Position numbers and translations under genes: made by a program
In this document: in pieces, positions 1 to 64,000 of the stretch
Position numbering within the stretch: the first letter of the stretch is position 1
Layout: the number at the start of each line of letters is the position of its first letter
Source: Sminthopsis crassicaudata
Taxonomy: Eukaryota
Direction of reading: 5' to 3'
Assembly (NCBI RefSeq): GCF_048593235.1
Contig: NC_133619.1
Location: 234,250,454 to 234,314,453 of the forward strand
DNA: 64,000 nucleotides
Notes under the pieces: generated by a model
The model's database searches: none
What the model was told of the DNA's origin: nothing
Seen by the model: only the letters and a program-made list of their open reading frames with translations

Positions 1-228
1 CTTCTCTTTTTTCTTCTGTATGATCCTCCATATCTGCAGGAGCTTGTTCTTGCTCTTGTCAGCTGCTGTCTCCAAGGGAAGGACTTGGTGGTCCTTGAGT
101 TCTGGGCCCGAGAAGCAAGAATCAAAGAGGGGTCTCTGGTCTTCCTCACAGAAGAATATCACTTGTTCTCCCTGTTGATCACAAGTGCTCAGGCTCACGT
201 CTTTGTGCAGCAGGTGATTTTGGCTCAT
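1..228 (-). CDS. Copy 1 (5' part only, cut by window edge): TRIM-like B-box/coiled-coil/PRY-SPRY protein
   Basis: ATG (plus-strand cat 226-228) followed by the same N-terminal sequence as the other copies; B-box reads CEEDQR. Confidence 0.8.
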   Translation of the reverse strand, partial: MSQNHLLHKDVSLSTCDQQGEQVIFFCEEDQRPLFDSCFSGPELKDHQVLPLETAADKSKNKLLQIWRIIQKKKEK

Positions 229-603
229 CTTGCCAGTGGTGCACTGGGTCTGCAGGTTCCTGCAGAGCAGCAAGGCAGCCTCCCTAAGCAATGACTCCTC
301 TGCACTCTGTGTGGGTTAAGGTTTCAGTGACTCCCTCAGTACCCTGGAGAAGACACTCTGTGCACTCTCAGTCACCCAGTCAGGAAGGTAGTTCAGGCTC
401 ATGCAAGCAAGGGAGACCTACCTGGAGGATTTATAATGAATCTCTGGTATGGATGATCCCAAGCCTCTGATTCCTTCCTTTTCAGGTCTGGAGAGAGCTA
501 GCTCCTTCCTTCAGCTCTGGCAGCAAAAGATATGGGCACTGAGCTGTGTGAGCCTTTTTAAATCTCCTCCCCTGCTTAGCCATTCTCTTAACTCCACCCT
601 CAA

Positions 604-669
604 AAAGGTGAGAACTCTTGTCTTTTGAGAGGACTTCCACTCCCTGCTTAAGTCTGAGTTCTCACCTTT
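604..669. repeat. 14-bp perfect inverted repeat (aaaggtgagaactc / gagttctcaccttt, 38-nt loop) in the upstream spacer
   Basis: Arms at 604-617 and 656-669. Repeated in each unit; some units have aataagtgagaactc, which shortens the stem to 10 bp. Confidence 0.85.
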
Positions 670-1915
670 CTTCTAATCCCACCCTTCAGGGTCAGCCTCT
701 CTAGAGAAGGAAACTCCTAACCTCCTTCTGAGTACATGGAACGATCTCCTGATTGGGTCACTTAGCAGTGACATTCTCACCTGCAAGCCTCAAGATATCA
801 CCTTTTGATGTGCTGACATGGAAACATGGCAAAGAAAGACGCCCAGCCCCCACCCCAAACAAAATCTTTTTTTTTTTCCCCAAACTGCTTCCCACCCATG
901 GCTCCTATGAAGAAAACATGTACCAACCTTTGCTATCCCTCCCCCTTAGTTTCCACTTTGGCTCTCATTACATACTTATGATTCTATCACTGGATCAAGA
1001 TGTCTTAGCATTTTTAGTATATGTTTTTCAGAAGAACATTATTTCTGATTGCTATCTTTTTAAATGTTCATCTCAGAAAGATGATTGTCTTCTTCCTTTT
1101 GGTTATGCCACAAAGGATTTGAGAACTGAGGCAGCTGTTACTTTTTTTTTTAATTGTTTCACCTTTTAAGTTCCTTTTATTGACTCCTCAAAAGGTGAGA
1201 ATTCCCACTTTCTAAAGTTCTTCCACTCTCTCCACTGGAGTTTGTCCTCTTAAAAAAATAATACATTAATATATATTTATTTTATTTCAATGAAAATAGA
1301 CTTTAATCTGGACACCTGGTGACTGTATCTATCCTCTTCTAGGTTGTATTCCAGGCTGGGATACCTCTGACAAGGGGCACCAATTGTCCTACAAGAGAAG
1401 GGTAGAAAAACAGAATGACACAATGGAAGTACCTTTGGCATAATATCTTGCTTCAAGTTCCTATTTGGTTGTGGACTAATTTATTGCAGTCCTTCAAAAC
1501 ATCTTTATAGCTTTACCTATTACATTTTCTTATTTCATGCCAGATCTTTGAGTCTGCTATGATCCTCAAGTAGTATTCTGACTCAAAACAATAGACTTTC
1601 CATACCCATCTCCCTTTGCCTTCAAAGAAGAGAACTTTTCTCCCTTTTCTTTCTTTATTTGTTTGCTTCCTTACTCCTTTGGTTGTTCATTGATTCCTAC
1701 AGTCTTTTAGTCTTCCAAGTGTTGTTCTCCCTCCCTTTCTCCTAGGAATTTTTCCCTTCACTTTTGCTCTCCTCAGGGCTTGTCTCCTATTCTGCTACCC
1801 ACCTCCCCATCCCAATTAGCTTCTGGAAAAGTAGCCACCAAAGGGAAAAATGATCTTTTCACTTTAAGAAACCTTAACAAAGCACACAGTATTTTCTTGG
1901 TTTAAATAATCACAC

Positions 1916-1921
1916 TTTATT
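1916..1921 (-). terminator. Polyadenylation signal AATAAA (example for copy 2; recurs in the units inspected)
   Basis: Plus tttatt ~105 nt past the stop codon, followed on the minus strand ~25 nt later by GU-rich ctgtgtgctttgtt (or a variant). Confidence 0.65.
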
Positions 1922-2026
1922 GTCCATTCAACAAGAATACAGAGAAATAGAGTATCCCTGGCAGTATACCACCCAGTCACTTTTGCTAAAGGGTCATCCT
2001 TAGTAATTAGCAACTCTGACTGGCCT

Positions 2027-3178
2027 CTACTGTGGACTCTTAGGGCAAATGATGAGTGAACCAGGGGTGCTCTGGTCTTGGGGAAGGCAAGGAGAGAAAT
2101 AAGGGCGAAGAGGCCCTTCCAAATCTATGTTTGGGTTACTGTAAACAATGGCTCTGTATGTGACATCATAAAATGCTATTTCTTCCCTTTCACAATCAAG
2201 AAAAATGCCCACTTTGTGAAGAGGCTGGCTCAACTGAATGGTCTTTTCTGAAGTGTACAAGAAGAAACCATTTCCAGATGTGAATGCTGTGATGGCCAAG
2301 ACATCTTCCCAACTGAATCTCCCTCCTGAATCATTACAGACGCCCAAAGCCCACCCCGTCTTGTCTTCCACCTCTACTTCCCAGTAGTGGGTGCCTGAGA
2401 TGAATTTCTGGGTTCCTAAAACCCCGAGAGCAGGATGAAATCTCTCTGTGTTGTGAGGCAGGTCTTGACGGGTGCTTCCATAGTGCACCCTCTTCAAATC
2501 TTCAGACAGGATGAGATGAGGATGGGCTGATTCAGGATCAAGAGTTATATCCCTGTGGAAACTCATGAGAAATTCTCTCATGCCTGTAATGGAGCAGATA
2601 GGCCAGGGAAGGAAAGGAAACTCTGGCCTTTGGAGTAGTTCTTCCTTTTTTTTCAAAGTGTCTGGTGCAGCCTGGATCATTTCCAAGGGCAGCATGTCCA
2701 AATTCTGCTCCACTTCTAACATCATTTGTTTCAGATTTTGTATTTCTGGTAACACCTTCATCTCATGCTCTGCTAGTTTGAGCAGGTTGCTTGTGGATGC
2801 CTCACCAAAACTTTTTTCGTATATAAATTTTTCTTCCATTAAGAATAGTTGCAGTTGCCTATATTGAGAACTAGTTAACACTTTGAAAGTGCAGGAACTC
2901 TCAGTAAATTGTGCCTTTCTTCTTCTCAATGTGTCCAGTGCAGTTTGACACTTCTCTTTTTTCTTCTGTATGATCCTCCATATCTGCAGGAGCTTGTTCT
3001 TGCTCTTGTCAGCTGCTGTCTCCAAGGGAATGACTTGGTGGTCCTTGAGTTCTGGGCCCGAGAAGCAAGAATCAAAGAGGGGTCTCTGGCCTTGCTCACA
3101 GAAGAATATCACTTGTTCTCCCTGTTGATCACAGGTGCTCAGGTTCAAGTCTTTGTGCAGCAGGTGATTTTGGCTCAT
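2027..3178 (-). CDS. Copy 2: RING-less TRIM-like protein, 383 aa (coiled-coil type A)
   Basis: Open frame with B-box2-like TCDQQGEQVIFFC...DHQVIPLE, PRY (DITLDPESAHPHLILSED) and SPRY (SGTHYWEVEV, VGIFLDCE). The track's start at 3241 is TTG; the first in-frame ATG (ggcaagATGa) is at 3178. Confidence 0.88.
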   Translation of the reverse strand: MSQNHLLHKDLNLSTCDQQGEQVIFFCEQGQRPLFDSCFSGPELKDHQVIPLETAADKSKNKLLQIWRIIQKKKEKCQTALDTLRRRKAQFTESSCTFKVLTSSQYRQLQLFLMEEKFIYEKSFGEASTSNLLKLAEHEMKVLPEIQNLKQMMLEVEQNLDMLPLEMIQAAPDTLKKKEELLQRPEFPFLPWPICSITGMREFLMSFHRDITLDPESAHPHLILSEDLKRVHYGSTRQDLPHNTERFHPALGVLGTQKFISGTHYWEVEVEDKTGWALGVCNDSGGRFSWEDVLAITAFTSGNGFFLYTSEKTIQLSQPLHKVGIFLDCEREEIAFYDVTYRAIVYSNPNIDLEGPLRPYFSPCLPQDQSTPGSLIICPKSPQ

Positions 3179-3505
3179 CTTGCCAGTGGTGCACTGGGTC
3201 TGCAGGTTCCTTCTGAGCAGCAAGGCAGCCTCCCTAAGCAATGACTCCTCTGCACTCTGTGTGGGTTAAGGTTTCAGTGACGCCCTCAGTGCCCGGGAGA
3301 AGACACTCTGTGCACTCTCAGTCACCCAGTCAGGAAGGTAGTTCAGGCTCATGCAAGCAAGGGAGACCTACCTGGAGGTTTTTTAATGAAACTCTGGTAT
3401 GGATGATCCCAAGCGTCTGATTCCTTCCTTTTCAGGTCTGGAGAGAGCTAGCTCCTTCCCTTCAGCTCTGGCAGCAAAAGATATGGGCACTGAGCTGTGT
3501 GAGCC

Positions 3506-3513
3506 TTTTTAAA
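3506..3513 (-). promoter_or_regulatory. TATA-like TTTAAAAA upstream of each gene (example for copy 2)
   Basis: GATTTAAAAAGG, ~330 nt upstream of the ATG and conserved across units; no TSS evidence. Confidence 0.25.
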
Positions 3514-4976
3514 TCTCCTCCCCTGCTTAGCCATTCTCTTAACTCCACCCTCAAATAAGTGAGAACTCTTGTCTTTTGAGAGGACTTCCACTCCCTGCTT
3601 CAGGGCTGAGTTCTCACCTTTCTTCTAATCCCACCTTTCAGAGTCAGCCTCTCTAGAGAAGGAAACTCCTTCCCTCCTTCTGAGTACATGGAAAGATCTC
3701 CTGATTGGGTCACTTAGCAGTGACATTCTCACCTGCAAGCCTCAAGATATCACCTTTTTGATGTACTGACATGGAAACATGGCAAAGAAAGACGCCCAGC
3801 CCCCACCCCAAACAAAAACTTTTTTTTTTCCCCAAACTGCTTCCCACCCATGGCTCCTATGAAGAAAACATGTACCAACCTTTGCTTTCTCTCCCCCTTA
3901 GTTTCCACTTTGGCTCTCATTACATACTTATGATTCTATCACTGGATCAAGAAGTCTTAGCATTTTTAGTATATGTTTTTTAGAAGAACATTATTTCTGA
4001 TTGCTATCTTTTTAAATGTTCATCTCAGAAAGAAGATTGTCTTCTTCCTTTTGGTTATGCCACAAAGGATTTGTGAACTGAGGCAGCTGTTACTTTTTTT
4101 TTTAATTGTTTCACCTTTAATTTCCTTTTATTGACTCCTCAAAAGGTGAGAACTCCCACTTTCTAAAATTCTTCCACTCTCTCCACTGGAGTTTGTCCTC
4201 TTAAAATATAATACATCAATATATATTTATTTTATTTCAATTAAAATAGACTTTAATCTGGACACCTGGTGACTGCATCTATCCTATTCTAGGTTGTATT
4301 CCAGGCTGGGATACCTCTGACAAGGGGCACCAAATGTCCTACAAGAGAAGGGTAGAAAAACAGAATGACACAATGGAAGTACCTTTGGCATAATATCTTG
4401 CTTCAAGTTCCTATTTGGTTGTGGACTAATTTATTGCAATCCTTCAAAACATCTTTATAGCTGTACCTATTACATTTTCTTATTTCATGCCAGATCTTTG
4501 AGTCTGCTATGATCCTCTAGTAGTATTCTGACTCAAAACAATAGACATTCCATACCCAACTCCCAAGGCCTGCTAAGAAGAGAACTTTTGTCCCTTTTCT
4601 TTCTTTATTTGTTTGCTTCCTTACTCCTTTGGTTGTTCATTGATTCATATAGTCTTTTAGCCTTCCAAGTGTTGTTCTCCCTCCCTTTCTACTAGAAATT
4701 TTTCCCTTCACTTTTGCTCTCCTCAGGCCTTGTCTCCTATTCTGCTACCCCCCTCCCCATCCCAATTAGCTTCTGGAAAAGCAGCCACCAAAGGGGAAAA
4801 ATGATCTTTTTACGTTAAGAATTCTTAAGAAGGAACACAGTATTTTCTTGGTTTAAATAATCACACTTTATTGTCCATTCAACAGAATACAGAGAAATAG
4901 AGTATCCCTGGCAGTGTTCCACCCAGTCACTTTTGCTAAAGGGTCATCCTTAGTAATTAGGAACTCTGACTGGCCT

Positions 4977-6128
4977 CTACTGTGCACTCTTAGGGCAAAT
5001 GATGAGTGAACCAGGGGTGCTCTGGTCTTGGGGAAGGCAAGGAGAGAAATAAGGGCGAAGAGGGCCTTCCAAATCTATGTTTGGGTTACTGTAAACAATG
5101 GCTCTGTATGTGACATCATAAAATGCTATTTCTTGCCTTTCACAATCAAGAAAAATGCCCACTTTGTGCAGAGGTTGGCTCAACTGAATGGTCTTTTCTG
5201 AAGTGTACAAGAAGAAACCATTTCCAGATGTGAATGCTGTGATGGCCAAGACATCTTCCCAACTGAATCTCCCTCCTGAATCATTACAGACGCCCAAAGC
5301 CCACCCCGTCTTGTCTTCCACCTCTACTTCCCAGTAGTGGGTGCCTGAGATGAATTTCTGGGTTCCTAAAACCCCGAGAGCAGGATGAAATCTCTCTGTG
5401 TTGTCAGGCAGGTCTTGACGGGTGCTTCCATAGTGCACCCTCTTCAAATCTTCAGACAGGATGAGATGAGGATGGGCTGATTCAGGATCAAGAGTTATAT
5501 CCCTGTGGAAACTCATGAGAAATTCTCTCATGCCTGTAATGGAGCAGATAGGCCAGGGAAGGAAAGGAAACTCTGGCCTTTGGAGTAGTTCTTCCTTTTT
5601 TTTCAAAGTGTCTGGTGCAGCCTGGATCATTTCCAAGGGCAGCATGTCCAAATTCTGCTCCACTTCTAACATCATTTGTTTCAGATTTTGTATTTCTGGT
5701 AACACCTTCATCTCATGCTCTGCTAGTTTGAGCAGGTTGCTTGTGGATGCCTCACCAAAACTTTTTTCGTATATAAATTTTTCTTCCATTAAGAATAGTT
5801 GCAGTTGCCTATATTGAGAACTAGTTAACACTTTCAAAGTGCAGGAACTCTCAGTAAATTGTGCCTTTCTTCTTCTCAATGTGTCCAGTGCAGTTTGACA
5901 CTTCTCTTTTTTCTTCTGTATGATCCTCCATATCTGCAGGAGCTTGTTCTTGCTCTTGTCAGCTGCTGTCTCCAAGGGAATGACTTGGTGGTCCTTGAGT
6001 TCTGGGCCCGAGAAGCAAGAATCAAAGAGGGGTCTCTGGCCTTCCTCACAGAAGAATATCACTTGTTCTCCCTGTTGATCACAGGTGCTCAGGTTCAAGT
6101 CTTTGTGCAGCAGGTGATTTTGGCTCAT
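4977..6128 (-). CDS. Copy 3: RING-less TRIM-like protein, 383 aa (CC type A, SPRY type X)
   Basis: Intact ORF, same domain motifs as copy 2. Confidence 0.88.
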   Translation of the reverse strand: MSQNHLLHKDLNLSTCDQQGEQVIFFCEEGQRPLFDSCFSGPELKDHQVIPLETAADKSKNKLLQIWRIIQKKKEKCQTALDTLRRRKAQFTESSCTLKVLTSSQYRQLQLFLMEEKFIYEKSFGEASTSNLLKLAEHEMKVLPEIQNLKQMMLEVEQNLDMLPLEMIQAAPDTLKKKEELLQRPEFPFLPWPICSITGMREFLMSFHRDITLDPESAHPHLILSEDLKRVHYGSTRQDLPDNTERFHPALGVLGTQKFISGTHYWEVEVEDKTGWALGVCNDSGGRFSWEDVLAITAFTSGNGFFLYTSEKTIQLSQPLHKVGIFLDCERQEIAFYDVTYRAIVYSNPNIDLEGPLRPYFSPCLPQDQSTPGSLIICPKSAQ

Positions 6129-7930
6129 CTTGCCAGTGGTGCACTGGGTCTGCAGGTTCCTTCTGAGCAGCAAGGCAGCCTCCCTAAGCAATGACTCCTC
6201 TGCACTCTGTGTGGGTTAAGGTTTCAGTGACTCCCTCAGTGCCCGGGAGAAGACACTCTGTGCACTCTCAGTCACCCAGTCAGGAAGGTAGTTCAGGCTC
6301 ATGCAAGCAAGGGAGACCTACCTGGAGGTTTTTTAATGAAACTCTGGTATGGATGATCCCAAGCCTCTGATTCCTTCCTTTTCAGGTCTGGAGAGAGCTA
6401 GCTCCTTCCCTTCAGCTCTGGCAGCAAAAGATATGGGCACTGAGCTGTGTGAGCCTTTTTAAATCTCCTCCCCTGCTTAGCCATTCTCTTAACTCCACCC
6501 TCAAAAAGGTGAGAACTCTTGTCTTTTGAGAGGACTTCCACTCCCTGCTTCAGGGCTGAGTTCTCACCTTTCTTCTAATCCCACCCTTCAGAGTCAGCCT
6601 CTCTAGAGAAGGAAACTCCTAACCTCCTTCTGAGTACATGGAAAGATCTCCTGATTGGGTCACTTAGCAGTGACATTCTCACCTGCAAGCCTCAAGATAT
6701 CACCTTTTTGATGTGCTGACATGGAAACATGGCAAAGAAAGACGCCCAGCCCCCACCCCAAACAAAATCTTTTTTTTTTTCCCCAAACTGCTTCCCACCC
6801 ATGGCTCCTATGAAGAAAACATGTACCAACCTTTGCTATCCCTCCCCCTTAGTTTCCACTTTGGCTCTCATTACATACTTATGATTCTATCACTGGATCA
6901 AGATGTCTTAGCATTTTTAGTATATGTTTTTTAGAAGAACATTATTTCTGATTGCTATCTTTTTAAATGTTCATCTCAGAAAGAAGATTGTCTTCTTCCT
7001 TTTGGTTATGCCACAAAGGATTTGAGAACTGAGGCAGCTGTTACTTTTTTTTTTTAATTGTTTCACCTTTTAAGTGCCTTTTATTGACTCCTCAAAAGGT
7101 GAGAACTCCCACTTTCTAAAGTTCTTCCACTCTCTCCACTGGAGTTTGTCCTCTTAAAATATAATACATCAATATATATTTATTTTATTTCAATTAAAAT
7201 AGACTTTAATCTGGACACCTGGGGACTGCATCTATCCTCTTCTAGGTTGTATTCCAGGCTGGGATACCTCTGACAAGGGGCACCAAATGTCCTACAAGAG
7301 AAGGGTAGAAAAACAGAATGACACAATGGAAGTACCTTTGGCATAATATCTTGCTTCAAGTTCCTTACCAGTTGAGGACTAATTTATTTCAGTCCTTCAA
7401 AACATCTTTATAGCTGTACCTATTACATTTTCTTATTTCATGCCAGATCTTTGAGTCTGCTATGATCCTCAAGTAGTATTCTGACTCAAAACAATAGACT
7501 TTCCATACCCATCTCCCTAGGCCTTCAAAGAAGAGAACTTTTCTCCCTTTTCTTTCTTTATTTGTTTGCTTCCTTACTCCTTTGGTTGTTCAATGATTCC
7601 TACAGTCTTTTAGCCTTCCAAGTGTTGTTCTCCCTCCCTTTCTACTAGGAATTTTCCCCTTCACTTTTGCTCTCCTCAGGCCTTGTCTCCTATTCTGCTA
7701 CCCACCTCCCCATCCCAATTAGCTTCTGGAAAAGCAGCCACCAAAGGGGAAAAATGATCTTTTTACGTTAAGAATTCTTAACAAAGAACACAGTATTTTT
7801 TTGGTTTAAATAATCACACTTTATTGTCCATTCAACAGAAATACAGAGTAATAGAGTATCCCTGGCAGTGTTCCACCCAGTCACTTTTGCTAAAGGGTCA
7901 TCCTTAGTAATTAGGAACTCTGACTGGCCT

Positions 7931-9082
7931 CTACTGTGCACTCTTAGGGCAAATGATGAGTGAACCAGGGGTGCTCTGGTCTTGGAGAAGGCAAGGAGAG
8001 AAATAAGGGCGAAGAGGCCCTTCCAAATCTATGTTTGGGTTACTGTAAACAATGGCTCTGTATGTGACATCATAAAATGCTATTTCTTGCCTTTCACAAT
8101 CAAGAAAAATGCCCAATTTGTGCAGAGGCTGGCTCAACTGAATGGTCTTTTCTGAAGTGTACAAGAAGAAACCATTTCCAGATGTAAATGCTGTGATGGC
8201 CAAGACATCTTCCCAACTGAATCTCCCTCCTGAATCATTACAGACGCCCAAAGCCCACCCCGTCTGGTCTTCCACCTCTACTTCCCAGTAGTGGGTGCCT
8301 GAGATGAATTTCTGGGTTCCTAAAACCCCGAGAACAGGATGAAATCTCTCTGTGTTGTGAGGCAGGTCTTGACGGGTGCTTCCATAGTGCACCCTCTTCA
8401 AATCTTCAGACAGGATGAGATGAGGATGGGCTGATTCAGGATCAAGAGTTATATCCCTGTGGAAACTCATGAGAAATTCTCTCATGCCTGTAATGGAGCA
8501 GATAGGCCAGGGAAGGAAAGGAAACTCTGGCCTTTGGAGTAGTTCTTCCTTTTTTTTCAAAGTGTCTGGTGCAGCCTGGATCATTTCCAAGGGCAGCATG
8601 TCCAAATTCTGCTCCACTTCTAACATCATTTGTTTCAGATTTTGTGTTTCTGGTAACACCTTCATCTCATGCTCTGCTAGTTTGAGCAGGTTGCTTGTGG
8701 ATGCCTCACCAAAACTTTTTTCGTATATAAATTTTTCTTCCATTAAGAATAGTTGCAGTTGCCTATATTGAGAACTAGTTAACACTTTCAAAGTGCAGGA
8801 ACTCTCAGTAAATTGTGCCTTTCTTCTTCTCAATGTGTCCAGTGCAGTTTGACACTTCTCTTTTTTCTTCTGTATGATCCTCCATATCTGCAGGAGCTTG
8901 TTCTTGCTCTTGTCAGCTGCTGTCTCCAAGGGAATGACTTGGTGGTCCTTGAGTTCTGGGCCCGAGAAGCAAGAATCAAAGAGGGGTCTCTGGCCTTCCT
9001 CACAGAAGAATATCACTTGTTCTCCCTGTTGATCACAGGTGCTCAGGCTCACGTCTTTGTGCAGCAGGTGATTTTGGCTCAT
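7931..9082 (-). CDS. Copy 4: RING-less TRIM-like protein, 383 aa (CC type A, SPRY type Y)
   Basis: Intact ORF, same motifs; LPHN/HPVLG/EDQ/HKLG variants. Confidence 0.88.
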   Translation of the reverse strand: MSQNHLLHKDVSLSTCDQQGEQVIFFCEEGQRPLFDSCFSGPELKDHQVIPLETAADKSKNKLLQIWRIIQKKKEKCQTALDTLRRRKAQFTESSCTLKVLTSSQYRQLQLFLMEEKFIYEKSFGEASTSNLLKLAEHEMKVLPETQNLKQMMLEVEQNLDMLPLEMIQAAPDTLKKKEELLQRPEFPFLPWPICSITGMREFLMSFHRDITLDPESAHPHLILSEDLKRVHYGSTRQDLPHNTERFHPVLGVLGTQKFISGTHYWEVEVEDQTGWALGVCNDSGGRFSWEDVLAITAFTSGNGFFLYTSEKTIQLSQPLHKLGIFLDCERQEIAFYDVTYRAIVYSNPNIDLEGPLRPYFSPCLLQDQSTPGSLIICPKSAQ

Positions 9083-10884
9083 CTTGCCAGTGGTGCACTG
9101 GGTCTGCAGGTTCCTTCTGAGCAGCAAGGCAGCCTCCCTAAGCAATGACTCCTCTGCACTCTGTGTGGGTTAAGGTTTCAGTGACTCCCTCAGTGCCCGG
9201 GAGAAGACACTCTGTGCACTCTCAGTCACCCAGTCAGGAAGGTAGTTCAGGCTCATGCAAGCAAGGGAGACCTCCCTGGAGGTTTTTTAATGAAACTCTG
9301 GTATGGATGATCCCAAGCGTCTGATTCCTTCCTTTTCAGGTCTGGAGAGAGCTAGCTCCTTCCCTTCAGCTCTGGCAGCAAAAGATATGGGCACTGAGCT
9401 GTGTGAGCCTTTTTAAATCTCCTCCCCTGCTTAGCCATTCTCTTAACTCCACCCTCAAAAAGGTGAGAACTCTTGTCTTTTGAGAGGACTTCCACTCCCT
9501 GCTTCAGGGCTGAGTTCTCACCTTTCTTCTAATCCCACCCTTCAGAGTCAGCCTCTCTAGAGAAGGAAACTCCTAACCTCCTTCTGAGTACATGGAAAGA
9601 TCTCCTGATTGGGTCACTTAGCAGTGACATTCTCACCTGCAAGCCTCAAGATATCACCTTTTTGATGTGCTGACATGGAAACATGGCAAAGAAAGACGCC
9701 CAGCCCCCACCCCAAACAAAATCTTTTTTTTTTTCCCCAAACTGCTTCCCACCCATGGCTCCTATGAAGAAAACATGTACCAACCTTTGCTATCCCTCCC
9801 CCTTAGTTTCCACTTTGGCTCTCATTACATACTTATGATTCTATCACTGGATCAAGATGTCTTAGCATTTTTAGTATATGCTTTTTAGAAGAACATTATT
9901 TCTGATTGCTATCTTTTTAAATGTTCATCTCAGAAAGAAGATTGTCTTCTTCCTTTTGGTTATGCCACAAAGGATTTGAGAACTGAGGCAGCTGTTACTT
10001 TTTTTTTTTAATTGTTTCACCTTTTAAGTGCCTTTTATTGACTCCTCAAAAGGTGAGAACTCCCACTTTCTAAAGTTCTTCCACTCTCTCCACTGGAGTT
10101 TGTCCTCTTAAAATATAATACATCAATATATATTTATTTTATTTCAATTAAAATAGACTTTAATCTGGACACCTGGGGACTGCATCTATCCTATTCTAGG
10201 TTGTATTCCAGGCTGGGATACCTCTGACAAGGGGCACCAAATGTCCTACAAGAGAAGGGTAGAAAAACAGAATGACACAATGGAAGTACTTTTGGCATAA
10301 TATCTTGCTTCAAGTTCCTTACCAGTTGAGGACTAATTTATTTCAGTCCTTCAAAACATCTTTATAGCTGTACCTATTACATTTTCTTATTTCATGCCAG
10401 ATCTTTGAGTCTGCTATGATCCTCAAGTAGTATTCTGACTCAAAACAATAGACTTTCCATACCCATCTCCCTAGGCCTTCAAAGAAGAGAACTTTTCTCC
10501 CTTTTCTTTCTTTATTTGTTTGCTTCCTTACTCCTTTGGTTGTTCAATGATTCCTACAGTCTTTTAGCCTTCCAAGTGTTGTTCTCCCTCCCTTTCTACT
10601 AGGAATTTTCCCCTTCACTTTTGCTCTCCTCAGGCCTTGTCTCCTATTCTGCTACCCACCTCCCCATCCCAATTAGCTTCTGGAAAAGCAGCCACCAAAG
10701 GGGAAAAATGATCTTTTTACGTTAAGAATTCTTAACAAAGAACACAGTATTTTTTTGGTTTAAATAATCACACTTTATTGTCCATTCAACAGAAATACAG
10801 AGTAATAGAGTATCCCTGGCAGTGTTCCACCCAGTCACTTTTGCTAAAGGGTCATCCTTAGTAATTAGGAACTCTGACTGGCCT

Positions 10885-12036
10885 CTACTGTGCACTCTTA
10901 GGGCAAATGATGAGTGAACCAGGGGTGCTCTGGTCTTGGAGAAGGCAAGGAGAGAAATAAGGGCGAAGAGGCCCTTCCAAATCTATGTTTGGGTTACTGT
11001 AAACAATGGCTCTGTATGTGACATCATAAAATGCTATTTCTTGCCTTTCACAATCAAGAAAAATGCCCAATTTGTGCAGAGGCTGGCTCAACTGAATGGT
11101 CTTTTCTGAAGTGTACAAGAAGAAACCATTTCCAGATGTAAATGCTGTGATGGCCAAGACATCTTCCCAACTGAATCTCCCTCCTGAATCATTACAGACG
11201 CCCAAAGCCCACCCCGTCTGGTCTTCCAAATCTACTTCCCAGTAGTGGGTGCCTGAGATGAATTTCTGGGTTCCTAAAACCCCGAGAACAGGATGAAATC
11301 TCTCTGTGTTGTGAGGCAGGTCTTGACGGGTGCTTCCATAGTGCACCCTCTTCAAATCTTCAGACAGGATGAGATGAGGATGGGCTGATTCAGGATCAAG
11401 GGTTATATCCCTGTGGAAACTCATGAGAAATTCTCCCATGCCTGTAATGGAGCAGATAGGCCAGGGAAGGAAAGGAAACTCTGGCCTTTGGAGTAGTTCT
11501 TCCTTTTTTTTCAAAGTGTCTGGTGCCGCCTGGATCATTTCCAAGGCTAGCATGTCCAAATTCTGCTCCACTTCTAACATCATTTGTTTCAGCTTTTGTA
11601 TTTCTGGTAACACCTTCATCTCATGCTCTGCTAGTTTGAGCAGGTTGCTTGTGGATGCCTCAACAAAACTTTTTTCATATATAGATTTTTCTTCCATTAA
11701 GAATTGTTGCAGTTTCCCATATTCACAAACAGCTGCCACTTTCAAAGTGGAGGAACGCTCTATGAATTGTGCCTCTCTTCTTCTCAATGTGTCCAGTGCA
11801 GTTTGACACTTCTCTTTTTTCTTCTGTATGATCCTCCATATCTGCAGGAGCTTGTTCTTGCTCTTGTCAGCTGCTGTCTCCAAGGGAAGGACTTTGTGGT
11901 CCTTGAGTTCTGGGCCCGAGAAGCAAGAATCAAAGAGGGGTCTCTGGCCTTCCTCACAGAAGAATATCACTTGTTCTCCCTGTTGATCACAGGTGCTCAG
12001 GCTCACGTCTTTGTGCAGCAGGTGGTTTTGGCTCAT
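10885..12036 (-). CDS. Copy 5: RING-less TRIM-like protein, 383 aa (CC type B, SPRY type Y)
   Basis: Intact ORF; coiled-coil block reads REAQFIERSSTLKVAAVCEYGKLQQF. Confidence 0.88.
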   Translation of the reverse strand: MSQNHLLHKDVSLSTCDQQGEQVIFFCEEGQRPLFDSCFSGPELKDHKVLPLETAADKSKNKLLQIWRIIQKKKEKCQTALDTLRRREAQFIERSSTLKVAAVCEYGKLQQFLMEEKSIYEKSFVEASTSNLLKLAEHEMKVLPEIQKLKQMMLEVEQNLDMLALEMIQAAPDTLKKKEELLQRPEFPFLPWPICSITGMGEFLMSFHRDITLDPESAHPHLILSEDLKRVHYGSTRQDLPHNTERFHPVLGVLGTQKFISGTHYWEVDLEDQTGWALGVCNDSGGRFSWEDVLAITAFTSGNGFFLYTSEKTIQLSQPLHKLGIFLDCERQEIAFYDVTYRAIVYSNPNIDLEGPLRPYFSPCLLQDQSTPGSLIICPKSAQ

Positions 12037-13835
12037 CTTGCCAGTTGTGCACTGGGTCTGCAGGTTCCTTCTGAGCAGCAAGGCAGCCTCCCTAAGCAAT
12101 GACTCCTCTGCACTCTGTGTGAGTTAAGGTTTCAGTGACTCCCTCAGTGCCCTGGAGAAGACACTCTGTGCACTCTCAGTCACCCAGTCAGGAAGGTAGT
12201 TCAGGCTCATGCAAGCAAGGGAGACCTACCTGGAGGTTTTTTAATGAAACTCTGTCTATAGATGATGCCAAGCCTCTGATTCCTTCCTTTTCAGGTCTGG
12301 AGAGAGCTAGCTCCTTCCCTTCAGCTCTGGCAGCAAAAGATATGGGCACTGAGCTGTGTGAGCCTTTTTAAATCTCCTCCCCTGCTTAGCCATTCTCTTA
12401 ACTCCACCCTCAAATAAGTGAGAACTCTTGTCTTTTGAGAGGACTTCCACTCCCTGCTTCAGGGCTGAGTTCTCACCTTTCTTCTAATCCCACCTTTCAG
12501 AGTCAGCCTCTCTAGAGAAGGAAACTCCTTCCCTCCTTCTGAGTACATGGAAAGATCTCCTGATTGGGTCACTTAGCAGTGACATTCTCACCTGCAAGCC
12601 TCAAGATATCACCTTTTTGATGTACTGACATGGAAACATGGCAAAGAAAGACGCCCAGCCCCCACCCCAAACAAAAACTTTTTTTTTCCCCAAACTGCTT
12701 CCCACCCATGGCTCCTATGAAGAAAACATGTACCAACCTTTGCTTTCTCTCCCCCTTAGTTTCCACTTTGGCTCTCATTACATACTTATGATTCTATCAC
12801 TGGATCAAGAAGTCTTAGCATTTTTAGTATATGTTTTTTAGAAGAACATTATTTCTGATTGCTATCTTTTTAAATGTTCATCTCAGAAAGAAGATTGTCT
12901 TCTTCCTTTTGGTTATGCCACAAAGGATTTGTGAACTGAGGCAGCTGTTACTTTTTTTTTTAATTGTTTCACCTTTAAGTTCCTTTTATTGACTCCTCAA
13001 AAGGTGAGAACTCCCACTTTCTAAAATTCTTCCACTCTCTCCACTGGAGTTTGTCCTCTTAAAATATAATACATCAATATATATTTATTTTATTTCAATT
13101 AAAATAGACTTTAATCTGGACACCTGGTGACTGCATCTATCCTATTCTAGGTTGTATTCCAGGCTGGGATACCTCTGACAAGGGGCACCAAATGTCCTAC
13201 AAGAGAAGGGTAGAAAAACAGAATGACACAATGGAAGTACCTTTGGCATAATATCTGGCTTGAAGTTCCTATTTGGTTGTGGACTAATTTATTGCAATCC
13301 TTCAAAACATCTTTATAGCTTTACCTATTACATTTTCTTATTTCATGCCAGATCTTTGAGTCTGCTATGATCCTCTAGTAGTATTCTGACTCAAAACAAT
13401 AGACATTCCATACCCAACTCCCAAGGCCTGCAAAGAAGAGAACTTTTGTCCCTTTTCTTTCTTTATTTGTTTGCTTCCTTACTCCTTTGGTTGTTCATTG
13501 ATTCATATAGTCTTTTAGCCTTCCAAGTGTTGTTCTCCCTCCCTTTCTCCTAGGAATTTTTCCCTTCACTTTTGCTCTCTTCAGTCCTTGTCTCCTATTC
13601 TGCTACCCACCTCCCCATCCCAATTAGCTTCTGGAAAAGCAGCCACCAAAGGGGAAAAATGATCTTTTTACGTTAAGAATTCTTAAGAAGGAACACAGTA
13701 TTTTCTTGGTTTAAATAATCACACTTTATTGTCCATTCAACAGAAATACAGAGAAATAGAGTATCCCTGGCAGTGTTCCACCCAGTCACTTTTGCTAAAG
13801 GGTCATCCTTAGTAATTAGGAACTCTGACTGGCCT

Positions 13836-14987
13836 CTACTGTGCACTCTTAGGGCAAATGATGAGTGAACCAGGGGTGCTCTGGTCTTGGAGAAGGCAAG
13901 GAGAGAAATAAGGGCGAAGAGGGCCTTCCAAATCTATGTTTGGGTTACTGTAAACAATGGCTCTGTATGTGACATCATAAAATGCTATTTCTTGCCTTTC
14001 ACAATCAAGAAAAATGCCCACTTTGTGCAGAGGTTGGCTCAACTGAATGGTCTTTTCTGAAGTGTACAAGAAGAAACCATTTCCAGATGTGAATGCTGTG
14101 ATGGCCAAGACATCTTCCCAACTGAATCTCCCTCCTGAATCATTACAGACGCCCAAAGCCCACCCCGTCTTGTCTTCCACCTCTACTTCCCAGTAGTGGG
14201 TGCCTGAGATGAATTTCTGGGTTCCTAAAACCCCGAGAGCAGGATGAAATCTCTCTGTGTTGTCAGGCAGGTCTTGACGGGTGCTTCCATAGTGCACCCT
14301 CTTCAAATCTTCAGATAGGATGAGATGAGGATGGGCTGATTCAGGATCAAGAGTTATATCCCTGTGGAAACTCATGAGAAATTCTCTCATGCCTGTAATG
14401 GAGCAGATAGGCCAGGGAAGGAAAGGAAACTCTGGCCTTTGGAGTAGTTCTTCCTTTTTTTTCAAAGTGTCTGGTGCAGCCTGGATCATTTCCAAGGGCA
14501 GCATGTCCAAATTCTGCTCCACTTCTAACATCATTTGTTTCAGATTTTGTGTTTCTGGTAACACCTTCATCTCATGCTCTGCTAGTTTGAGCAGGTTGCT
14601 TGTGGATGCCTCACCAAAACTTTTTTCGTATATAAATTTTTCTTCCATTAAGAATAGTTGCAGTTGCCTATATTGAGAACTAGTTAACACTTTCAAAGTG
14701 CAGGAACTCTCAGTAAATTGTGCCTTTCTTCTTCTCAATGTGTCCAGTGCAGTTTGACACTTCTCTTTTTTCTTCTGTATGATCCTCCATATCTGCAGGA
14801 GCTTGTTCTTGCTCTTGTCAGCTGCTGTCTCCAAGGGAATGACTTGGTGGTCCTTGAGTTCTGGGCCCGAGAAGCAAGAATCAAAGAGGGGTCTCTGGCC
14901 TTCCTCACAGAAGAATATCACTTGTTCTCCCTGTTGATCACAGGTGCTCAGGTTCAAGTCTTTGTGCAGCAGGTGATTTTGGCTCAT
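13836..14987 (-). CDS. Copy 6: RING-less TRIM-like protein, 383 aa (A/X)
   Basis: Intact ORF, near-identical to copies 3 and 9. Confidence 0.88.
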   Translation of the reverse strand: MSQNHLLHKDLNLSTCDQQGEQVIFFCEEGQRPLFDSCFSGPELKDHQVIPLETAADKSKNKLLQIWRIIQKKKEKCQTALDTLRRRKAQFTESSCTLKVLTSSQYRQLQLFLMEEKFIYEKSFGEASTSNLLKLAEHEMKVLPETQNLKQMMLEVEQNLDMLPLEMIQAAPDTLKKKEELLQRPEFPFLPWPICSITGMREFLMSFHRDITLDPESAHPHLILSEDLKRVHYGSTRQDLPDNTERFHPALGVLGTQKFISGTHYWEVEVEDKTGWALGVCNDSGGRFSWEDVLAITAFTSGNGFFLYTSEKTIQLSQPLHKVGIFLDCERQEIAFYDVTYRAIVYSNPNIDLEGPLRPYFSPCLLQDQSTPGSLIICPKSAQ

Positions 14988-16789
14988 CTTGCCAGTGGTG
15001 CACTGGGTCTGCAGGTTCCTTCTGAGCAGCAAGGCAGCCTCCCTAAGCAATGACTCCTCTGCACTCTGTGTGGGTTAAGGTTTCAGTGACTCCCTCAGTG
15101 CCCGGGAGAAGACACTCTGTGCACTCTCAGTCACCCAGTCAGGAAGGTAGTTCAGGCTCATGCAAGCAAGGGAGACCTACCTGGAGTTTTTTTAATGAAA
15201 CTCTGGTATGGATGATCCCAAGCCTCTGATTCCTTCCTTTTCAAGTCTGGAGAGAGCTAGCTCCTTCCCTTCAGCTCTGGCAGCAAAAGATATGGGCACT
15301 GAGCTGTGTGAGCCTTTTTAAATCTCCTCCCCTGCTTAGCCATTCTCTTAACTCCACCCTCAAAAAGGTGAGAACTCTTGTCTTTTGAGAGGACTTCCAC
15401 TCCCTGCTTCAGGGCTGAGTTCTCACCTTTCTTCTAATCCCACCCTTCAGAGTCAGCCTCTCTAGAGAAGGAAACTCCTAACCTCCTTCTGAGTACATGG
15501 AAAGATCTCCTGATTGGGTCACTTAGCAGTGACATTCTCACCTGCAAGCCTCAAGATATCACCTTTTTGATGTGCTGACATGGAAACATGGCAAAGAAAG
15601 ACGCCCAGCCCCCACCCCAAACAAAATCTTTTTTTTTTTCCCCAAACTGCTTCCCACCCATGGCTCCTATGAAGAAAACATGTACCAACCTTTGCTATCC
15701 CTCCCCCTTAGTTTCCACTTTGGCTCTCATTACATACTTATGATTCTATCACTGGATCAAGATGTCTTAGCATTTTTAGTATATGCTTTTTAGAAGAACA
15801 TTATTTCTGATTGCTATCTTTTTAAATGTTCATCTCAGAAAGAAGATTGTCTTCTTCCTTTTGGTTATGCCACAAAGGATTTGAGAACTGAGGCAGCTGT
15901 TACTTTTTTTTTTTAATTGTTTCACCTTTTAAGTGCCTTTTATTGACTCCTCAAAAGGTGAGAACTCCCACTTTCTAAAGTTCTTCCACTCTCTCCACTG
16001 GAGTTTGTCCTCTTAAAATATAATACATCAATATATATTTATTTTATTTCAATTAAAATAGACTTTAATCTGGACACCTGGGGACTGCATCTATCCTATT
16101 CTAGGTTGTATTCCAGGCTGGGATACCTCTGACAAGGGGCACCAAATGTCCTACAAGAGAAGGGTAGAAAAACAGAATGACACAATGGAAGTACCTTTGG
16201 CATAATATCTTGCTTCAAGTTCCTTACCAGTTGAGGACTAATTTATTTCAGTCCTTCAAAACATCTTTATAGCTGTACCTATTACATTTTCTTATTTCAT
16301 GCCAGATCTTTGAGTCTGCTATGATCCTCAAGTAGTATTCTGACTCAAAACAATAGACTTTCCATACCCATCTCCCTAGGCCTTCAAAGAAGAGAACTTT
16401 TCTCCCTTTTCTTTCTTTATTTGTTTGCTTCCTTACTCCTTTGGTTGTTCAATGATTCCTACAGTCTTTTAGCCTTCCAAGTGTTGTTCTCCCTCCCTTT
16501 CTACTAGGAATTTTCCCCTTCACTTTTGCTCTCCTCAGGCCTTGTCTCCTATTCTGCTACCCACCTCCCCATCCCAATTAGCTTCTGGAAAAGCAGCCAC
16601 CAAAGGGGAAAAATGATCTTTTTACGTTAAGAATTCTTAACAAAGAACACAGTATTTTTTTGGTTTAAATAATCACACTTTATTGTCCATTCAACAGAAA
16701 TACAGAGTAATAGAGTATCCCTGGCAGTGTTCCACCCAGTCACTTTTGCTAAAGGGTCATCCTTAGTAATTAGGAACTCTGACTGGCCT

Positions 16790-17941
16790 CTACTGTGCAC
16801 TCTTAAGGCAAATGATGAGTGAACCAGGGGTGCTCTGGTCTTGGAGAAGGCAAGGAGAGAAATAAGGGCGAAGAGGCCCTTCCAAATCTATGTTTGGGTT
16901 ACTGTAAACAATGGCTCTGTATGTGACATCATAAAATGCTATTTCTTGCCTTTCACAATCAAGAAAAATGCCCAATTTGTGCAGAGGCTGGCTCAACTGA
17001 ATGGTCTTTTCTGAAGTGTACAAGAAGAAACCATTTCCAGATGTAAATGCTGTGATGGCCAAGACATCTTCCCAACTGAATCTCCCTCCTGAATCATTAC
17101 AGACGCCCAAAGCCCACCCCGTCTGGTCTTCCAACTCTACTTCCCAGTAGTGGGTGCCTGAGATGAATTTCTGGGTTCCTAAAACCCCGAGAACAGGATG
17201 AAATCTCTCTGTGTTGTGAGGCAGGTCTTGACGGGTGCTTCCATAGTGCACCCTCTTCAAATCTTCAGACAGGATGAGATGAGGATGGGCTGATTCAGGA
17301 TCAAGAGTTATATCCCTGTGGAAACTCATGAGAAATTCTCTCATGCCTGTAATGGAGCAGATAGGCCAGGGAAGGAAAGGAAACTCTGGCCTTTGGAGTA
17401 GTTCTTCCTTTTTTTTCAAAGTGTCTGGTGCAGCCTGGATCATTTCCAAGGGCAGCATGTCCAAATTCTGCTCCACTTCTAACATCATTTGTTTCAGATT
17501 TTGTGTTTCTGGTAACACCTTCATCTCATGCTCTGCTAGTTTGAGCAGGTTGCTTGTGGATGCCTCACCAAAACTTTTTTCGTATATAAATTTTTCTTCC
17601 ATTAAGAATAGTTGCAGTTGCCTATATTGAGAACTAGTTAACACTTTCAAAGTGCAGGAACTCTCAGTAAATTGTGCCTTTCTTCTTCTCAATGTGTCCA
17701 GTGCAGTTTGACACTTCTCTTTTTTCTTCTGTATGATCCTCCATATCTGCAGGAGCTTGTTCTTGCTCTTGTCAGCTGCTGTCTCCAAGGGAATGACTTG
17801 GTGGTCCTTGAGTTCTGGGCCCGAGAAGCAAGAATCAAAGAGGGGTCTCTGGCCTTCCTCACAGAAGAATATCACTTGTTCTCCCTGTTGATCACAGGTG
17901 CTCAGGTTCAAGTCTTTGTGCAGCAGGTGATTTTGGCTCAT
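16790..17941 (-). CDS. Copy 7: RING-less TRIM-like protein, 383 aa (A/Y)
   Basis: Intact ORF, close to copy 4. Confidence 0.88.
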   Translation of the reverse strand: MSQNHLLHKDLNLSTCDQQGEQVIFFCEEGQRPLFDSCFSGPELKDHQVIPLETAADKSKNKLLQIWRIIQKKKEKCQTALDTLRRRKAQFTESSCTLKVLTSSQYRQLQLFLMEEKFIYEKSFGEASTSNLLKLAEHEMKVLPETQNLKQMMLEVEQNLDMLPLEMIQAAPDTLKKKEELLQRPEFPFLPWPICSITGMREFLMSFHRDITLDPESAHPHLILSEDLKRVHYGSTRQDLPHNTERFHPVLGVLGTQKFISGTHYWEVELEDQTGWALGVCNDSGGRFSWEDVLAITAFTSGNGFFLYTSEKTIQLSQPLHKLGIFLDCERQEIAFYDVTYRAIVYSNPNIDLEGPLRPYFSPCLLQDQSTPGSLIICLKSAQ

Positions 17942-19742
17942 CTTGCCAGTGGTGCACTGGGTCTGCAGGTTCCTTCTGAGCAGCAAGGCAGCCTCCCTAA
18001 GCAATGACTCCTCTGCACTCTGTGTGGGTTAAGGTTTCAGTGACTCCCTCAGTGCCCGGGAGAAGACACTCTGTGCACTCTCAGTCACCCAGTCAGGAAG
18101 GTAGTTCAGGCTCATGCAAGCAAGGGAGACCTACCTGGAGGTTTTTTAATGAAACTCTGGTATGGATGATCTCAAGCCTCTGATTCCTTCCTTTTCAGGT
18201 CTGGAGAGAGCTAGCTCCTTCCCTTCAGCTCTGGCAGCAAAACATATGGGCACTGAGCTGTGTGAGCCTTTTTAAATCTCCTCCCCTGCTTAGCCATTCT
18301 CTTAACTCCACCCTCAAAAAGGTGAGAACTCTTGTCTTTTGAGAGGACTTCCACTCCCTGCTTCAGGGCTGAGTTCTCACCTTTCTTCTAATCCCACCCT
18401 TCAGAGTCAGCCTCTCTAGAGAAGGAAACTCCTAACCTCCTTCTGAGTACATGGAAAGATCTCCTGATTGGGTCACTTAGCAGTGACATTCTCACCTGCA
18501 AGCCTCAAGATATCACCTTTTTGATGTGCTGACATGGAAACATGGCAAAGAAAGACGCCCAGCCCCCACCCCAAACAAAATCTTTTTTTTTTCCCCAAAC
18601 TGCTTCCCACCCATGGCTCCTATGAAGAAAACATGTACCAACCTTTGCTATCCCTCCCCCTTACTTTCCACTTTGGCTCTCATTACATACTTATGATTCT
18701 ATCACTGGATCAAGATGTCTTAGCATTTTTAGTATATGCTTTTTAGAAGAACATTATTTCTGATTGCTATCTTTTTAAATGTTCATCTCAGAAAGAAGAT
18801 TGTCTTCTTCCTTTTGGTTATGCCACAAAGGATTTGAGAACTGAGGCAGCTGTTACTTTTTTTTTTTAATTGTTTCACCTTTTAAGTGCCTTTTATTGAC
18901 TCCTCAAAAGGTGAGAACTCCCACTTTCTAAAGTTCTTCCACTCTCTCCACTGGAGTTTGTCCTCTTAAAATATAATACATCAATATATATTTATTTTAT
19001 TTCAATTAAAATAGACTTTAATCTGGACACCTGGGGACTGCATCTATCCTATTCTAGGTTGTATTCCAAGCTGGGATACCTCTGACAAGGGGCACCAAAT
19101 GTCCTACAAGAGAAGGGTAGAAAAACAGAATGACACAATGGAAGTACCTTTGGCATAATATCTTGCTTCAAGTTCCTTACCAGTTGAGGACTAATTTATT
19201 TCAGTCCTTCAAAACATCTTTATAGCTGTACCTATTACATTTTCTTATTTCATGCCAGATCTTTGAGTCTGCTATGATCCTCAAGTAGTATTCTGACTCA
19301 AAACAATAGACTTTCCATACCCATCTCCCTAGGCCTTCAAAGAAGAGAACTTTTCTCCCTTTTCTTTCTTTATTTGTTTGCTTCCTTACTCCTTTGGTTG
19401 TTCAATGATTCCTACAGTCTTTTAGCCTTCCAAGTGTTGTTCTCCCTCCCTTTCTACTAGGAATTTTCCCCTTCACTTTTGCTCTCCTCAGGCCTTGTCT
19501 CCTATTCTGCTACCCACCTCCCCATCCCAATTAGCTTCTGGAAAAGCAGCCACCAAAGGGGAAAAATGATCTTTTTACGTTAAGAATTCTTAACAAAGAA
19601 CACAGTATTTTTTTGGTTTAAATAATCACACTTTATTGTCCATTCAACAGAAATACAGAGTAATAGAGTATCCCTGGCAGTGTTCCACCCAGTCACTTTT
19701 GCTAAAGGGTCATCCTTAGTAATTAGGAACTCTGACTGGCCT

Positions 19743-20894
19743 CTACTGTGCACTCTTAGGGCAAATGATGAGTGAACCAGGGGTGCTCTGGTCTTGGAGA
19801 AGGCAAGGAGAGAAATAAGGGCGAAGAGGCCCTTCCAAATCTATGTTTGGGTTACTGTAAACAATGGCTCTGTATGTGACATCATAAAATGCTATTTCTT
19901 GCCTTTCACAATCAAGAAAAATGCCCAATTTGTGCAGAGGCTGGCTCAACTGAATGGTCTTTTCTGAAGTGTACAAGAAGAAACCATTTCCAGATGTAAA
20001 TGCTGTGATGGCCAAGACATCTTCCCAACTGAATCTCCCTCCTGAATCATTACAGACGCCCAAAGCCCACCCCGTCTGGTCTTCCAACTCTACTTCCCAG
20101 TAGTGGGTGCCTGAGATGAATTTCTGGGTTCCTAAAACCCCGAGAACAGGATGAAATCTCTCTGTGTTGTGAGGCAGGTCTTGACGGGTGCTTCCATAGT
20201 GCACCCTCTTCAAATCTTCAGACAGGATGAGATGAGGATGGGCTGATTCAGGATCAAGGGTTATATCCCTGTGGAAACTCATGAGAAATTCTCCCATGCC
20301 TGTAATGGAGCAGATAGGCCAGGGAAGGAAAGGAAACTCTGGCCTTTGGAGTAGTTCTTCCTTTTTTTTCAAAGTGTCTGGTGCCGCCTGGATCATTTCC
20401 AAGGCTAGCATGTCCAAATTCTGCTCCACTTCTAACATCATTTGTTTCAGCTTTTGTATTTCTGGTAACACCTTCATCTCATGCTCTGCTAGTTTGAGCA
20501 GGTTGCTTGTGGATGCCTCAACAAAACTTTTTTCATATATAGATTTTTCTTCCATTAAGAATTGTTGCAGTTTCCCATATTCACAAACAGCTGCCACTTT
20601 CAAAGTGGAGGAACGCTCTATGAATTGTGCCTCTCTTCTTCTCAATGTGTCCAGTGCAGTTTGACACTTCTCTTTTTTCTTCTGTATGATCCTCCATATC
20701 TGCAGGAGCTTGTTCTTGCTCTTGTCAGCTGCTGTCTCCAAGGGAAGGACTTTGTGGTCCTTGAGTTCTGGGCCCGAGAAGCAAGAATCAAAGAGGGGTC
20801 TCTGGCCTTCCTCACAGAAGAATATCACTTGTTCTCCCTGTTGATCACAGGTGCTCAGGCTCACGTCTTTGTGCAGCAGGTGGTTTTGGCTCAT
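19743..20894 (-). CDS. Copy 8: RING-less TRIM-like protein, 383 aa (B/Y)
   Basis: Intact ORF; the translation differs from copy 5 only at EVELEDQ versus EVDLEDQ. Confidence 0.88.
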   Translation of the reverse strand: MSQNHLLHKDVSLSTCDQQGEQVIFFCEEGQRPLFDSCFSGPELKDHKVLPLETAADKSKNKLLQIWRIIQKKKEKCQTALDTLRRREAQFIERSSTLKVAAVCEYGKLQQFLMEEKSIYEKSFVEASTSNLLKLAEHEMKVLPEIQKLKQMMLEVEQNLDMLALEMIQAAPDTLKKKEELLQRPEFPFLPWPICSITGMGEFLMSFHRDITLDPESAHPHLILSEDLKRVHYGSTRQDLPHNTERFHPVLGVLGTQKFISGTHYWEVELEDQTGWALGVCNDSGGRFSWEDVLAITAFTSGNGFFLYTSEKTIQLSQPLHKLGIFLDCERQEIAFYDVTYRAIVYSNPNIDLEGPLRPYFSPCLLQDQSTPGSLIICPKSAQ

Positions 20895-22694
20895 CTTGCC
20901 AGTTGTGCACTGGGTCTGCAGGTTCCTTCTGAGCAGCAAGGCAGCCTCCCTAAGCAATGACTCCTCTGCACTCTGTGTGAGTTAAGGTTTCAGTGACTCC
21001 CTCAGTGCCCTGGAGAAGACACTCTGTGCACTCTCAGTCACCCAGTCAGGAAGGTAGTTCAGGCTCATGCAAGCAAGGGAGACCTACCTGGAGGTTTTTT
21101 AATGAAACTCTGTCTATAGATGATGCCAAGCCTCTGATTCCTTCCTTTTCAGGTCTGGAGAGAGCTAGCTCCTTCCCTTCAGCTCTGGCAGCAAAAGATA
21201 TGGGCACTGAGCTGTGTGAGCCTTTTTAAATCTCCTCCCCTGCTTAGCCATTCTCTTAACTCCACCCTCAAATAAGTGAGAACTCTTGTCTTTTGAGAGG
21301 ACTTCCACTCCCTGCTTCAGGGCTGAGTTCTCACCTTTCTTCTAATCCCACCTTTCAGAGTCAGCCTCTCTAGAGAAGGAAACTCCTTCCCTCCTTCTGA
21401 GTACATGGAAAGATCTCCTGATTGGGTCACTTAGCAGTGACATTCTCACCTGCAAGCCTCAAGATATCACCTTTTTGATGTACTGACATGGAAACATGGC
21501 AAAGAAAGACGCCCAGCCCCCACCCCAAACAAAAACTTTTTTTTTCCCCAAACTGCTTCCCACCCATGGCTCCTATGAAGAAAACATGTACCAACCTTTG
21601 CTTTCTCTCCCCCTTAGTTTCCACTTTGGCTCTCATTACATACTTATGATTCTATCACTGGATCAAGAAGTCTTAGCATTTTTAGTATATGTTTTTTAGA
21701 AGAACATTATTTCTGATTGCTATCTTTTTAAATGTTCATCTCAGAAAGAAGATTGTCTTCTTCCTTTTGGTTATGCCACAAAGGATTTGTGAACTGAGGC
21801 AGCTGTTACTTTTTTTTTTTAATTGTTTCACCTTTAAGTTCCTTTTATTGACTCCTCAAAAGGTGAGAACTCCCACTTTCTAAAATTCTTCCACTCTCTC
21901 CACTGGAGTTTGTCCTCTTAAAATATAATACATCAATATATATTTATTTTATTTCAATTAAAATAGACTTTAATCTGGACACCTGGTGACTGCATCTATC
22001 CTATTCTAGGTTGTATTCCAGGCTGGGATACCTCTGACAAGGGGCACCAAATGTCCTACAAGAGAAGGGTAGAAAAACAGAATGACACAATGGAAGTACC
22101 TTTGGCATAATATCTTGCTTCAAGTTCCTATTTGGTTGTGGACTAATTTATTGCAATCCTTCAAAACATCTTTATAGCTTTACCTATTACATTTTCTTAT
22201 TTCATGCCAGATCTTTGAGTCTGCTATGATCCTCTAGTAGTATTCTGACTCAAAACAATAGACATTCCATACCCAACTCCCAAGGCCTGCAAAGAAGAGA
22301 ACTTTTGTCCCTTTTCTTTCTTTATTTGTTTGCTTCCTTACTCCTTTGGTTGTTCATTGATTCATATAGTCTTTTAGCCTTCCAAGTGTTGTTCTCCCTC
22401 CCTTTCTACTAGAAATTTTTCCCTTCACTTTTGCTCTCCTCAGGCCTTGTCTCCTATTCTGCTACCCACCTCCCCATCCCAATTAGCTTCTGGAAAAGCA
22501 GCCACCAAAGGGGAAAAATGATCTTTTTACGTTAAGAATTCTTAAGAAGGAACACAGTATTTTCTTGGTTTAAATAATCACACTTTATTGTCCATTCAAC
22601 AGAAATACAGAGAAATAGAGTATCCCTGGCAGTGTTCCACCCAGTCACTTTTGCTAAAGGGTCATCCTTAGTAATTAGGAACTCTGACTGGCCT

Positions 22695-23846
22695 CTACTG
22701 TGCACTCTTAGGGCAAATGATGAGTGAACCAGGGGTGCTCTGGTCTTGGGGAAGGCAAGGAGAGAAATAAGGGCGAAGAGGGCCTTCCAAATCTATGTTT
22801 GGGTTACTGTAAACAATGGCTCTGTATGTGACATCATAAAATGCTATTTCTTGCCTTTCACAATCAAGAAAAATGCCCACTTTGTGCAGAGGTTGGCTCA
22901 ACTGAATGGTCTTTTCTGAAGTGTACAAGAAGAAACCATTTCCAGATGTGAATGCTGTGATGGCCAAGACATCTTCCCAACTGAATCTCCCTCCTGAATC
23001 ATTACAGACGCCCAAAGCCCACCCCGTCTTGTCTTCCACCTCTACTTCCCAGTAGTGGGTGCCTGAGATGAATTTCTGGGTTCCTAAAACCCCGAGAGCA
23101 GGATGAAATCTCTCTGTGTTGTCAGGCAGGTCTTGACGGGTGCTTCCATAGTGCACCCTCTTCAAATCTTCAGACAGGATGAGATGAGGATGGGCTGATT
23201 CAGGATCAAGAGTTATATCCCTGTGGAAACTCATGAGAAATTCTCTCATGCCTGTAATGGAGCAGATAGGCCAGGGAAGGAAAGGAAACTCTGGCCTTTG
23301 GAGTAGTTCTTCCTTTTTTTTCAAAGTGTCTGGTGCAGCCTGGATCATTTCCAAGGGCAGCATGTCCAAATTCTGCTCCACTTCTAACATCATTTGTTTC
23401 AGATTTTGTGTTTCTGGTAACACCTTCATCTCATGCTCTGCTAGTTTGAGCAGGTTGCTTGTGGATGCCTCACCAAAACTTTTTTCGTATATAAATTTTT
23501 CTTCCATTAAGAATAGTTGCAGTTGCCTATATTGAGAACTAGTTAACACTTTCAAAGTGCAGGAACTCTCAGTAAATTGTGCCTTTCTTCTTCTCAATGT
23601 GTCCAGTGCAGTTTGACACTTCTCTTTTTTCTTCTGTATGATCCTCCATATCTGCAGGAGCTTGTTCTTGCTCTTGTCAGCTGCTGTCTCCAAGGGAATG
23701 ACTTGGTGGTCCTTGAGTTCTGGGCCCGAGAAGCAAGAATCAAAGAGGGGTCTCTGGCCTTCCTCACAGAAGAATATCACTTGTTCTCCCTGTTGATCAC
23801 AGGTGCTCAGGTTCAAGTCTTTGTGCAGCAGGTGATTTTGGCTCAT
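22695..23846 (-). CDS. Copy 9: RING-less TRIM-like protein, 383 aa (A/X)
   Basis: Intact ORF. Confidence 0.88.
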   Translation of the reverse strand: MSQNHLLHKDLNLSTCDQQGEQVIFFCEEGQRPLFDSCFSGPELKDHQVIPLETAADKSKNKLLQIWRIIQKKKEKCQTALDTLRRRKAQFTESSCTLKVLTSSQYRQLQLFLMEEKFIYEKSFGEASTSNLLKLAEHEMKVLPETQNLKQMMLEVEQNLDMLPLEMIQAAPDTLKKKEELLQRPEFPFLPWPICSITGMREFLMSFHRDITLDPESAHPHLILSEDLKRVHYGSTRQDLPDNTERFHPALGVLGTQKFISGTHYWEVEVEDKTGWALGVCNDSGGRFSWEDVLAITAFTSGNGFFLYTSEKTIQLSQPLHKVGIFLDCERQEIAFYDVTYRAIVYSNPNIDLEGPLRPYFSPCLPQDQSTPGSLIICPKSAQ

Positions 23847-25638
23847 CTTGCCAGTGGTGCACTGGGTCTGCAGGTTCCTTCTGAGCAGCAAGGCAGCCTC
23901 CCTAAGCAATGACTCCTCTGCACTCTGTGTGGGTTAAGGTTTCAGTGACTCCCTCAGTGCCCGGGAGAAGACACTCTGTGCACTCTCAGTCAGGAAGGTA
24001 GTTCAGGCTCATGCAAGCAAGGGAGACCTACCTGGAGGTTTTTTAATGAAACTCTGGTATGGATGATCCCAAGCGTCTGATTCCTTCCTTTTCAGGTCTG
24101 GAGAGAGCTAGCTCCTTCCCTTCAGCTCTGGCAGCAAAAGATATGGGCACTGAGCTGTGTGAGCCTTTTTAAATCTCCTCCCCTGCTTAGCCATTCTCTT
24201 AACTCCACCCTCAAATAAGTGAGAACTCTTGTCTTTTGAGAGGACTTCCACTCCCTGCTTCAGGGCTGAGTTCTCACCTTTCTTCTAATCCCACCTTTCA
24301 GAGTCAGCCTCTCTAGAGAAGGAAACTCCTTCCCTCCTTCTGAGTACATGGAAAGATCTCCTGATTGAGTCACTTAGCAGTGACATTCTCACCTGCAAGC
24401 CTCAAGATATCACCTTTTTGATGTACTGACATGGAAACATGGCAAAGAAAGACGCCCAGCCCCCACTCCAAACAAAATCTTTTTTTTTTTCCCCAAACTG
24501 CTTCCTACCCATGGCTCCTATGAAGAAAACATGTACCAACCTTTGCTATCCCTCCCCCTTAGTTTCCACTTTGGCTCTCATTACATACTTATGATTCTAT
24601 CACTGGATCAAGATGTCTTAGCATTTTTAGTATATGCTTTTTAGAAGAACATTATTTCTGATTGCTATCTTTTTAAATGTTCATCTCAGAAAGAAGATTG
24701 TCTTCTTCCTTTTGGTTATGCCACAAAGGATTTGTGAACTGAGGCAGCTGTTACTTTTTTTTTTAATTGTTTCACCTTTAATTTCCTTTTATTGACTCCT
24801 CAAAAGGTGAGAACTCCCACTTTCTAAAATTCTTCCACTCTCTCCACTGGAGTTTGTCCTCTTAAAATATAATACATCAATATATATTTATTTTATTTCA
24901 ATGAAAATAGACTTTAATCTGGACACCTGGAGACTGCATCTATCCTATTCTAGGTTGTATTCCAGGCTGGGATACCTCTGACAAGGGGCACCAAATGTCC
25001 TACAAGAGAAGGGTAGAAAAACAGAATGACACAATGGAAGTACCTTTGGCATAATATCTTGCTTCAAGTTCCTATTTGGTTGTGGACTAATTTATTGCAA
25101 TCCTTCAAAACATCTTTATAGCTGTACCTATTACATTTTCTTATTTCATGCCAGATCTTTGAGTCTGCTATGATCCTCTAGTAGTATTCTGACTCAAAAC
25201 AATAGACATTCCATACCCAACTCCCAAGGCCTGCAAAGAAGAGAACTTTTGTCCCTTTTCTTTCTTTATTTGTTTGCTTCCTTACTCCTTTGGTTGTTCA
25301 TTGATTCATATAGTCTTTTAGCCTTCCAAGTGTTGTTCTCCCTCCCTTTCTACTAGAAATTTTTCCCTTCACTTTTGCTCTCCTCAGGCCTTGTCTCCTA
25401 TTCTGCTACCCACCTCCCCATCCCAATTAGCTTCTGGAAAAGCAGCCACCAAAGGGGAAAAATGATCTTTTTACGTTAAGAATTCTTAAGAAGGAACACA
25501 GTATTTTCTTGGTTTAAATAATCACACTTTATTGTCCATTCAACAGAAATACAGAGAAATAGAGTATCCCTGGCAGTGTTCCACCCAGTCACTTTTGCTA
25601 AAGGGTCATCCTTAGTAATTAGGAACTCTGACTGGCCT

Positions 25639-26791
25639 CTACTGTGCACTCTTAGGGCAAATGATGAGTGAACCAGGGGTGCTCTGGTCTTGGAGAAGGC
25701 AAGGAGAGAAATAAGGGCGAAGAGGCCCTTCCAAATCTATGTTTGGGTTACTGTAAACAATGGCTCTGTATGTGACATCATAAAATGCTATTTCTTGCCT
25801 TTCACAATCAAGAAAAATGCCCACTTTGTGCAGAGGTTGGCTCAACTGAATGGTCTTTTCTGAAGTGTACAAGAAGAAACCATTTCCAGATGTGAATGCT
25901 GTGATGGCCAAGACATCTTCCCAACTGAATCTCCCTCCTGAATCATTACAGACGCCCAAAGCCCACCCCGTCTTGTCTTCCAACTCTACTTCCCAGTAGT
26001 GGGTGCCTGAGATGAATTTCTGGGTTCCTAAAACCCCGAGAGCAGGATGAAATCTCTCTGTGTTGTCAGGCAGGTCTTGACGGGTGCTTCCATAGTGCAC
26101 CCTCTTCAAATCTTCAGACAGGATGAGATGAGGATGGGCTGATTCAGGATCAAGAGTTATATCCCTGTGGAAACTCATGAGAAATTCTCTCATGCCTGTA
26201 ATGGAGCAGATAGGCCAGGGAAGGAAAGGAAACTCTGGCCTTTGGAGTAGTTCTTCCTTTTTTTTCAAAGTGTCTGGTGCAGCCTGGATCATTTCCAAGG
26301 GCAGCATGTCCAAATTCTGCTCCACTTCTAACATCATTTGTTTCAGATTTTGTGTTTCTGGTAACACCTTCATCTCATGCTCTGCTAGTTTGAGCAGGTT
26401 GCTTGTGGATGCCTCACCAAAACTTTTTTTCGTATATAAATTTTTCTTCCATTAAGAATAGTTGCAGTTGCCTATATTGAGAACTAGTTAACACTTTCAA
26501 AGTGCAGGAACTCTCAGTAAATTGTGCCTTTCTTCTTCTCAATGTGTCCAGTGCAGTTTGACACTTCTCTTTTTTCTTCTGTATGATCCTCCATATCTGC
26601 AGGAGCTTGTTCTTGCTCTTGTCAGCTGCTGTCTCCAAGGGAATGACTTGGTGGTCCTTGAGTTCTGGGCCCGAGAAGCAAGAATCAAAGAGGGGTCTCT
26701 GGCCTTCCTCACAGAAGAATATCACTTGTTCTCCCTGTTGATCACAGGTGCTCAGGTTCAAGTCTTTGTGCAGCAGGTGATTTTGGCTCAT
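25639..26791 (-). pseudogene. Copy 10: frameshifted TRIM-like copy
   Basis: T7 at 26424-26430 where other copies have T6, splitting the ORF into the track's 146-aa and 244-aa pieces. Could be a homopolymer sequencing error. Confidence 0.6.
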
Positions 26792-27581
26792 CTTGCCAGT
26801 GGTGCACTGGGTCTGCAGGTTCCTTCTGAGCAGCAAGGCAGCCTCCCTAAGCAATGACTCCTCTGCACTCTGTGTGGGTTAAGGTTTCAGTGACTCCCTC
26901 AGTGCCCTGGAGAAGACACTCTGTGCACTCTCAGTCACCCAGTCAGGAAGGTAGTTCAGGCTCATGCAAGCAAGGGAGACCTACCTGGAGGTTTTTTAAA
27001 TGAAACTCTGGTATGGATGATCCCAAGCGTCTGATTCCTTCCTTTTCAGGTCTGGAGAGAGCTAGCTCCTTCCCTTCAGCTCTGGCAGCAAAAGATATGG
27101 GCACTGAGCTGTGTGAGCCTTTTTAAATCTCCTCCCCTGCTTAGCCATTCTCTTAACTCCACCCTCAAAAAGGTGAGAACTCTTGTCTTTTGAGAGGACT
27201 TCCACTCCCTGCTTCAGGGCTGAGTTCTCACCTTTCTTCTAATCCCACCCTTCAGAGTCAGCCTCTCTAGAGAAGGAAACTCCTAACCTCCTTCTGAGTA
27301 CATGGAAAGATCTCCTGATTGGGTCACTTAGCAGTGACATTCTCACCTGCAAGCCTCAAGATATCACCTTTTTGATGTGCTGACATGGAAACATGGCAAA
27401 GAAAGACGCCCAGCCCCCACCCCAAACAAAATCTTTTTTTTTTCCCCAAACTGCTTCCCACCCATGGCTCCTATGAAGAAAACATGTACCAACCTTTGCT
27501 ATCCCTCCCCCTTAGTTTCCACTTTGGCTCTCATTACATACTTATGATTCTATCACTGGATCAAGATGTCTTAGCATTTTT

Positions 27582-27596
27582 AGTATATGCTTTTTA
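27582..27596 (+). repeat. L1 target-site duplication, left copy (agtatatgcttttt[a])
   Basis: Identical to 34339-34353. Uninterrupted units have a single copy within ...tttttagtatatgctttttagaagaac. The site reads TTTTT/AG, consistent with L1 endonuclease preference. Confidence 0.95.
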
Positions 27597-27638
27597 TTTT
27601 TTTTTTTTTTTTTTTATTATATATATATATATATATAT
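27597..27638 (-). repeat. L1 poly(A) tail (T19 on plus) with adjacent (AT)10 microsatellite
   Basis: T run 27597-27615, (AT)n 27619-27638; AATAAA on the minus strand at 27613-27618. Confidence 0.9.
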
Positions 27639-27958
27639 TTTATAATATTATCCCTTGTATTCATTTTTCCAATTTACCCCCCCTCCCTTTATTCCCTCCC
27701 CCCGACGACAGGCAATACCATACATTTTACATGTGTTACAATATAGTCTAGGTACAATACATGTGTGCGAATATCACTTTCTTGTTGCACAATAAACATT
27801 AGAATCCGAAGGTACATGCAACCTGGGCAGACAGATATTAGTGCTAACAATTTTCATTCCCCTCCCAGTGTTTCTTCTCTGGGTGCAGCTACCTCTGTCC
27901 ATCATTGATCAACTGGAAGTGAGTTGGATCTTCTTTATGTTGAAGATTTCCACTTCCA

Positions 27959-30900
27959 TCAGAATACATCCTCATACAGCATTGTTGTTGAAGTGTACAG
28001 TGATCTTCTGGTTCTGCTCATTTCACTCAGCATCAGTTGATTTAAGTCTCTCCAGGCCTCTCTATATTCCTCCTGTTGGTCATTTCTTACCGAGCAATAA
28101 TATTCCATAACCTTCATATACCACAATTTACCCAACCATTCTCCAACTGATGGACATCCATTCATCCTCCAGTTTCTAGCTACAACAAAAAGAGCTGCCA
28201 CAAACATTTTGGCACATATATGTCTCTTTCCGCTCTTTAGTATTTCTTTGGGATATAATCCCAGTAGTAGCGCTGCTGGGTCAAAGGGTATGCACAGTTT
28301 GATAACTTTTTGGGCATAATTCCAGATTGCTCTCCAGAATGGCTGGATTCTTTCACAACTCCACCAGCAATGTATTAGTGTCCCAGTTTTCCCACATCCC
28401 CTCCAACATTTGTCATTATTTGTTCCTGTCATCTTAGCCAATCTGACAGGTGTGTAGTGGTATCTCAGAGTGGTCTTAATTTGCATTTCTCTGATCAGTA
28501 GTGATTTGGAACACTCTTTCATGTGAGTGGATATAGTTTCAATTTCTTCCTCTGAGAATTGTCTGTTCATATCCTTTGACCATTTATCAATTGGAGAATG
28601 GTTCGGTTTCTTATAAATTTGGGTCAGTTCTCTATATATTTTGGAAATGAGACCTTTGTCAGAACCTTTGTTTTTAAAAATATTTTCCCAATTTGTTACT
28701 TCCCTTCTAATCTTGTTTGCATTAGTATTATTTGTACAGAAACTTTTTAGTTTGATGTAATCAAAATCTTCTATTTTGTGATCAATAATGATCTCTAGTT
28801 CTCCTCTGGTCATAAATTCCTTCCTCCTCCACAAGTCTGAGAGGTAGATTATCCTCTGTTCCTCTAATCTATTTATTATCTCCCTCTTTATGCCTAAATC
28901 ATGGACCCATTTTGATCTTATCTTGGTATATGGTGTTAAGTGTGGATCCATATCTAATTTCTGCCATACTAATTTCCAGTTTTCCCAACAGTTTTTTCCG
29001 AATAATGAATTTTTATCCCTAATGTTGGAATCTTTGGGTTTGTCAAAGATTAGATTGCTATAGATGTATCCTTTTTTGTCCTTTGTATCTAATCTGTTCC
29101 ACTGATCTACCGGTCTATTTCGTAGCCAATACCAAATGGTTTTGGTGACTGCTGCTATATAATATAGCTTTAGATCAGGTACACTTAGACCACCTTCCTC
29201 TGAGTTTTTTTTCATTAGTTCCCTTGCAATTCTTGACCTTTTATTCTTCCATATGAATTTTGTTGTTATTTTTTCTAGGTCATTAAAATAGTTTCTTGGG
29301 AGTCTGATTGGTATAGCACTAAATAAATAGATTAGTTTGGGGAGTATTGTCATCTTTATTATATTCGCTCGGCCTATCCAAGAGCACTGAATGTCTTTCC
29401 AATTATTTAAATCTGACTTTATTTTTGTGGCAAGTGTTTTGTAATTTTTCTCATATAATTCCTGACTTTTCTTTGGTAGATGGATTCCCAAATATTTTAT
29501 ACTCTCAACATTTGTTTGGAATGGAATTTCTCTTTGTATCTCTTGCTGTTGCATTTTGTTAGTGATATATAAAAATGCCGAGGATTTATGTGGATTTATT
29601 TTGTATCCTGCCACTTTGCTGAAATTTTGAATTATTTCTAGTAGCTTTTTAGCAGAGTCTTTGGGGTTCTCTAAGTATACCATCATGTCATCTGCAAAAA
29701 GTGATAGTTTGATTTCCTCATTTCCTACTCTAATTCCTTGAATCTCTTTCTCGGCTCTTATTGCCGAGGCTAGCGTTTCTAGTACTATATTGAATAGTAA
29801 TGGTGATAGTGGGCAACCTTGTTTCACTCCTGATCTTACTGGGAAAGGTTGCAGTTTATTTCTATTGCATATTATGCTTACTGACGGTCTTAAATATATA
29901 CTCCTGATTATTCTAAGGAATAATCCATTTATTCCTATACTCTCAAGAGTTTTTAGTAGGAATGGATGTTGGATTTTGTCAAATGCTTTTTCTGCATCTA
30001 TTGAGATGATCATATGGTTCTTATTAATTTGATTATTAATATGGTCAATTATATTAATAGTTTTCCTAATATTAAACCAGCCCTGCATTCCTGGAATAAA
30101 TCCTACTTGATCATAGTGTATTATCTTGGAGATGATTTTCTGAAGTCTTTTTGCTAATATCTTATTTAAGATTTTAGCATCAATATTCATTAAGGAGATT
30201 GGTCTATAATTTTCTTTCTCAGTTTTCGATCTACCAGGTTTAGGTATCAGTACCATGTCTGTGTCATAAAAGGAGTTTGGTAGGACTCCTTCATCCCCTA
30301 TTTTTTCAAATAATTTATATAACATTGGGGCTAATTGTTCTTTAAATGTTTGGTAGAATTCACATGTGAATCCATCTGGCCCTGGGGATTTTTTCCTGGG
30401 GAGTTGATTAATAGCTTGTTCTATTTCTTTTTCTGAAATGGGACTATTTAAGCAATTTATCTCCTCCTCTGTTAATCTAGGGAGCCTATATTTTTGGAGA
30501 AAGTCATCCATTTCACTTAAGTTATCAAATTTATTGGCATAAAGTTGGGCAAAGTAACTCCTTATTATTTCTCTAATTTCCTCTTCATTGGTGGAAAGAT
30601 CCCCCTTTTCATTTGTAAGACTATCAATTTGATTTTCCTCTTTCTTTTTTTTGATCAAATTTACCAAAGGTTTATCTATTTTATTGGCTTTTTCATAAAA
30701 CCAACTCTTGGTTTTATTTATTAATTCAATAGTTTTTTTACTTTCAATTTTATTGATTTCTCCTTTTAATTTTTGTATTTCGAGTTTAATTTTTGGTTGG
30801 GGGTTTATAATTTGGTCTTTTTCTAGCCTTTTAAGTTGTAAGCCCAATTCGTTAATCTTCTCTTTCTCAATTTTCTTCAAATAAGCCTCTAAAGATATAA

Positions 30901-31792
30901 AATTTCCCCTTATTACTGCTTTAGCTGCATCCCAAAGATTTTGATATGATGTCTCATCATTATCATTATCTTGGGTGAAATTGTTAATTGTTTCTATAAT
31001 TTGTTCTTTCACCCAGTCATTCTTTAAGATGAGATTATTCAGTTTCCAATTACTTTTTGGTCTATTTACCCCTAACTTTTTACTGAATGTAGCTTTTATT
31101 GCATTGTGATCTGAGCAGAAGGCATTTATTATTTCTGCCTTCCTACATTTAATTTTGAGATCTTTATGTCCTAATATATGGTCAATTTTTGTATAGGATC
31201 CATGAACTGCTGAGAAGAAAGTATATTCCTTCCTATTGCCATTCAGTTTTCTCCAAAGGTCTATCATACCTAGTTTTTCTAATGTTCTATTTACTTTTTT
31301 AATTTCTTTCTTGTTTGTTTTGTGGTTTGATTTGTCTAAATCTGAGAGTGCAAGGTTGAGATCTCCCACTATTATAGTTTTACTGTCTATTTCTTCTTGC
31401 AGTTCTCTTAACTTTTCCTTTAGAAAGTTAGATGCTATACCACTTGGTGCATATATGTTTAGTATTGATATGGCTTCATTATTTATGCTACCTTTCAGCA
31501 GGATATAGTTTCCTTCCTTATCTTTTTTAACGAGATCTACTTCTGCTTTTGCTTGATCTGAGATAAGGATAGCTACCCCTGCTTTTTTGGCTTTACCTGA
31601 AGCATAATAAGCTCTGTTCCAACCTTTTACCTTTACTCTGTATGTATCTCCCTGCTTTAAGTGTGTTTCCTGTAGACAACATATTGTAGGGTTCTGCTTT
31701 TTGATCCAATCTGCTATCCGTCTCCGTTTGATGGGATCGTTCATCCCATTTACATTTACAGTTAAAATTACTAATTCTGTATTTCCTGCCAT
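27959..31792 (-). CDS. ORF2: L1 ORF2p: APE endonuclease, reverse transcriptase, C-terminal cysteine-rich domain
   Basis: EN motifs NVNG, CLQETH, GDLN, KIDH, SDH; RT motifs [18 protein letters not shown]; C-terminal [18 protein letters not shown] (CX3CX7HX4C). No stops or frameshifts. Confidence 0.97.
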
Positions 31793-32314
31793 CGTATTAT
31801 CCCCAGATTATACTTTTTTCCCTTGACCCCCCTGATCCCCCTCCCCGATATTTAATTTACAGACCCCCCTTGTGACGCGCAACCCTCCCTCTTTTTTTTT
31901 TTTTTTTTTTTTTAGGATCCCTCCCCCCTCCCTCCAAGACCCTTCACTTATTCTCCTTTTCCTTTCCCCTTTTCCTCTCCCCCCTTTTAATGAGGTGAGA
32001 GAAAATTCTCTGAAAAACAAATATGTTAATTATTTACTCTTTGAGCCTCTTCTGATGAGAGTAAGATTCACACAATGATTCTCCCCCTCACTAAGTTCCC
32101 TCAGATATGGTGTATTTTCTATGTCTCTTCCTGGGATGTAGTTTCCCTCTTTTTATCACTCCTTCCCCTTTTTCTGAACCGACCTCCTTCCCTTTACCAC
32201 ACCCCCCTTTTTTTCTTTTATATCAGTAAAATCAAATTATCCTTGAGTATTTTTTATATACCCACAACAAAGTTACAGTTCTCAAGGGTTCTGTGTACCT
32301 TTTTCTGTTTCTCT

Positions 32315-33475
32315 TCAGTCTTGTGGATGTAGATCAAATTTTTTGTTTAAGTCTGGTTTTTTTCTTAGAAACATATAGAATTCCTCTGTTTCATTGAATG
32401 ACCATCTTCTTCCATGGAAAAAGATGCTAAACTTAGCTGGGTAGTTCATTCTTGGTTGCAGTCCTTGATCTTTTGCCTTTCGGAATATCAGGTTCCAGGC
32501 CCTTCTATCTTTTAATGTGGAGGCAGCCAGATCTTGGGTGACCCTTATTGTGGCACCTTGGTATTTAAATTGTTTTTTTCTAGCTGCTTGCAGGATTTTC
32601 TCCTTTGTGTGGTAATTCTGCAGCTTAGCCACAATATTCCGTGGTGTTCTTTTTTTAGGGTCTATTTCAGAAGGAGTTCGATGAATTCTTTCCACATCTA
32701 CTTTCCCTTCTGTTTCTATTATCTCTGGACAGTTCTCTTTGATAATTTCCTGTAAAATAGAATCTAGGCTCTTTTTCTGGTCATAGTTTTCGGGAAGTCC
32801 AATGATCCGCAGATTATCTCTCCTAGATCTATTTTCCAGGTCTATAGATTTTCCCAGTAAGTATTTGACGTTGTTCTCCAGCTTCTCATTTTTTTTGTTT
32901 TGTTTGACTGATTCTTGGGTTCTCTGTGAATCATTCATTTCTATTTGTTCCATCCTGACTTTTAAGGAGTTATTTTCTTCTTTCACAGTTTTTAGTTCTT
33001 TTTGTAAATGCCCAATTTCGTTTTTAAATGAATTATTTTGCTCTATTGAGTTTTTTTCCATTTCCCTAATTTTTTTTTTTTGAGAATTATTTTCTTTTTC
33101 CAATTCAGAAATTCTATTTTCTTGAGACTTTTTTATCTTTTCCAATTCAGATATCCTACTTTCCTGTGTTTTTTTAACCTTTTCTAATTCACTAATTTTG
33201 TTTCCCTGCATCTCCTGTGAATTCTTTATTTTTTCCAACTCCAATTTCAGGACATTGTTATTTTCTATCATAACTTCTCTTTCCTTTCCCCATTTTTCTT
33301 CGATCTCCCTCAATTTCTTAAGAGCTTCTTCTAGGAGAGAGTTATGTGATGGGGGGCAGGAATCGTTCCCCTTTAGGTTGTTATCTGATTCTCTGCTGTC
33401 AACTTCCTCGGGGTTGGACACCCGTTCTTTCTCTGTATAGAAGGAATCTATGGTTTTTCTAGCTTTTTTGCTCAT
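32315..33475 (-). CDS. ORF1: L1 ORF1p: coiled coil, RRM, CTD
   Basis: DLENRSRRDNLRIIGLPE, ERIHR, PRNIVAK, EKILQAAR, YPAK motifs typical of mammalian L1 ORF1p. Confidence 0.95.
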   Translation of the reverse strand: MSKKARKTIDSFYTEKERVSNPEEVDSRESDNNLKGNDSCPPSHNSLLEEALKKLREIEEKWGKEREVMIENNNVLKLELEKIKNSQEMQGNKISELEKVKKTQESRISELEKIKKSQENRISELEKENNSQKKKIREMEKNSIEQNNSFKNEIGHLQKELKTVKEENNSLKVRMEQIEMNDSQRTQESVKQNKKNEKLENNVKYLLGKSIDLENRSRRDNLRIIGLPENYDQKKSLDSILQEIIKENCPEIIETEGKVDVERIHRTPSEIDPKKRTPRNIVAKLQNYHTKEKILQAARKKQFKYQGATIRVTQDLAASTLKDRRAWNLIFRKAKDQGLQPRMNYPAKFSIFFHGRRWSFNETEEFYMFLRKKPDLNKKFDLHPQD

Positions 33476-34338
33476 ACTTAAAAAAAAATCTTTTGGGGTC
33501 TGTCTCTGGGGTAGGAAATTATTTACTTCTTTACCAGCTTCCTCCCAGATGGGATGGATGCAGCGGCTCCTGAGCCCGAGCTAAGAGAGAGCTCTGGGAG
33601 AGAGTTCCCCACCCTCTCCCTGGGAGTGCCTCAGAGGTGATTAGCACTGCTGTGCTTCGAGGGCGTAGAATAGTGAAGACTGCAGGAAGCCCAGGCTATG
33701 TGTCCGGGTGGGGAGTGGGTGTCTGCAGCAGGTGACGTGAGAAGCCCCTGCGCTCAAACTGGAAGTGTCTGCCAGAAACCGCGGTCCCTAGTTCAAAGGT
33801 TCCGCTTCTCTGGGACTTCCTGGAGCTGAGTTCCACTCCCTCCAGCTAAGCTAGGCAGTGTGTGTTGCCTTGGGCCGGATCCACCCACTTGTCAGTCTCT
33901 TAACTATTCTCAGGAGGTAGCTGAGGCCACACCCCCTGGTGCCTGAGTCACCCCCAGGGTCAGGGGAAAATCCAATCTGAGTTTTAAAATATTTTGGCTT
34001 TCTCTTCTGAACTGCTAAATAATTAGCAGAGAAGAGCTAACAGCCTGTGCCAGATTCCTTTACCTCAGTGGCTTCTCTGATCCCAGAGCCCCTCCCAGCG
34101 CAATGGGCGCAGTGTGCCCCTACCCCACCGTCTGTGCTGGTCTCTTATTCCTCCCCTGAGAACTGACCTTTCCTGTTGAAACTCCAGATTCTCTTCAGCT
34201 GGTAAGTCGTGCTTCCAGTCCTTGTGGTATCTATCAGTCCTGAGCTAATTTTGAGACTTAATTTATCTAATTGGTTGTGAGGGAGTGAGGACGTTCACTG
34301 AGTCGTGTGTTTCCTCTCCGCCATCTTGGCTCCGCCTC
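33476..34338 (-). promoter_or_regulatory. L1 5'UTR internal promoter with YY1-like site
   Basis: CAAGATGGCG at the extreme 5' end (plus 34319-34328), where mammalian L1s carry a YY1 site; richer in GC and CpG than the flanks by eye. Confidence 0.75.
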
Positions 34339-34353
34339 AGTATATGCTTTTTA
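34339..34353 (+). repeat. L1 target-site duplication, right copy
   Basis: agtatatgcttttta directly after the L1 5' end; normal spacer sequence resumes. Confidence 0.95.
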
Positions 34354-35348
34354 GAAGAACATTATTTCTGATTGCTATCTTTTTAAATGTTCATCTCAGA
34401 AAGAAGATTGTCTTCTTCCTTTTGGTTATGCCACAAAGGATTTGAGAACTGAGGCAGCTGTTACTTTTTTTTTTTAATTGTTTCACCTTTTAAGTGCCTT
34501 TTATTGACTCCTCAAAAGGTGAGAACTCCCACTTTCTAAAGTTCTTCCACTCTCTCCACTGGAGTTTGTCCTCTTAAAATATAATACATCAATATATATT
34601 TATTTTATTTCAATTAAAATAGACTTTAATCTGGACACCTGGGGACTGCATCTATCCTATTCTAGGTTGTATTCCAGGCTGGGATACCTCTGACAAGGGG
34701 CACCAAATGTCCTACAAGAGAAGGGTAGAAAAACAGAATGACACAATGGAAGTACCTTTGGCATAATATCTTGCTTCAAGTTCCTTACCAGTTGAGGACT
34801 AATTTATTTCAGTCCTTCAAAACATCTTTATAGCTGTACCTATTACATTTTCTTATTTCATGCCAGATCTTTGAGTCTGCTATGATCCTCAAGTAGTATT
34901 CTGACTCAAAACAATAGACATTCCATACCCATCTCCCTAGGCCTTCAAAGAAGAGAACTTTTCTCCCTTTTCTTTCTTTATTTGTTTGCTTCCTTACTCC
35001 TTTGGTTGTTCAATGATTCCTACAGTCTTTTAGCCTTCCAAGTGTTGTTCTCCCTCCCTTTCTACTAGGAATTTTCCCCTTCACTTTTGCTCTCCTCAGG
35101 CCTTGTCTCCTATTCTGTTACCCACCTCCCCATCCCAATTAGCTTCTGGAAAAGCAGCCACCAGTGGGGAAAAATGATCTTTTCACTTTAAGAAACCTTA
35201 ACAAAGCACACAGTATTTTCTTGGTTTAAATAATCACACTTTATTGTCCATTCAACAAGAATACAGAGAAATAGAGTATCCCTGGCAGTATACCACCCAG
35301 TCACTTTTGCTAAAGGGTCATCCTTAGTAATTAGGAACTGACTGGCCT

Positions 35349-36674
35349 CTACTGTGCACTCTTAGGGCAAATGATGAGTGAACCAGGGGTACTCTGGTCT
35401 TGGGGAAGGCAAGGAGAGAAATAAGGGCGAAGAGGCCCTTCCAAATCTATGTTTGGGTTACTGTAAACAATGGCTCTGTATGTGACATCATAAAATGCTA
35501 TTTCTTGCCTTTCACAATCAAGAAAAATGCCCACTTTGTGCAGAGGCTGGCTCAACTGAATGGTCTTTTCTGAAGTGTACAAGAAGAAACCATTTCCAGA
35601 TGTGAATGCTGTGATGGCCAAGACATCTTCCCAACTGAATCTCCCTCCTGAATCATTACAGACGCCCAAAGCCCACCCCGTCTTGTCTTCCACCTCTACT
35701 TCCCAGTAGTGGGTTCCTGAGATGAATTTCTGGGTTCCTAAAACCCCGAGAGCAGGATGAAATCTCTCTGTGTTGTCAGGCAGGTCTTGACGGGTGCTTC
35801 CATAGTGCACCCTCTTCAAATCTTCAGACAGGATGAGATGAGGATGGGCTGATTCAGGATCAAGGGTTATATCCCTGTGGAAACTCATGAGAAATTCTCT
35901 CATGCCTGTAATGGAGCAGATAGGCCAGGGAAGGAAAGGAAACTCTGGCCTTTGGAGTAGTTCTTCCTTTTTTTTCAAAGTGTCTGGTGCCGCCTGGATC
36001 ATTTCCAAGGGCAGCATGTCCAAATTCTGCTCCACTTGTAACATCATTTGTTTCAGCTTTTGTATTTCTGGTAACACCTTCATCTCATGCTCTGCTAGTT
36101 TGAGCAGGTTGCTTATGGATGCCTCAACAAAACTTTTTTCATATATAGATTTTTCTTCCATTAAGAATTGTTGCAGTTTCCCATATTCACAAACAGCTGC
36201 CACTTTCAAAGTGGAGGAACGCTCTATGAATTGTGCCTCTCTTCTTCTCAATGTGTCCAGTGCAGTTTGACACTTCTCTTTTTTCTTCTGTATGATCCTC
36301 CATATCTGCAGGAGCTTGTTCTTGCTCTTGTCAGCTGCTGTCTCCAAGGGAAGGACTTGGTGGTCCTTGAGTTCTGGGCCCGAGAAGCAAGAATCAAAGA
36401 GGGGTCTCTGGCCTTCCTCACAGAAGAATATCACTTGTTCTCCCTGTTGATCACAGGTGCTCAGGCTCACGTCTTTGTGCAGCAGGTGATTTTGGCTCAT
36501 CTTGTCAGTGGTGCACTGGGTCTGCAGGTTCCTGCTGAGCAGCAAGGCAGCCTCCCTAAGCAATGACTCCTCTGCACTTTGTGTCGGTTTAGGTTTCAGT
36601 GACTCCCTCAGTGCCCTGGAGAAGACACTCTGTGCACTCTCAGTCACCCAGTCAGGAAGGTAGTTCAGGCTCAT
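35349..36674 (-). CDS. Copy 11: N-terminally extended TRIM-like protein, 441 aa (B/X)
   Basis: ATG at 36674 (MSLNYLPDW). Codon 29 is AAA (plus ttt 36588-36590) where most copies have TAA. Internal ATG at 36500. Confidence 0.82.
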   Translation of the reverse strand: MSLNYLPDWVTESAQSVFSRALRESLKPKPTQSAEESLLREAALLLSRNLQTQCTTDKMSQNHLLHKDVSLSTCDQQGEQVIFFCEEGQRPLFDSCFSGPELKDHQVLPLETAADKSKNKLLQIWRIIQKKKEKCQTALDTLRRREAQFIERSSTLKVAAVCEYGKLQQFLMEEKSIYEKSFVEASISNLLKLAEHEMKVLPEIQKLKQMMLQVEQNLDMLPLEMIQAAPDTLKKKEELLQRPEFPFLPWPICSITGMREFLMSFHRDITLDPESAHPHLILSEDLKRVHYGSTRQDLPDNTERFHPALGVLGTQKFISGTHYWEVEVEDKTGWALGVCNDSGGRFSWEDVLAITAFTSGNGFFLYTSEKTIQLSQPLHKVGIFLDCERQEIAFYDVTYRAIVYSNPNIDLEGPLRPYFSPCLPQDQSTPGSLIICPKSAQ

Positions 36675-38297
36675 GCAAGCAAGGGAGACCTACCTGGAGG
36701 TTTTTTAATGAAACTCTGGTATGGATGATCTCAAGCCTCTGATTCCTTCCTTTTCAGGTCTGGAGAGAGCTAGCTCCTTCCCTTCAGCTCTGGCAGCAAA
36801 AATATGGGCACTGAGCTGTGTGAGCCTTTTTAAATCTCCTCCCCTGCTTAGCCATTCTCTTAACTCCACCCTCAAATAAGTGAGAACTCTTGTCTTTTGA
36901 GAGGACTTCCACTCCCTGCTTCAGGGCTGAGTTCTCACCTTTCTTCTAATCCCACCTTTCAGAGTCAGCCTCTCTAGAGAAGGAAACTCCTTCCCTCCTT
37001 CTGAGTACATGGAAAGATCTCCTGATTGGGTCACTTAGCAGTGACATTCTCACCTGCAAGCCTCAAGATATCACCTTTTTGATGTACTGACATGGAAACA
37101 TGGCAAAGAAAGACGCCCAGCCCCCACCCCAAACAAAAACTTTTTTTTTCCCCAAACTGCTTCCCACCCATGGCTCCTATGAAGAAAACATGTACCAACC
37201 TTTGCTTTCTCTCCCCCTTAGTTTCCACTTTGGCTCTCATTACATACTTATGATTCTATCACTGGATCAAGAAGTCTTAGCATTTTTAGTATATGTTTTT
37301 TAGAAGAACATTATTTCTGATTGCTATCTTTTTAAATGTTCATCTCAGAAAGAAGATTGTCTTCTTCCTTTTGGTTATGCCACAAAGGATTTGTGAACTG
37401 AGGCAGCTGTTACTTTTTTTTTTAATTGTTTCACCTTTAAGTTCCTTTTATTGACTCCTCAAAAGGTGAGAACTCCCACTTTCTAAAATTCTTCCACTCT
37501 CTCCACTGGAGTTTGTCCTCTTAAAATATAATACATCAATATATATTTATTTTATTTCAATTAAAATAGACTTTAATCTGGACACCTGGTGACTGCATCT
37601 ATCCTATTCTAGGTTGTATTCCAGGCTGGGATACCTCTGACAAGGGGCACCAAATGTCCTACAAGAGAAGGGTAGAAAAACAGAATGACACAATGGAAGT
37701 ACCTTTGGCATAATATCTTGCTTCAAGTTCCTATTTGGTTGTGGACTAATTTATTGCAATCCTTCAAAACATCTTTATAGCTGTACCTATTACATTTTCT
37801 TATTTCATGCCAGATCTTTGAGTCTGCTATGATCCTCTAGTAGTATTCTGACTCAAAACAATAGACATTCCATACCCAACTCCCAAGGCCTGCAAAGAAG
37901 AGAACTTTTCTCCCTTTTCTTTCTTTATTTGTTTGCTTCCTTACTCCTTTGGTTGTTCATTGATTCATATAGTCTTTTAGCCTTCCAAGTGTTGTTCTCC
38001 CTCCCTTTCTACTAGAAATTTTTCCCTTCACTTTTGCTCTCCTCAGGCCTTGTCTCCTATTCTGCTACCCACCTCCCCATCCCAATTAGCTTCTGGAAAA
38101 GCAGCCACCAAAGGGGAAAAATGATCTTTTTACGTTAAGAATTCTTAAGAAGGAACACAGTATTTTCTTGGTTTAAATAATCACACTTTATTGTCCATTC
38201 AACAGAAATACAGAGAAATAGAGTATCCCTGGCAGTGTTCCACCCAGTCACTTTTGCTAAAGGGTCATCCTTAGTAATTAGGAACTCTGACTGGCCT

Positions 38298-39449
38298 CTA
38301 CTGTGCACTCTTAGGGCAAATGATGAGTGAACCAGGGGTGCTCTGGTCTTGGAGAAGGCAAGGAGAGAAATAAGGGCGAAGAGGCCCTTCCAAATCTATG
38401 TTTGGGTTACTGTAAACAATGGCTCTGTATGTGACATCATAAAATGCTATTTCTTGCCTTTCACAATCAAGAAAAATGCCCAATTTGTGCAGAGGCTGGC
38501 TCAACTGAATGGTCTTTTCTGAAGTGTACAAGAAGAAACCATTTCCAGATGTAAATGCTGTGATGGCCAAGACATCTTCCCAACTGAATCTCCCTCCTGA
38601 ATCATTACAGACGCCCAAAGCCCACCCCGTCTGGTCTTCCAACTCTACTTCCCAGTAGTGGGTGCCTGAGATGAATTTCTGGGTTCCTAAAACCCCGAGA
38701 ACAGGATGAAATCTCTCTGTGTTGTCAGGCAGGTCTTGACGGGTGCTTCCATAGTGCACCCTCTTCAAATCTTCAGACAGGATGAGATGAGGATGGGCTG
38801 ATTCAGGATCAAGGGTTATATCCCTGTGGAAACTCATGAGAAATTCTCCCATGCCTGTAATGGAGCAGATAGGCCAGGGAAGGAAAGGAAACTCTGGCCT
38901 TTGGAGTAGTTCTTCCTTTTTTTTCAAAGTGTCTGGTGCCGCCTGGATCATTTCCAAGGGCAGCATGTCCAAATTCTGCTCCACTTGTAACATCATTTGT
39001 TTCAGCTTTTGTATTTCTGGTAACACCTTCATCTCATGCTCTGCTAGTTTGAGCAGGTTGCTTGTGGATGCCTCAACAAAACTTTTTTCATATATAGATT
39101 TTTCTTCCATTAAGAATTGTTGCAGTTTCCCATATTCACAAACAGCTGCCACTTTCAAAGTGGAGGAACGCTCTATGAATTGTGCCTCTCTTCTTCTCAA
39201 TGTGTCCAGTGCAGTTTGACACTTCTCTTTTTTCTTCTGTATGATCCTCCATATCTGCAGGAGCTTGTTCTTGCTCTTGTCAGCTGCTGTCTCCAAGGGA
39301 AGGACTTTGTGGTCCTTGAGTTCTGGGCCCGAGAAGCAAGAATCAAAGAGGGGTCTCTGGCCTTCCTCACAGAAGAATATCACTTGTTCTCCCTGTTGAT
39401 CACAGGTGCTCAGGCTCACGTCTTTGTGCAGCAGGTGGTTTTGGCTCAT
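38298..39449 (-). CDS. Copy 12: RING-less TRIM-like protein, 383 aa (CC B, SPRY mostly Y)
   Basis: Intact ORF; upstream TAA present. Confidence 0.88.
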   Translation of the reverse strand: MSQNHLLHKDVSLSTCDQQGEQVIFFCEEGQRPLFDSCFSGPELKDHKVLPLETAADKSKNKLLQIWRIIQKKKEKCQTALDTLRRREAQFIERSSTLKVAAVCEYGKLQQFLMEEKSIYEKSFVEASTSNLLKLAEHEMKVLPEIQKLKQMMLQVEQNLDMLPLEMIQAAPDTLKKKEELLQRPEFPFLPWPICSITGMGEFLMSFHRDITLDPESAHPHLILSEDLKRVHYGSTRQDLPDNTERFHPVLGVLGTQKFISGTHYWEVELEDQTGWALGVCNDSGGRFSWEDVLAITAFTSGNGFFLYTSEKTIQLSQPLHKLGIFLDCERQEIAFYDVTYRAIVYSNPNIDLEGPLRPYFSPCLLQDQSTPGSLIICPKSAQ

Positions 39450-41248
39450 CTTGCCAGTTGTGCACTGGGTCTGCAGGTTCCTTCTGAGCAGCAAGGCAGC
39501 CTCCCTAAGCAATGACTCCTCTGCACTCTGTGTGAGTTAAGGTTTCAGTGACTCCCTCAGTGCCCTGGAGAAGACACTCTGTGCACTCTCAGTCACCCAG
39601 TCAGGAAGGTAGTTCAGGCTCATGCAAGCAAGGGAGACCTACCTGGAGGTTTTTTAATGAAACTCTGGTATGGATGATCCCAAGCGTCTGATTCCTTCCT
39701 TTTCAGGTCTGGAGAGAGCTAGCTCCTTCCCTTCAGCTCTGGCAGCAAAAGATATGGGCACTGAGCTGTGTGAGCCTTTTTAAATCTCCTCCCCTGCTTA
39801 GCCATTCTCTTAACTCCACCCTCAAAAAGGTGAGAACTCTTGTCTTTTGAGAGGACTTCCACTCCCTGCTTCAGGGCTGAGTTCTCACCTTTCTTCTAAT
39901 CCCACCCTTCAGAGTCAGCCTCTCTAGAGAAGGAAACTCCTAACCTCCTTCTGAGTACATGGAAAGATCTCCTGATTGGGTCACTTAGCAGTGACATTCT
40001 CACCTGCAAGCCTCAAGATATCACCTTTTTGATGTGCTGACATGGAAACATGGCAAAGAAAGACGCCCAGCCCCCACCCCAAACAAAATCTTTTTTTTTT
40101 CCCCAAACTGCTTCCCACCCATGGCTCCTATGAAGAAAACATGTACCAACCTTTGCTATCCCTCCCCCTTAGTTTCCACTTTGGCTCTCATTACATACTT
40201 ATGATTCTATCACTGGATCAAGATGTCTTAGCATTTTTAGTATATGCTTTTTAGAAGAACATTATTTCTGATTGCTATCTTTTTAAATGTTCATCTCAGA
40301 AAGAAGATTGTCTTCTTCCTTTTGGTTATGCCACAAAGGATTTGAGAACTGAGGCAGCTGTTACTTTTTTTTTTTTAATTGTTTCACCTTTAAGTGCCTT
40401 TTATTGACTCCTCAAAAGGTGAGAACTCCCACTTTCTAAAGTTCTTCCACTCTCTCCACTGGAGTTTGTCCTCTTAAAATATAATACATCAATATATATT
40501 TATTTTATTTCGATTAAAATAGACTTTAATCTGGACACCTGGGGACTGCATCTATCCTATTCTAGGTTGTATTCCAGGCTGGGATACCTCTGACAAGGGG
40601 CACCAAATGTCCTACAAGAGAAGGGTAGAAAAACAGAATGACACAATGGAAGTACCTTTGGCATAATATCTTGCTTCAAGTTCCTTACCAGTTGAGGACT
40701 AATTTATTTCAGTCCTTCAAAACATCTTTATAGCTGTACCTATTACATTTTCTTATTTCATGCCAGATCTTTGAGTCTGCTATGATCCTCAAGTAGTATT
40801 CTGACTCAAAACAATAGACTTTCCATACCCATCTCCCTAGGCCTTCAAAGAAGAGAACTTTTCTCCCTTTTCTTTCTTTATTTGTTTTCTTCCTTACTCC
40901 TTTGGTTGTTCAATGATTCCTACAGTCTTTTAGCCTTCCAAGTGTTGTTCTCCCTCCCTTTCTACTAGGAATTTTCCCCTTCACTTTTGCTCTCCTCAGG
41001 CCTTGTCTCCTATTCTGTTACCCACCTCCCCATCCCAATTAGCTTCTGGAAAAGCAGCCACCAGTGGGGAAAAATGATCTTTTCACTTTAAGAAACCTTA
41101 ACAAAGCACACAGTATTTTCTTGGTTTAAATAATCACACTTTATTGTCCATTCAACAAGAATACAGAGAAATAGAGTATCCCTGGCAGTATACCACCCAG
41201 TCACTTTTGCTAAAGGGTCATCCTTAGTAATTAGGAACTGACTGGCCT

Positions 41249-42574
41249 CTACTGTGCACTCTTAGGGCAAATGATGAGTGAACCAGGGGTACTGTGGTCT
41301 TGGGGAAGGCAAGGAGAGAAATAAGGGCGAAGAGGCCCTTCCAAATCTATGTTTGGGTTACTGTAAACAATGGCTCTGTATGTGACATCATAAAATGCTA
41401 TTTCTTGCCTTTCACAATCAAGAAAAATGCCCACTTTATGCAGAGGCTGGCTCAACTGAATGGTCTTTTCTGAAGTGTACAAGAAGAAACCATTTCCAGA
41501 TGTGAATGCTGTGATGGCCAAGACATCTTCCCAACTGAATCTCCCTCCTGAATCATTACAGACGCCCAAAGCCCACCCCGTCTTGTCTTCCACCTCTACT
41601 TCCCAGTAGTGTGTGCCTGAGAAGAATTTCTGGGTTCCTAAAACCCCGAGAGCAGGATGAAATCTCTCTGTGTTGTCAGGCAGGTCTTGACGGGTGCTTC
41701 CATAGTGCACCCTCTTCAAATCTTCAGACAGGATGAGATGAGGATGGGCTGATTCAGGATCAAGGGTTATATCCCTGTGGAAACTCATGAGAAATTCTCT
41801 CATGCCTGTAATGGAGCAGATAGGCCAAGGAAGGAAAGGAAACTCTGGCCTTTGGAGTAGTTCTTCCTTTTTTTTCAAAGTGTCTGGTGCCGCCTGGATC
41901 ATTTCCAAGGGCAGCATGTCCAAATTCTGCTCCACTTGTAACATCATTTGTTTCAGCTTTTGTATTTCTGGTAACACCTTCATCTCATGCTCTGCTAGTT
42001 TGAGCAGGTTGCTTGTGGATGCCTCAACAAAACTTTTTTCATATATAGATTTTTCTTCCATTAAGAATTGTTGCAGTTTCCCATATTCACAAACAGCTGC
42101 CACTTTCAAAGTGGAGGAACGCTCTATGAATTGTGCCTCTCTTCTTCTCAATGTGTCCAGTGCAGTTTGACACTTCTCTTTTTTCTTCTGTATGATCCTC
42201 CATATCTGCAGGAGCTTGTTCTTGCTCTTGTCAGCTGCTGTCTCCAAGGGAAGGACTTGGTGGTCCTTGAGTTCTGGGCCCGAGAAGCAAGAATCAAAGA
42301 GGGGTCTCTGGTCTTCCTCACAGAAGAATATCACTTGTTCTCCCTGTTGATCACAGGTGCTCAGGCTCACGTCTTTGTGCAGCAGGTGATTTTGGCTCAT
42401 CTTGTCAGTGGTGCACTGGGTCTGCAGGTTCCTGCTGAGCAGCAAGGCAGCCTCCCTAAGCAATGACTCCTCTGCACTTTGTGTCGGTTTAGGTTTCAGT
42501 GACTCCCTCAGTGCCCTGGAGAAGACACTCTGTGCACTCTCAGTCACCCAGTCAGGAAGGTAGTTCAGGCTCAT
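41249..42574 (-). CDS. Copy 13: extended TRIM-like protein, 441 aa (B/X)
   Basis: As copy 11; B-box reads CEEDQR; unique QKFFSG and QDHST variants. Confidence 0.82.
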   Translation of the reverse strand: MSLNYLPDWVTESAQSVFSRALRESLKPKPTQSAEESLLREAALLLSRNLQTQCTTDKMSQNHLLHKDVSLSTCDQQGEQVIFFCEEDQRPLFDSCFSGPELKDHQVLPLETAADKSKNKLLQIWRIIQKKKEKCQTALDTLRRREAQFIERSSTLKVAAVCEYGKLQQFLMEEKSIYEKSFVEASTSNLLKLAEHEMKVLPEIQKLKQMMLQVEQNLDMLPLEMIQAAPDTLKKKEELLQRPEFPFLPWPICSITGMREFLMSFHRDITLDPESAHPHLILSEDLKRVHYGSTRQDLPDNTERFHPALGVLGTQKFFSGTHYWEVEVEDKTGWALGVCNDSGGRFSWEDVLAITAFTSGNGFFLYTSEKTIQLSQPLHKVGIFLDCERQEIAFYDVTYRAIVYSNPNIDLEGPLRPYFSPCLPQDHSTPGSLIICPKSAQ

Positions 42575-44198
42575 GCAAGCAAGGGAGACCTACCTGGAGG
42601 TTTTTTAATGAAACTCTGGTATGGATGATCTCAAGCCTCTGATTCCTTCCTTTTCAGGTCTGGAGAGAGCTAGCTCCTTCCCTTCAGCTCTGGCAGCAAA
42701 AATATGGGCACTGAGCTGTGTGAGCCTTTTTAAATCTCCTCCCCTGCTTAGCCATTCTCTTAACTCCACCCTCAAAAAGGTGAGAACTCTTGTCTTTTGA
42801 GAGGACTTCCACTCCCTGCTTAAGTCTGAGTTCTCACCTTTCCTCTAATCCCACCCTTCAGAGTCAGCCTCTCTAGAGAAGGAAACTCCTTCCCTCCTTC
42901 TGAGTACATGGAAAGATCTCCTGATTGGGTCACTTAGCAGTGACATTCTCACCTGCAAGCCTCAAGATATCACCTTTTTGATGTGCTGACATGGAAACAT
43001 GGCAAAGAAAGACGCCCAGCCCCCACCCCAAACAAAATCTTTTTTTTTTCCCCAAACTGCTTCCCACCCATGGCTCCTATGAAGAAAACATGTACCAACC
43101 TTTCCTATCCCTCCCCCTTAGTTTCCACTTTGGCTCTCATTACATACTTATGATTCTATCACTGGATCAAGATGTCTTAGCATTTTTAGTATATGCTTTT
43201 TAGAAGAACATTATTTCTGATTGCTATCTTTTTAAATGTTCATCTCAGAAAGAAGATTGTCTTCTTCCTTTTGGTTATGCCACAAAGGATTTGAGAACTG
43301 AGGCAGCTGTTACTTTTTTTTTTAATTGTTTCACCTTTTAAGTTCCTTTTATTGACTCCTCAAAAGGTGAGAACTCCCACTTTCTAAAGTTCTTCCACTC
43401 TCTCCACTGGAGTTTGTCCTCTTAAAATATAATACATCAATATATATTTATTTTATTTCAATGAAAATAGACTTTAATCTGGACACCTGGAGACTGCATC
43501 TATCCTATTCTAGGTTGTATTCCAGGCTGGGATACCTCTGACAAGGGGCACCAAATGTCCTACAAGAGAAGGGTAGAAAAACAGAATGACACAATGGAAG
43601 TACCTTTGGCATAATATCTTGCTTCAAGTTCCTTACCAGTTGAGGACTAATTTATTTCAGTCCTTCAAAACATCTTTATAGCTGTACCTATTACATTTTC
43701 TTATTTCATGCCAGATCTTTGAGTCTGCTATGATCCTCAAGTAGTATTCTGACTCAAAACAATAGACTTTCCATACCCATCTCCCTAGGCCTTCAAAGAA
43801 GAGAACTTTTCTCCCTTTTCTTTCTTTATTTGTTTTCTTCCTTACTCCTTTGGTTGTTCAATGATTCCTACAGTCTTTTAGCCTTCCAAGTGTTGTTCTC
43901 CCTCCCTTTCTACTAGGAATTTTCCCCTTCACTTTTGCTCTCTTCAGTCCTTGTCTCCTATTCTGTTACCCACCTCCCCATCCCAATTAGCTTCTGGAAA
44001 AGCAGCCACCAGTGGGGAAAAATGATCTTTTTACATTAAGAATTCTTAACAAAGAACACAGTATTTTCTTGGTTTAATTAATCACACTTTATTGTCCATT
44101 CAACAAGAATACAGAGAAATAGAGTATCCCTGGCAGTGTTCCACCCAGTCACTTTTGCTAAAGGGTCATCCTTAGTAATTAGGAACTCTGACTGGCCT

Positions 44199-45524
44199 CT
44201 ACTGTGGACTCTTAGGGCAAATGATGAGTGAACCAGGGGTGCTCTGGTCTTGGAGAAGGCAAGGAGAGAAATAAGGGTGAAGATGCCCTTCCAAATCTAT
44301 GTTTGGGTTGCTGTAAACAATGGATCTGTATGTGACATCATAAAATGCTATTTCTTGCCTTTCACAATCAAGAAAAATGCCCACTTTGTGCAGAGGCTGG
44401 CTCAACTGAATGGTCTTTTCTGAAGTGTACAAGAAGAAACCATTTCCAGATGTGAATGCTGTGATGGCCAAGACATCTTCCCAACTGAATCTCCCTCCTG
44501 AATCATTACAGACGCCCAAAGCCCACCCCGTCTTGTCTTCCACCTCTACTTCCCAGTAGTGGGTGCCTGAGATGAATTTCTGGGTTCCTAAAACCCCGAA
44601 AGCAGGATGAAATCTCTCTGTGTTGTCAGGCAGGTCTTGACGGGTGCTTCCATAGTGCACCCTCTTCAAATCTTCAGACAGGATGAGATGAGGATGGGCT
44701 GATTCAGGATCAAGGGTTATATCCCTGTGGAAACTCATGAGAAATTCTCTCATGCCTGTAATGGAGCAGATAGGCCAAGGAAGGAAAGGAAACTCTGGCC
44801 TTTGGAGTAGTTCTTCCTTTTTTTTCAAAGTGTCTGGTGCCGCCTGGATCATTTCCAAGGGCAGCATGTCCAAATTCTGCTCCACTTGTAACATCATTTG
44901 TTTCAGCTTTTGTATTTCTGGTAACACCTTCATCTCATGCTCTGCTAGTTTGAGCAGGTTGCTTGTGGATGCCTCAACAAAACTTTTTTCATATATAGAT
45001 TTTTCTTCCATTAAGAATTGTTGCAGTTTCCCATATTCACAAACAGCTGCCACTTTCAAAGTGGAGGAACGCTCTATGAATTGTGCCTCTCTTCTTCTCA
45101 ATGTGTCCAGTGCAGTTTGACACTTCTCTTTTTTCTTCTGTATGATCCTCCATATCTGCAGGAGCTTGTTCTTGCTCTTGTCAGCTGCTGTCTCCAAGGG
45201 AAGGACTTGGTGGTCCTTGAGTTCTGGGCCCGAGAAGCAAGAATCAAAGAGGGGTCTCTGGTCTTCCTCACAGAAGAATATCACTTGTTCTCCCTGTTGA
45301 TCACAGGTGCTCAGGCTCACGTCTTTGTGCAGCAGGTGATTTTGGCTCATCTTGTCAGTGGTGCACTGGGTCTGCAGGTTCCTGCTGAGCAGCAAGGCAG
45401 CCTCCCTAAGCAATGACTCCTCTGCACTTTGTGTCGGTTTAGGTTTCAGTGACTCCCTCAGTGCCCTGGAGAAGACACTCTGTGCACTCTCAGTCACCCA
45501 GTCAGGAAGGTAGTTCAGGCTCAT
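44199..45524 (-). CDS. Copy 14: extended TRIM-like protein, 441 aa (chimeric)
   Basis: 5' half like copy 13; 3' half (HPAFG, YRSI, LHPY, SPQ) like copy 15. Confidence 0.82.
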   Translation of the reverse strand: MSLNYLPDWVTESAQSVFSRALRESLKPKPTQSAEESLLREAALLLSRNLQTQCTTDKMSQNHLLHKDVSLSTCDQQGEQVIFFCEEDQRPLFDSCFSGPELKDHQVLPLETAADKSKNKLLQIWRIIQKKKEKCQTALDTLRRREAQFIERSSTLKVAAVCEYGKLQQFLMEEKSIYEKSFVEASTSNLLKLAEHEMKVLPEIQKLKQMMLQVEQNLDMLPLEMIQAAPDTLKKKEELLQRPEFPFLPWPICSITGMREFLMSFHRDITLDPESAHPHLILSEDLKRVHYGSTRQDLPDNTERFHPAFGVLGTQKFISGTHYWEVEVEDKTGWALGVCNDSGGRFSWEDVLAITAFTSGNGFFLYTSEKTIQLSQPLHKVGIFLDCERQEIAFYDVTYRSIVYSNPNIDLEGHLHPYFSPCLLQDQSTPGSLIICPKSPQ

Positions 45525-47148
45525 GCAAGCAAGGGAGACCTACCTGGAGGTTTTTTAATGAAACTCTGGTATGGATGATCTCAAGCCTCTGATTCCTTCC
45601 TTTTCAGGTCTGGAGAGAGCTAGCTCCTTCCCTTCAGCTCTGGCAGCAAAAATATGGGCACTGAGCTGTGTGAGCCTTTTTAAATCTCCTCCCCTGCTTA
45701 GCCATTCTCTTAACTCCACCCTCAAAAAGGTGAGAACTCTTGTCTTTTGAGAGGACTTCCACTCCCTGCTTAAGTCTGAGTTCTCACCTTTCCTCTAATC
45801 CCACCCTTCAGAGTCAGCCTCTCTAGAGAAGGAAACTCCTTCCCTCCTTCTGAGTACATGGAAAGATCTCCTGATTGGGTCACTTAGCAGTGACATTCTC
45901 ACCTGCAAGCCTCAAGATATCACCTTTTTGATGTGCTGACATGGAAACATGGCAAAGAAAGACGCCCAGCCCCCACCCCAAACAAAATCTTTTTTTTTTC
46001 CCCAAACTGCTTCCCACCCATGGCTCCTATGAAGAAAACATGTACCAACCTTTCCTATCCCTCCCCCTTAGTTTCCACTTTGGCTCTCATTACATACTTA
46101 TGATTCTATCACTGGATCAAGATGTCTTAGCATTTTTAGTATATGCTTTTTAGAAGAACATTATTTCTGATTGCTATCTTTTTAAATGTTCATCTCAGAA
46201 AGAAGATTGTCTTCTTCCTTTTGGTTATGCCACAAAGGATTTGAGAACTGAGGCAGCTGTTACTTTTTTTTTTAATTGTTTCACCTTTTAAGTTCCTTTT
46301 ATTGACTCCTCAAAAGGTGAGAACTCCCACTTTCTAAAGTTCTTCCACTCTCTCCACTGGAGTTTGTCCTCTTAAAATATAATACATCAATATATATTTA
46401 TTTTATTTCAATGAAAATAGACTTTAATCTGGACACCTGGAGACTGCATCTATCCTATTCTAGGTTGTATTCCAGGCTGGGATACCTCTGACAAGGGGCA
46501 CCAAATGTCCTACAAGAGAAGGGTAGAAAAACAGAATGACACAATGGAAGTACCTTTGGCATAATATCTTGCTTCAAGTTCCTTACCAGTTGAGGACTAA
46601 TTTATTTCAGTCCTTCAAAACATCTTTATAGCTGTACCTATTACATTTTCTTATTTCATGCCAGATCTTTGAGTCTGCTATGATCCTCAAGTAGTATTCT
46701 GACTCAAAACAATAGACTTTCCATACCCATCTCCCTAGGCCTTCAAAGAAGAGAACTTTTCTCCCTTTTCTTTCTTTATTTGTTTTCTTCCTTACTCCTT
46801 TGGTTGTTCAATGATTCCTACAGTCTTTTAGCCTTCCAAGTGTTGTTCTCCCTCCCTTTCTACTAGGAATTTTCCCCTTCACTTTTGCTCTCTTCAGTCC
46901 TTGTCTCCTATTCTGTTACCCACCTCCCCATCCCAATTAGCTTCTGGAAAAGCAGCCACCAGTGGGGAAAAATGATCTTTTTACATTAAGAATTCTTAAC
47001 AAAGAACACAGTATTTTCTTGGTTTAATTAATCACACTTTATTGTCCATTCAACAAGAATACAGAGAAATAGAGTATCCCTGGCAGTGTTCCACCCAGTC
47101 ACTTTTGCTAAAGGGTCATCCTTAGTAATTAGGAACTCTGACTGGCCT

Positions 47149-48300
47149 CTACTGTGGACTCTTAGGGCAAATGATGAGTGAACCAGGGGTGCTCTGGTCT
47201 TGGAGAAGGCAAGGAGAGAAATAAGGGTGAAGAGGCCCTTCCAAATCTATGTTTGGGTTGCTGTAAACAATGGATCTGTATGTGACATCATAAAATGCTA
47301 TTTCTTGCCTTTCACAATCAAGAAAAATGCCCACTTTGTGCAGAGGCTGGCTCAACTGAATGGTCTTTTCTGAAGTGTACAAGAAGAAACCATTTCCAGA
47401 TGTGAATGCTGTGATGGCCAAGACATCTTCCCAACTGAATCTCCCTCCTGAATCATTACAGATGCCCAAAGCCCACCCCGTCTTGTCTTCCACCTCTACT
47501 TCCCAGTAGTGGGTGCCTGAGATGAATTTCTGGGTTCCTAAAACCCCGAAAGCAGGATGAAATCTCTCTGTGTTGTCAGGCAGGTCTTGACGGGTCCTTC
47601 CATAGTGCACCCTCTTCAAATCTTCAGACAGGATGAGATGAGGATGGGCTGATTCAGGATCAAGAGTTATATCCCTGTGGAAACTCATGAGAAATTCTCT
47701 CATGCCTGTAATGGAGCAGATAGGCCAGGGAAGGAAAGGAAACTCTGGCCTTTGGAGTAGTTCTTCCTTTTTTTTCAAAGTGTCTGGTGCAGCCTGGATC
47801 ATTTCCAAGGGCAGCATGTCCAAATTCTGCTCCACTTGTAACATCATTTGTTTCAGCTTTTGTGTTTCTGGTAACACCTTCATCTCATGCTCTGCTAGTT
47901 TGAGCAGGTTGCTTGTGGATGCCTCAACAAAACTTTTTTCGTATATAAATTTTTCTTCCATTAAAAATAGTTGCAGTTGCCTATATTGAGAACTAGTTAA
48001 CACTTTCAAAGTGCAGGAACTCTCAGTAAATTGCGCCTTTCTTCTTCTCAATGTGTCCAGTGCAGTTTGACACTTCTCTTTTTTCTTCTGTATGATCCTC
48101 CATATCTGCAGGAGCTTGTTCTTGCTCTTGTCAGCTGCTGTCTCCAAGGGAAGGACTTGGTGGTCCTTGAGTTCTGGGCCCGAGAAGGAAGAATCAAAGA
48201 GGGGTCTCTGGCCTTCCTCACAGAAGAATATCACATGTTCTCCCTGTTGATCACAGGTGCTCTGGCTCACGTCTTTGTGCAGCAGGTGATTTTGGCTCAT
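47149..48300 (-). CDS. Copy 15: RING-less TRIM-like protein, 383 aa
   Basis: Intact ORF from the ATG at 48300; the track's 48345 start is TTG. Confidence 0.88.
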   Translation of the reverse strand: MSQNHLLHKDVSQSTCDQQGEHVIFFCEEGQRPLFDSSFSGPELKDHQVLPLETAADKSKNKLLQIWRIIQKKKEKCQTALDTLRRRKAQFTESSCTLKVLTSSQYRQLQLFLMEEKFIYEKSFVEASTSNLLKLAEHEMKVLPETQKLKQMMLQVEQNLDMLPLEMIQAAPDTLKKKEELLQRPEFPFLPWPICSITGMREFLMSFHRDITLDPESAHPHLILSEDLKRVHYGRTRQDLPDNTERFHPAFGVLGTQKFISGTHYWEVEVEDKTGWALGICNDSGGRFSWEDVLAITAFTSGNGFFLYTSEKTIQLSQPLHKVGIFLDCERQEIAFYDVTYRSIVYSNPNIDLEGPLHPYFSPCLLQDQSTPGSLIICPKSPQ

Positions 48301-50105
48301 CTTGCCAGTGGTGCACTGGGTCTGCAGGTTCCTTCTGAGCAGCAAGGCAGCCTCCCTAAGGAATGACTCCTCTGCACTCTGTGTGGGTTAAGGTTTCAGT
48401 GACTCCCTCAGTGCCCTGGAGAAGACACTCTGTGCACTCTCAGTCACCCAGTCAGGAAGGAAGTTCAGGCTCATGCAAGCAAGGGAGACCTACCTGGAAG
48501 TTTCTTAATGAAACTCTGGTATGGATGATCCCAAGCCTCTGATTCCTTCCTTTTCAGGTCTGGAGAGAGCTAGCTCCTTCCCTTCAGCTCTGGCAGCAAA
48601 AGATATGGGCACTGAGCTGTGTGAGCCTTTTTAAATCTCCTCCCCTGCTTAGCCATTCTCTTAACTCCACCCTCAAAAAGGTGAGAACTCTTGTCTTTTG
48701 AGAGGACTTCCACTCCCTGCTTCAGGGCTGAGTTCTCACCTTTCTTCTAATCCCACCCTTCAGAGTCAGCCTCTCTAGAGAAGGAAACTCCTTCCCTCCT
48801 TCTGAGTACATGGAAAGATCTCCTCATTGTGTCACTTAGTAGTGACATTCTCACCTGCAAGCCTCAAGATATCACCTTTTTGATGTGCTGATATGGAAAC
48901 ATGGCAAAGAAAGACCCCCAGCCCCCACTCCAAACAAAATCTTTTTTTTTTTTTTCCCCAAACTGCTTCCTACCCATGGCTCCTATGAAGAATACCTGTA
49001 CCAACCTTTGCTATCCCTCCCCCTTAGTTTCCACTTTGGCTCTCATTACATACTTATGATTCTATCACTGGATCAAGATGTCTTAACTCTTTTAGTATAT
49101 GTTTTTTAGAAGGACATTATTTCTGATTCCTGTCTTTTTAAATGTTCATCTCAGAAAGAAGATTGTCTTCTTCCTTTTGGTTATGCCACAAAGGATTTGA
49201 GAACTGAGGCAGCTGTTACTTTTTTTTTTTAATTGTTTCACCTTTTAAGTTCCTTTTATTGACTCCTCAAAAGGTGAGAACTCCCACTTTCTAAAGTTCT
49301 TCCACTCTCTCCACTGGAGTTTGTCCTCTTAAAATATAATACATCAATATATATTTATTTTATTTCAATGAAAATAGACTTTAATCTGGACACCTGGAGA
49401 CTGCATCTATCCTATTCTAGGTTGTATTCCAGGCTGGGATACCTCTGACAAGGGGCACCAAATGTCCTACAAGAGAAGGGTAGAAAAACAGAATGACACA
49501 ATGGAAGTACCTTTGGCATAATATCTTGCTTCAAGTTCCTTACCAGTTGAGGACTAATTTATTTCAGTCCTTCAAAACATCTTTATAGCTGTACCTATTA
49601 CATTTTCTTATTTCATGCCAGATCTTTGAGTCTGCTATGATCCTCAAGTAGTATTCTGACTCAAAACAATAGACTTTCCATACCCATCTCCCTAGGCCTT
49701 CAAAGAAGAGAACTTTTCTCCCTTTTCTTTCTTTATTTGTTTTCTTCCTTACTCCTTTGGTTGTTCAATGATTCCTACAGTCTTTTAGCCTTCCAAGTGT
49801 TGTTCTCCCTCCCTTTCTACTAGGAATTTTCCCCTTCACTTTTGCTCTCTTCAGTCCTTGTCTCCTATTCTGTTACCCACCTCCCCATCCCAATTAGCTT
49901 CTGGAAAAGCAGCCACCAGTGGGGAAAAATGATCTTTTTACGTTAAGAATTCTTAACAAAGAACACAGTATTTTCTTGGTTTAATTAATCACACTTTATT
50001 GTCCATTCAACAAGAATACAGAGAAATAGAGTATCCCTGGCAGTATACCACCCAGTCACTTTTGCTAATTGGTCATCCTTAGTAATTAGGAACTCTGACT
50101 GGCCT

Positions 50106-51257
50106 CTACTGTGGACTCTTAGGGCAAATGATGAGTGAACCAGGGGTGCTCTGGTCTTGGAGAAGGCAAGGAGAGAAATAAGGGCGAAGAGGCCCTTCCA
50201 AATCTATGTTTGGGTTGCTGTAAACAATGGATCTGTATGTGACATCATAAAATGCTATTTCTTGCCTTTCACAATCAAGAAAAATGCCCACTTTGTGCAG
50301 AGGCTGGCTCAACTGAATGGTCTTTTCTGAAGTGTACAAGAAGAAACCATTTCCAGATGTGAATGCTGTGATGGCCAAGACATCTTCCCAACTGAATCTC
50401 CCTCCTGAATCATTACAGACGCCCAAAGCCCACCCCGTCTTGTCTTCCACCTCTACTTCCCAGTAGTGGGTGCCTGAGATGAATTTCTGGGTTCCTAAAA
50501 CCCCGAGAGCAGGATGAAATCTCTCTGTGTTGTCAGGCAGGTCTTGACGGGTGCTTCCATAGTGCACCCTCTTCAAATCTTCAGACAGGATGAGATGAGG
50601 ATGGGCTGATTCAGGATCAAGGGTTATATCCCTGTGGAAACTCATGAGAAATTCTCTCATGCCTGTAATGGAGCAGATAGGCCAGGGAAGGAAAGGAATC
50701 TCTGGCCTTTGGAGTAGTTCTTCCTTTTTTTTCAAAGTGTCTGGTGCAGCCTGGATCATTTCCAAGGGCAGCATGTCCAAATTCTGCTCCACTTCTAACA
50801 TCATTTGTTTCAGCTTTTGTATTTCTGGTAACACCTTCATCTCATGCTCTGCTAGTTTGAGCAGGTTGCTTGTGGATGCCTCAACAAAACTTTTTTCGTA
50901 TATAAATTTTTCTTCCATTAAAAATAGTTGCAGTTGCCTATATTGAGAACTAGTTAACACTTTCAAAGTGCAGGAACTCTCAGTAAATTGCGCCTTTCTT
51001 CTTCTCAATGTGTCCAGTGCAGTTTGACACTTCTCTTTTTTCTTCTGTATGATCCTCCATATCTGCAGGAGCTTGTTCTTGCTCTTGTCAGCTGCTGTCT
51101 CCAAGGGAAGGACTTGGTGGTCCTTGAGTTCTGGGCCCGAGAAGGAAGAATCAAAGAGGGGTCTCTGGCCTTCCTCACAGAAGAATATCACATGTTCTCC
51201 CTGTTGATCACAGGTGCTCAGGCTCACGTCTTTGTGCAGCAGGTGATTTTGGCTCAT
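50106..51257 (-). CDS. Copy 16: RING-less TRIM-like protein, 383 aa
   Basis: Intact ORF; track translation identical to copy 18. Confidence 0.88.
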   Translation of the reverse strand: MSQNHLLHKDVSLSTCDQQGEHVIFFCEEGQRPLFDSSFSGPELKDHQVLPLETAADKSKNKLLQIWRIIQKKKEKCQTALDTLRRRKAQFTESSCTLKVLTSSQYRQLQLFLMEEKFIYEKSFVEASTSNLLKLAEHEMKVLPEIQKLKQMMLEVEQNLDMLPLEMIQAAPDTLKKKEELLQRPEIPFLPWPICSITGMREFLMSFHRDITLDPESAHPHLILSEDLKRVHYGSTRQDLPDNTERFHPALGVLGTQKFISGTHYWEVEVEDKTGWALGVCNDSGGRFSWEDVLAITAFTSGNGFFLYTSEKTIQLSQPLHKVGIFLDCERQEIAFYDVTYRSIVYSNPNIDLEGPLRPYFSPCLLQDQSTPGSLIICPKSPQ

Positions 51258-53062
51258 CTTGCCAGTGGTGCACTGGGTCTGCAGGTTCCTTCTGAGCAGC
51301 AAGGCAGCCTCCCTAAGGAATGACTCCTCTGCACTCTGTGTGGGTTAAGGTTTCAGTGACTCCCTCAGTGCCCTGGAGAAGACACTCTGTGCACTCTCAG
51401 TCACCCAGTCAGGAAGGAAGTTCAGGCTCATGCAAGCAAGGGAGACCTACCTGGAAGTTTCTTAATGAAACTCTGGTATGGATGATCCCAAGCCTCTGAT
51501 TCCTTCCTTTTCAGGTCTGGAGAGAGCTAGCTCCTTCCCTTCAGCTCTGGCAGCAAAAGATATGGGCACTGAGCTGTGTGAGCCTTTTTAAATCTCCTCC
51601 CCTGCTTAGCCATTCTCTTAACTCCACCCTCAAAAAGGTGAGAACTCTTGTCTTTTGAGAGGACTTCCACTCCCTGCTTCAGGGCTGAGTTCTCACCTTT
51701 CTTCTAATCCCACCCTTCAGAGTCAGCCTCTCTAGAGAAGGAAACTCCTTCCCTCCTTCTGAGTACATGGAAAGATCTCCTCATTGTGTCACTTAGTAGT
51801 GACATTCTCACCTGCAAGCCTCAAGATATCACCTTTTTGATGTGCTGATATGGAAACATGGCAAAGAAAGACCCCCAGCCCCCACTCCAAACAAAATCTT
51901 TTTTTTTTTTTTCCCCAAACTGCTTCCTACCCATGGCTCCTATGAAGAATACCTGTACCAACCTTTGCTATCCCTCCCCCTTAGTTTCCACTTTGGCTCT
52001 CATTACATACTTATGATTCTATCACTGGATCAAGATGTCTTAACTCTTTTAGTATATGTTTTTTAGAAGGACATTATTTCTGATTCCTGTCTTTTTAAAT
52101 GTTCATCTCAGAAAGAAGATTGTCTTCTTCCTTTTGGTTATGCCACAAAGGATTTGAGAACTGAGGCAGCTGTTACTTTTTTTTTTTAATTGTTTCACCT
52201 TTTAAGTTCCTTTTATTGACTCCTCAAAAGGTGAGAACTCCCACTTTCTAAAGTTCTTCCACTCTCTCCACTGGAGTTTGTCCTCTTAAAATATAATACA
52301 TCAATATATATTTATTTTATTTCAATGAAAATAGACTTTAATCTGGACACCTGGAGACTGCATCTATCCTATTCTAGGTTGTATTCCAGGCTGGGATACC
52401 TCTGACAAGGGGCACCAAATGTCCTACAAGAGAAGGGTAGAAAAACAGAATGACACAATGGAAGTACCTTTGGCATAATATCTTGCTTCAAGTTCCTTAC
52501 CAGTTGAGGACTAATTTATTTCAGTCCTTCAAAACATCTTTATAGCTGTACCTATTACATTTTCTTATTTCATGCCAGATCTTTGAGTCTGCTATGATCC
52601 TCAAGTAGTATTCTGACTCAAAACAATAGACTTTCCATACCCATCTCCCTAGGCCTTCAAAGAAGAGAACTTTTCTCCCTTTTCTTTCTTTATTTGTTTT
52701 CTTCCTTACTCCTTTGGTTGTTCAATGATTCCTACAGTCTTTTAGCCTTCCAAGTGTTGTTCTCCCTCCCTTTCTACTAGGAATTTTCCCCTTCACTTTT
52801 GCTCTCTTCAGTCCTTGTCTCCTATTCTGTTACCCACCTCCCCATCCCAATTAGCTTCTGGAAAAGCAGCCACCAGTGGGGAAAAATGATCTTTTTACGT
52901 TAAGAATTCTTAAGAAAGAACACAGTATTTTCTTGGTTTAATTAATCACACTTTATTGTCCATTCAACAAGAATACAGAGAAATAGAGTATCCCTGGCAG
53001 TATACCACCCAGTCACTTTTGCTAATTGGTCATCCTTAGTAATTAGGAACTCTGACTGGCCT

Positions 53063-54214
53063 CTACTGTGGACTCTTAGGGCAAATGATGAGTGAACCAG
53101 GGGTGCTCTGGTCTTGGAGAAGGCAAGGAGAGAAATAAGGGCGAAGAGGCCCTTCCAAATCTATGTTTGGGTTGCTGTAAACAATGGATCTGTATGTGAC
53201 ATCATAAAATGCTATTTCTTGCCTTTCACAATCAAGAAAAATGCCCACTTTGTGCAGAGGCTGGCTCAACTGAATGGTCTTTTCTGAAGTGTACAAGAAG
53301 AAACCATTTCCAGATGTGAATGCTGTGATGGCCAAGACATCTTCCCAACTGAATCTCCCTCCTGAATCATTACAGACGCCCAAAGCCCACCCCGTCTTGT
53401 CTTCCAACTCTACTTCCCAGTAGTGTGTGCCTGAGATGAATTTCTGGGTTCCTAAAACCCCGAGAGCAGGATGAAATCTCTCTGTGTTGTCAGGCAGGTC
53501 TTGACGGGTGCTTCCATAGTGCACCCTCTTCAAATCTTCAGACAGGATGAGATGAGGATGGGCTGATTCAGGATCAAGGGTTATATCCCTGTGGAAACTC
53601 ATGAGAAATTCTCTCATGCCTGTAATGGAGCAGATAGGCCAGGGAAGGAAAGGAATCTCTGGCCTTTGGAGTAGTTCTTCCTTTTTTTTCAAAGTGTCTG
53701 GTGCAGCCTGGATCATTTCCAAGGGCAGCATGTCCAAATTCTGCTCCACTTCTAACATCATTTGTTTCAGCTTTTGTGTTTCTGGTAACACCTTCATCTC
53801 ATGCTCTGCTAGTTTGAGCAGGTTGCTTGTGGATGCCTCAACAAAACTTTTTTCGTATATAAATTTTTCTTCCATTAAAAATAGTTGCAGTTGCCTATAT
53901 TGAGAACTAGTTAACACTTTCAAAGTGCAGGAACTCTCAGTAAATTGCGCCTTTCTTCTTCTCAATGTGTCCAGTGCAGTTTGACACTTCTCTTTTTTCT
54001 TCTGTATGATCCTCCATATCTGCAGGAGCTTGTTCTTGCTCTTGTCAGCTGCTGTCTCCAAGGGAAGGACTTGGTGGTCCTTGAGTTCTGGGCCCGAGAA
54101 GGAAGAATCAAAGAGGGGTCTCTGGCCTTCCTCACAGAAGAATATCACATGTTCTCCCTGTTGATCACAGGTGCTCAGGCTCACGTCTTTGTGCAGCAGG
54201 TGATTTTGGCTCAT
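53063..54214 (-). CDS. Copy 17: RING-less TRIM-like protein, 383 aa
   Basis: Intact ORF. Confidence 0.88.
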   Translation of the reverse strand: MSQNHLLHKDVSLSTCDQQGEHVIFFCEEGQRPLFDSSFSGPELKDHQVLPLETAADKSKNKLLQIWRIIQKKKEKCQTALDTLRRRKAQFTESSCTLKVLTSSQYRQLQLFLMEEKFIYEKSFVEASTSNLLKLAEHEMKVLPETQKLKQMMLEVEQNLDMLPLEMIQAAPDTLKKKEELLQRPEIPFLPWPICSITGMREFLMSFHRDITLDPESAHPHLILSEDLKRVHYGSTRQDLPDNTERFHPALGVLGTQKFISGTHYWEVELEDKTGWALGVCNDSGGRFSWEDVLAITAFTSGNGFFLYTSEKTIQLSQPLHKVGIFLDCERQEIAFYDVTYRSIVYSNPNIDLEGPLRPYFSPCLLQDQSTPGSLIICPKSPQ

Positions 54215-56019
54215 CTTGCCAGTGGTGCACTGGGTCTGCAGGTTCCTTCTGAGCAGCAAGGCAGCCTCCCTAAGGAATGACTCCTCTGCACTCTGTGTGG
54301 GTTAAGGTTTCAGTGACTCCCTCAGTGCCCTGGAGAAGACACTCTGTGCACTCTCAGTCACCCAGTCAGGAAGGAAGTTCAGGCTCATGCAAGCAAGGGA
54401 GACCTACCTGGAAGTTTCTTAATGAAACTCTGGTATGGATGATCCCAAGCCTCTGATTCCTTCCTTTTCAGGTCTGGAGAGAGCTAGCTCCTTCCCTTCA
54501 GCTCTGGCAGCAAAAGATATGGGCACTGAGCTGTGTGAGCCTTTTTAAATCTCCTCCCCTGCTTAGCCATTCTCTTAACTCCACCCTCAAAAAGGTGAGA
54601 ACTCTTGTCTTTTGAGAGGACTTCCACTCCCTGCTTCAGGGCTGAGTTCTCACCTTTCTTCTAATCCCACCCTTCAGAGTCAGCCTCTCTAGAGAAGGAA
54701 ACTCCTTCCCTCCTTCTGAGTACATGGAAAGATCTCCTCATTGTGTCACTTAGTAGTGACATTCTCACCTGCAAGCCTCAAGATATCACCTTTTTGATGT
54801 GCTGATATGGAAACATGGCAAAGAAAGACCCCCAGCCCCCACTCCAAACAAAATCTTTTTTTTTTTTTTCCCCAAACTGCTTCCTACCCATGGCTCCTAT
54901 GAAGAATACCTGTACCAACCTTTGCTATCCCTCCCCCTTAGTTTCCACTTTGGCTCTCATTACATACTTATGATTCTATCACTGGATCAAGATGTCTTAA
55001 CTCTTTTAGTATATGTTTTTTAGAAGGACATTATTTCTGATTCCTGTCTTTTTAAATGTTCATCTCAGAAAGAAGATTGTCTTCTTCCTTTTGGTTATGC
55101 CACAAAGGATTTGAGAACTGAGGCAGCTGTTACTTTTTTTTTTTAATTGTTTCACCTTTTAAGTTCCTTTTATTGACTCCTCAAAAGGTGAGAACTCCCA
55201 CTTTCTAAAGTTCTTCCACTCTCTCCACTGGAGTTTGTCCTCTTAAAATATAATACATCAATATATATTTATTTTATTTCAATGAAAATAGACTTTAATC
55301 TGGACACCTGGAGACTGCATCTATCCTATTCTAGGTTGTATTCCAGGCTGGGATACCTCTGACAAGGGGCACCAAATGTCCTACAAGAGAAGGGTAGAAA
55401 AACAGAATGACACAATGGAAGTACCTTTGGCATAATATCTTGCTTCAAGTTCCTTACCAGTTGAGGACTAATTTATTTCAGTCCTTCAAAACATCTTTAT
55501 AGCTGTACCTATTACATTTTCTTATTTCATGCCAGATCTTTGAGTCTGCTATGATCCTCAAGTAGTATTCTGACTCAAAACAATAGACTTTCCATACCCA
55601 TCTCCCTAGGCCTTCAAAGAAGAGAACTTTTCTCCCTTTTCTTTCTTTATTTGTTTTCTTCCTTACTCCTTTGGTTGTTCAATGATTCCTACAGTCTTTT
55701 AGCCTTCCAAGTGTTGTTCTCCCTCCCTTTCTACTAGGAATTTTCCCCTTCACTTTTGCTCTCTTCAGTCCTTGTCTCCTATTCTGTTACCCACCTCCCC
55801 ATCCCAATTAGCTTCTGGAAAAGCAGCCACCAGTGGGGAAAAATGATCTTTTTACGTTAAGAATTCTTAAGAAAGAACACAGTATTTTCTTGGTTTAATT
55901 AATCACACTTTATTGTCCATTCAACAAGAATACAGAGAAATAGAGTATCCCTGGCAGTATACCACCCAGTCACTTTTGCTAATTGGTCATCCTTAGTAAT
56001 TAGGAACTCTGACTGGCCT

Positions 56020-57171
56020 CTACTGTGGACTCTTAGGGCAAATGATGAGTGAACCAGGGGTGCTCTGGTCTTGGAGAAGGCAAGGAGAGAAATAAGGGCG
56101 AAGAGGCCCTTCCAAATCTATGTTTGGGTTGCTGTAAACAATGGATCTGTATGTGACATCATAAAATGCTATTTCTTGCCTTTCACAATCAAGAAAAATG
56201 CCCACTTTGTGCAGAGGCTGGCTCAACTGAATGGTCTTTTCTGAAGTGTACAAGAAGAAACCATTTCCAGATGTGAATGCTGTGATGGCCAAGACATCTT
56301 CCCAACTGAATCTCCCTCCTGAATCATTACAGACGCCCAAAGCCCACCCCGTCTTGTCTTCCACCTCTACTTCCCAGTAGTGGGTGCCTGAGATGAATTT
56401 CTGGGTTCCTAAAACCCCGAGAGCAGGATGAAATCTCTCTGTGTTGTCAGGCAGGTCTTGACGGGTGCTTCCATAGTGCACCCTCTTCAAATCTTCAGAC
56501 AGGATGAGATGAGGATGGGCTGATTCAGGATCAAGGGTTATATCCCTGTGGAAACTCATGAGAAATTCTCTCATGCCTGTAATGGAGCAGATAGGCCAGG
56601 GAAGGAAAGGAATCTCTGGCCTTTGGAGTAGTTCTTCCTTTTTTTTCAAAGTGTCTGGTGCAGCCTGGATCATTTCCAAGGGCAGCATGTCCAAATTCTG
56701 CTCCACTTCTAACATCATTTGTTTCAGCTTTTGTATTTCTGGTAACACCTTCATCTCATGCTCTGCTAGTTTGAGCAGGTTGCTTGTGGATGCCTCAACA
56801 AAACTTTTTTCGTATATAAATTTTTCTTCCATTAAAAATAGTTGCAGTTGCCTATATTGAGAACTAGTTAACACTTTCAAAGTGCAGGAACTCTCAGTAA
56901 ATTGCGCCTTTCTTCTTCTCAATGTGTCCAGTGCAGTTTGACACTTCTCTTTTTTCTTCTGTATGATCCTCCATATCTGCAGGAGCTTGTTCTTGCTCTT
57001 GTCAGCTGCTGTCTCCAAGGGAAGGACTTGGTGGTCCTTGAGTTCTGGGCCCGAGAAGGAAGAATCAAAGAGGGGTCTCTGGCCTTCCTCACAGAAGAAT
57101 ATCACATGTTCTCCCTGTTGATCACAGGTGCTCAGGCTCACGTCTTTGTGCAGCAGGTGATTTTGGCTCAT
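56020..57171 (-). CDS. Copy 18: RING-less TRIM-like protein, 383 aa (last copy of the array)
   Basis: Intact ORF. Confidence 0.88.
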   Translation of the reverse strand: MSQNHLLHKDVSLSTCDQQGEHVIFFCEEGQRPLFDSSFSGPELKDHQVLPLETAADKSKNKLLQIWRIIQKKKEKCQTALDTLRRRKAQFTESSCTLKVLTSSQYRQLQLFLMEEKFIYEKSFVEASTSNLLKLAEHEMKVLPEIQKLKQMMLEVEQNLDMLPLEMIQAAPDTLKKKEELLQRPEIPFLPWPICSITGMREFLMSFHRDITLDPESAHPHLILSEDLKRVHYGSTRQDLPDNTERFHPALGVLGTQKFISGTHYWEVEVEDKTGWALGVCNDSGGRFSWEDVLAITAFTSGNGFFLYTSEKTIQLSQPLHKVGIFLDCERQEIAFYDVTYRSIVYSNPNIDLEGPLRPYFSPCLLQDQSTPGSLIICPKSPQ

Positions 57172-58949
57172 CTTGCCAGTGGTGCACTGGGTCTGCAGGT
57201 TCCTTCTGAGCAGCAAGGCAGCCTCCCTAAGGAATGACTCCTCTGCACTCTGTGTGGGTTAAGGTTTCAGTGACTCCCTCAGTGCCCTGGAGAAGACACT
57301 CTGTGCACTCTCAGTCACCCAGTCAGGAAGGAAGTTCAGGCTCATGCAAGCAAGGGAGACCTACCTGGAAGTTTCTTAATGAAACTCTGGTATGGATGAT
57401 CCCAAGCCTCTGATTCCTTCCTTTTCAGGTCTGGAGAGAGCTAGCTCCTTCCCTTCAGCTCTGGCAGCAAAAGATATGGGCACTGAGCTGTGTGAGCCTT
57501 TTTAAATCTCCTCCCCTGCTTAGCCATTCTCTTAACTCCACCCTCAAAAAGGTGAGAACTCTTGTCTTTTGAGAGGACTTCCACTCCCTGCTTCAGGGCT
57601 GAGTTCTCACCTTTCTTCTAATCCCACCCTTCAGAGTCAGCCTCTCTAGAGAAGGAAACTCCTTCCCTCCTTCTGAGTACATGGAAAGATCTCCTCATTG
57701 TGTCACTTAGTAGTGACATTCTCACCTGCAAGCCTCAAGATATCACCTTTTTGATGTGCTGATATGGAAACATGGCAAAGAAAGACCCCCAGCCCCCACT
57801 CCAAACAAAATCTTTTTTTTTTTTTTTCCCCAAACTGCTTCCTACCCATGGCTCCTATGAAGAATACCTGTACCAACCTTTGCTATCCCTCCCCTTAGTT
57901 TCCACTTTGGCTCTCATTACATACTTATGATTCTATCACTGGATCAAGATGTCTTAACTTTTTTAGTATATGTTTTTTAGAAGGACATTATTTCTGATTC
58001 CTGTCTTTTTAAATGTTCATCTCAGAAAGAAGATTGTCTTCTTCCTTTTGGTTATGCCACAAAGGATTTGTGAACTGAGGCAGCTGTTACTTTTTTTTTT
58101 TTTAATTGTTTCACCTTTTAAGTTCCTTTTATTGACTCCTCAAAAGGTGAGAACTCCCACTTCCTAAAGTGCTTCCACTCTCTCCTCTGGGGTTTGTCCT
58201 CTTAAAATATAATACATAAATATATATTTATTTTATTTCAATGAAAATAGACTTTAATCTGTACACCTGGTGACTGCATATATCCTCTTCTAGGTTGTAT
58301 TCCAGGCTGGGATACCTCTGACAAGGGGCACCAAATGTCCTACAAGAGAAGGGTAGAAAAACAGAATGACACAATGGAAGTATCCTTGGCAAAATATCTT
58401 GCTTCAAGTTCCTATTTGGTTGTGGACTAATTTATTGCAGTCCTTCAAAACATCTTTATAGCTGTACCTATTACATTTTCTTATTTCATGCCAGATCTTT
58501 GAGTCTGCTATGATCCTCAAATAGTATTCTGATTGAAAACAATAGACATTCCATACCCATATCCCAAGGCCTTCAAGGAAGAGAACTTTTCTCCCTTTTC
58601 TTTCTTTATTTGTTTGCTTCCTTACTCCTTTGGTTGTTCCTTGATTCCTACGGTCTTTTAGCCTTCCAAATGTTGTTCTCCCTCCCTTTCTACTAGGAAT
58701 TTTTCCCTTCACTTTTGCTCTCCTCAGGCATTTTCTCCTATTCTGCTACCCACCTCCCCTTCCCAATTAGCTTTTGGAAAAGCAGCCACCCATGGGGAAA
58801 AATGATCTTTTTACGTTAAGAAATCTTAACAAAGCACACAGTATTTTCTTGGTTTAAATAATCACCCTTTATTGACCATTGAACAGGAATACAGAGAAAT
58901 AAAGCATCCCTGGCAGTGTTCCACCCAGTCACTTTTCCTAAAGTGTCAT

Positions 58950-59172
58950 TATTCAATTTCTGGATCAAGATGTCTTAACATTTTTAGAATATGTTTTTTA
59001 GAAGGGCCTTATTTCTGATTCCTATCTTTTTAGATATTCATCTCAGAAAGAAGATTGTCTTCTTTCTTTTCGTTCTGCTACATGGGATTTGGAACTTGGG
59101 CTGATATAGTTTTTTTTCCTTTATTTGACCCTATAAATTCCTTTTTTTTACCGCTCAAATGGTGAGAACTCC
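58950..59172. repeat. Diverged relic of the array spacer after an ORF-deleting junction
   Basis: Aligns by eye to 57939-58157 (ctggatcaagatgtctt ... ggtgagaactcc), with identity falling distally. Confidence 0.8.
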
Positions 59173-59199
59173 TAGTGTATTTTTATTGTAGAGAAGCAT

Positions 59200-61240
59200 T
59201 GACTATATATATATGTCATATTACTGATATAAACAAAAAAGTGGGGGAAGTAGAAATGGAAAGGGGATCACATCAGAAAAAGGGAATAGGGGAGATAAAA
59301 AGAGACAAATTATATCCCAGGAAGAGACAAAGATAACCTATCATATCTCTGGGAAATTAGAGAGGTGTTGGCACAATGTATGAATCTTGCTTTCATGAGA
59401 ATTGGATCAAAGAGAAAATAATTGACATATTTGGTTTATAGAGAATTCACTCTTACCTTGTTAAAATGTGTTAGAGGAAAAGAGAAAAGGAAAATAGTAA
59501 TAATGGACCGGTACAAGAAAGGGAAAGTGATTTAAAGGAAAGAGGGGGGGATAGTAAGGAGGGAGGGCTATGTGTCACAAGTGGGGCCCATAAATTCAAT
59601 ACTGGGGAAAGGCTTCAAGGGATGCAAGGGATAAAAGTATAATCTGGGGATAATATGATGGCAGGAAATACAGCATTAGTCATTTTTACTGCAAATGTGA
59701 ATGGGATGACTTCTCCCATAAAGTAGAGGCAGATAGCAGACTGGATCAAAAGTCAGAACCCTATAATATATTGTTTACAGGAAACAAATTTAAAGCAGGG
59801 AGATACATACAGAGTAAAGATAAAAGGCTGGAGCAGAATCTATTGTGCTTCAAGTGAAGTAAAAAAGATGGGTTAGTCATCCTTATCTCAGATCAAGCAA
59901 AAACAAAAATTCATCTAATCAAAAGAGATAAGGAAGGAAACTATATCTTGCTAAAGGGTAGCATAGACAATGAAACAATATCAATACTAAATATATATTC
60001 ACCAAGTGGAATAGCATCTAACTTCCTAAAGGAGAAGTTAAGAGAGTTGCAAAAGAAATAAACAACAAAAATATAATAATGGGAAATCTCAACCTTGTTC
60101 TCTCAAAATTAGATAAATCAAACCACAAAATAAATAAGAAAGAAGCCAAAGAGGTAACTAGAATACTAGAAAAGTTTGATATGATAGATCTTTGGAGAAA
60201 GCTAAATGGAGACAGAAAGGAGTACACTTTCTTCTCAGCAGTTCATGGAACATATACAAAAATTGACCACATATTATGACATAAAAACCTCAAAAATCAA
60301 ATGCAATAAGGCAGAAATAGTAAATGCATCCTTTTCAGAGCACATTGCAATGCAAATTACATTCAATAAAAAGCCAGGGGAAAATAGACCTAAAAATAAT
60401 TGGAAACTAAATAATCTCATACTAAAGAATGATTGGGTGAAAGAGCAAATCATAGACATAATTAATAACTTCACTCAAGAAAATGACAATAATGAGACAT
60501 CATACCAAAATGTATGCGATACAGCCAAATCACTAATAAGGGGGAATTTTATATCTTTAGATGCTTACCTGAATAAAATAGAGAAAAAGAAGATAAATGA
60601 ATTGGGCTTGCATCTTAAAAAGCTCTAAAAATACCAAATTAAAACCTCTCAATCAAATGCTAAATTTGAAATTCTAAAATTAAAAAGAGAAATTAATAAT
60701 ATTGAAAAAATAAAACTATTGAATTAATAAATAAAACTAAGATTTGGTTTTATGAAAAAACCAATAAATTATATAAACCTTTGGTAAATCTGATTAGAAA
60801 AAGGAGAGAGGAAAATCAAATTGTTAGTCTTAAAAATGAAAAGGTGGAACTTTCCACCAATGAAGAAGAAATTAGAGAAATAATGAGTTACTTTGCCCAA
60901 CTTTATGCCAAGAAATGTGATAACCTAAGTGAAATGGATGACTACCTCCAAAAATTTAGGCTTCCCAGATTAACAGAGGAGGAAGTAAATTGTTTAAATA
61001 GTTGCATTTTAGAAAAAGAAATAGAATAGTCTATTAATCAACTCCCTAAGAAAAAAATCTCCAGGACCAGATGGTTTTACATGTGAATTCTACCAAACAT
61101 TCAAAGAACAATTAGCCCCACTTTTATATAAACTATTTGACAAAATAGGAATGAAGGAGTCCTATAAAATTCCTTTTATGACACACACATTGTACTGATA
61201 CCCAAACCAGGTAGGTTGAAAACAGAAAAAGAAAACTATA
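59200..61240 (+). mobile_element. Old L1 fragment: inter-ORF spacer plus degenerate 5' part of ORF2
   Basis: ATG at 59658 reads MAGNTALVIF.., homologous to the intact ORF2 start; continues with stops and frameshifts to [12 protein letters not shown] (~61240). The left boundary is approximate. Confidence 0.9.
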
Positions 61241-61430
61241 ACTGTATAGATATGTATACGTATATTATATTTAACATATGTTTTAAAATATATTGGAATA
61301 CCTGCTATCAAGGGGAGGGGGTGGGGGAGGAAGGGTAAATTTGGAACAAAAGGTTTTGCAAGGGTCACTTTTTAAAAATTAGCCATGCATATATTTCTGA
61401 AAGAAAAAGTTATATAAAAATAAATAAATG
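61241..61430 (+). mobile_element. L1 3'-terminal UTR fragment
   Basis: G-rich tract and A-rich end, similar to 63760-63950. Confidence 0.75.
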
Positions 61431-61449
61431 CCTCTTGGGGGAAATATTG

Positions 61450-62780
61450 CTACTTTAAGAAAAGAAAAATAGGTGATCGATGAATTTTTTCAATGTCTAT
61501 TTTACCCTCTGTTTCTAAAACGTCTGGGCAGTTCTCTTTGATAATTTCTGGGAAAATAGTGTCCAGGCTCTTTTTTTCCTCACATTTTTCAGGGAGTCTG
61601 ATTATTCTCAAATTGTCTCTCCTGGATCTCTTTTCCAGGTCTGTTGTCTTTCCAATAAGGTACTTGACATTCTTTTCAATTGTTTCATTTTTCTGGTTTT
61701 GCTTGACTACTTCTTGGTTTCTCCTTGAGTCATTCATTTCTACTTGTTCGAGTCTAATTTTCAATGATGTATTTTCTTCACTCACTTTTTTTATATCTTT
61801 TTGTAATTGTCCAATTGAGTTTTTAAGTGAGATTTTTACTTCTATGGAATTTTTTTCCATTTCATTCATTTTATTTTTTAGAGAGCTGTTTTCTTTATCC
61901 AGCTCACTGATCCTGTTTTCCTTGGAGTTGTTTACCTTTTATAATTCATTAATTTTATTTCTCAATGATTTGATCTCTTTATCCACTCTGGATAACTTCT
62001 CCAGACTCTCTTGCCAAGTTTTGCTTTCCTTTTCCCATTTCTCTTCTAGCTCTCTTGTGAGAGCATTTTTGATTTCCTCTATGAAAGTCTTATGTACTGA
62101 GGAGCAGATCATATCCCCCTTAGGGGCTTCCTCTGGGGACAATCTGCTTTTAGTCTCCTCAGTATTTGAAGTGTGCTCTCTCTCCATACAGAAGCTGTCA
62201 ATGGTTAGAGCCCTTTTAAATTTTTTGTTTATTTTGTCAGAGGGGGAATAGAAGAAAACAAATTGACAAGAGAAACACTTGGTCTGTTTTGGGGGGGATG
62301 GGGCTGGATGGTGTTACTGGGCTTCTTCTACAGATTGAGGGAGACAACAGCGAGGCACTAACAGGACAACAATAGCTGTGCTGTGTCTGCACCCTGAGGC
62401 TCTGAGAATGCTCTGAGTCACTCCAGGTGGGGGTGGGGATGACCGGGTCCCGAGAGACGCTAGCTTTCTGGGGTTTTATCTTTCACCTCCGGTTTTTACA
62501 CCCTTTCCGCTGCTCCTGGCTTGCTGCCAAGACTGAGTATCCACAATGGGTAAAAGTCTTTTTGGAGAAACAGAAGCTATCATACCCCTACCCTCTCCGG
62601 TCCAGGTTGTGTGAGCTGCCTGTCTTGCTCTTGCTCCTTGCCCTCATTCTGTGCCCAGTCTGTTCATCACCTCCCCCGAGCAAACACAGACCTCTGGCGA
62701 ATTTCACGGATGTCTTCTGTTGGCGATTATTTGTGGGTTTCTTTTCTGGTCAAGCATTAATTCTGAGGCTTGTCATGAAG
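61450..62780 (-). mobile_element. Old L1 fragment: 5'UTR plus degenerate 5' part of ORF1
   Basis: Translations KTTDLEKRSRRDNLRII and IDIEKIHRSP match ORF1p; broken frames; 5'UTR-like sequence at 62240-62780. Confidence 0.85.
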
Positions 62781-62786
62781 TAAGTC

Positions 62787-63960
62787 AATGCAAACAAGAT
62801 TAGAAGGGAAGTAACAAATTGGGAAAACATTTTTACGGGTAAATGTTCTGATAAAGGCCTCACCGCCAAAATATACAGATAATTGACTTTAATTTATAAG
62901 AAATCAAGCCATTCTCCAATTGATAAATGGTCAAAGGATATGAACAGACAATTTGCATATGATGAAATTAAAACTATTTCCACTCATATAAAAGAGTGTT
63001 CCAAATCACCATTGATCAAAGAAATGCAAATTAAGACAACTCCTGTCAGATTGGCTAAGATGACAAGAACAAATAACAATGAATGTTGGAAGGACTGTGG
63101 GAAAACTGGGACACTGATGCATTGTTGGTGAAGTTGTGAAAGAATCCAACCATTCTGGAGAACAATCTGGAATATGCCCAAAAAGTTATCAAAATGTGCA
63201 TACCCTTTGACCCAGCAGTGCTACTACTGGGCTTATATCCCAAGGAAATACTAAAGAAGGGAAAGGGACCTGTATGTGCCAAAATGTTTATGGCAGCTCT
63301 TTTTGTATTGGCTAGAAACTGGAAAATGAATGGATGCCCATCATTTGGAGAATGGTTGGGTGAATTATGGTATATGAATGTTATGGAATAGTATTGTTCT
63401 GTAAGAAATGACCAACAGGAGGAATACAGAGGGGCTTGGAGAGACTTACATCAACTGATGCTGAGTGAAATGAGCAGAACTAGGAGATCATTATACACTT
63501 CAACAATGATACTGCATAAGGTTGTATTCTGATGGAAGTGGAGATCTTCAACATAGAGAAGAGTTAATTTAATTCCAATTGATCAATGATGGACAGAATC
63601 AGCTACATCCAGAAAAGGAACACTGGGAAATGAGTGTAAACTGTGAGCTTTTTTTGGGTTTGTTTGTTTTTTTGTTTTTCTTCCCAGATTATTTTTACCT
63701 TCCAAATACAATTCTTCCTTTGCAACAACAACAACAAAATTCTGTTCAGCACATATATATTGTACCTAGGATATACTGTAAAATATTTAATATGTATGGG
63801 AATGCCTGCCATCTAGGGGAGGGGGTGGAGGGAAGGAGGGGTAAAAATTTGGAACAGAAGGGAGTGCAAGGGATAATGTAAAAAAAAAAAATTACGAATG
63901 CTTATGTATTGTCAAAAAAAAGTTATAATTATAAAAATTAATTAAAAAATCATAAACATA
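62787..63960 (+). mobile_element. Old L1 fragment: 3' end of ORF2 plus 3'UTR and A-rich tail
   Basis: [31 protein letters not shown] and [17 protein letters not shown] match the intact ORF2 C-terminus; several stops. Confidence 0.9.
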
Positions 63961-64000
63961 TATCACATAAAAAAAGAAAAATAAATTTTAAAAAGGAAGA

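Follow-up and report, generated by a model that had tools for sequence, protein, structure and literature searches.

Head-to-tail arrays of ~3-kb units, each with one intronless open reading frame (ORF) and high identity between units, are known from the D4Z4/DUX4 and RS447/USP17 macrosatellites, which have been characterized by copy-number polymorphism, chromatin state and embryonic expression. Lineage-specific tandem expansions are also known among TRIM genes, such as the cattle and rodent TRIM5 clusters, primate chromosome 11 TRIM43/48/49/64 and the fish finTRIM genes, the members of which in the main carry a RING, differ more strongly among themselves and, in mammals, have several exons. 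A locus at ~234.25 Mb on chromosome CM109183.1 of Sminthopsis crassicaudata, the fat-tailed dunnart, resembles the former in unit size, orientation, identity and its single intronless ORF per unit, but carries a different gene family; it resembles the latter in birth-and-death amplification of a B30.2 gene with fast protein evolution, but is RING-less and single-exon, with less diverged copies. In our reading, it exemplifies this known kind of lineage-specific TRIM expansion. Expression of eutherian TRIML1, its closest eutherian relative by sequence and tree, is reported to be limited to reproductive tissue (PMC6993854, PMC12007913), and the protein has no recognizable B-box (PMC6993854). Eutherian TRIML2, a RING-less and B-box-less relative of TRIML1, evolves fast, with omega above that of TRIML1 (PMC6993854).

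The window, the whole 64,000-nucleotide stretch analysed here, holds a head-to-tail array that extends past its left edge, so that the unit total is at least 18, and reaches the right limit of unit homology at 58949 (Table 1). Recurrences of identical 20-base words were most often 2957, 2950 and 2954 bases apart, with secondary peaks at two (5905) and three (8858) units, and BLASTN with one ORF returned 17 full copies (96.5–100% identity) and a 402-nt piece at the left edge, in agreement with the ~2.95-kb unit and minimum of 18 copies given by the first-pass annotation. Entire units were 95.3–99.9% identical. TRF made no array call, solely because its longest period (500) is shorter than the unit. 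With kilobase units head to tail, high identity and one ORF in each, the locus has the structure of a gene-bearing macrosatellite. Translation likewise agreed with the earlier count of 16 open frames among 17 complete copies: 441 amino acids in three (c10, c12 and c13) and 383 in 13, where a TAA at codon 29 precedes a frame starting at M59, with only c09 frameshifted. Each unit carries the AATAAA that had been reported, as a poly(A)-signal motif ~100 nt beyond the stop (18 matches), and a TATA-like motif, a putative promoter, lies ~160 nt 5′ of the upstream ATG in 18/18 units.

Table 1 Positions of array copies and associated features in the window.
Feature	Position	Strand	Basis
Tandem array, 17 full copies and one edge-cut, unit 2944–2957 bp	1..58949	-	Word spacing, BLASTN
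c00, truncated at window edge to the first 402 nt of the ORF region	1..402	-	BLASTN
c01, subfamily A, codon-29 TAA, 383 aa from M59	2027..3352	-	BLASTN, translation
c02, subfamily A, 383 aa; first unit of c02–c04 block	4977..6302	-	Translation
c03, subfamily A, 383 aa open	7931..9256	-	Translation
c04, subfamily B, 383 aa open; NCBI model P0126	10885..12210	-	
c05, subfamily A, 383 aa open; NCBI model P0125	13836..15161	-	
c06, subfamily A, 383 aa open; NCBI model P0124	16790..18115	-	
c07, subfamily B, 383 aa open; NCBI model P0123	19743..21068	-	
c08, subfamily A, 8-bp deletion upstream of M59; 383 aa stays open	22695..24012	-	
c09, subfamily A, +1 frameshift near codon 180, sole broken copy	25639..26965	-	
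Full-length L1 in spacer between c09 and c10, upstream of c09	27597..34338	-	
c10, subfamily C, 441 aa open; NCBI spliced 406-aa model P0122	35349..36674	-	
c11, subfamily B, 383 aa open; NCBI model P0121	38298..39623	-	
c12, subfamily C, 441 aa open; NCBI 406-aa model P0127	41249..42574	-	
c13, subfamily C, 441 aa open; NCBI 406-aa model P0001	44199..45524	-	
c13 spliced-model downstream part	43505..44358	-	NCBI model
c14, subfamily D, 383 aa open	47149..48474	-	
c15, subfamily D, 383 aa open	50106..51431	-	
c16, subfamily D, 383 aa open	53063..54388	-	
c17, subfamily D, 383 aa open; edge unit	56020..57345	-	
RING relic, example in c17	57235..57420	-	Other frame than ORF
TATA-like motif, example	57497..57508	-	Motif search of units
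Boundary element, 225 bp, with 82% similarity to an internal spacer segment found in each unit	58951..59172	.	

The copies form structured subfamilies with 0–50 differences per ORF; the ORFs of c15 and c17 are identical, and c02–c04 are almost identical to c05–c07, forming a three-unit higher-order block. The most divergent entire unit is that of c17 (95.3–97.5% identity to the others), as expected of the edge of a real array. Such structure argues against the copy number being an assembly artefact, that is, a much smaller repeat over-expanded or a much larger one collapsed, as do the unique L1 insertion with its target-site duplication in one unit, a private 8-bp deletion and a private frameshift in separate units, and the presence, in DNA runs from two different samples, of 40–46% of the words sampled from the last unit and flank. 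The array does run off the window, which places its true size beyond it, but we consider an artefact very improbable.

In the array protein, a degenerate B-box is followed by a coiled coil and a PRY-SPRY domain. Pfam matched PRY (PF13765, E = 1.8e-20, 72.8 bits) and SPRY (PF00622, E = 2.1e-13, 50.9 bits), both above cut-offs, and returned no RING family match and, at E up to 0.01, no match to the B-box family PF00643, which the relatives do have. The nearest solved structure was the TRIM11 PRY-SPRY (E = 1.3e-39). An AF2 model (mean pLDDT 64.8) placed one helix at residues 52–160 (pLDDT 74–88) before an SPRY beta sandwich and still gave the B-box region as a small beta region (pLDDT ~75). Measured against class IV TRIM proteins, the product thus has the C-terminal PRY-SPRY (B30.2) and a predicted long coiled-coil helix after the B-box, and lacks both the RING and a zinc-binding B-box2. 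Eight positions conserved in at least 90% of the family are altered in the array, a number inside the family's own range; three of the eight are B-box zinc ligands that are nearly invariant in the family (H19Q, C35F and H44L). Every invariant PRY-SPRY column is retained, some otherwise conserved SPRY positions are altered (for example, G271E), and a 5-residue deletion in an SPRY loop is common to the array and the Sminthopsis paralogue P0002.

Top protein matches were marsupial proteins that NCBI names 'probable/putative E3 ubiquitin-protein ligase TRIML1'; the best-scoring TRIM match outside marsupials was ruminant TRIML1, followed among TRIM matches by turtle TRIM39-like proteins. In the tree, the marsupial genes and Ovis and Bos TRIML1 formed a clade (SH-aLRT 100) that held against TRIM39-like, TRIM27 and TRIM21, which singles out TRIML among the parent clades that had been proposed. 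The array was sister to P0002 within a dasyurid-only RING-less clade (SH-aLRT 100), which itself lay amid marsupial paralogues that retain a RING. The array was not a one-to-one orthologue of eutherian TRIML1, being a single-exon, RING-less paralogue deep in the marsupial expansion. Eutherian TRIML1 has a coiled coil and PRY-SPRY like the array, but keeps its RING and is a single, multi-exon, unamplified gene. The closest known genes, of the same family and architecture, are the RING-less single-exon 'TRIML1' genes of Sminthopsis, Antechinus and Sarcophilus (P0002 and P0004–P0006; 56–74% identity), which share with the array a single coding exon, a start Met before the B-box, an out-of-frame RING relic and tandem clustering on the same chromosome. 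Unlike these relatives, the array has also lost the three B-box zinc ligands and sits on a long branch with dN/dS ~1; it occupies a new locus 67 Mb from the older cluster, and its copies are far more numerous and uniform (95–99.9% between units). The array is a recent branch, specific to its lineage, of a marsupial gene family that NCBI has already annotated.

Marsupial relatives have a single coding exon of 1152–1419 nt, RING-less and RING-bearing alike, whereas sheep TRIML1 is multi-exon and spans 6.6 kb. An intronless coding region set against a multi-exon parent type fits a processed retrogene at the level of the family; because the single exon is family-wide in marsupials, RING-bearing paralogues included, the array is not a new retrogene, and any retroposition predates the radiation of the family. 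Founding of the array itself by retroposition was rejected, since both unit flanks are homologous to units of the older cluster at 167 Mb. This homology spans the entire unit, spacers included (77–84%), and indicates that a ~3-kb unit, gene and both flanks, was copied from 167 Mb to 234 Mb on the same chromosome by DNA-level duplication. The copied unit was subsequently amplified into an array of 18 or more, some of the growth taking place in blocks of three units (8.86 kb); expansion would have proceeded by unequal crossing-over, with partial homogenization by gene conversion. We favour, with a probability of roughly 0.6, the reading that the array is a real, young, Sminthopsis-lineage tandem amplification of a marsupial single-exon 'TRIML1-like' member; the earlier suggestion of a recently amplified, lineage-specific RING-less TRIM/B30.2 family is thereby supported.

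TBLASTN with a RING-bearing paralogue as query uncovered a frameshifted RING relic upstream of the ORF in window units, in the 167-Mb cluster and in Sarcophilus (Tasmanian devil). As exemplified by c17, the second half of the RING (C-T-E-C ... C-R-G-V-I) is out of frame with the ORF, a deletion has removed the central C-x-H ligands and another frameshift precedes the B-box; the same relic was found in every unit examined. The relic indicates that the RING was lost by internal deletion and frameshifts in or before the dasyurid ancestor, so that the RING-less state noted at first is correct for the domain but not new with the array, being shared by a dasyurid-wide clade with a relic in the same exon. 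The ancestral gene encoded RING, B-box2, coiled coil and PRY-SPRY in one exon; the family ORF now begins at a Met just before the B-box, and en route to the array the three nearly invariant zinc ligands were lost with every family-invariant PRY-SPRY residue kept. The RING loss appears independent of that in TRIML2, given that the DNA still preserves the relic and that the clade lies within a group of marsupial genes with a RING.

Signals of selection were mixed, and we weighed them against neutral segmental amplification of an already dead gene, or of one that lost its function on moving to 234 Mb, the open frames then merely reflecting the youth of the copies and homogenization by gene conversion. 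In keeping with neutrality, dN/dS was ~0.9–1.07 on the branch to the array (~0.5 for P0002) and 0.6–0.9 between array subfamilies, and array–P0002 divergence (Jukes–Cantor, JC) was no lower in the ORF (0.140) than in the 5′ flank (0.150). Three B-box zinc ligands are gone, one copy is frameshifted and a full-length L1 has been tolerated within the array. However, the frame stayed intact over a stem branch of dS ~0.10, for which the simulated neutral chance is 1e-4 to 1e-6, hence at most 1e-4; array and P0002 are separated by only two gap events in 1149 nt of ORF, both in frame, whereas 1551 nt of flank show 16. Among the array copies, no indels were seen in the ORF (one with c09) where ~9.9 are expected at the spacer rate, a depletion of which part could stem from homopolymer-rich spacers, and substitutions per column were fewer in the ORF than in the spacers (0.062 versus 0.091); none of 71 substitutions is a nonsense change (P about 0.05). 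The earlier caution that recency alone can preserve open frames applies within the array, where these figures point only weakly to constraint. Given the retention of the frame along the stem and of all family-invariant PRY-SPRY residues, any loss of function would be very recent. Together, these patterns suggest that selection held the reading frame open: the sequence would be evolving nearly as fast as flanking DNA while frame-breaking changes are purged, a pattern more in keeping with a conflict-type gene under rapid evolution than with a dead gene.

Annotation and transcription bear on the same neutral account. Our literature search found no paper on the locus, consistent with the first impression that it is undescribed, but NCBI already calls genes on eight copies (c04–c07 and c10–c13). 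The copies c01–c03, c08–c09 and c14–c17 carry no NCBI gene, and most copies have an upstream ATG with an in-frame TAA, acting as an upstream ORF; both facts favour neutrality. The ORF is single-exon, as first described, except that the NCBI models of c10, c12 and c13 (406 aa) use one GC-AG intron. In c13, SPRY codon 389 contains the GC donor (intron start 44358), and the acceptor (43560/43559) follows a pyrimidine tract and leads into a 55-nt last exon that ends in a TAG at 43505. Sixteen units have the donor motif and 17 the acceptor motif, and use of the intron would truncate an otherwise intact SPRY; the models are an indirect hint of transcripts. In four runs that contain the array sequence, for which the RNA label is only guessed, contigs cover spacers as well as the ORF, show no splice joints and total a DNA-like 0.65–1.6 Gb; from twelve smaller RNA-type runs the array sequence is almost absent. 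No transcript was demonstrated in these runs, which again suits a dead gene; weighing both sides, we regard neutral amplification as the main rival, possible but less probable.

Under the favoured reading of a maintained young amplification, the 383-aa product would be unable to act as an E3 ligase and is probably a non-catalytic binder; the sensor, decoy or dominant-negative roles first suggested are conjectural. The product would form a coiled-coil dimer that binds its target through the PRY-SPRY, either in this non-catalytic capacity or to modulate paralogues that have a RING, and copy number would supply dosage. Its nearest functional analogue is TRIML2, which likewise cannot itself be an E3 ligase but is a single gene described as eutherian-specific, a comparison made by description and outside the tree. 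By analogy with TRIML1-type genes of opossum and eutherians, expression would most likely be restricted to gonad or early embryo; opossum TRIML1-like transcripts are reportedly restricted to testis and ovary (PMC6993854). The array proteins could instead be antiviral or anti-retroelement restriction-type binders, TRIM5-like without the ligase, with diversifying selection on the PRY-SPRY surface in place of germline or embryonic conflict. Similarity of the PRY-SPRY to the B30.2 domains of TRIM11, TRIM21, pyrin and butyrophilin, which are immune ligand binders, the high dN/dS with the frame preserved and the shared SPRY-loop deletion would suit such a role. Yet amino-acid differences between copies cluster in the coiled coil (codons 146–170) and not in SPRY loops, PRY-SPRY pN/pS among subfamilies is 0.3–1.0 on very few changes, and the nearest characterized relatives, TRIML1 and TRIML2, are reproductive-tissue genes; we consider restriction improbable.

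The L1 inserted within the array retains both ORFs open, ORF2 at 27959–31792 (1277 aa) and ORF1 at 32315–33475 (386 aa), and has a poly(A) tail and a 15-bp target-site duplication (27582–27596 and 34339–34353). Old L1 fragments lie past the boundary element, at 59218–61240 and 62787–63886.

In this window, a TRIML1-like gene with a decayed RING has been amplified into a tandem array. The array is real, young and lineage-specific, and is a tandem TRIM expansion. The sequence contains no N, and the spacing of repeated 20-base words peaked at 2957, 2950 and 2954 bases and, less strongly, at twice and three times the unit length; TRF, with a longest period of 500, was blind to the array, which was found by k-mer spacing and BLAST. 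BLASTN with one ORF as query returned 17 full copies (96.5–100% identity) together with a 402-nt fragment cut by the left edge; every one of these matches is on the minus strand. On translation, a 441-aa frame was open in three copies (c10, c12 and c13), while 13 copies carried TAA at codon 29 and were open for 383 aa from M59, the start methionine of the shorter frame. In c08, one of these 13, 8 bp are missing upstream of M59, and the frame of c09 shifts by +1 near codon 180. A poly(A)-signal motif lies ~100 nt 3′ of every stop (18 hits) and a TATA-like motif ~160 nt 5′ of the upstream ATG (18 hits). The first-pass annotation had described the unit, its copies, their open frames and AATAAA signals correctly, as judged by k-mer spacing, BLASTN, translation and motif counts.

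Over full units, identity ranged from 95.3 to 99.9%, the edge unit u17 being the most divergent, and the copies fell into four ORF subfamilies (A, B, C and D). Part of the array is a higher-order repeat of three units, in which adjacent units differ by 2–3%, whereas the three-unit blocks match at 99.6–99.8%. The coiled coil of each copy also carries a cassette that occurs in two states, which differ at ~15 codons, mostly with a change of amino acid; here B and C are closer to the family consensus than A and D. The cassette is possibly a product of gene conversion from an unseen paralogue.

Features in and beside the array (window positions)
Feature	Position	Strand	Description
Tandem array	1–58949	minus	Unit homology stops at 58949
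Higher-order repeat	4977–22694	minus	Three units, 8.86 kb; u02/u03/u04 versus u05/u06/u07, 99.8/99.6/99.8%
Coiled-coil cassette (example)	11677–11775	minus	Codons 146–170
Full-length L1	27597–34338	minus	ORF1 386 aa and ORF2 1277 aa, both open
Loose contig end	35547		Runs X2–X4
Contig exit	37413		Runs X1 and X2; spacer position ~885
GC–AG intron (c13)	43505–44363	minus	Equivalent place in other units
225-bp element	58951–59172		Just past array; 82% like a segment found in every spacer
Old L1 fragments	59218–61240, 62787–63886		Beyond 225-bp element; ~76–82% identity to young L1
Stretch beyond array	61471–62251		Overlapped by 252-aa ORF
252-aa ORF	61493–62251		

Pfam recognized only PRY and SPRY in the array protein, for which the nearest solved domain is the TRIM11 PRY-SPRY. 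A protein search returned marsupial proteins named 'TRIML1' in two groups, RING-less relatives of 376–400 aa (Sminthopsis, Antechinus, Sarcophilus, Dromiciops, Trichosurus and Gracilinanus) and RING-bearing relatives of ~468 aa with 45–52% identity to the array protein; the top-scoring non-marsupial TRIM match was ruminant TRIML1. A tree was computed on the proteins starting at their B-box, with TRIM39-like, TRIM27 and TRIM21 as the root and TRIML2 left out; in it the marsupial genes clustered with Ovis and Bos TRIML1, and all dasyurid RING-less genes formed a single clade (SH-aLRT 100) surrounded by RING-bearing genes. The array was sister, on a long branch (0.25), to P0002, a RING-less Sminthopsis relative. 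An AF2 model from the family alignment, of modest confidence (mean pLDDT 64.8), comprised a small beta region, one helix (residues 52–160) and the SPRY sandwich.

TBLASTN with the N terminus of a RING-bearing possum paralogue revealed the second half of a RING directly 5′ of the B-box, in a different frame, with the central C-x-H ligands deleted and a second frameshift after them. Because the identical type of relic occurs in the window units, in the older cluster containing P0002 and in Sarcophilus, RING loss is old and shared among dasyurids. The loss is independent of that in eutherian TRIML2, as shown by the relic that is still present. The array B-box has lost three nearly invariant ligands (H19Q, C35F and H44L), all kept in P0002. 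We rejected the 441-aa form as a real protein, its codons 1–58 being the out-of-frame RING relic; the relatives start at the methionine equivalent to M59.

The chromosome of the array also carries P0002 (432 aa), at 167.17 Mb, clustered with two nearly identical 389-aa genes that are 3.27 kb apart and differ at a dS of 0.004. This locus (CM109183.1:167,165,487–167,186,785), which also includes broken copies, is built of the same type of unit as the array and is older. Tandem amplification is therefore recurrent in the family. The array unit aligned to the 167-Mb units at 77–84% identity over almost its full length, spacers included, which shows that the array was founded by DNA-level copying of a complete unit. 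A fresh retrocopy was rejected because homology to the older cluster extends over both flanks. The Sarcophilus member is likewise single-exon (at 161.8 Mb of a 645-Mb chromosome), as are the RING-bearing paralogues, so that intron loss is old and family-wide; sheep TRIML1 spans 6.6 kb.

Our literature search found no paper on the dunnart array. RING-less TRIML has been treated as a eutherian innovation, with many marsupial 'TRIML1' genes set aside as likely assembly or annotation artefacts (PMC6993854); the domain differences given there recur in a second paper (PMC12007913). The array locus, from a chromosome-level assembly, contradicts the artefact reading and shows that the RING was lost independently in marsupials. 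The marsupial TRIML1 expansion is real and made of single-exon genes, including an independently RING-less dasyurid clade, and in the dunnart it gave rise to an array that resembles a macrosatellite and numbers at least 18 units.

Next, we estimated selection by Nei–Gojobori counting, with branch values from a three-taxon split. The main rival to a functional protein, a neutral and decaying array, would be in keeping with a dN/dS of 0.9–1.07 on the branch to the array (dS ~0.10), as compared with a dN/dS of ~0.5 on the P0002 branch, and with an array–P0002 divergence that is matched between the ORF (JC 0.140) and the 5′ flank (0.150). Between array subfamilies, pN/pS was 0.6–0.9; PRY-SPRY, where changes were very few, gave lower values. 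Against neutrality, in a neutral simulation at d = 0.10 a 383-codon frame stayed stop-free in 1.4% of runs, and adding frameshifts lowered the chance to 1e-4–1e-6. The gaps separating the array from P0002 number two in the ORF, both in frame, versus 16 in 1551 nt of flank. Among the array copies, 71 substitutions and no indels fall in the 1152 ORF columns, versus 148 substitutions and 14 indels in 1635 spacer columns (Fisher test: substitution density, P = 0.005; indel-to-substitution ratio, P = 0.04), and none of the 71 is a nonsense change (P ~0.05). The array protein retains all invariant PRY-SPRY columns and departs from the family at eight positions that are ≥90% conserved, within the family's range. 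Taken together, these results show that the frame has been kept by selection, in a sequence that evolved nearly as fast as neutral DNA; for frame protection still acting in the array phase, the data are only suggestive. We regard the neutral, decaying array as unlikely.

Exact look-up of an annotated product placed the window in GCA_048593235.1, record CM109183.1 (656.9 Mb), at about 234,250,454–234,314,453, where NCBI has gene models on eight copies. A relative encoded on this record bears an NCBI name as a Sminthopsis crassicaudata protein. Those of c04–c07 and c11 are single-exon and encode 383 aa; those of c10, c12 and c13 are spliced and encode 406 aa, joining a GC donor within SPRY codon 389 to an acceptor ~640 nt beyond the stop and truncating an otherwise intact SPRY. 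NCBI uses this GC–AG intron only in these three models; the donor and acceptor motifs are present in 16 and 17 units, respectively. The spliced models may hint at spliced RNA evidence. Exact look-ups of the 383-aa products of c01 and c02 returned no gene on record and that of P0012 no record, and the look-up of P0125, the NCBI model of c05, returned the genome record only, with no Logan transcript contig.

About 70% of the ORF's sampled words were present in four runs whose RNA label is only a guess, and next to none in twelve smaller RNA-type runs. For two units, contigs from the four runs covered spacers as well as ORFs, with no joints, and contig totals were DNA-like (0.65–1.6 Gb); coverage of whole units in this way does not tell RNA and DNA apart. 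Words of the last unit and its flank were found at 40–46% in DNA runs from two samples. In two runs, contigs ~2% off the reference exit the unit into unrelated sequence; they may mark the opposite boundary of the array, or an insertion carried by a copy that lies beyond the window. A loose contig end in three runs translates like a P0005-type protein, another RING-less marsupial paralogue (…TSDKKFQLAW…); further members of the family are thus present in these libraries, and the graph contigs fuse paralogues wherever these have words in common.

We propose, at a probability of roughly 60%, that the array encodes a ligase-dead binder composed of a coiled coil and PRY-SPRY, and that the many copies raise its dosage, probably in reproductive tissue; opossum TRIML1-type transcripts are reported from testis and ovary only (PMC6993854). 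A more specific version, which we consider rather improbable, is that this dosage-amplified family is expressed in the dasyurid germline or cleavage-stage embryo, where its coiled coil and PRY-SPRY would evolve under genetic conflict, with retroelements, for instance, or of a sperm–egg or drive-like kind, and where it might modulate RING-bearing TRIML1 paralogues through shared-target binding or heterodimerisation. Under that germline or embryo version, the array would be a marsupial counterpart of eutherian multi-copy early-embryo and gonad genes, and 'TRIML2-like' by a RING loss convergent with and independent of eutherian TRIML2. If expressed, the array would offer a tractable laboratory-marsupial model of ligase-dead TRIM function and amplification; if silent, it would be a dated case of a gene cluster seeding a new tandem array, followed by early decay.

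An Rfam search of window 35000–64000 found nothing. The full-length L1, whose ORF2 has endonuclease and reverse-transcriptase domains, carries a 15-bp target-site duplication and a poly(A) tail with a (TA)n run after it; sitting within one spacer, it is younger than that unit. Beyond the array, the 252-aa ORF, which had no Pfam match, overlaps a stretch that matches the ORF1 region of the young L1 on the opposite strand.

What the first reader, a model, noticed from the sequence alone, without database searches (positions are those of the whole stretch)
27582..34353. Young, potentially retrotransposition-competent L1 inserted in a single array unit
Both ORFs are uninterrupted, the catalytic motifs are present (QETH, GDLN, SDH, FADD, CCHC), the 5' end has a YY1-like site, the TSD is perfect and the A-tail is retained. 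It occurs in only one unit, although neighbouring units were recently duplicated, so it postdates or escaped the latest turnover and may be polymorphic. If the species is a marsupial with few known active L1s, this is a candidate source element (inference).
Basis: partly seen in the sequence, partly recalled or inferred. Interest (0 to 1): 0.7.

Follow-up and report, generated by a model that had tools for sequence, protein, structure and literature searches.

The report
Young intact L1 in TRIML array
A complete LINE-1 jumping gene with both reading frames open sits between two copies of a tandemly repeated TRIML1-like gene in what is likely a fat-tailed dunnart; it is one of an estimated two hundred or so intact copies and so ordinary as a locus, although that family suggests LINE-1 is likely still active in a species where it was reported as nearly dead.

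Summary
Observation confirmed. A full-length L1 (- strand, 27597-34338) has an open ORF1 (386 aa) and ORF2 (1277 aa), all catalytic motifs, a YY1-like 5' end, an A19 tail and a 14-15 bp target-site duplication. It lies in one junction of a ~2.95 kb array of RING-less TRIML1-like genes; the host is likely the fat-tailed dunnart.

The 'rare source element' reading fails. Its 37-bp 5' end occurs 624 times in the genome, and 14 of 46 copies taken in genomic order have both ORFs intact (about 190 genome-wide, 95% interval 111-286). This copy is of median age and has one private ORF2p change, F226C, beside the catalytic SDH. That position is F in 49 of 49 other intact copies. No daughters or 3' transductions were found.

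Single occupancy says little about age, because the youngest unit duplications do not include this junction. Polymorphism and activity are untested.

The wider point is modest. A large young L1 family contradicts a 2016 PCR report of near-inactivation in dunnarts, whose primers mismatch this family; devil L1 activity is already published. The scan earlier noted another TRIML array in this genome, not this L1.

The parts
27582..27596 (.). Target-site duplication at the element's 3' end (14-15 bp; base 27596 may belong to the tail)
   Evidence: Exact repeat of 34339-34353; single copy at 7 empty sites in the window
27597..27958 (-). L1 3' UTR ending in a (TA)n tract (about 27619-27638) and an A19 tail (27597-27615)
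   Evidence: Sequence; the same (TA)n plus A tail is seen across the family
27959..31792 (-). L1 ORF2, 1277 aa: APE-type endonuclease, reverse transcriptase, C-terminal CCHC
31115..31117 (-). ORF2 codon 226, Cys in this copy only (family Phe; human Leu227), directly before catalytic S-D-H
   Evidence: F in 49 of 49 other intact ORF2s fetched; F or L in 93 of 93 scorable of 98 homologues, mostly dog; alignment to human
31793..32314 (-). Inter-ORF spacer, 522 bp
   Evidence: ORF limits
32315..33475 (-). L1 ORF1, 386 aa: coiled-coil-like N-terminal part plus RRM and CTD Pfam matches; no amino-acid difference from the family majority
   Evidence: the coiled coil is judged from the sequence, not computed
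33476..34338 (-). L1 5' UTR, 863 bp, 53% GC, CpG observed/expected 0.32 (no strong CpG island); YY1-like CAAGATGGCGG at 34318-34328
   Evidence: YY1 label recalled
34339..34353 (.). Target-site duplication at the element's 5' end
25639..26791 (-). TRIML1-like gene of unit U15, 0.8 kb downstream of the L1 tail in the same orientation; frameshifted by a 7-T run (6 in all other units) at 26424-26430
   Evidence: Only broken frame in 23 whole units; may be an assembly homopolymer error
35349..36674 (-). TRIML1-like gene of unit U16 (441 aa; no RING, degenerate B-box, PRY/SPRY); first AATAAA about 35240-35245, roughly 0.9 kb before the L1 5' end
1..59172 (-). Part of a tandem array of ~2.95 kb units, each with one single-coding-exon TRIML1-like gene; the array starts about 20 kb left of the window

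Best explanation
This is a full-length L1 retrotransposon with both reading frames open, sitting between 14-15 bp target-site duplications in the spacer between two TRIML1-like genes, and it is a typical member of a large young L1 family in what is likely a fat-tailed dunnart. Steps. (1) Inferred from known L1 biology and the anatomy: another family member was transcribed, its ORF2p nicked the + strand at TTTTT/AG, primed reverse transcription on the A tail and copied the RNA to its 5' end, duplicating 14-15 bp. (2) Shown: the same empty site exists in the other units, and the nearest empty twin junction (U17|U18) is identical for 589 bp on the left and differs at 13 sites in 2 kb. (3) Inferred: the insertion hit one junction once and has not yet been copied or lost by unequal exchange. 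(4) Shown: it carries 6 substitutions seen in no other of 91 fetched copies, one of them F226C. (5) Inferred: it is a possibly weakened, probably not hot element rather than a master source; the family as a whole is likely still active.
For: TSD, tail, ORFs and motifs. The 5' UTR search gave 3778 first-look candidates, and all 40 scored were 99-100% identical. 624 exact 37-bp 5' ends. Of the 39 nearest copies, 35 are full length and 17 have 386/1277-aa ORFs, plus one with 387/1277. Census in genomic order: 14 of 46 strict (15 loose), 13 of the 14 with all six motifs. This copy has 22 substitutions from the column majority, equal to the median of 77 full-length rows (a set enriched for its nearest copies); the census median is 25.5. 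The F226C 31-mer has 3 exact hits, and the other two are broken 89-91% copies. The downstream 391 bp matched only TRIML arrays on C3 in the 40 scored of 95 candidates. Host: paralogues on a contig of the same length as C3 are labelled Sminthopsis crassicaudata.
Against: No activity assay, so F226C may be harmless; Cys is a small hydrophobic residue and all catalytic residues are kept. Daughters would mostly be 5'-truncated and need not reach codon 226. A 3' UTR variant of this copy is shared by 142 exact hits. The 12 of them fetched did not place with it in the tree where full length (4 of 12), and the truncated ones are too short to place. The census covers only the first 266 Mb of one contig and includes duplicates of one insertion (L091-L094). 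A 2016 PCR screen found 2 of 100 intact ORF2 fragments in this species (PMC5010896).
Confidence: 0.85

Rival explanations
1. This copy is an active or hot source element; F226C is tolerated and its daughters are too few, truncated or absent from this one assembly.
For: Both ORFs open, all catalytic residues kept, ORF1p identical to the family majority and ORF2p one residue off. Clean A19 tail and perfect TSD. 13 of 42 full-length census copies are as close to the majority or closer, so it lies in the younger third. Devil L1s are proven active, with 35 source elements in DFT2 (10.1101/2022.05.27.493404).
Against: About 190 peers; no close daughter; no transduction in the 40 scored of 95; private change at an F/L-only position next to the catalytic His.
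Confidence: 0.1
2. The insertion is real and has consequences for the array: sitting about 0.5 kb upstream of a TATA-like motif of unit U15, it silenced that copy, which then took a frameshift, and it shields the junction from unequal exchange.
For: U15 is the only one of 23 whole units with a broken frame and is the unit directly downstream of the L1; the chance for that one unit is 1 in 23, or 2 in 23 for either neighbour. L1s in other tandem units were copied along with them (L049-L051, L091-L094), while this one was not.
Against: U15's two distinguishing indels are both +1 T in 6-T runs within 600 bp, the pattern of a local homopolymer error. The junction's distance to its nearest twin (13 differences in 2 kb) lies within the range of the 21 junctions (0-57), so no barrier is seen. 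The TATA-like motif is a pattern match only.
Confidence: 0.08
3. The L1 was placed in the array by misassembly.
For: Both partners are repeats, and homopolymer oddities lie next to it.
Against: A perfect duplication of the unit's own 15-mer at an endonuclease-type site, on both ends, is a signature of insertion that an assembler would not make. The element has 6 private substitutions and matches no other fetched locus.
Confidence: 0.03

Closest known systems
Human L1HS / mammalian LINE-1 (ORF2p, PDB 8sxt and 1vyb)
   Same: Two-ORF layout, EN-RT-CCHC ORF2p aligned over 3-1265 at 1583 bits. The residues listed as catalytic in 10.1101/721357 (passages: E43, D145, D205, H230, D702) map to E42, D144, D204, H229, D701. 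14-15 bp TSD, A tail, CAAGATGG 5' motif.
   Different: ORF1p is 386 aa; the spacer is 522 bp; the 3' end carries a (TA)n tract before the A tail; the 5' UTR has CpG observed/expected 0.32; Cys stands where human has Leu227.
Tasmanian devil L1 (L1-1_SH; source elements active in DFT2)
   Same: Nearest named ORF2p relative (P0121, 83% over residues 1-260). The devil has 1,948 full-length L1s and 35 sources shown by 3' transduction (10.1101/2022.05.27.493404, passages). Devil spacer 509 nt, 3' UTR 415 nt (PMC4408412, passages).
   Different: A dunnart-lineage family; 5' UTR 863 bp against 1,158 nt for the devil consensus; activity here is not shown and no transduction from this copy was found.
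Opossum L1-1_MD
   Same: 63-65% identity over the endonuclease region; about 500 copies with both ORFs intact reported (PMC4408412, passages).
   Different: A more distant lineage; the estimate here is about 190 intact copies.
Marsupial TRIML1-like genes (host array); eutherian TRIML2 as a RING-less parallel
   Same: Top named hits are 'TRIML1' proteins of dunnart (74%), antechinus and devil (65-67%); PRY and SPRY domains.
   Different: No RING, and several B-box Cys/His positions are replaced; 24 near-identical tandem copies. PMC6993854 (passages) treated multiple marsupial copies as possible assembly artefacts and RING loss as eutherian-specific.

Membership tests
LINE-1 (L1 clade non-LTR retrotransposon) | ORF1 with L1 RNA-binding domains | tested here: met
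   Transposase_22 above its cut-off (54.8 vs 22.4 bits) and Tnp_22_dsRBD (30 vs 22.2)
LINE-1 (L1 clade non-LTR retrotransposon) | ORF2 with N-terminal APE endonuclease, RT and C-terminal CCHC | tested here: met
LINE-1 (L1 clade non-LTR retrotransposon) | No LTRs; 3' A tail; variable-length TSD at a T-rich endonuclease site | tested here: met
   A19 tail, 14-15 bp TSD, TTTTT/AG site, no self-repeat of the ends
Full-length intact L1 of the youngest dunnart family | Reaches the family 5' end; both ORFs of family length; under 1% from its peers | tested here: met
   99.1-99.5% to the full-length nearest copies; 0.33% from the column majority
Retrotransposition-competent L1 | Catalytic residues kept | tested here: met
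   E42, D144, D204, H229, D701 present
Retrotransposition-competent L1 | No damaging change at conserved positions | tested here: inconclusive
   One private change, F226C, at a position that is F in 49 of 49 intact copies and F/L in 93 of 93 scorable homologues; effect unknown; the per-residue table of 10.1101/721357 is in a closed supplement
Retrotransposition-competent L1 | Activity in a cell assay; transcription from the 5' UTR | not testable with these tools
   No assay possible
L1 source (master) element | Daughter copies with its private variants or 3' transductions of its flank | tested here: not met
   None found in one assembly: (40 of 95 candidates scored); short transductions and other individuals not covered
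Polymorphic L1 insertion | Filled and empty alleles among individuals | tested here: inconclusive
   The empty site is shared with other units, so short contigs cannot tell alleles apart
TRIM/RBCC E3 ligase (host gene) | N-terminal RING domain | tested here: not met
   No RING or B-box Pfam match; starts after the RING of possum, koala and opossum relatives; an upstream coding exon was not sought beyond the unit

The most novel reading that the evidence does not exclude
In a marsupial whose L1 was published as nearly extinct, a still-active family of about two hundred intact L1s is reshaping a germline or immune gene array. This polymorphic insertion landed just upstream of one TRIML1-like copy, silenced it and started its decay: the death step of birth-and-death evolution caught in progress.
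Probability: 0.08. Interest if true: 0.55.

Novelty: new member of a known kind. Interest (0 to 1): 0.27.

Why it matters
As a locus it matters little: young intact L1s are common in this genome. The family count matters somewhat. PMC5010896 concluded that L1 was finally inactivated in each dasyurid it tested and found 2 of 100 intact ORF2 fragments in the fat-tailed dunnart. This genome instead holds an estimated 110-290 intact copies, with independent insertions as close as 10 substitutions in 6.7 kb. The paper's primers mismatch the family at 2 and 3 sites (34 of 39 copies), which could explain the miss (inference). The dunnart is used as a laboratory marsupial (search listing), so a live L1 family would bear on germline stability and supply insertion markers. 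The devil precedent makes this expected rather than surprising.

Tried and rejected
Junction in public runs: contigs of 7 coded runs (X1, X4, X5, X7, X8, X10, X11; 5 samples) were laid on the 5' junction and no listed piece bridged it. Contigs drop rare branches, and unbroken empty-site contigs in X1, X7 and X10 ran across sites that vary among units, so this says nothing on polymorphism or assembly.

Expression: no RNA holder listed; no evidence either way.

Barrier to homogenisation: not seen.

The 3' UTR variant first scored as private proved to be shared by 142 places and was dropped as a marker.

The CCHC pattern was mistyped and found nothing; it was corrected. The codon count was faulty and was redone (59 amino-acid-changing and 25 silent-only variable codons in 22 units; no selection test made). 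The bacterial promoter scan does not apply. A rare or unique element was rejected.

Literature searches for a published count of intact dunnart L1s listed none; one search returned no paper; the library lacks most subscription papers. PMC13408496 passages held nothing on intact L1s. Loci L077-L081 (paralogous arrays) were fetched but not analysed. No structure prediction was run.
Full report
1. Observation. The 15-mer AGTATATGCTTTTTA stands at 27582-27596 and 34339-34353, and once at 7 empty sites in other units of the window. Between the two copies, on the - strand, lie an 863-bp 5' UTR starting GAGGCGGAGCCAAGATGGCGG, ORF1 (386 aa), a 522-bp spacer, ORF2 (1277 aa), a 3' UTR, a (TA)n tract and an A19 tail. 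Pfam finds the L1 ORF1 domains, an APE-type endonuclease and RVT_1. ORF2p aligns end to end with human ORF2p. QETH, GDLN, IDH, SDH, FADD and CCHC are present. Reading the TSD as 14 bp puts the nick at TTTTT/AG, close to the L1 endonuclease consensus (recalled: TTTT/AA).

2. Host and surroundings. G000 has 3.24 Gb in 8 contigs and the window lies on C3. Paralogues of the array protein on a contig of C3's length are labelled Sminthopsis crassicaudata, and the next hits are antechinus and devil; the host is therefore likely the fat-tailed dunnart. The array has 24 gene copies at 98-100% over about 78 kb, and I aligned 23 whole units of ~2.95 kb. Each encodes a 383- or 441-aa TRIML1-like protein with PRY/SPRY, no RING and a degenerate B-box. 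The L1 is intergenic and in the genes' orientation: about 0.9 kb past the first AATAAA of U16 and 0.8 kb before the ATG of U15.

3. Is it rare? No. The 5' UTR drew 3778 first-look candidates, and all 40 scored were 99-100% identical. Of the 39 nearest copies, 35 are full length and 17 have ORFs of 386 and 1277 aa, one more 387 and 1277. The exact 37-bp 5' end occurs 624 times. To avoid choosing by similarity I took the first 46 of those in genomic order on C1. 41 align as one full-length piece; 14 have both ORFs at family length (15 on a looser rule), and 13 of the 14 keep all six motifs. That extrapolates to about 190 intact copies (95% interval 111-286). Caveats: one region of one contig, two of the 14 are duplicates of one insertion, and variants of the 37-mer are not counted. 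ORF1 indels cluster at an 11-A run (30 events among 76 copies), by slippage or by assembly error.

4. Age and quality of this copy. Against 91 other copies it has 22 substitutions from the column majority (0.33%), 6 of them private (0.09%). That equals the median of the 77 full-length rows, which are enriched for its nearest copies; the census median is 25.5, and 13 of 42 census copies are as close or closer. Its nearest neighbour is 25 substitutions away, rank 49 of 77, while the closest pair of independent insertions differs at 10. With recalled mammalian rates of 1-4 x 10^-9 per site per year this spans roughly 0.2-3 million years (inference; no dunnart rate was retrieved). ORF1p equals the family majority. 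ORF2p differs at one residue, F226C, directly before S227-D228-H229 and aligned to human L227. The position is F in 49 of 49 other intact ORF2s fetched, and F (88) or L (5) in the 93 scorable of 98 homologues, most of them dog. Its effect is unknown; the human scanning-mutagenesis table (10.1101/721357, passages seen) is in a closed supplement.

5. Is it a source? Nothing shows it. The 31-mer over codon 226 has 3 exact hits, and the other two are broken copies 89-91% identical. The 391 bp downstream of the tail matched only TRIML arrays on C3 among the 40 scored of 95 candidates. A 3' UTR variant is shared by 142 places; the 4 full-length ones among 12 fetched fall elsewhere in the tree. Short truncated daughters and other individuals are not covered.

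6. Array turnover. Units are mosaics, 0-110 substitutions apart. The youngest duplications are U04-U06 (0-3), U10/U13 (3) and U21-U23 (2-4), 8 of 23 units, and none spans the L1 junction. The nearest empty twin is U17|U18: identical for 589 bp on the left and 13 differences in 2 kb, within the 0-57 range of the 21 junctions compared. So the insertion likely came after that exchange, and single occupancy is unremarkable. Elsewhere L1s were copied along with tandem units (L049-L051 on C6; L091-L094 on C1). U15, directly downstream, is the only frameshifted unit of 23. Both of its distinguishing indels are +1 T in 6-T runs, so assembly error is at least as likely as decay.

7. Mechanism. Shown: the anatomy, the empty sites, the family size and the private change. 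Inferred from established L1 biology: target-primed reverse transcription by ORF2p of another family member at a TTTTT/AG site, running to the 5' end. Inferred: the copy has since sat in one junction and may be weakened. Untested: transcription, activity, polymorphism, effect on U15.

8. Literature. PMC4408412 (passages) found no intact L1 ORFs in the short-read devil genome and about 500 intact L1s in opossum. PMC5010896 (parts 1-2 of 4 read) found 2 of 100 intact ORF2 fragments in the fat-tailed dunnart, inferred independent final inactivation in each species, and warned about assembly quality. Its primers mismatch this family at 2 and 3 sites, none in the last six 3' bases (34 of 39 copies), which may have favoured older copies (inference). 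10.1101/2022.05.27.493404 (passages) reports 1,948 full-length devil L1s and 35 functional source elements in DFT2. PMC5203782 (passages) flags draft-assembly bias in extinction calls. PMC6993854 (passages) covers TRIML1 and TRIML2. Searches listed no count of intact dunnart L1s; the library is incomplete, and assembly-paper supplements that I did not see may hold one. The scan's notes hold another TRIML array in this genome (e1-9016934, unchecked) and nothing near this window.

9. Verdict. A real, young, structurally intact L1: a new member of a known kind and ordinary as a locus. It is one of about two hundred, with no sign of being a source and one possibly damaging change. The by-product, a large young L1 family in a species reported as L1-depleted, is worth a line but is expected after the devil result. 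Interest 0.27.

Noticed in passing
window 1-59172 and G000:C3:234.230-234.310 Mb: 24-copy tandem array of RING-less TRIML1-like genes with a degenerate B-box; 22 of 23 whole units are open, with 19 distinct proteins and 59 amino-acid-changing against 25 silent-only variable codons. Related arrays lie at C3:164-167 Mb. A possible marsupial parallel to eutherian TRIML2; arguably more interesting than the L1.
   Followed up: partly
window 26424-26430: Unit U15 alone has a +1 T frameshift in its gene, plus a second +1 T in a 6-T run about 575 bp upstream; real decay or a local homopolymer error.
   Followed up: partly
window 35349-36674, 41249-42574, 44199-45524: Three units right of the L1 have a 441-aa frame with a 58-residue N-terminal extension; the others start at the downstream ATG. 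The extension overlaps a stretch bounded by splice-donor-like and acceptor-like motifs.
   Followed up: no
window 3968-21683: A three-unit higher-order repeat (U08-U10 copied as U11-U13; 15, 11 and 3 differences) inside the array.
   Followed up: partly
L049-L051 (G000:C6:197.4-198.3 Mb) and L091-L094 (G000:C1:91.24-91.34 Mb): Young full-length L1s multiplied by segmental or tandem duplication, with shared TSD and flanks; the C1 set appears by eye to be inserted in an older L1 endonuclease region, and two of its four copies keep both ORFs.
   Followed up: partly
G000:C1:307204026-307212708: Three L1 5' ends spaced about 4.32 kb apart in the same orientation, suggesting a tandem repeat that contains an L1 5' end.
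   Followed up: no
window about 33075-33085 (ORF1 of the family): An 11-A run in ORF1 is the family's main indel hot spot (30 events among 76 copies) and likely explains why ORF1 is broken as often as the three times longer ORF2 (27 of 46 intact each).
   Followed up: partly
window 59218-63886: Older, rearranged L1 fragments (76-82% to the young element) abut the right end of the array.
   Followed up: no
L074 (about 5.6-4.9 kb left of the window start): A ~690-bp partial unit sits between units U04 and U05, which are otherwise identical in substitutions.
   Followed up: no
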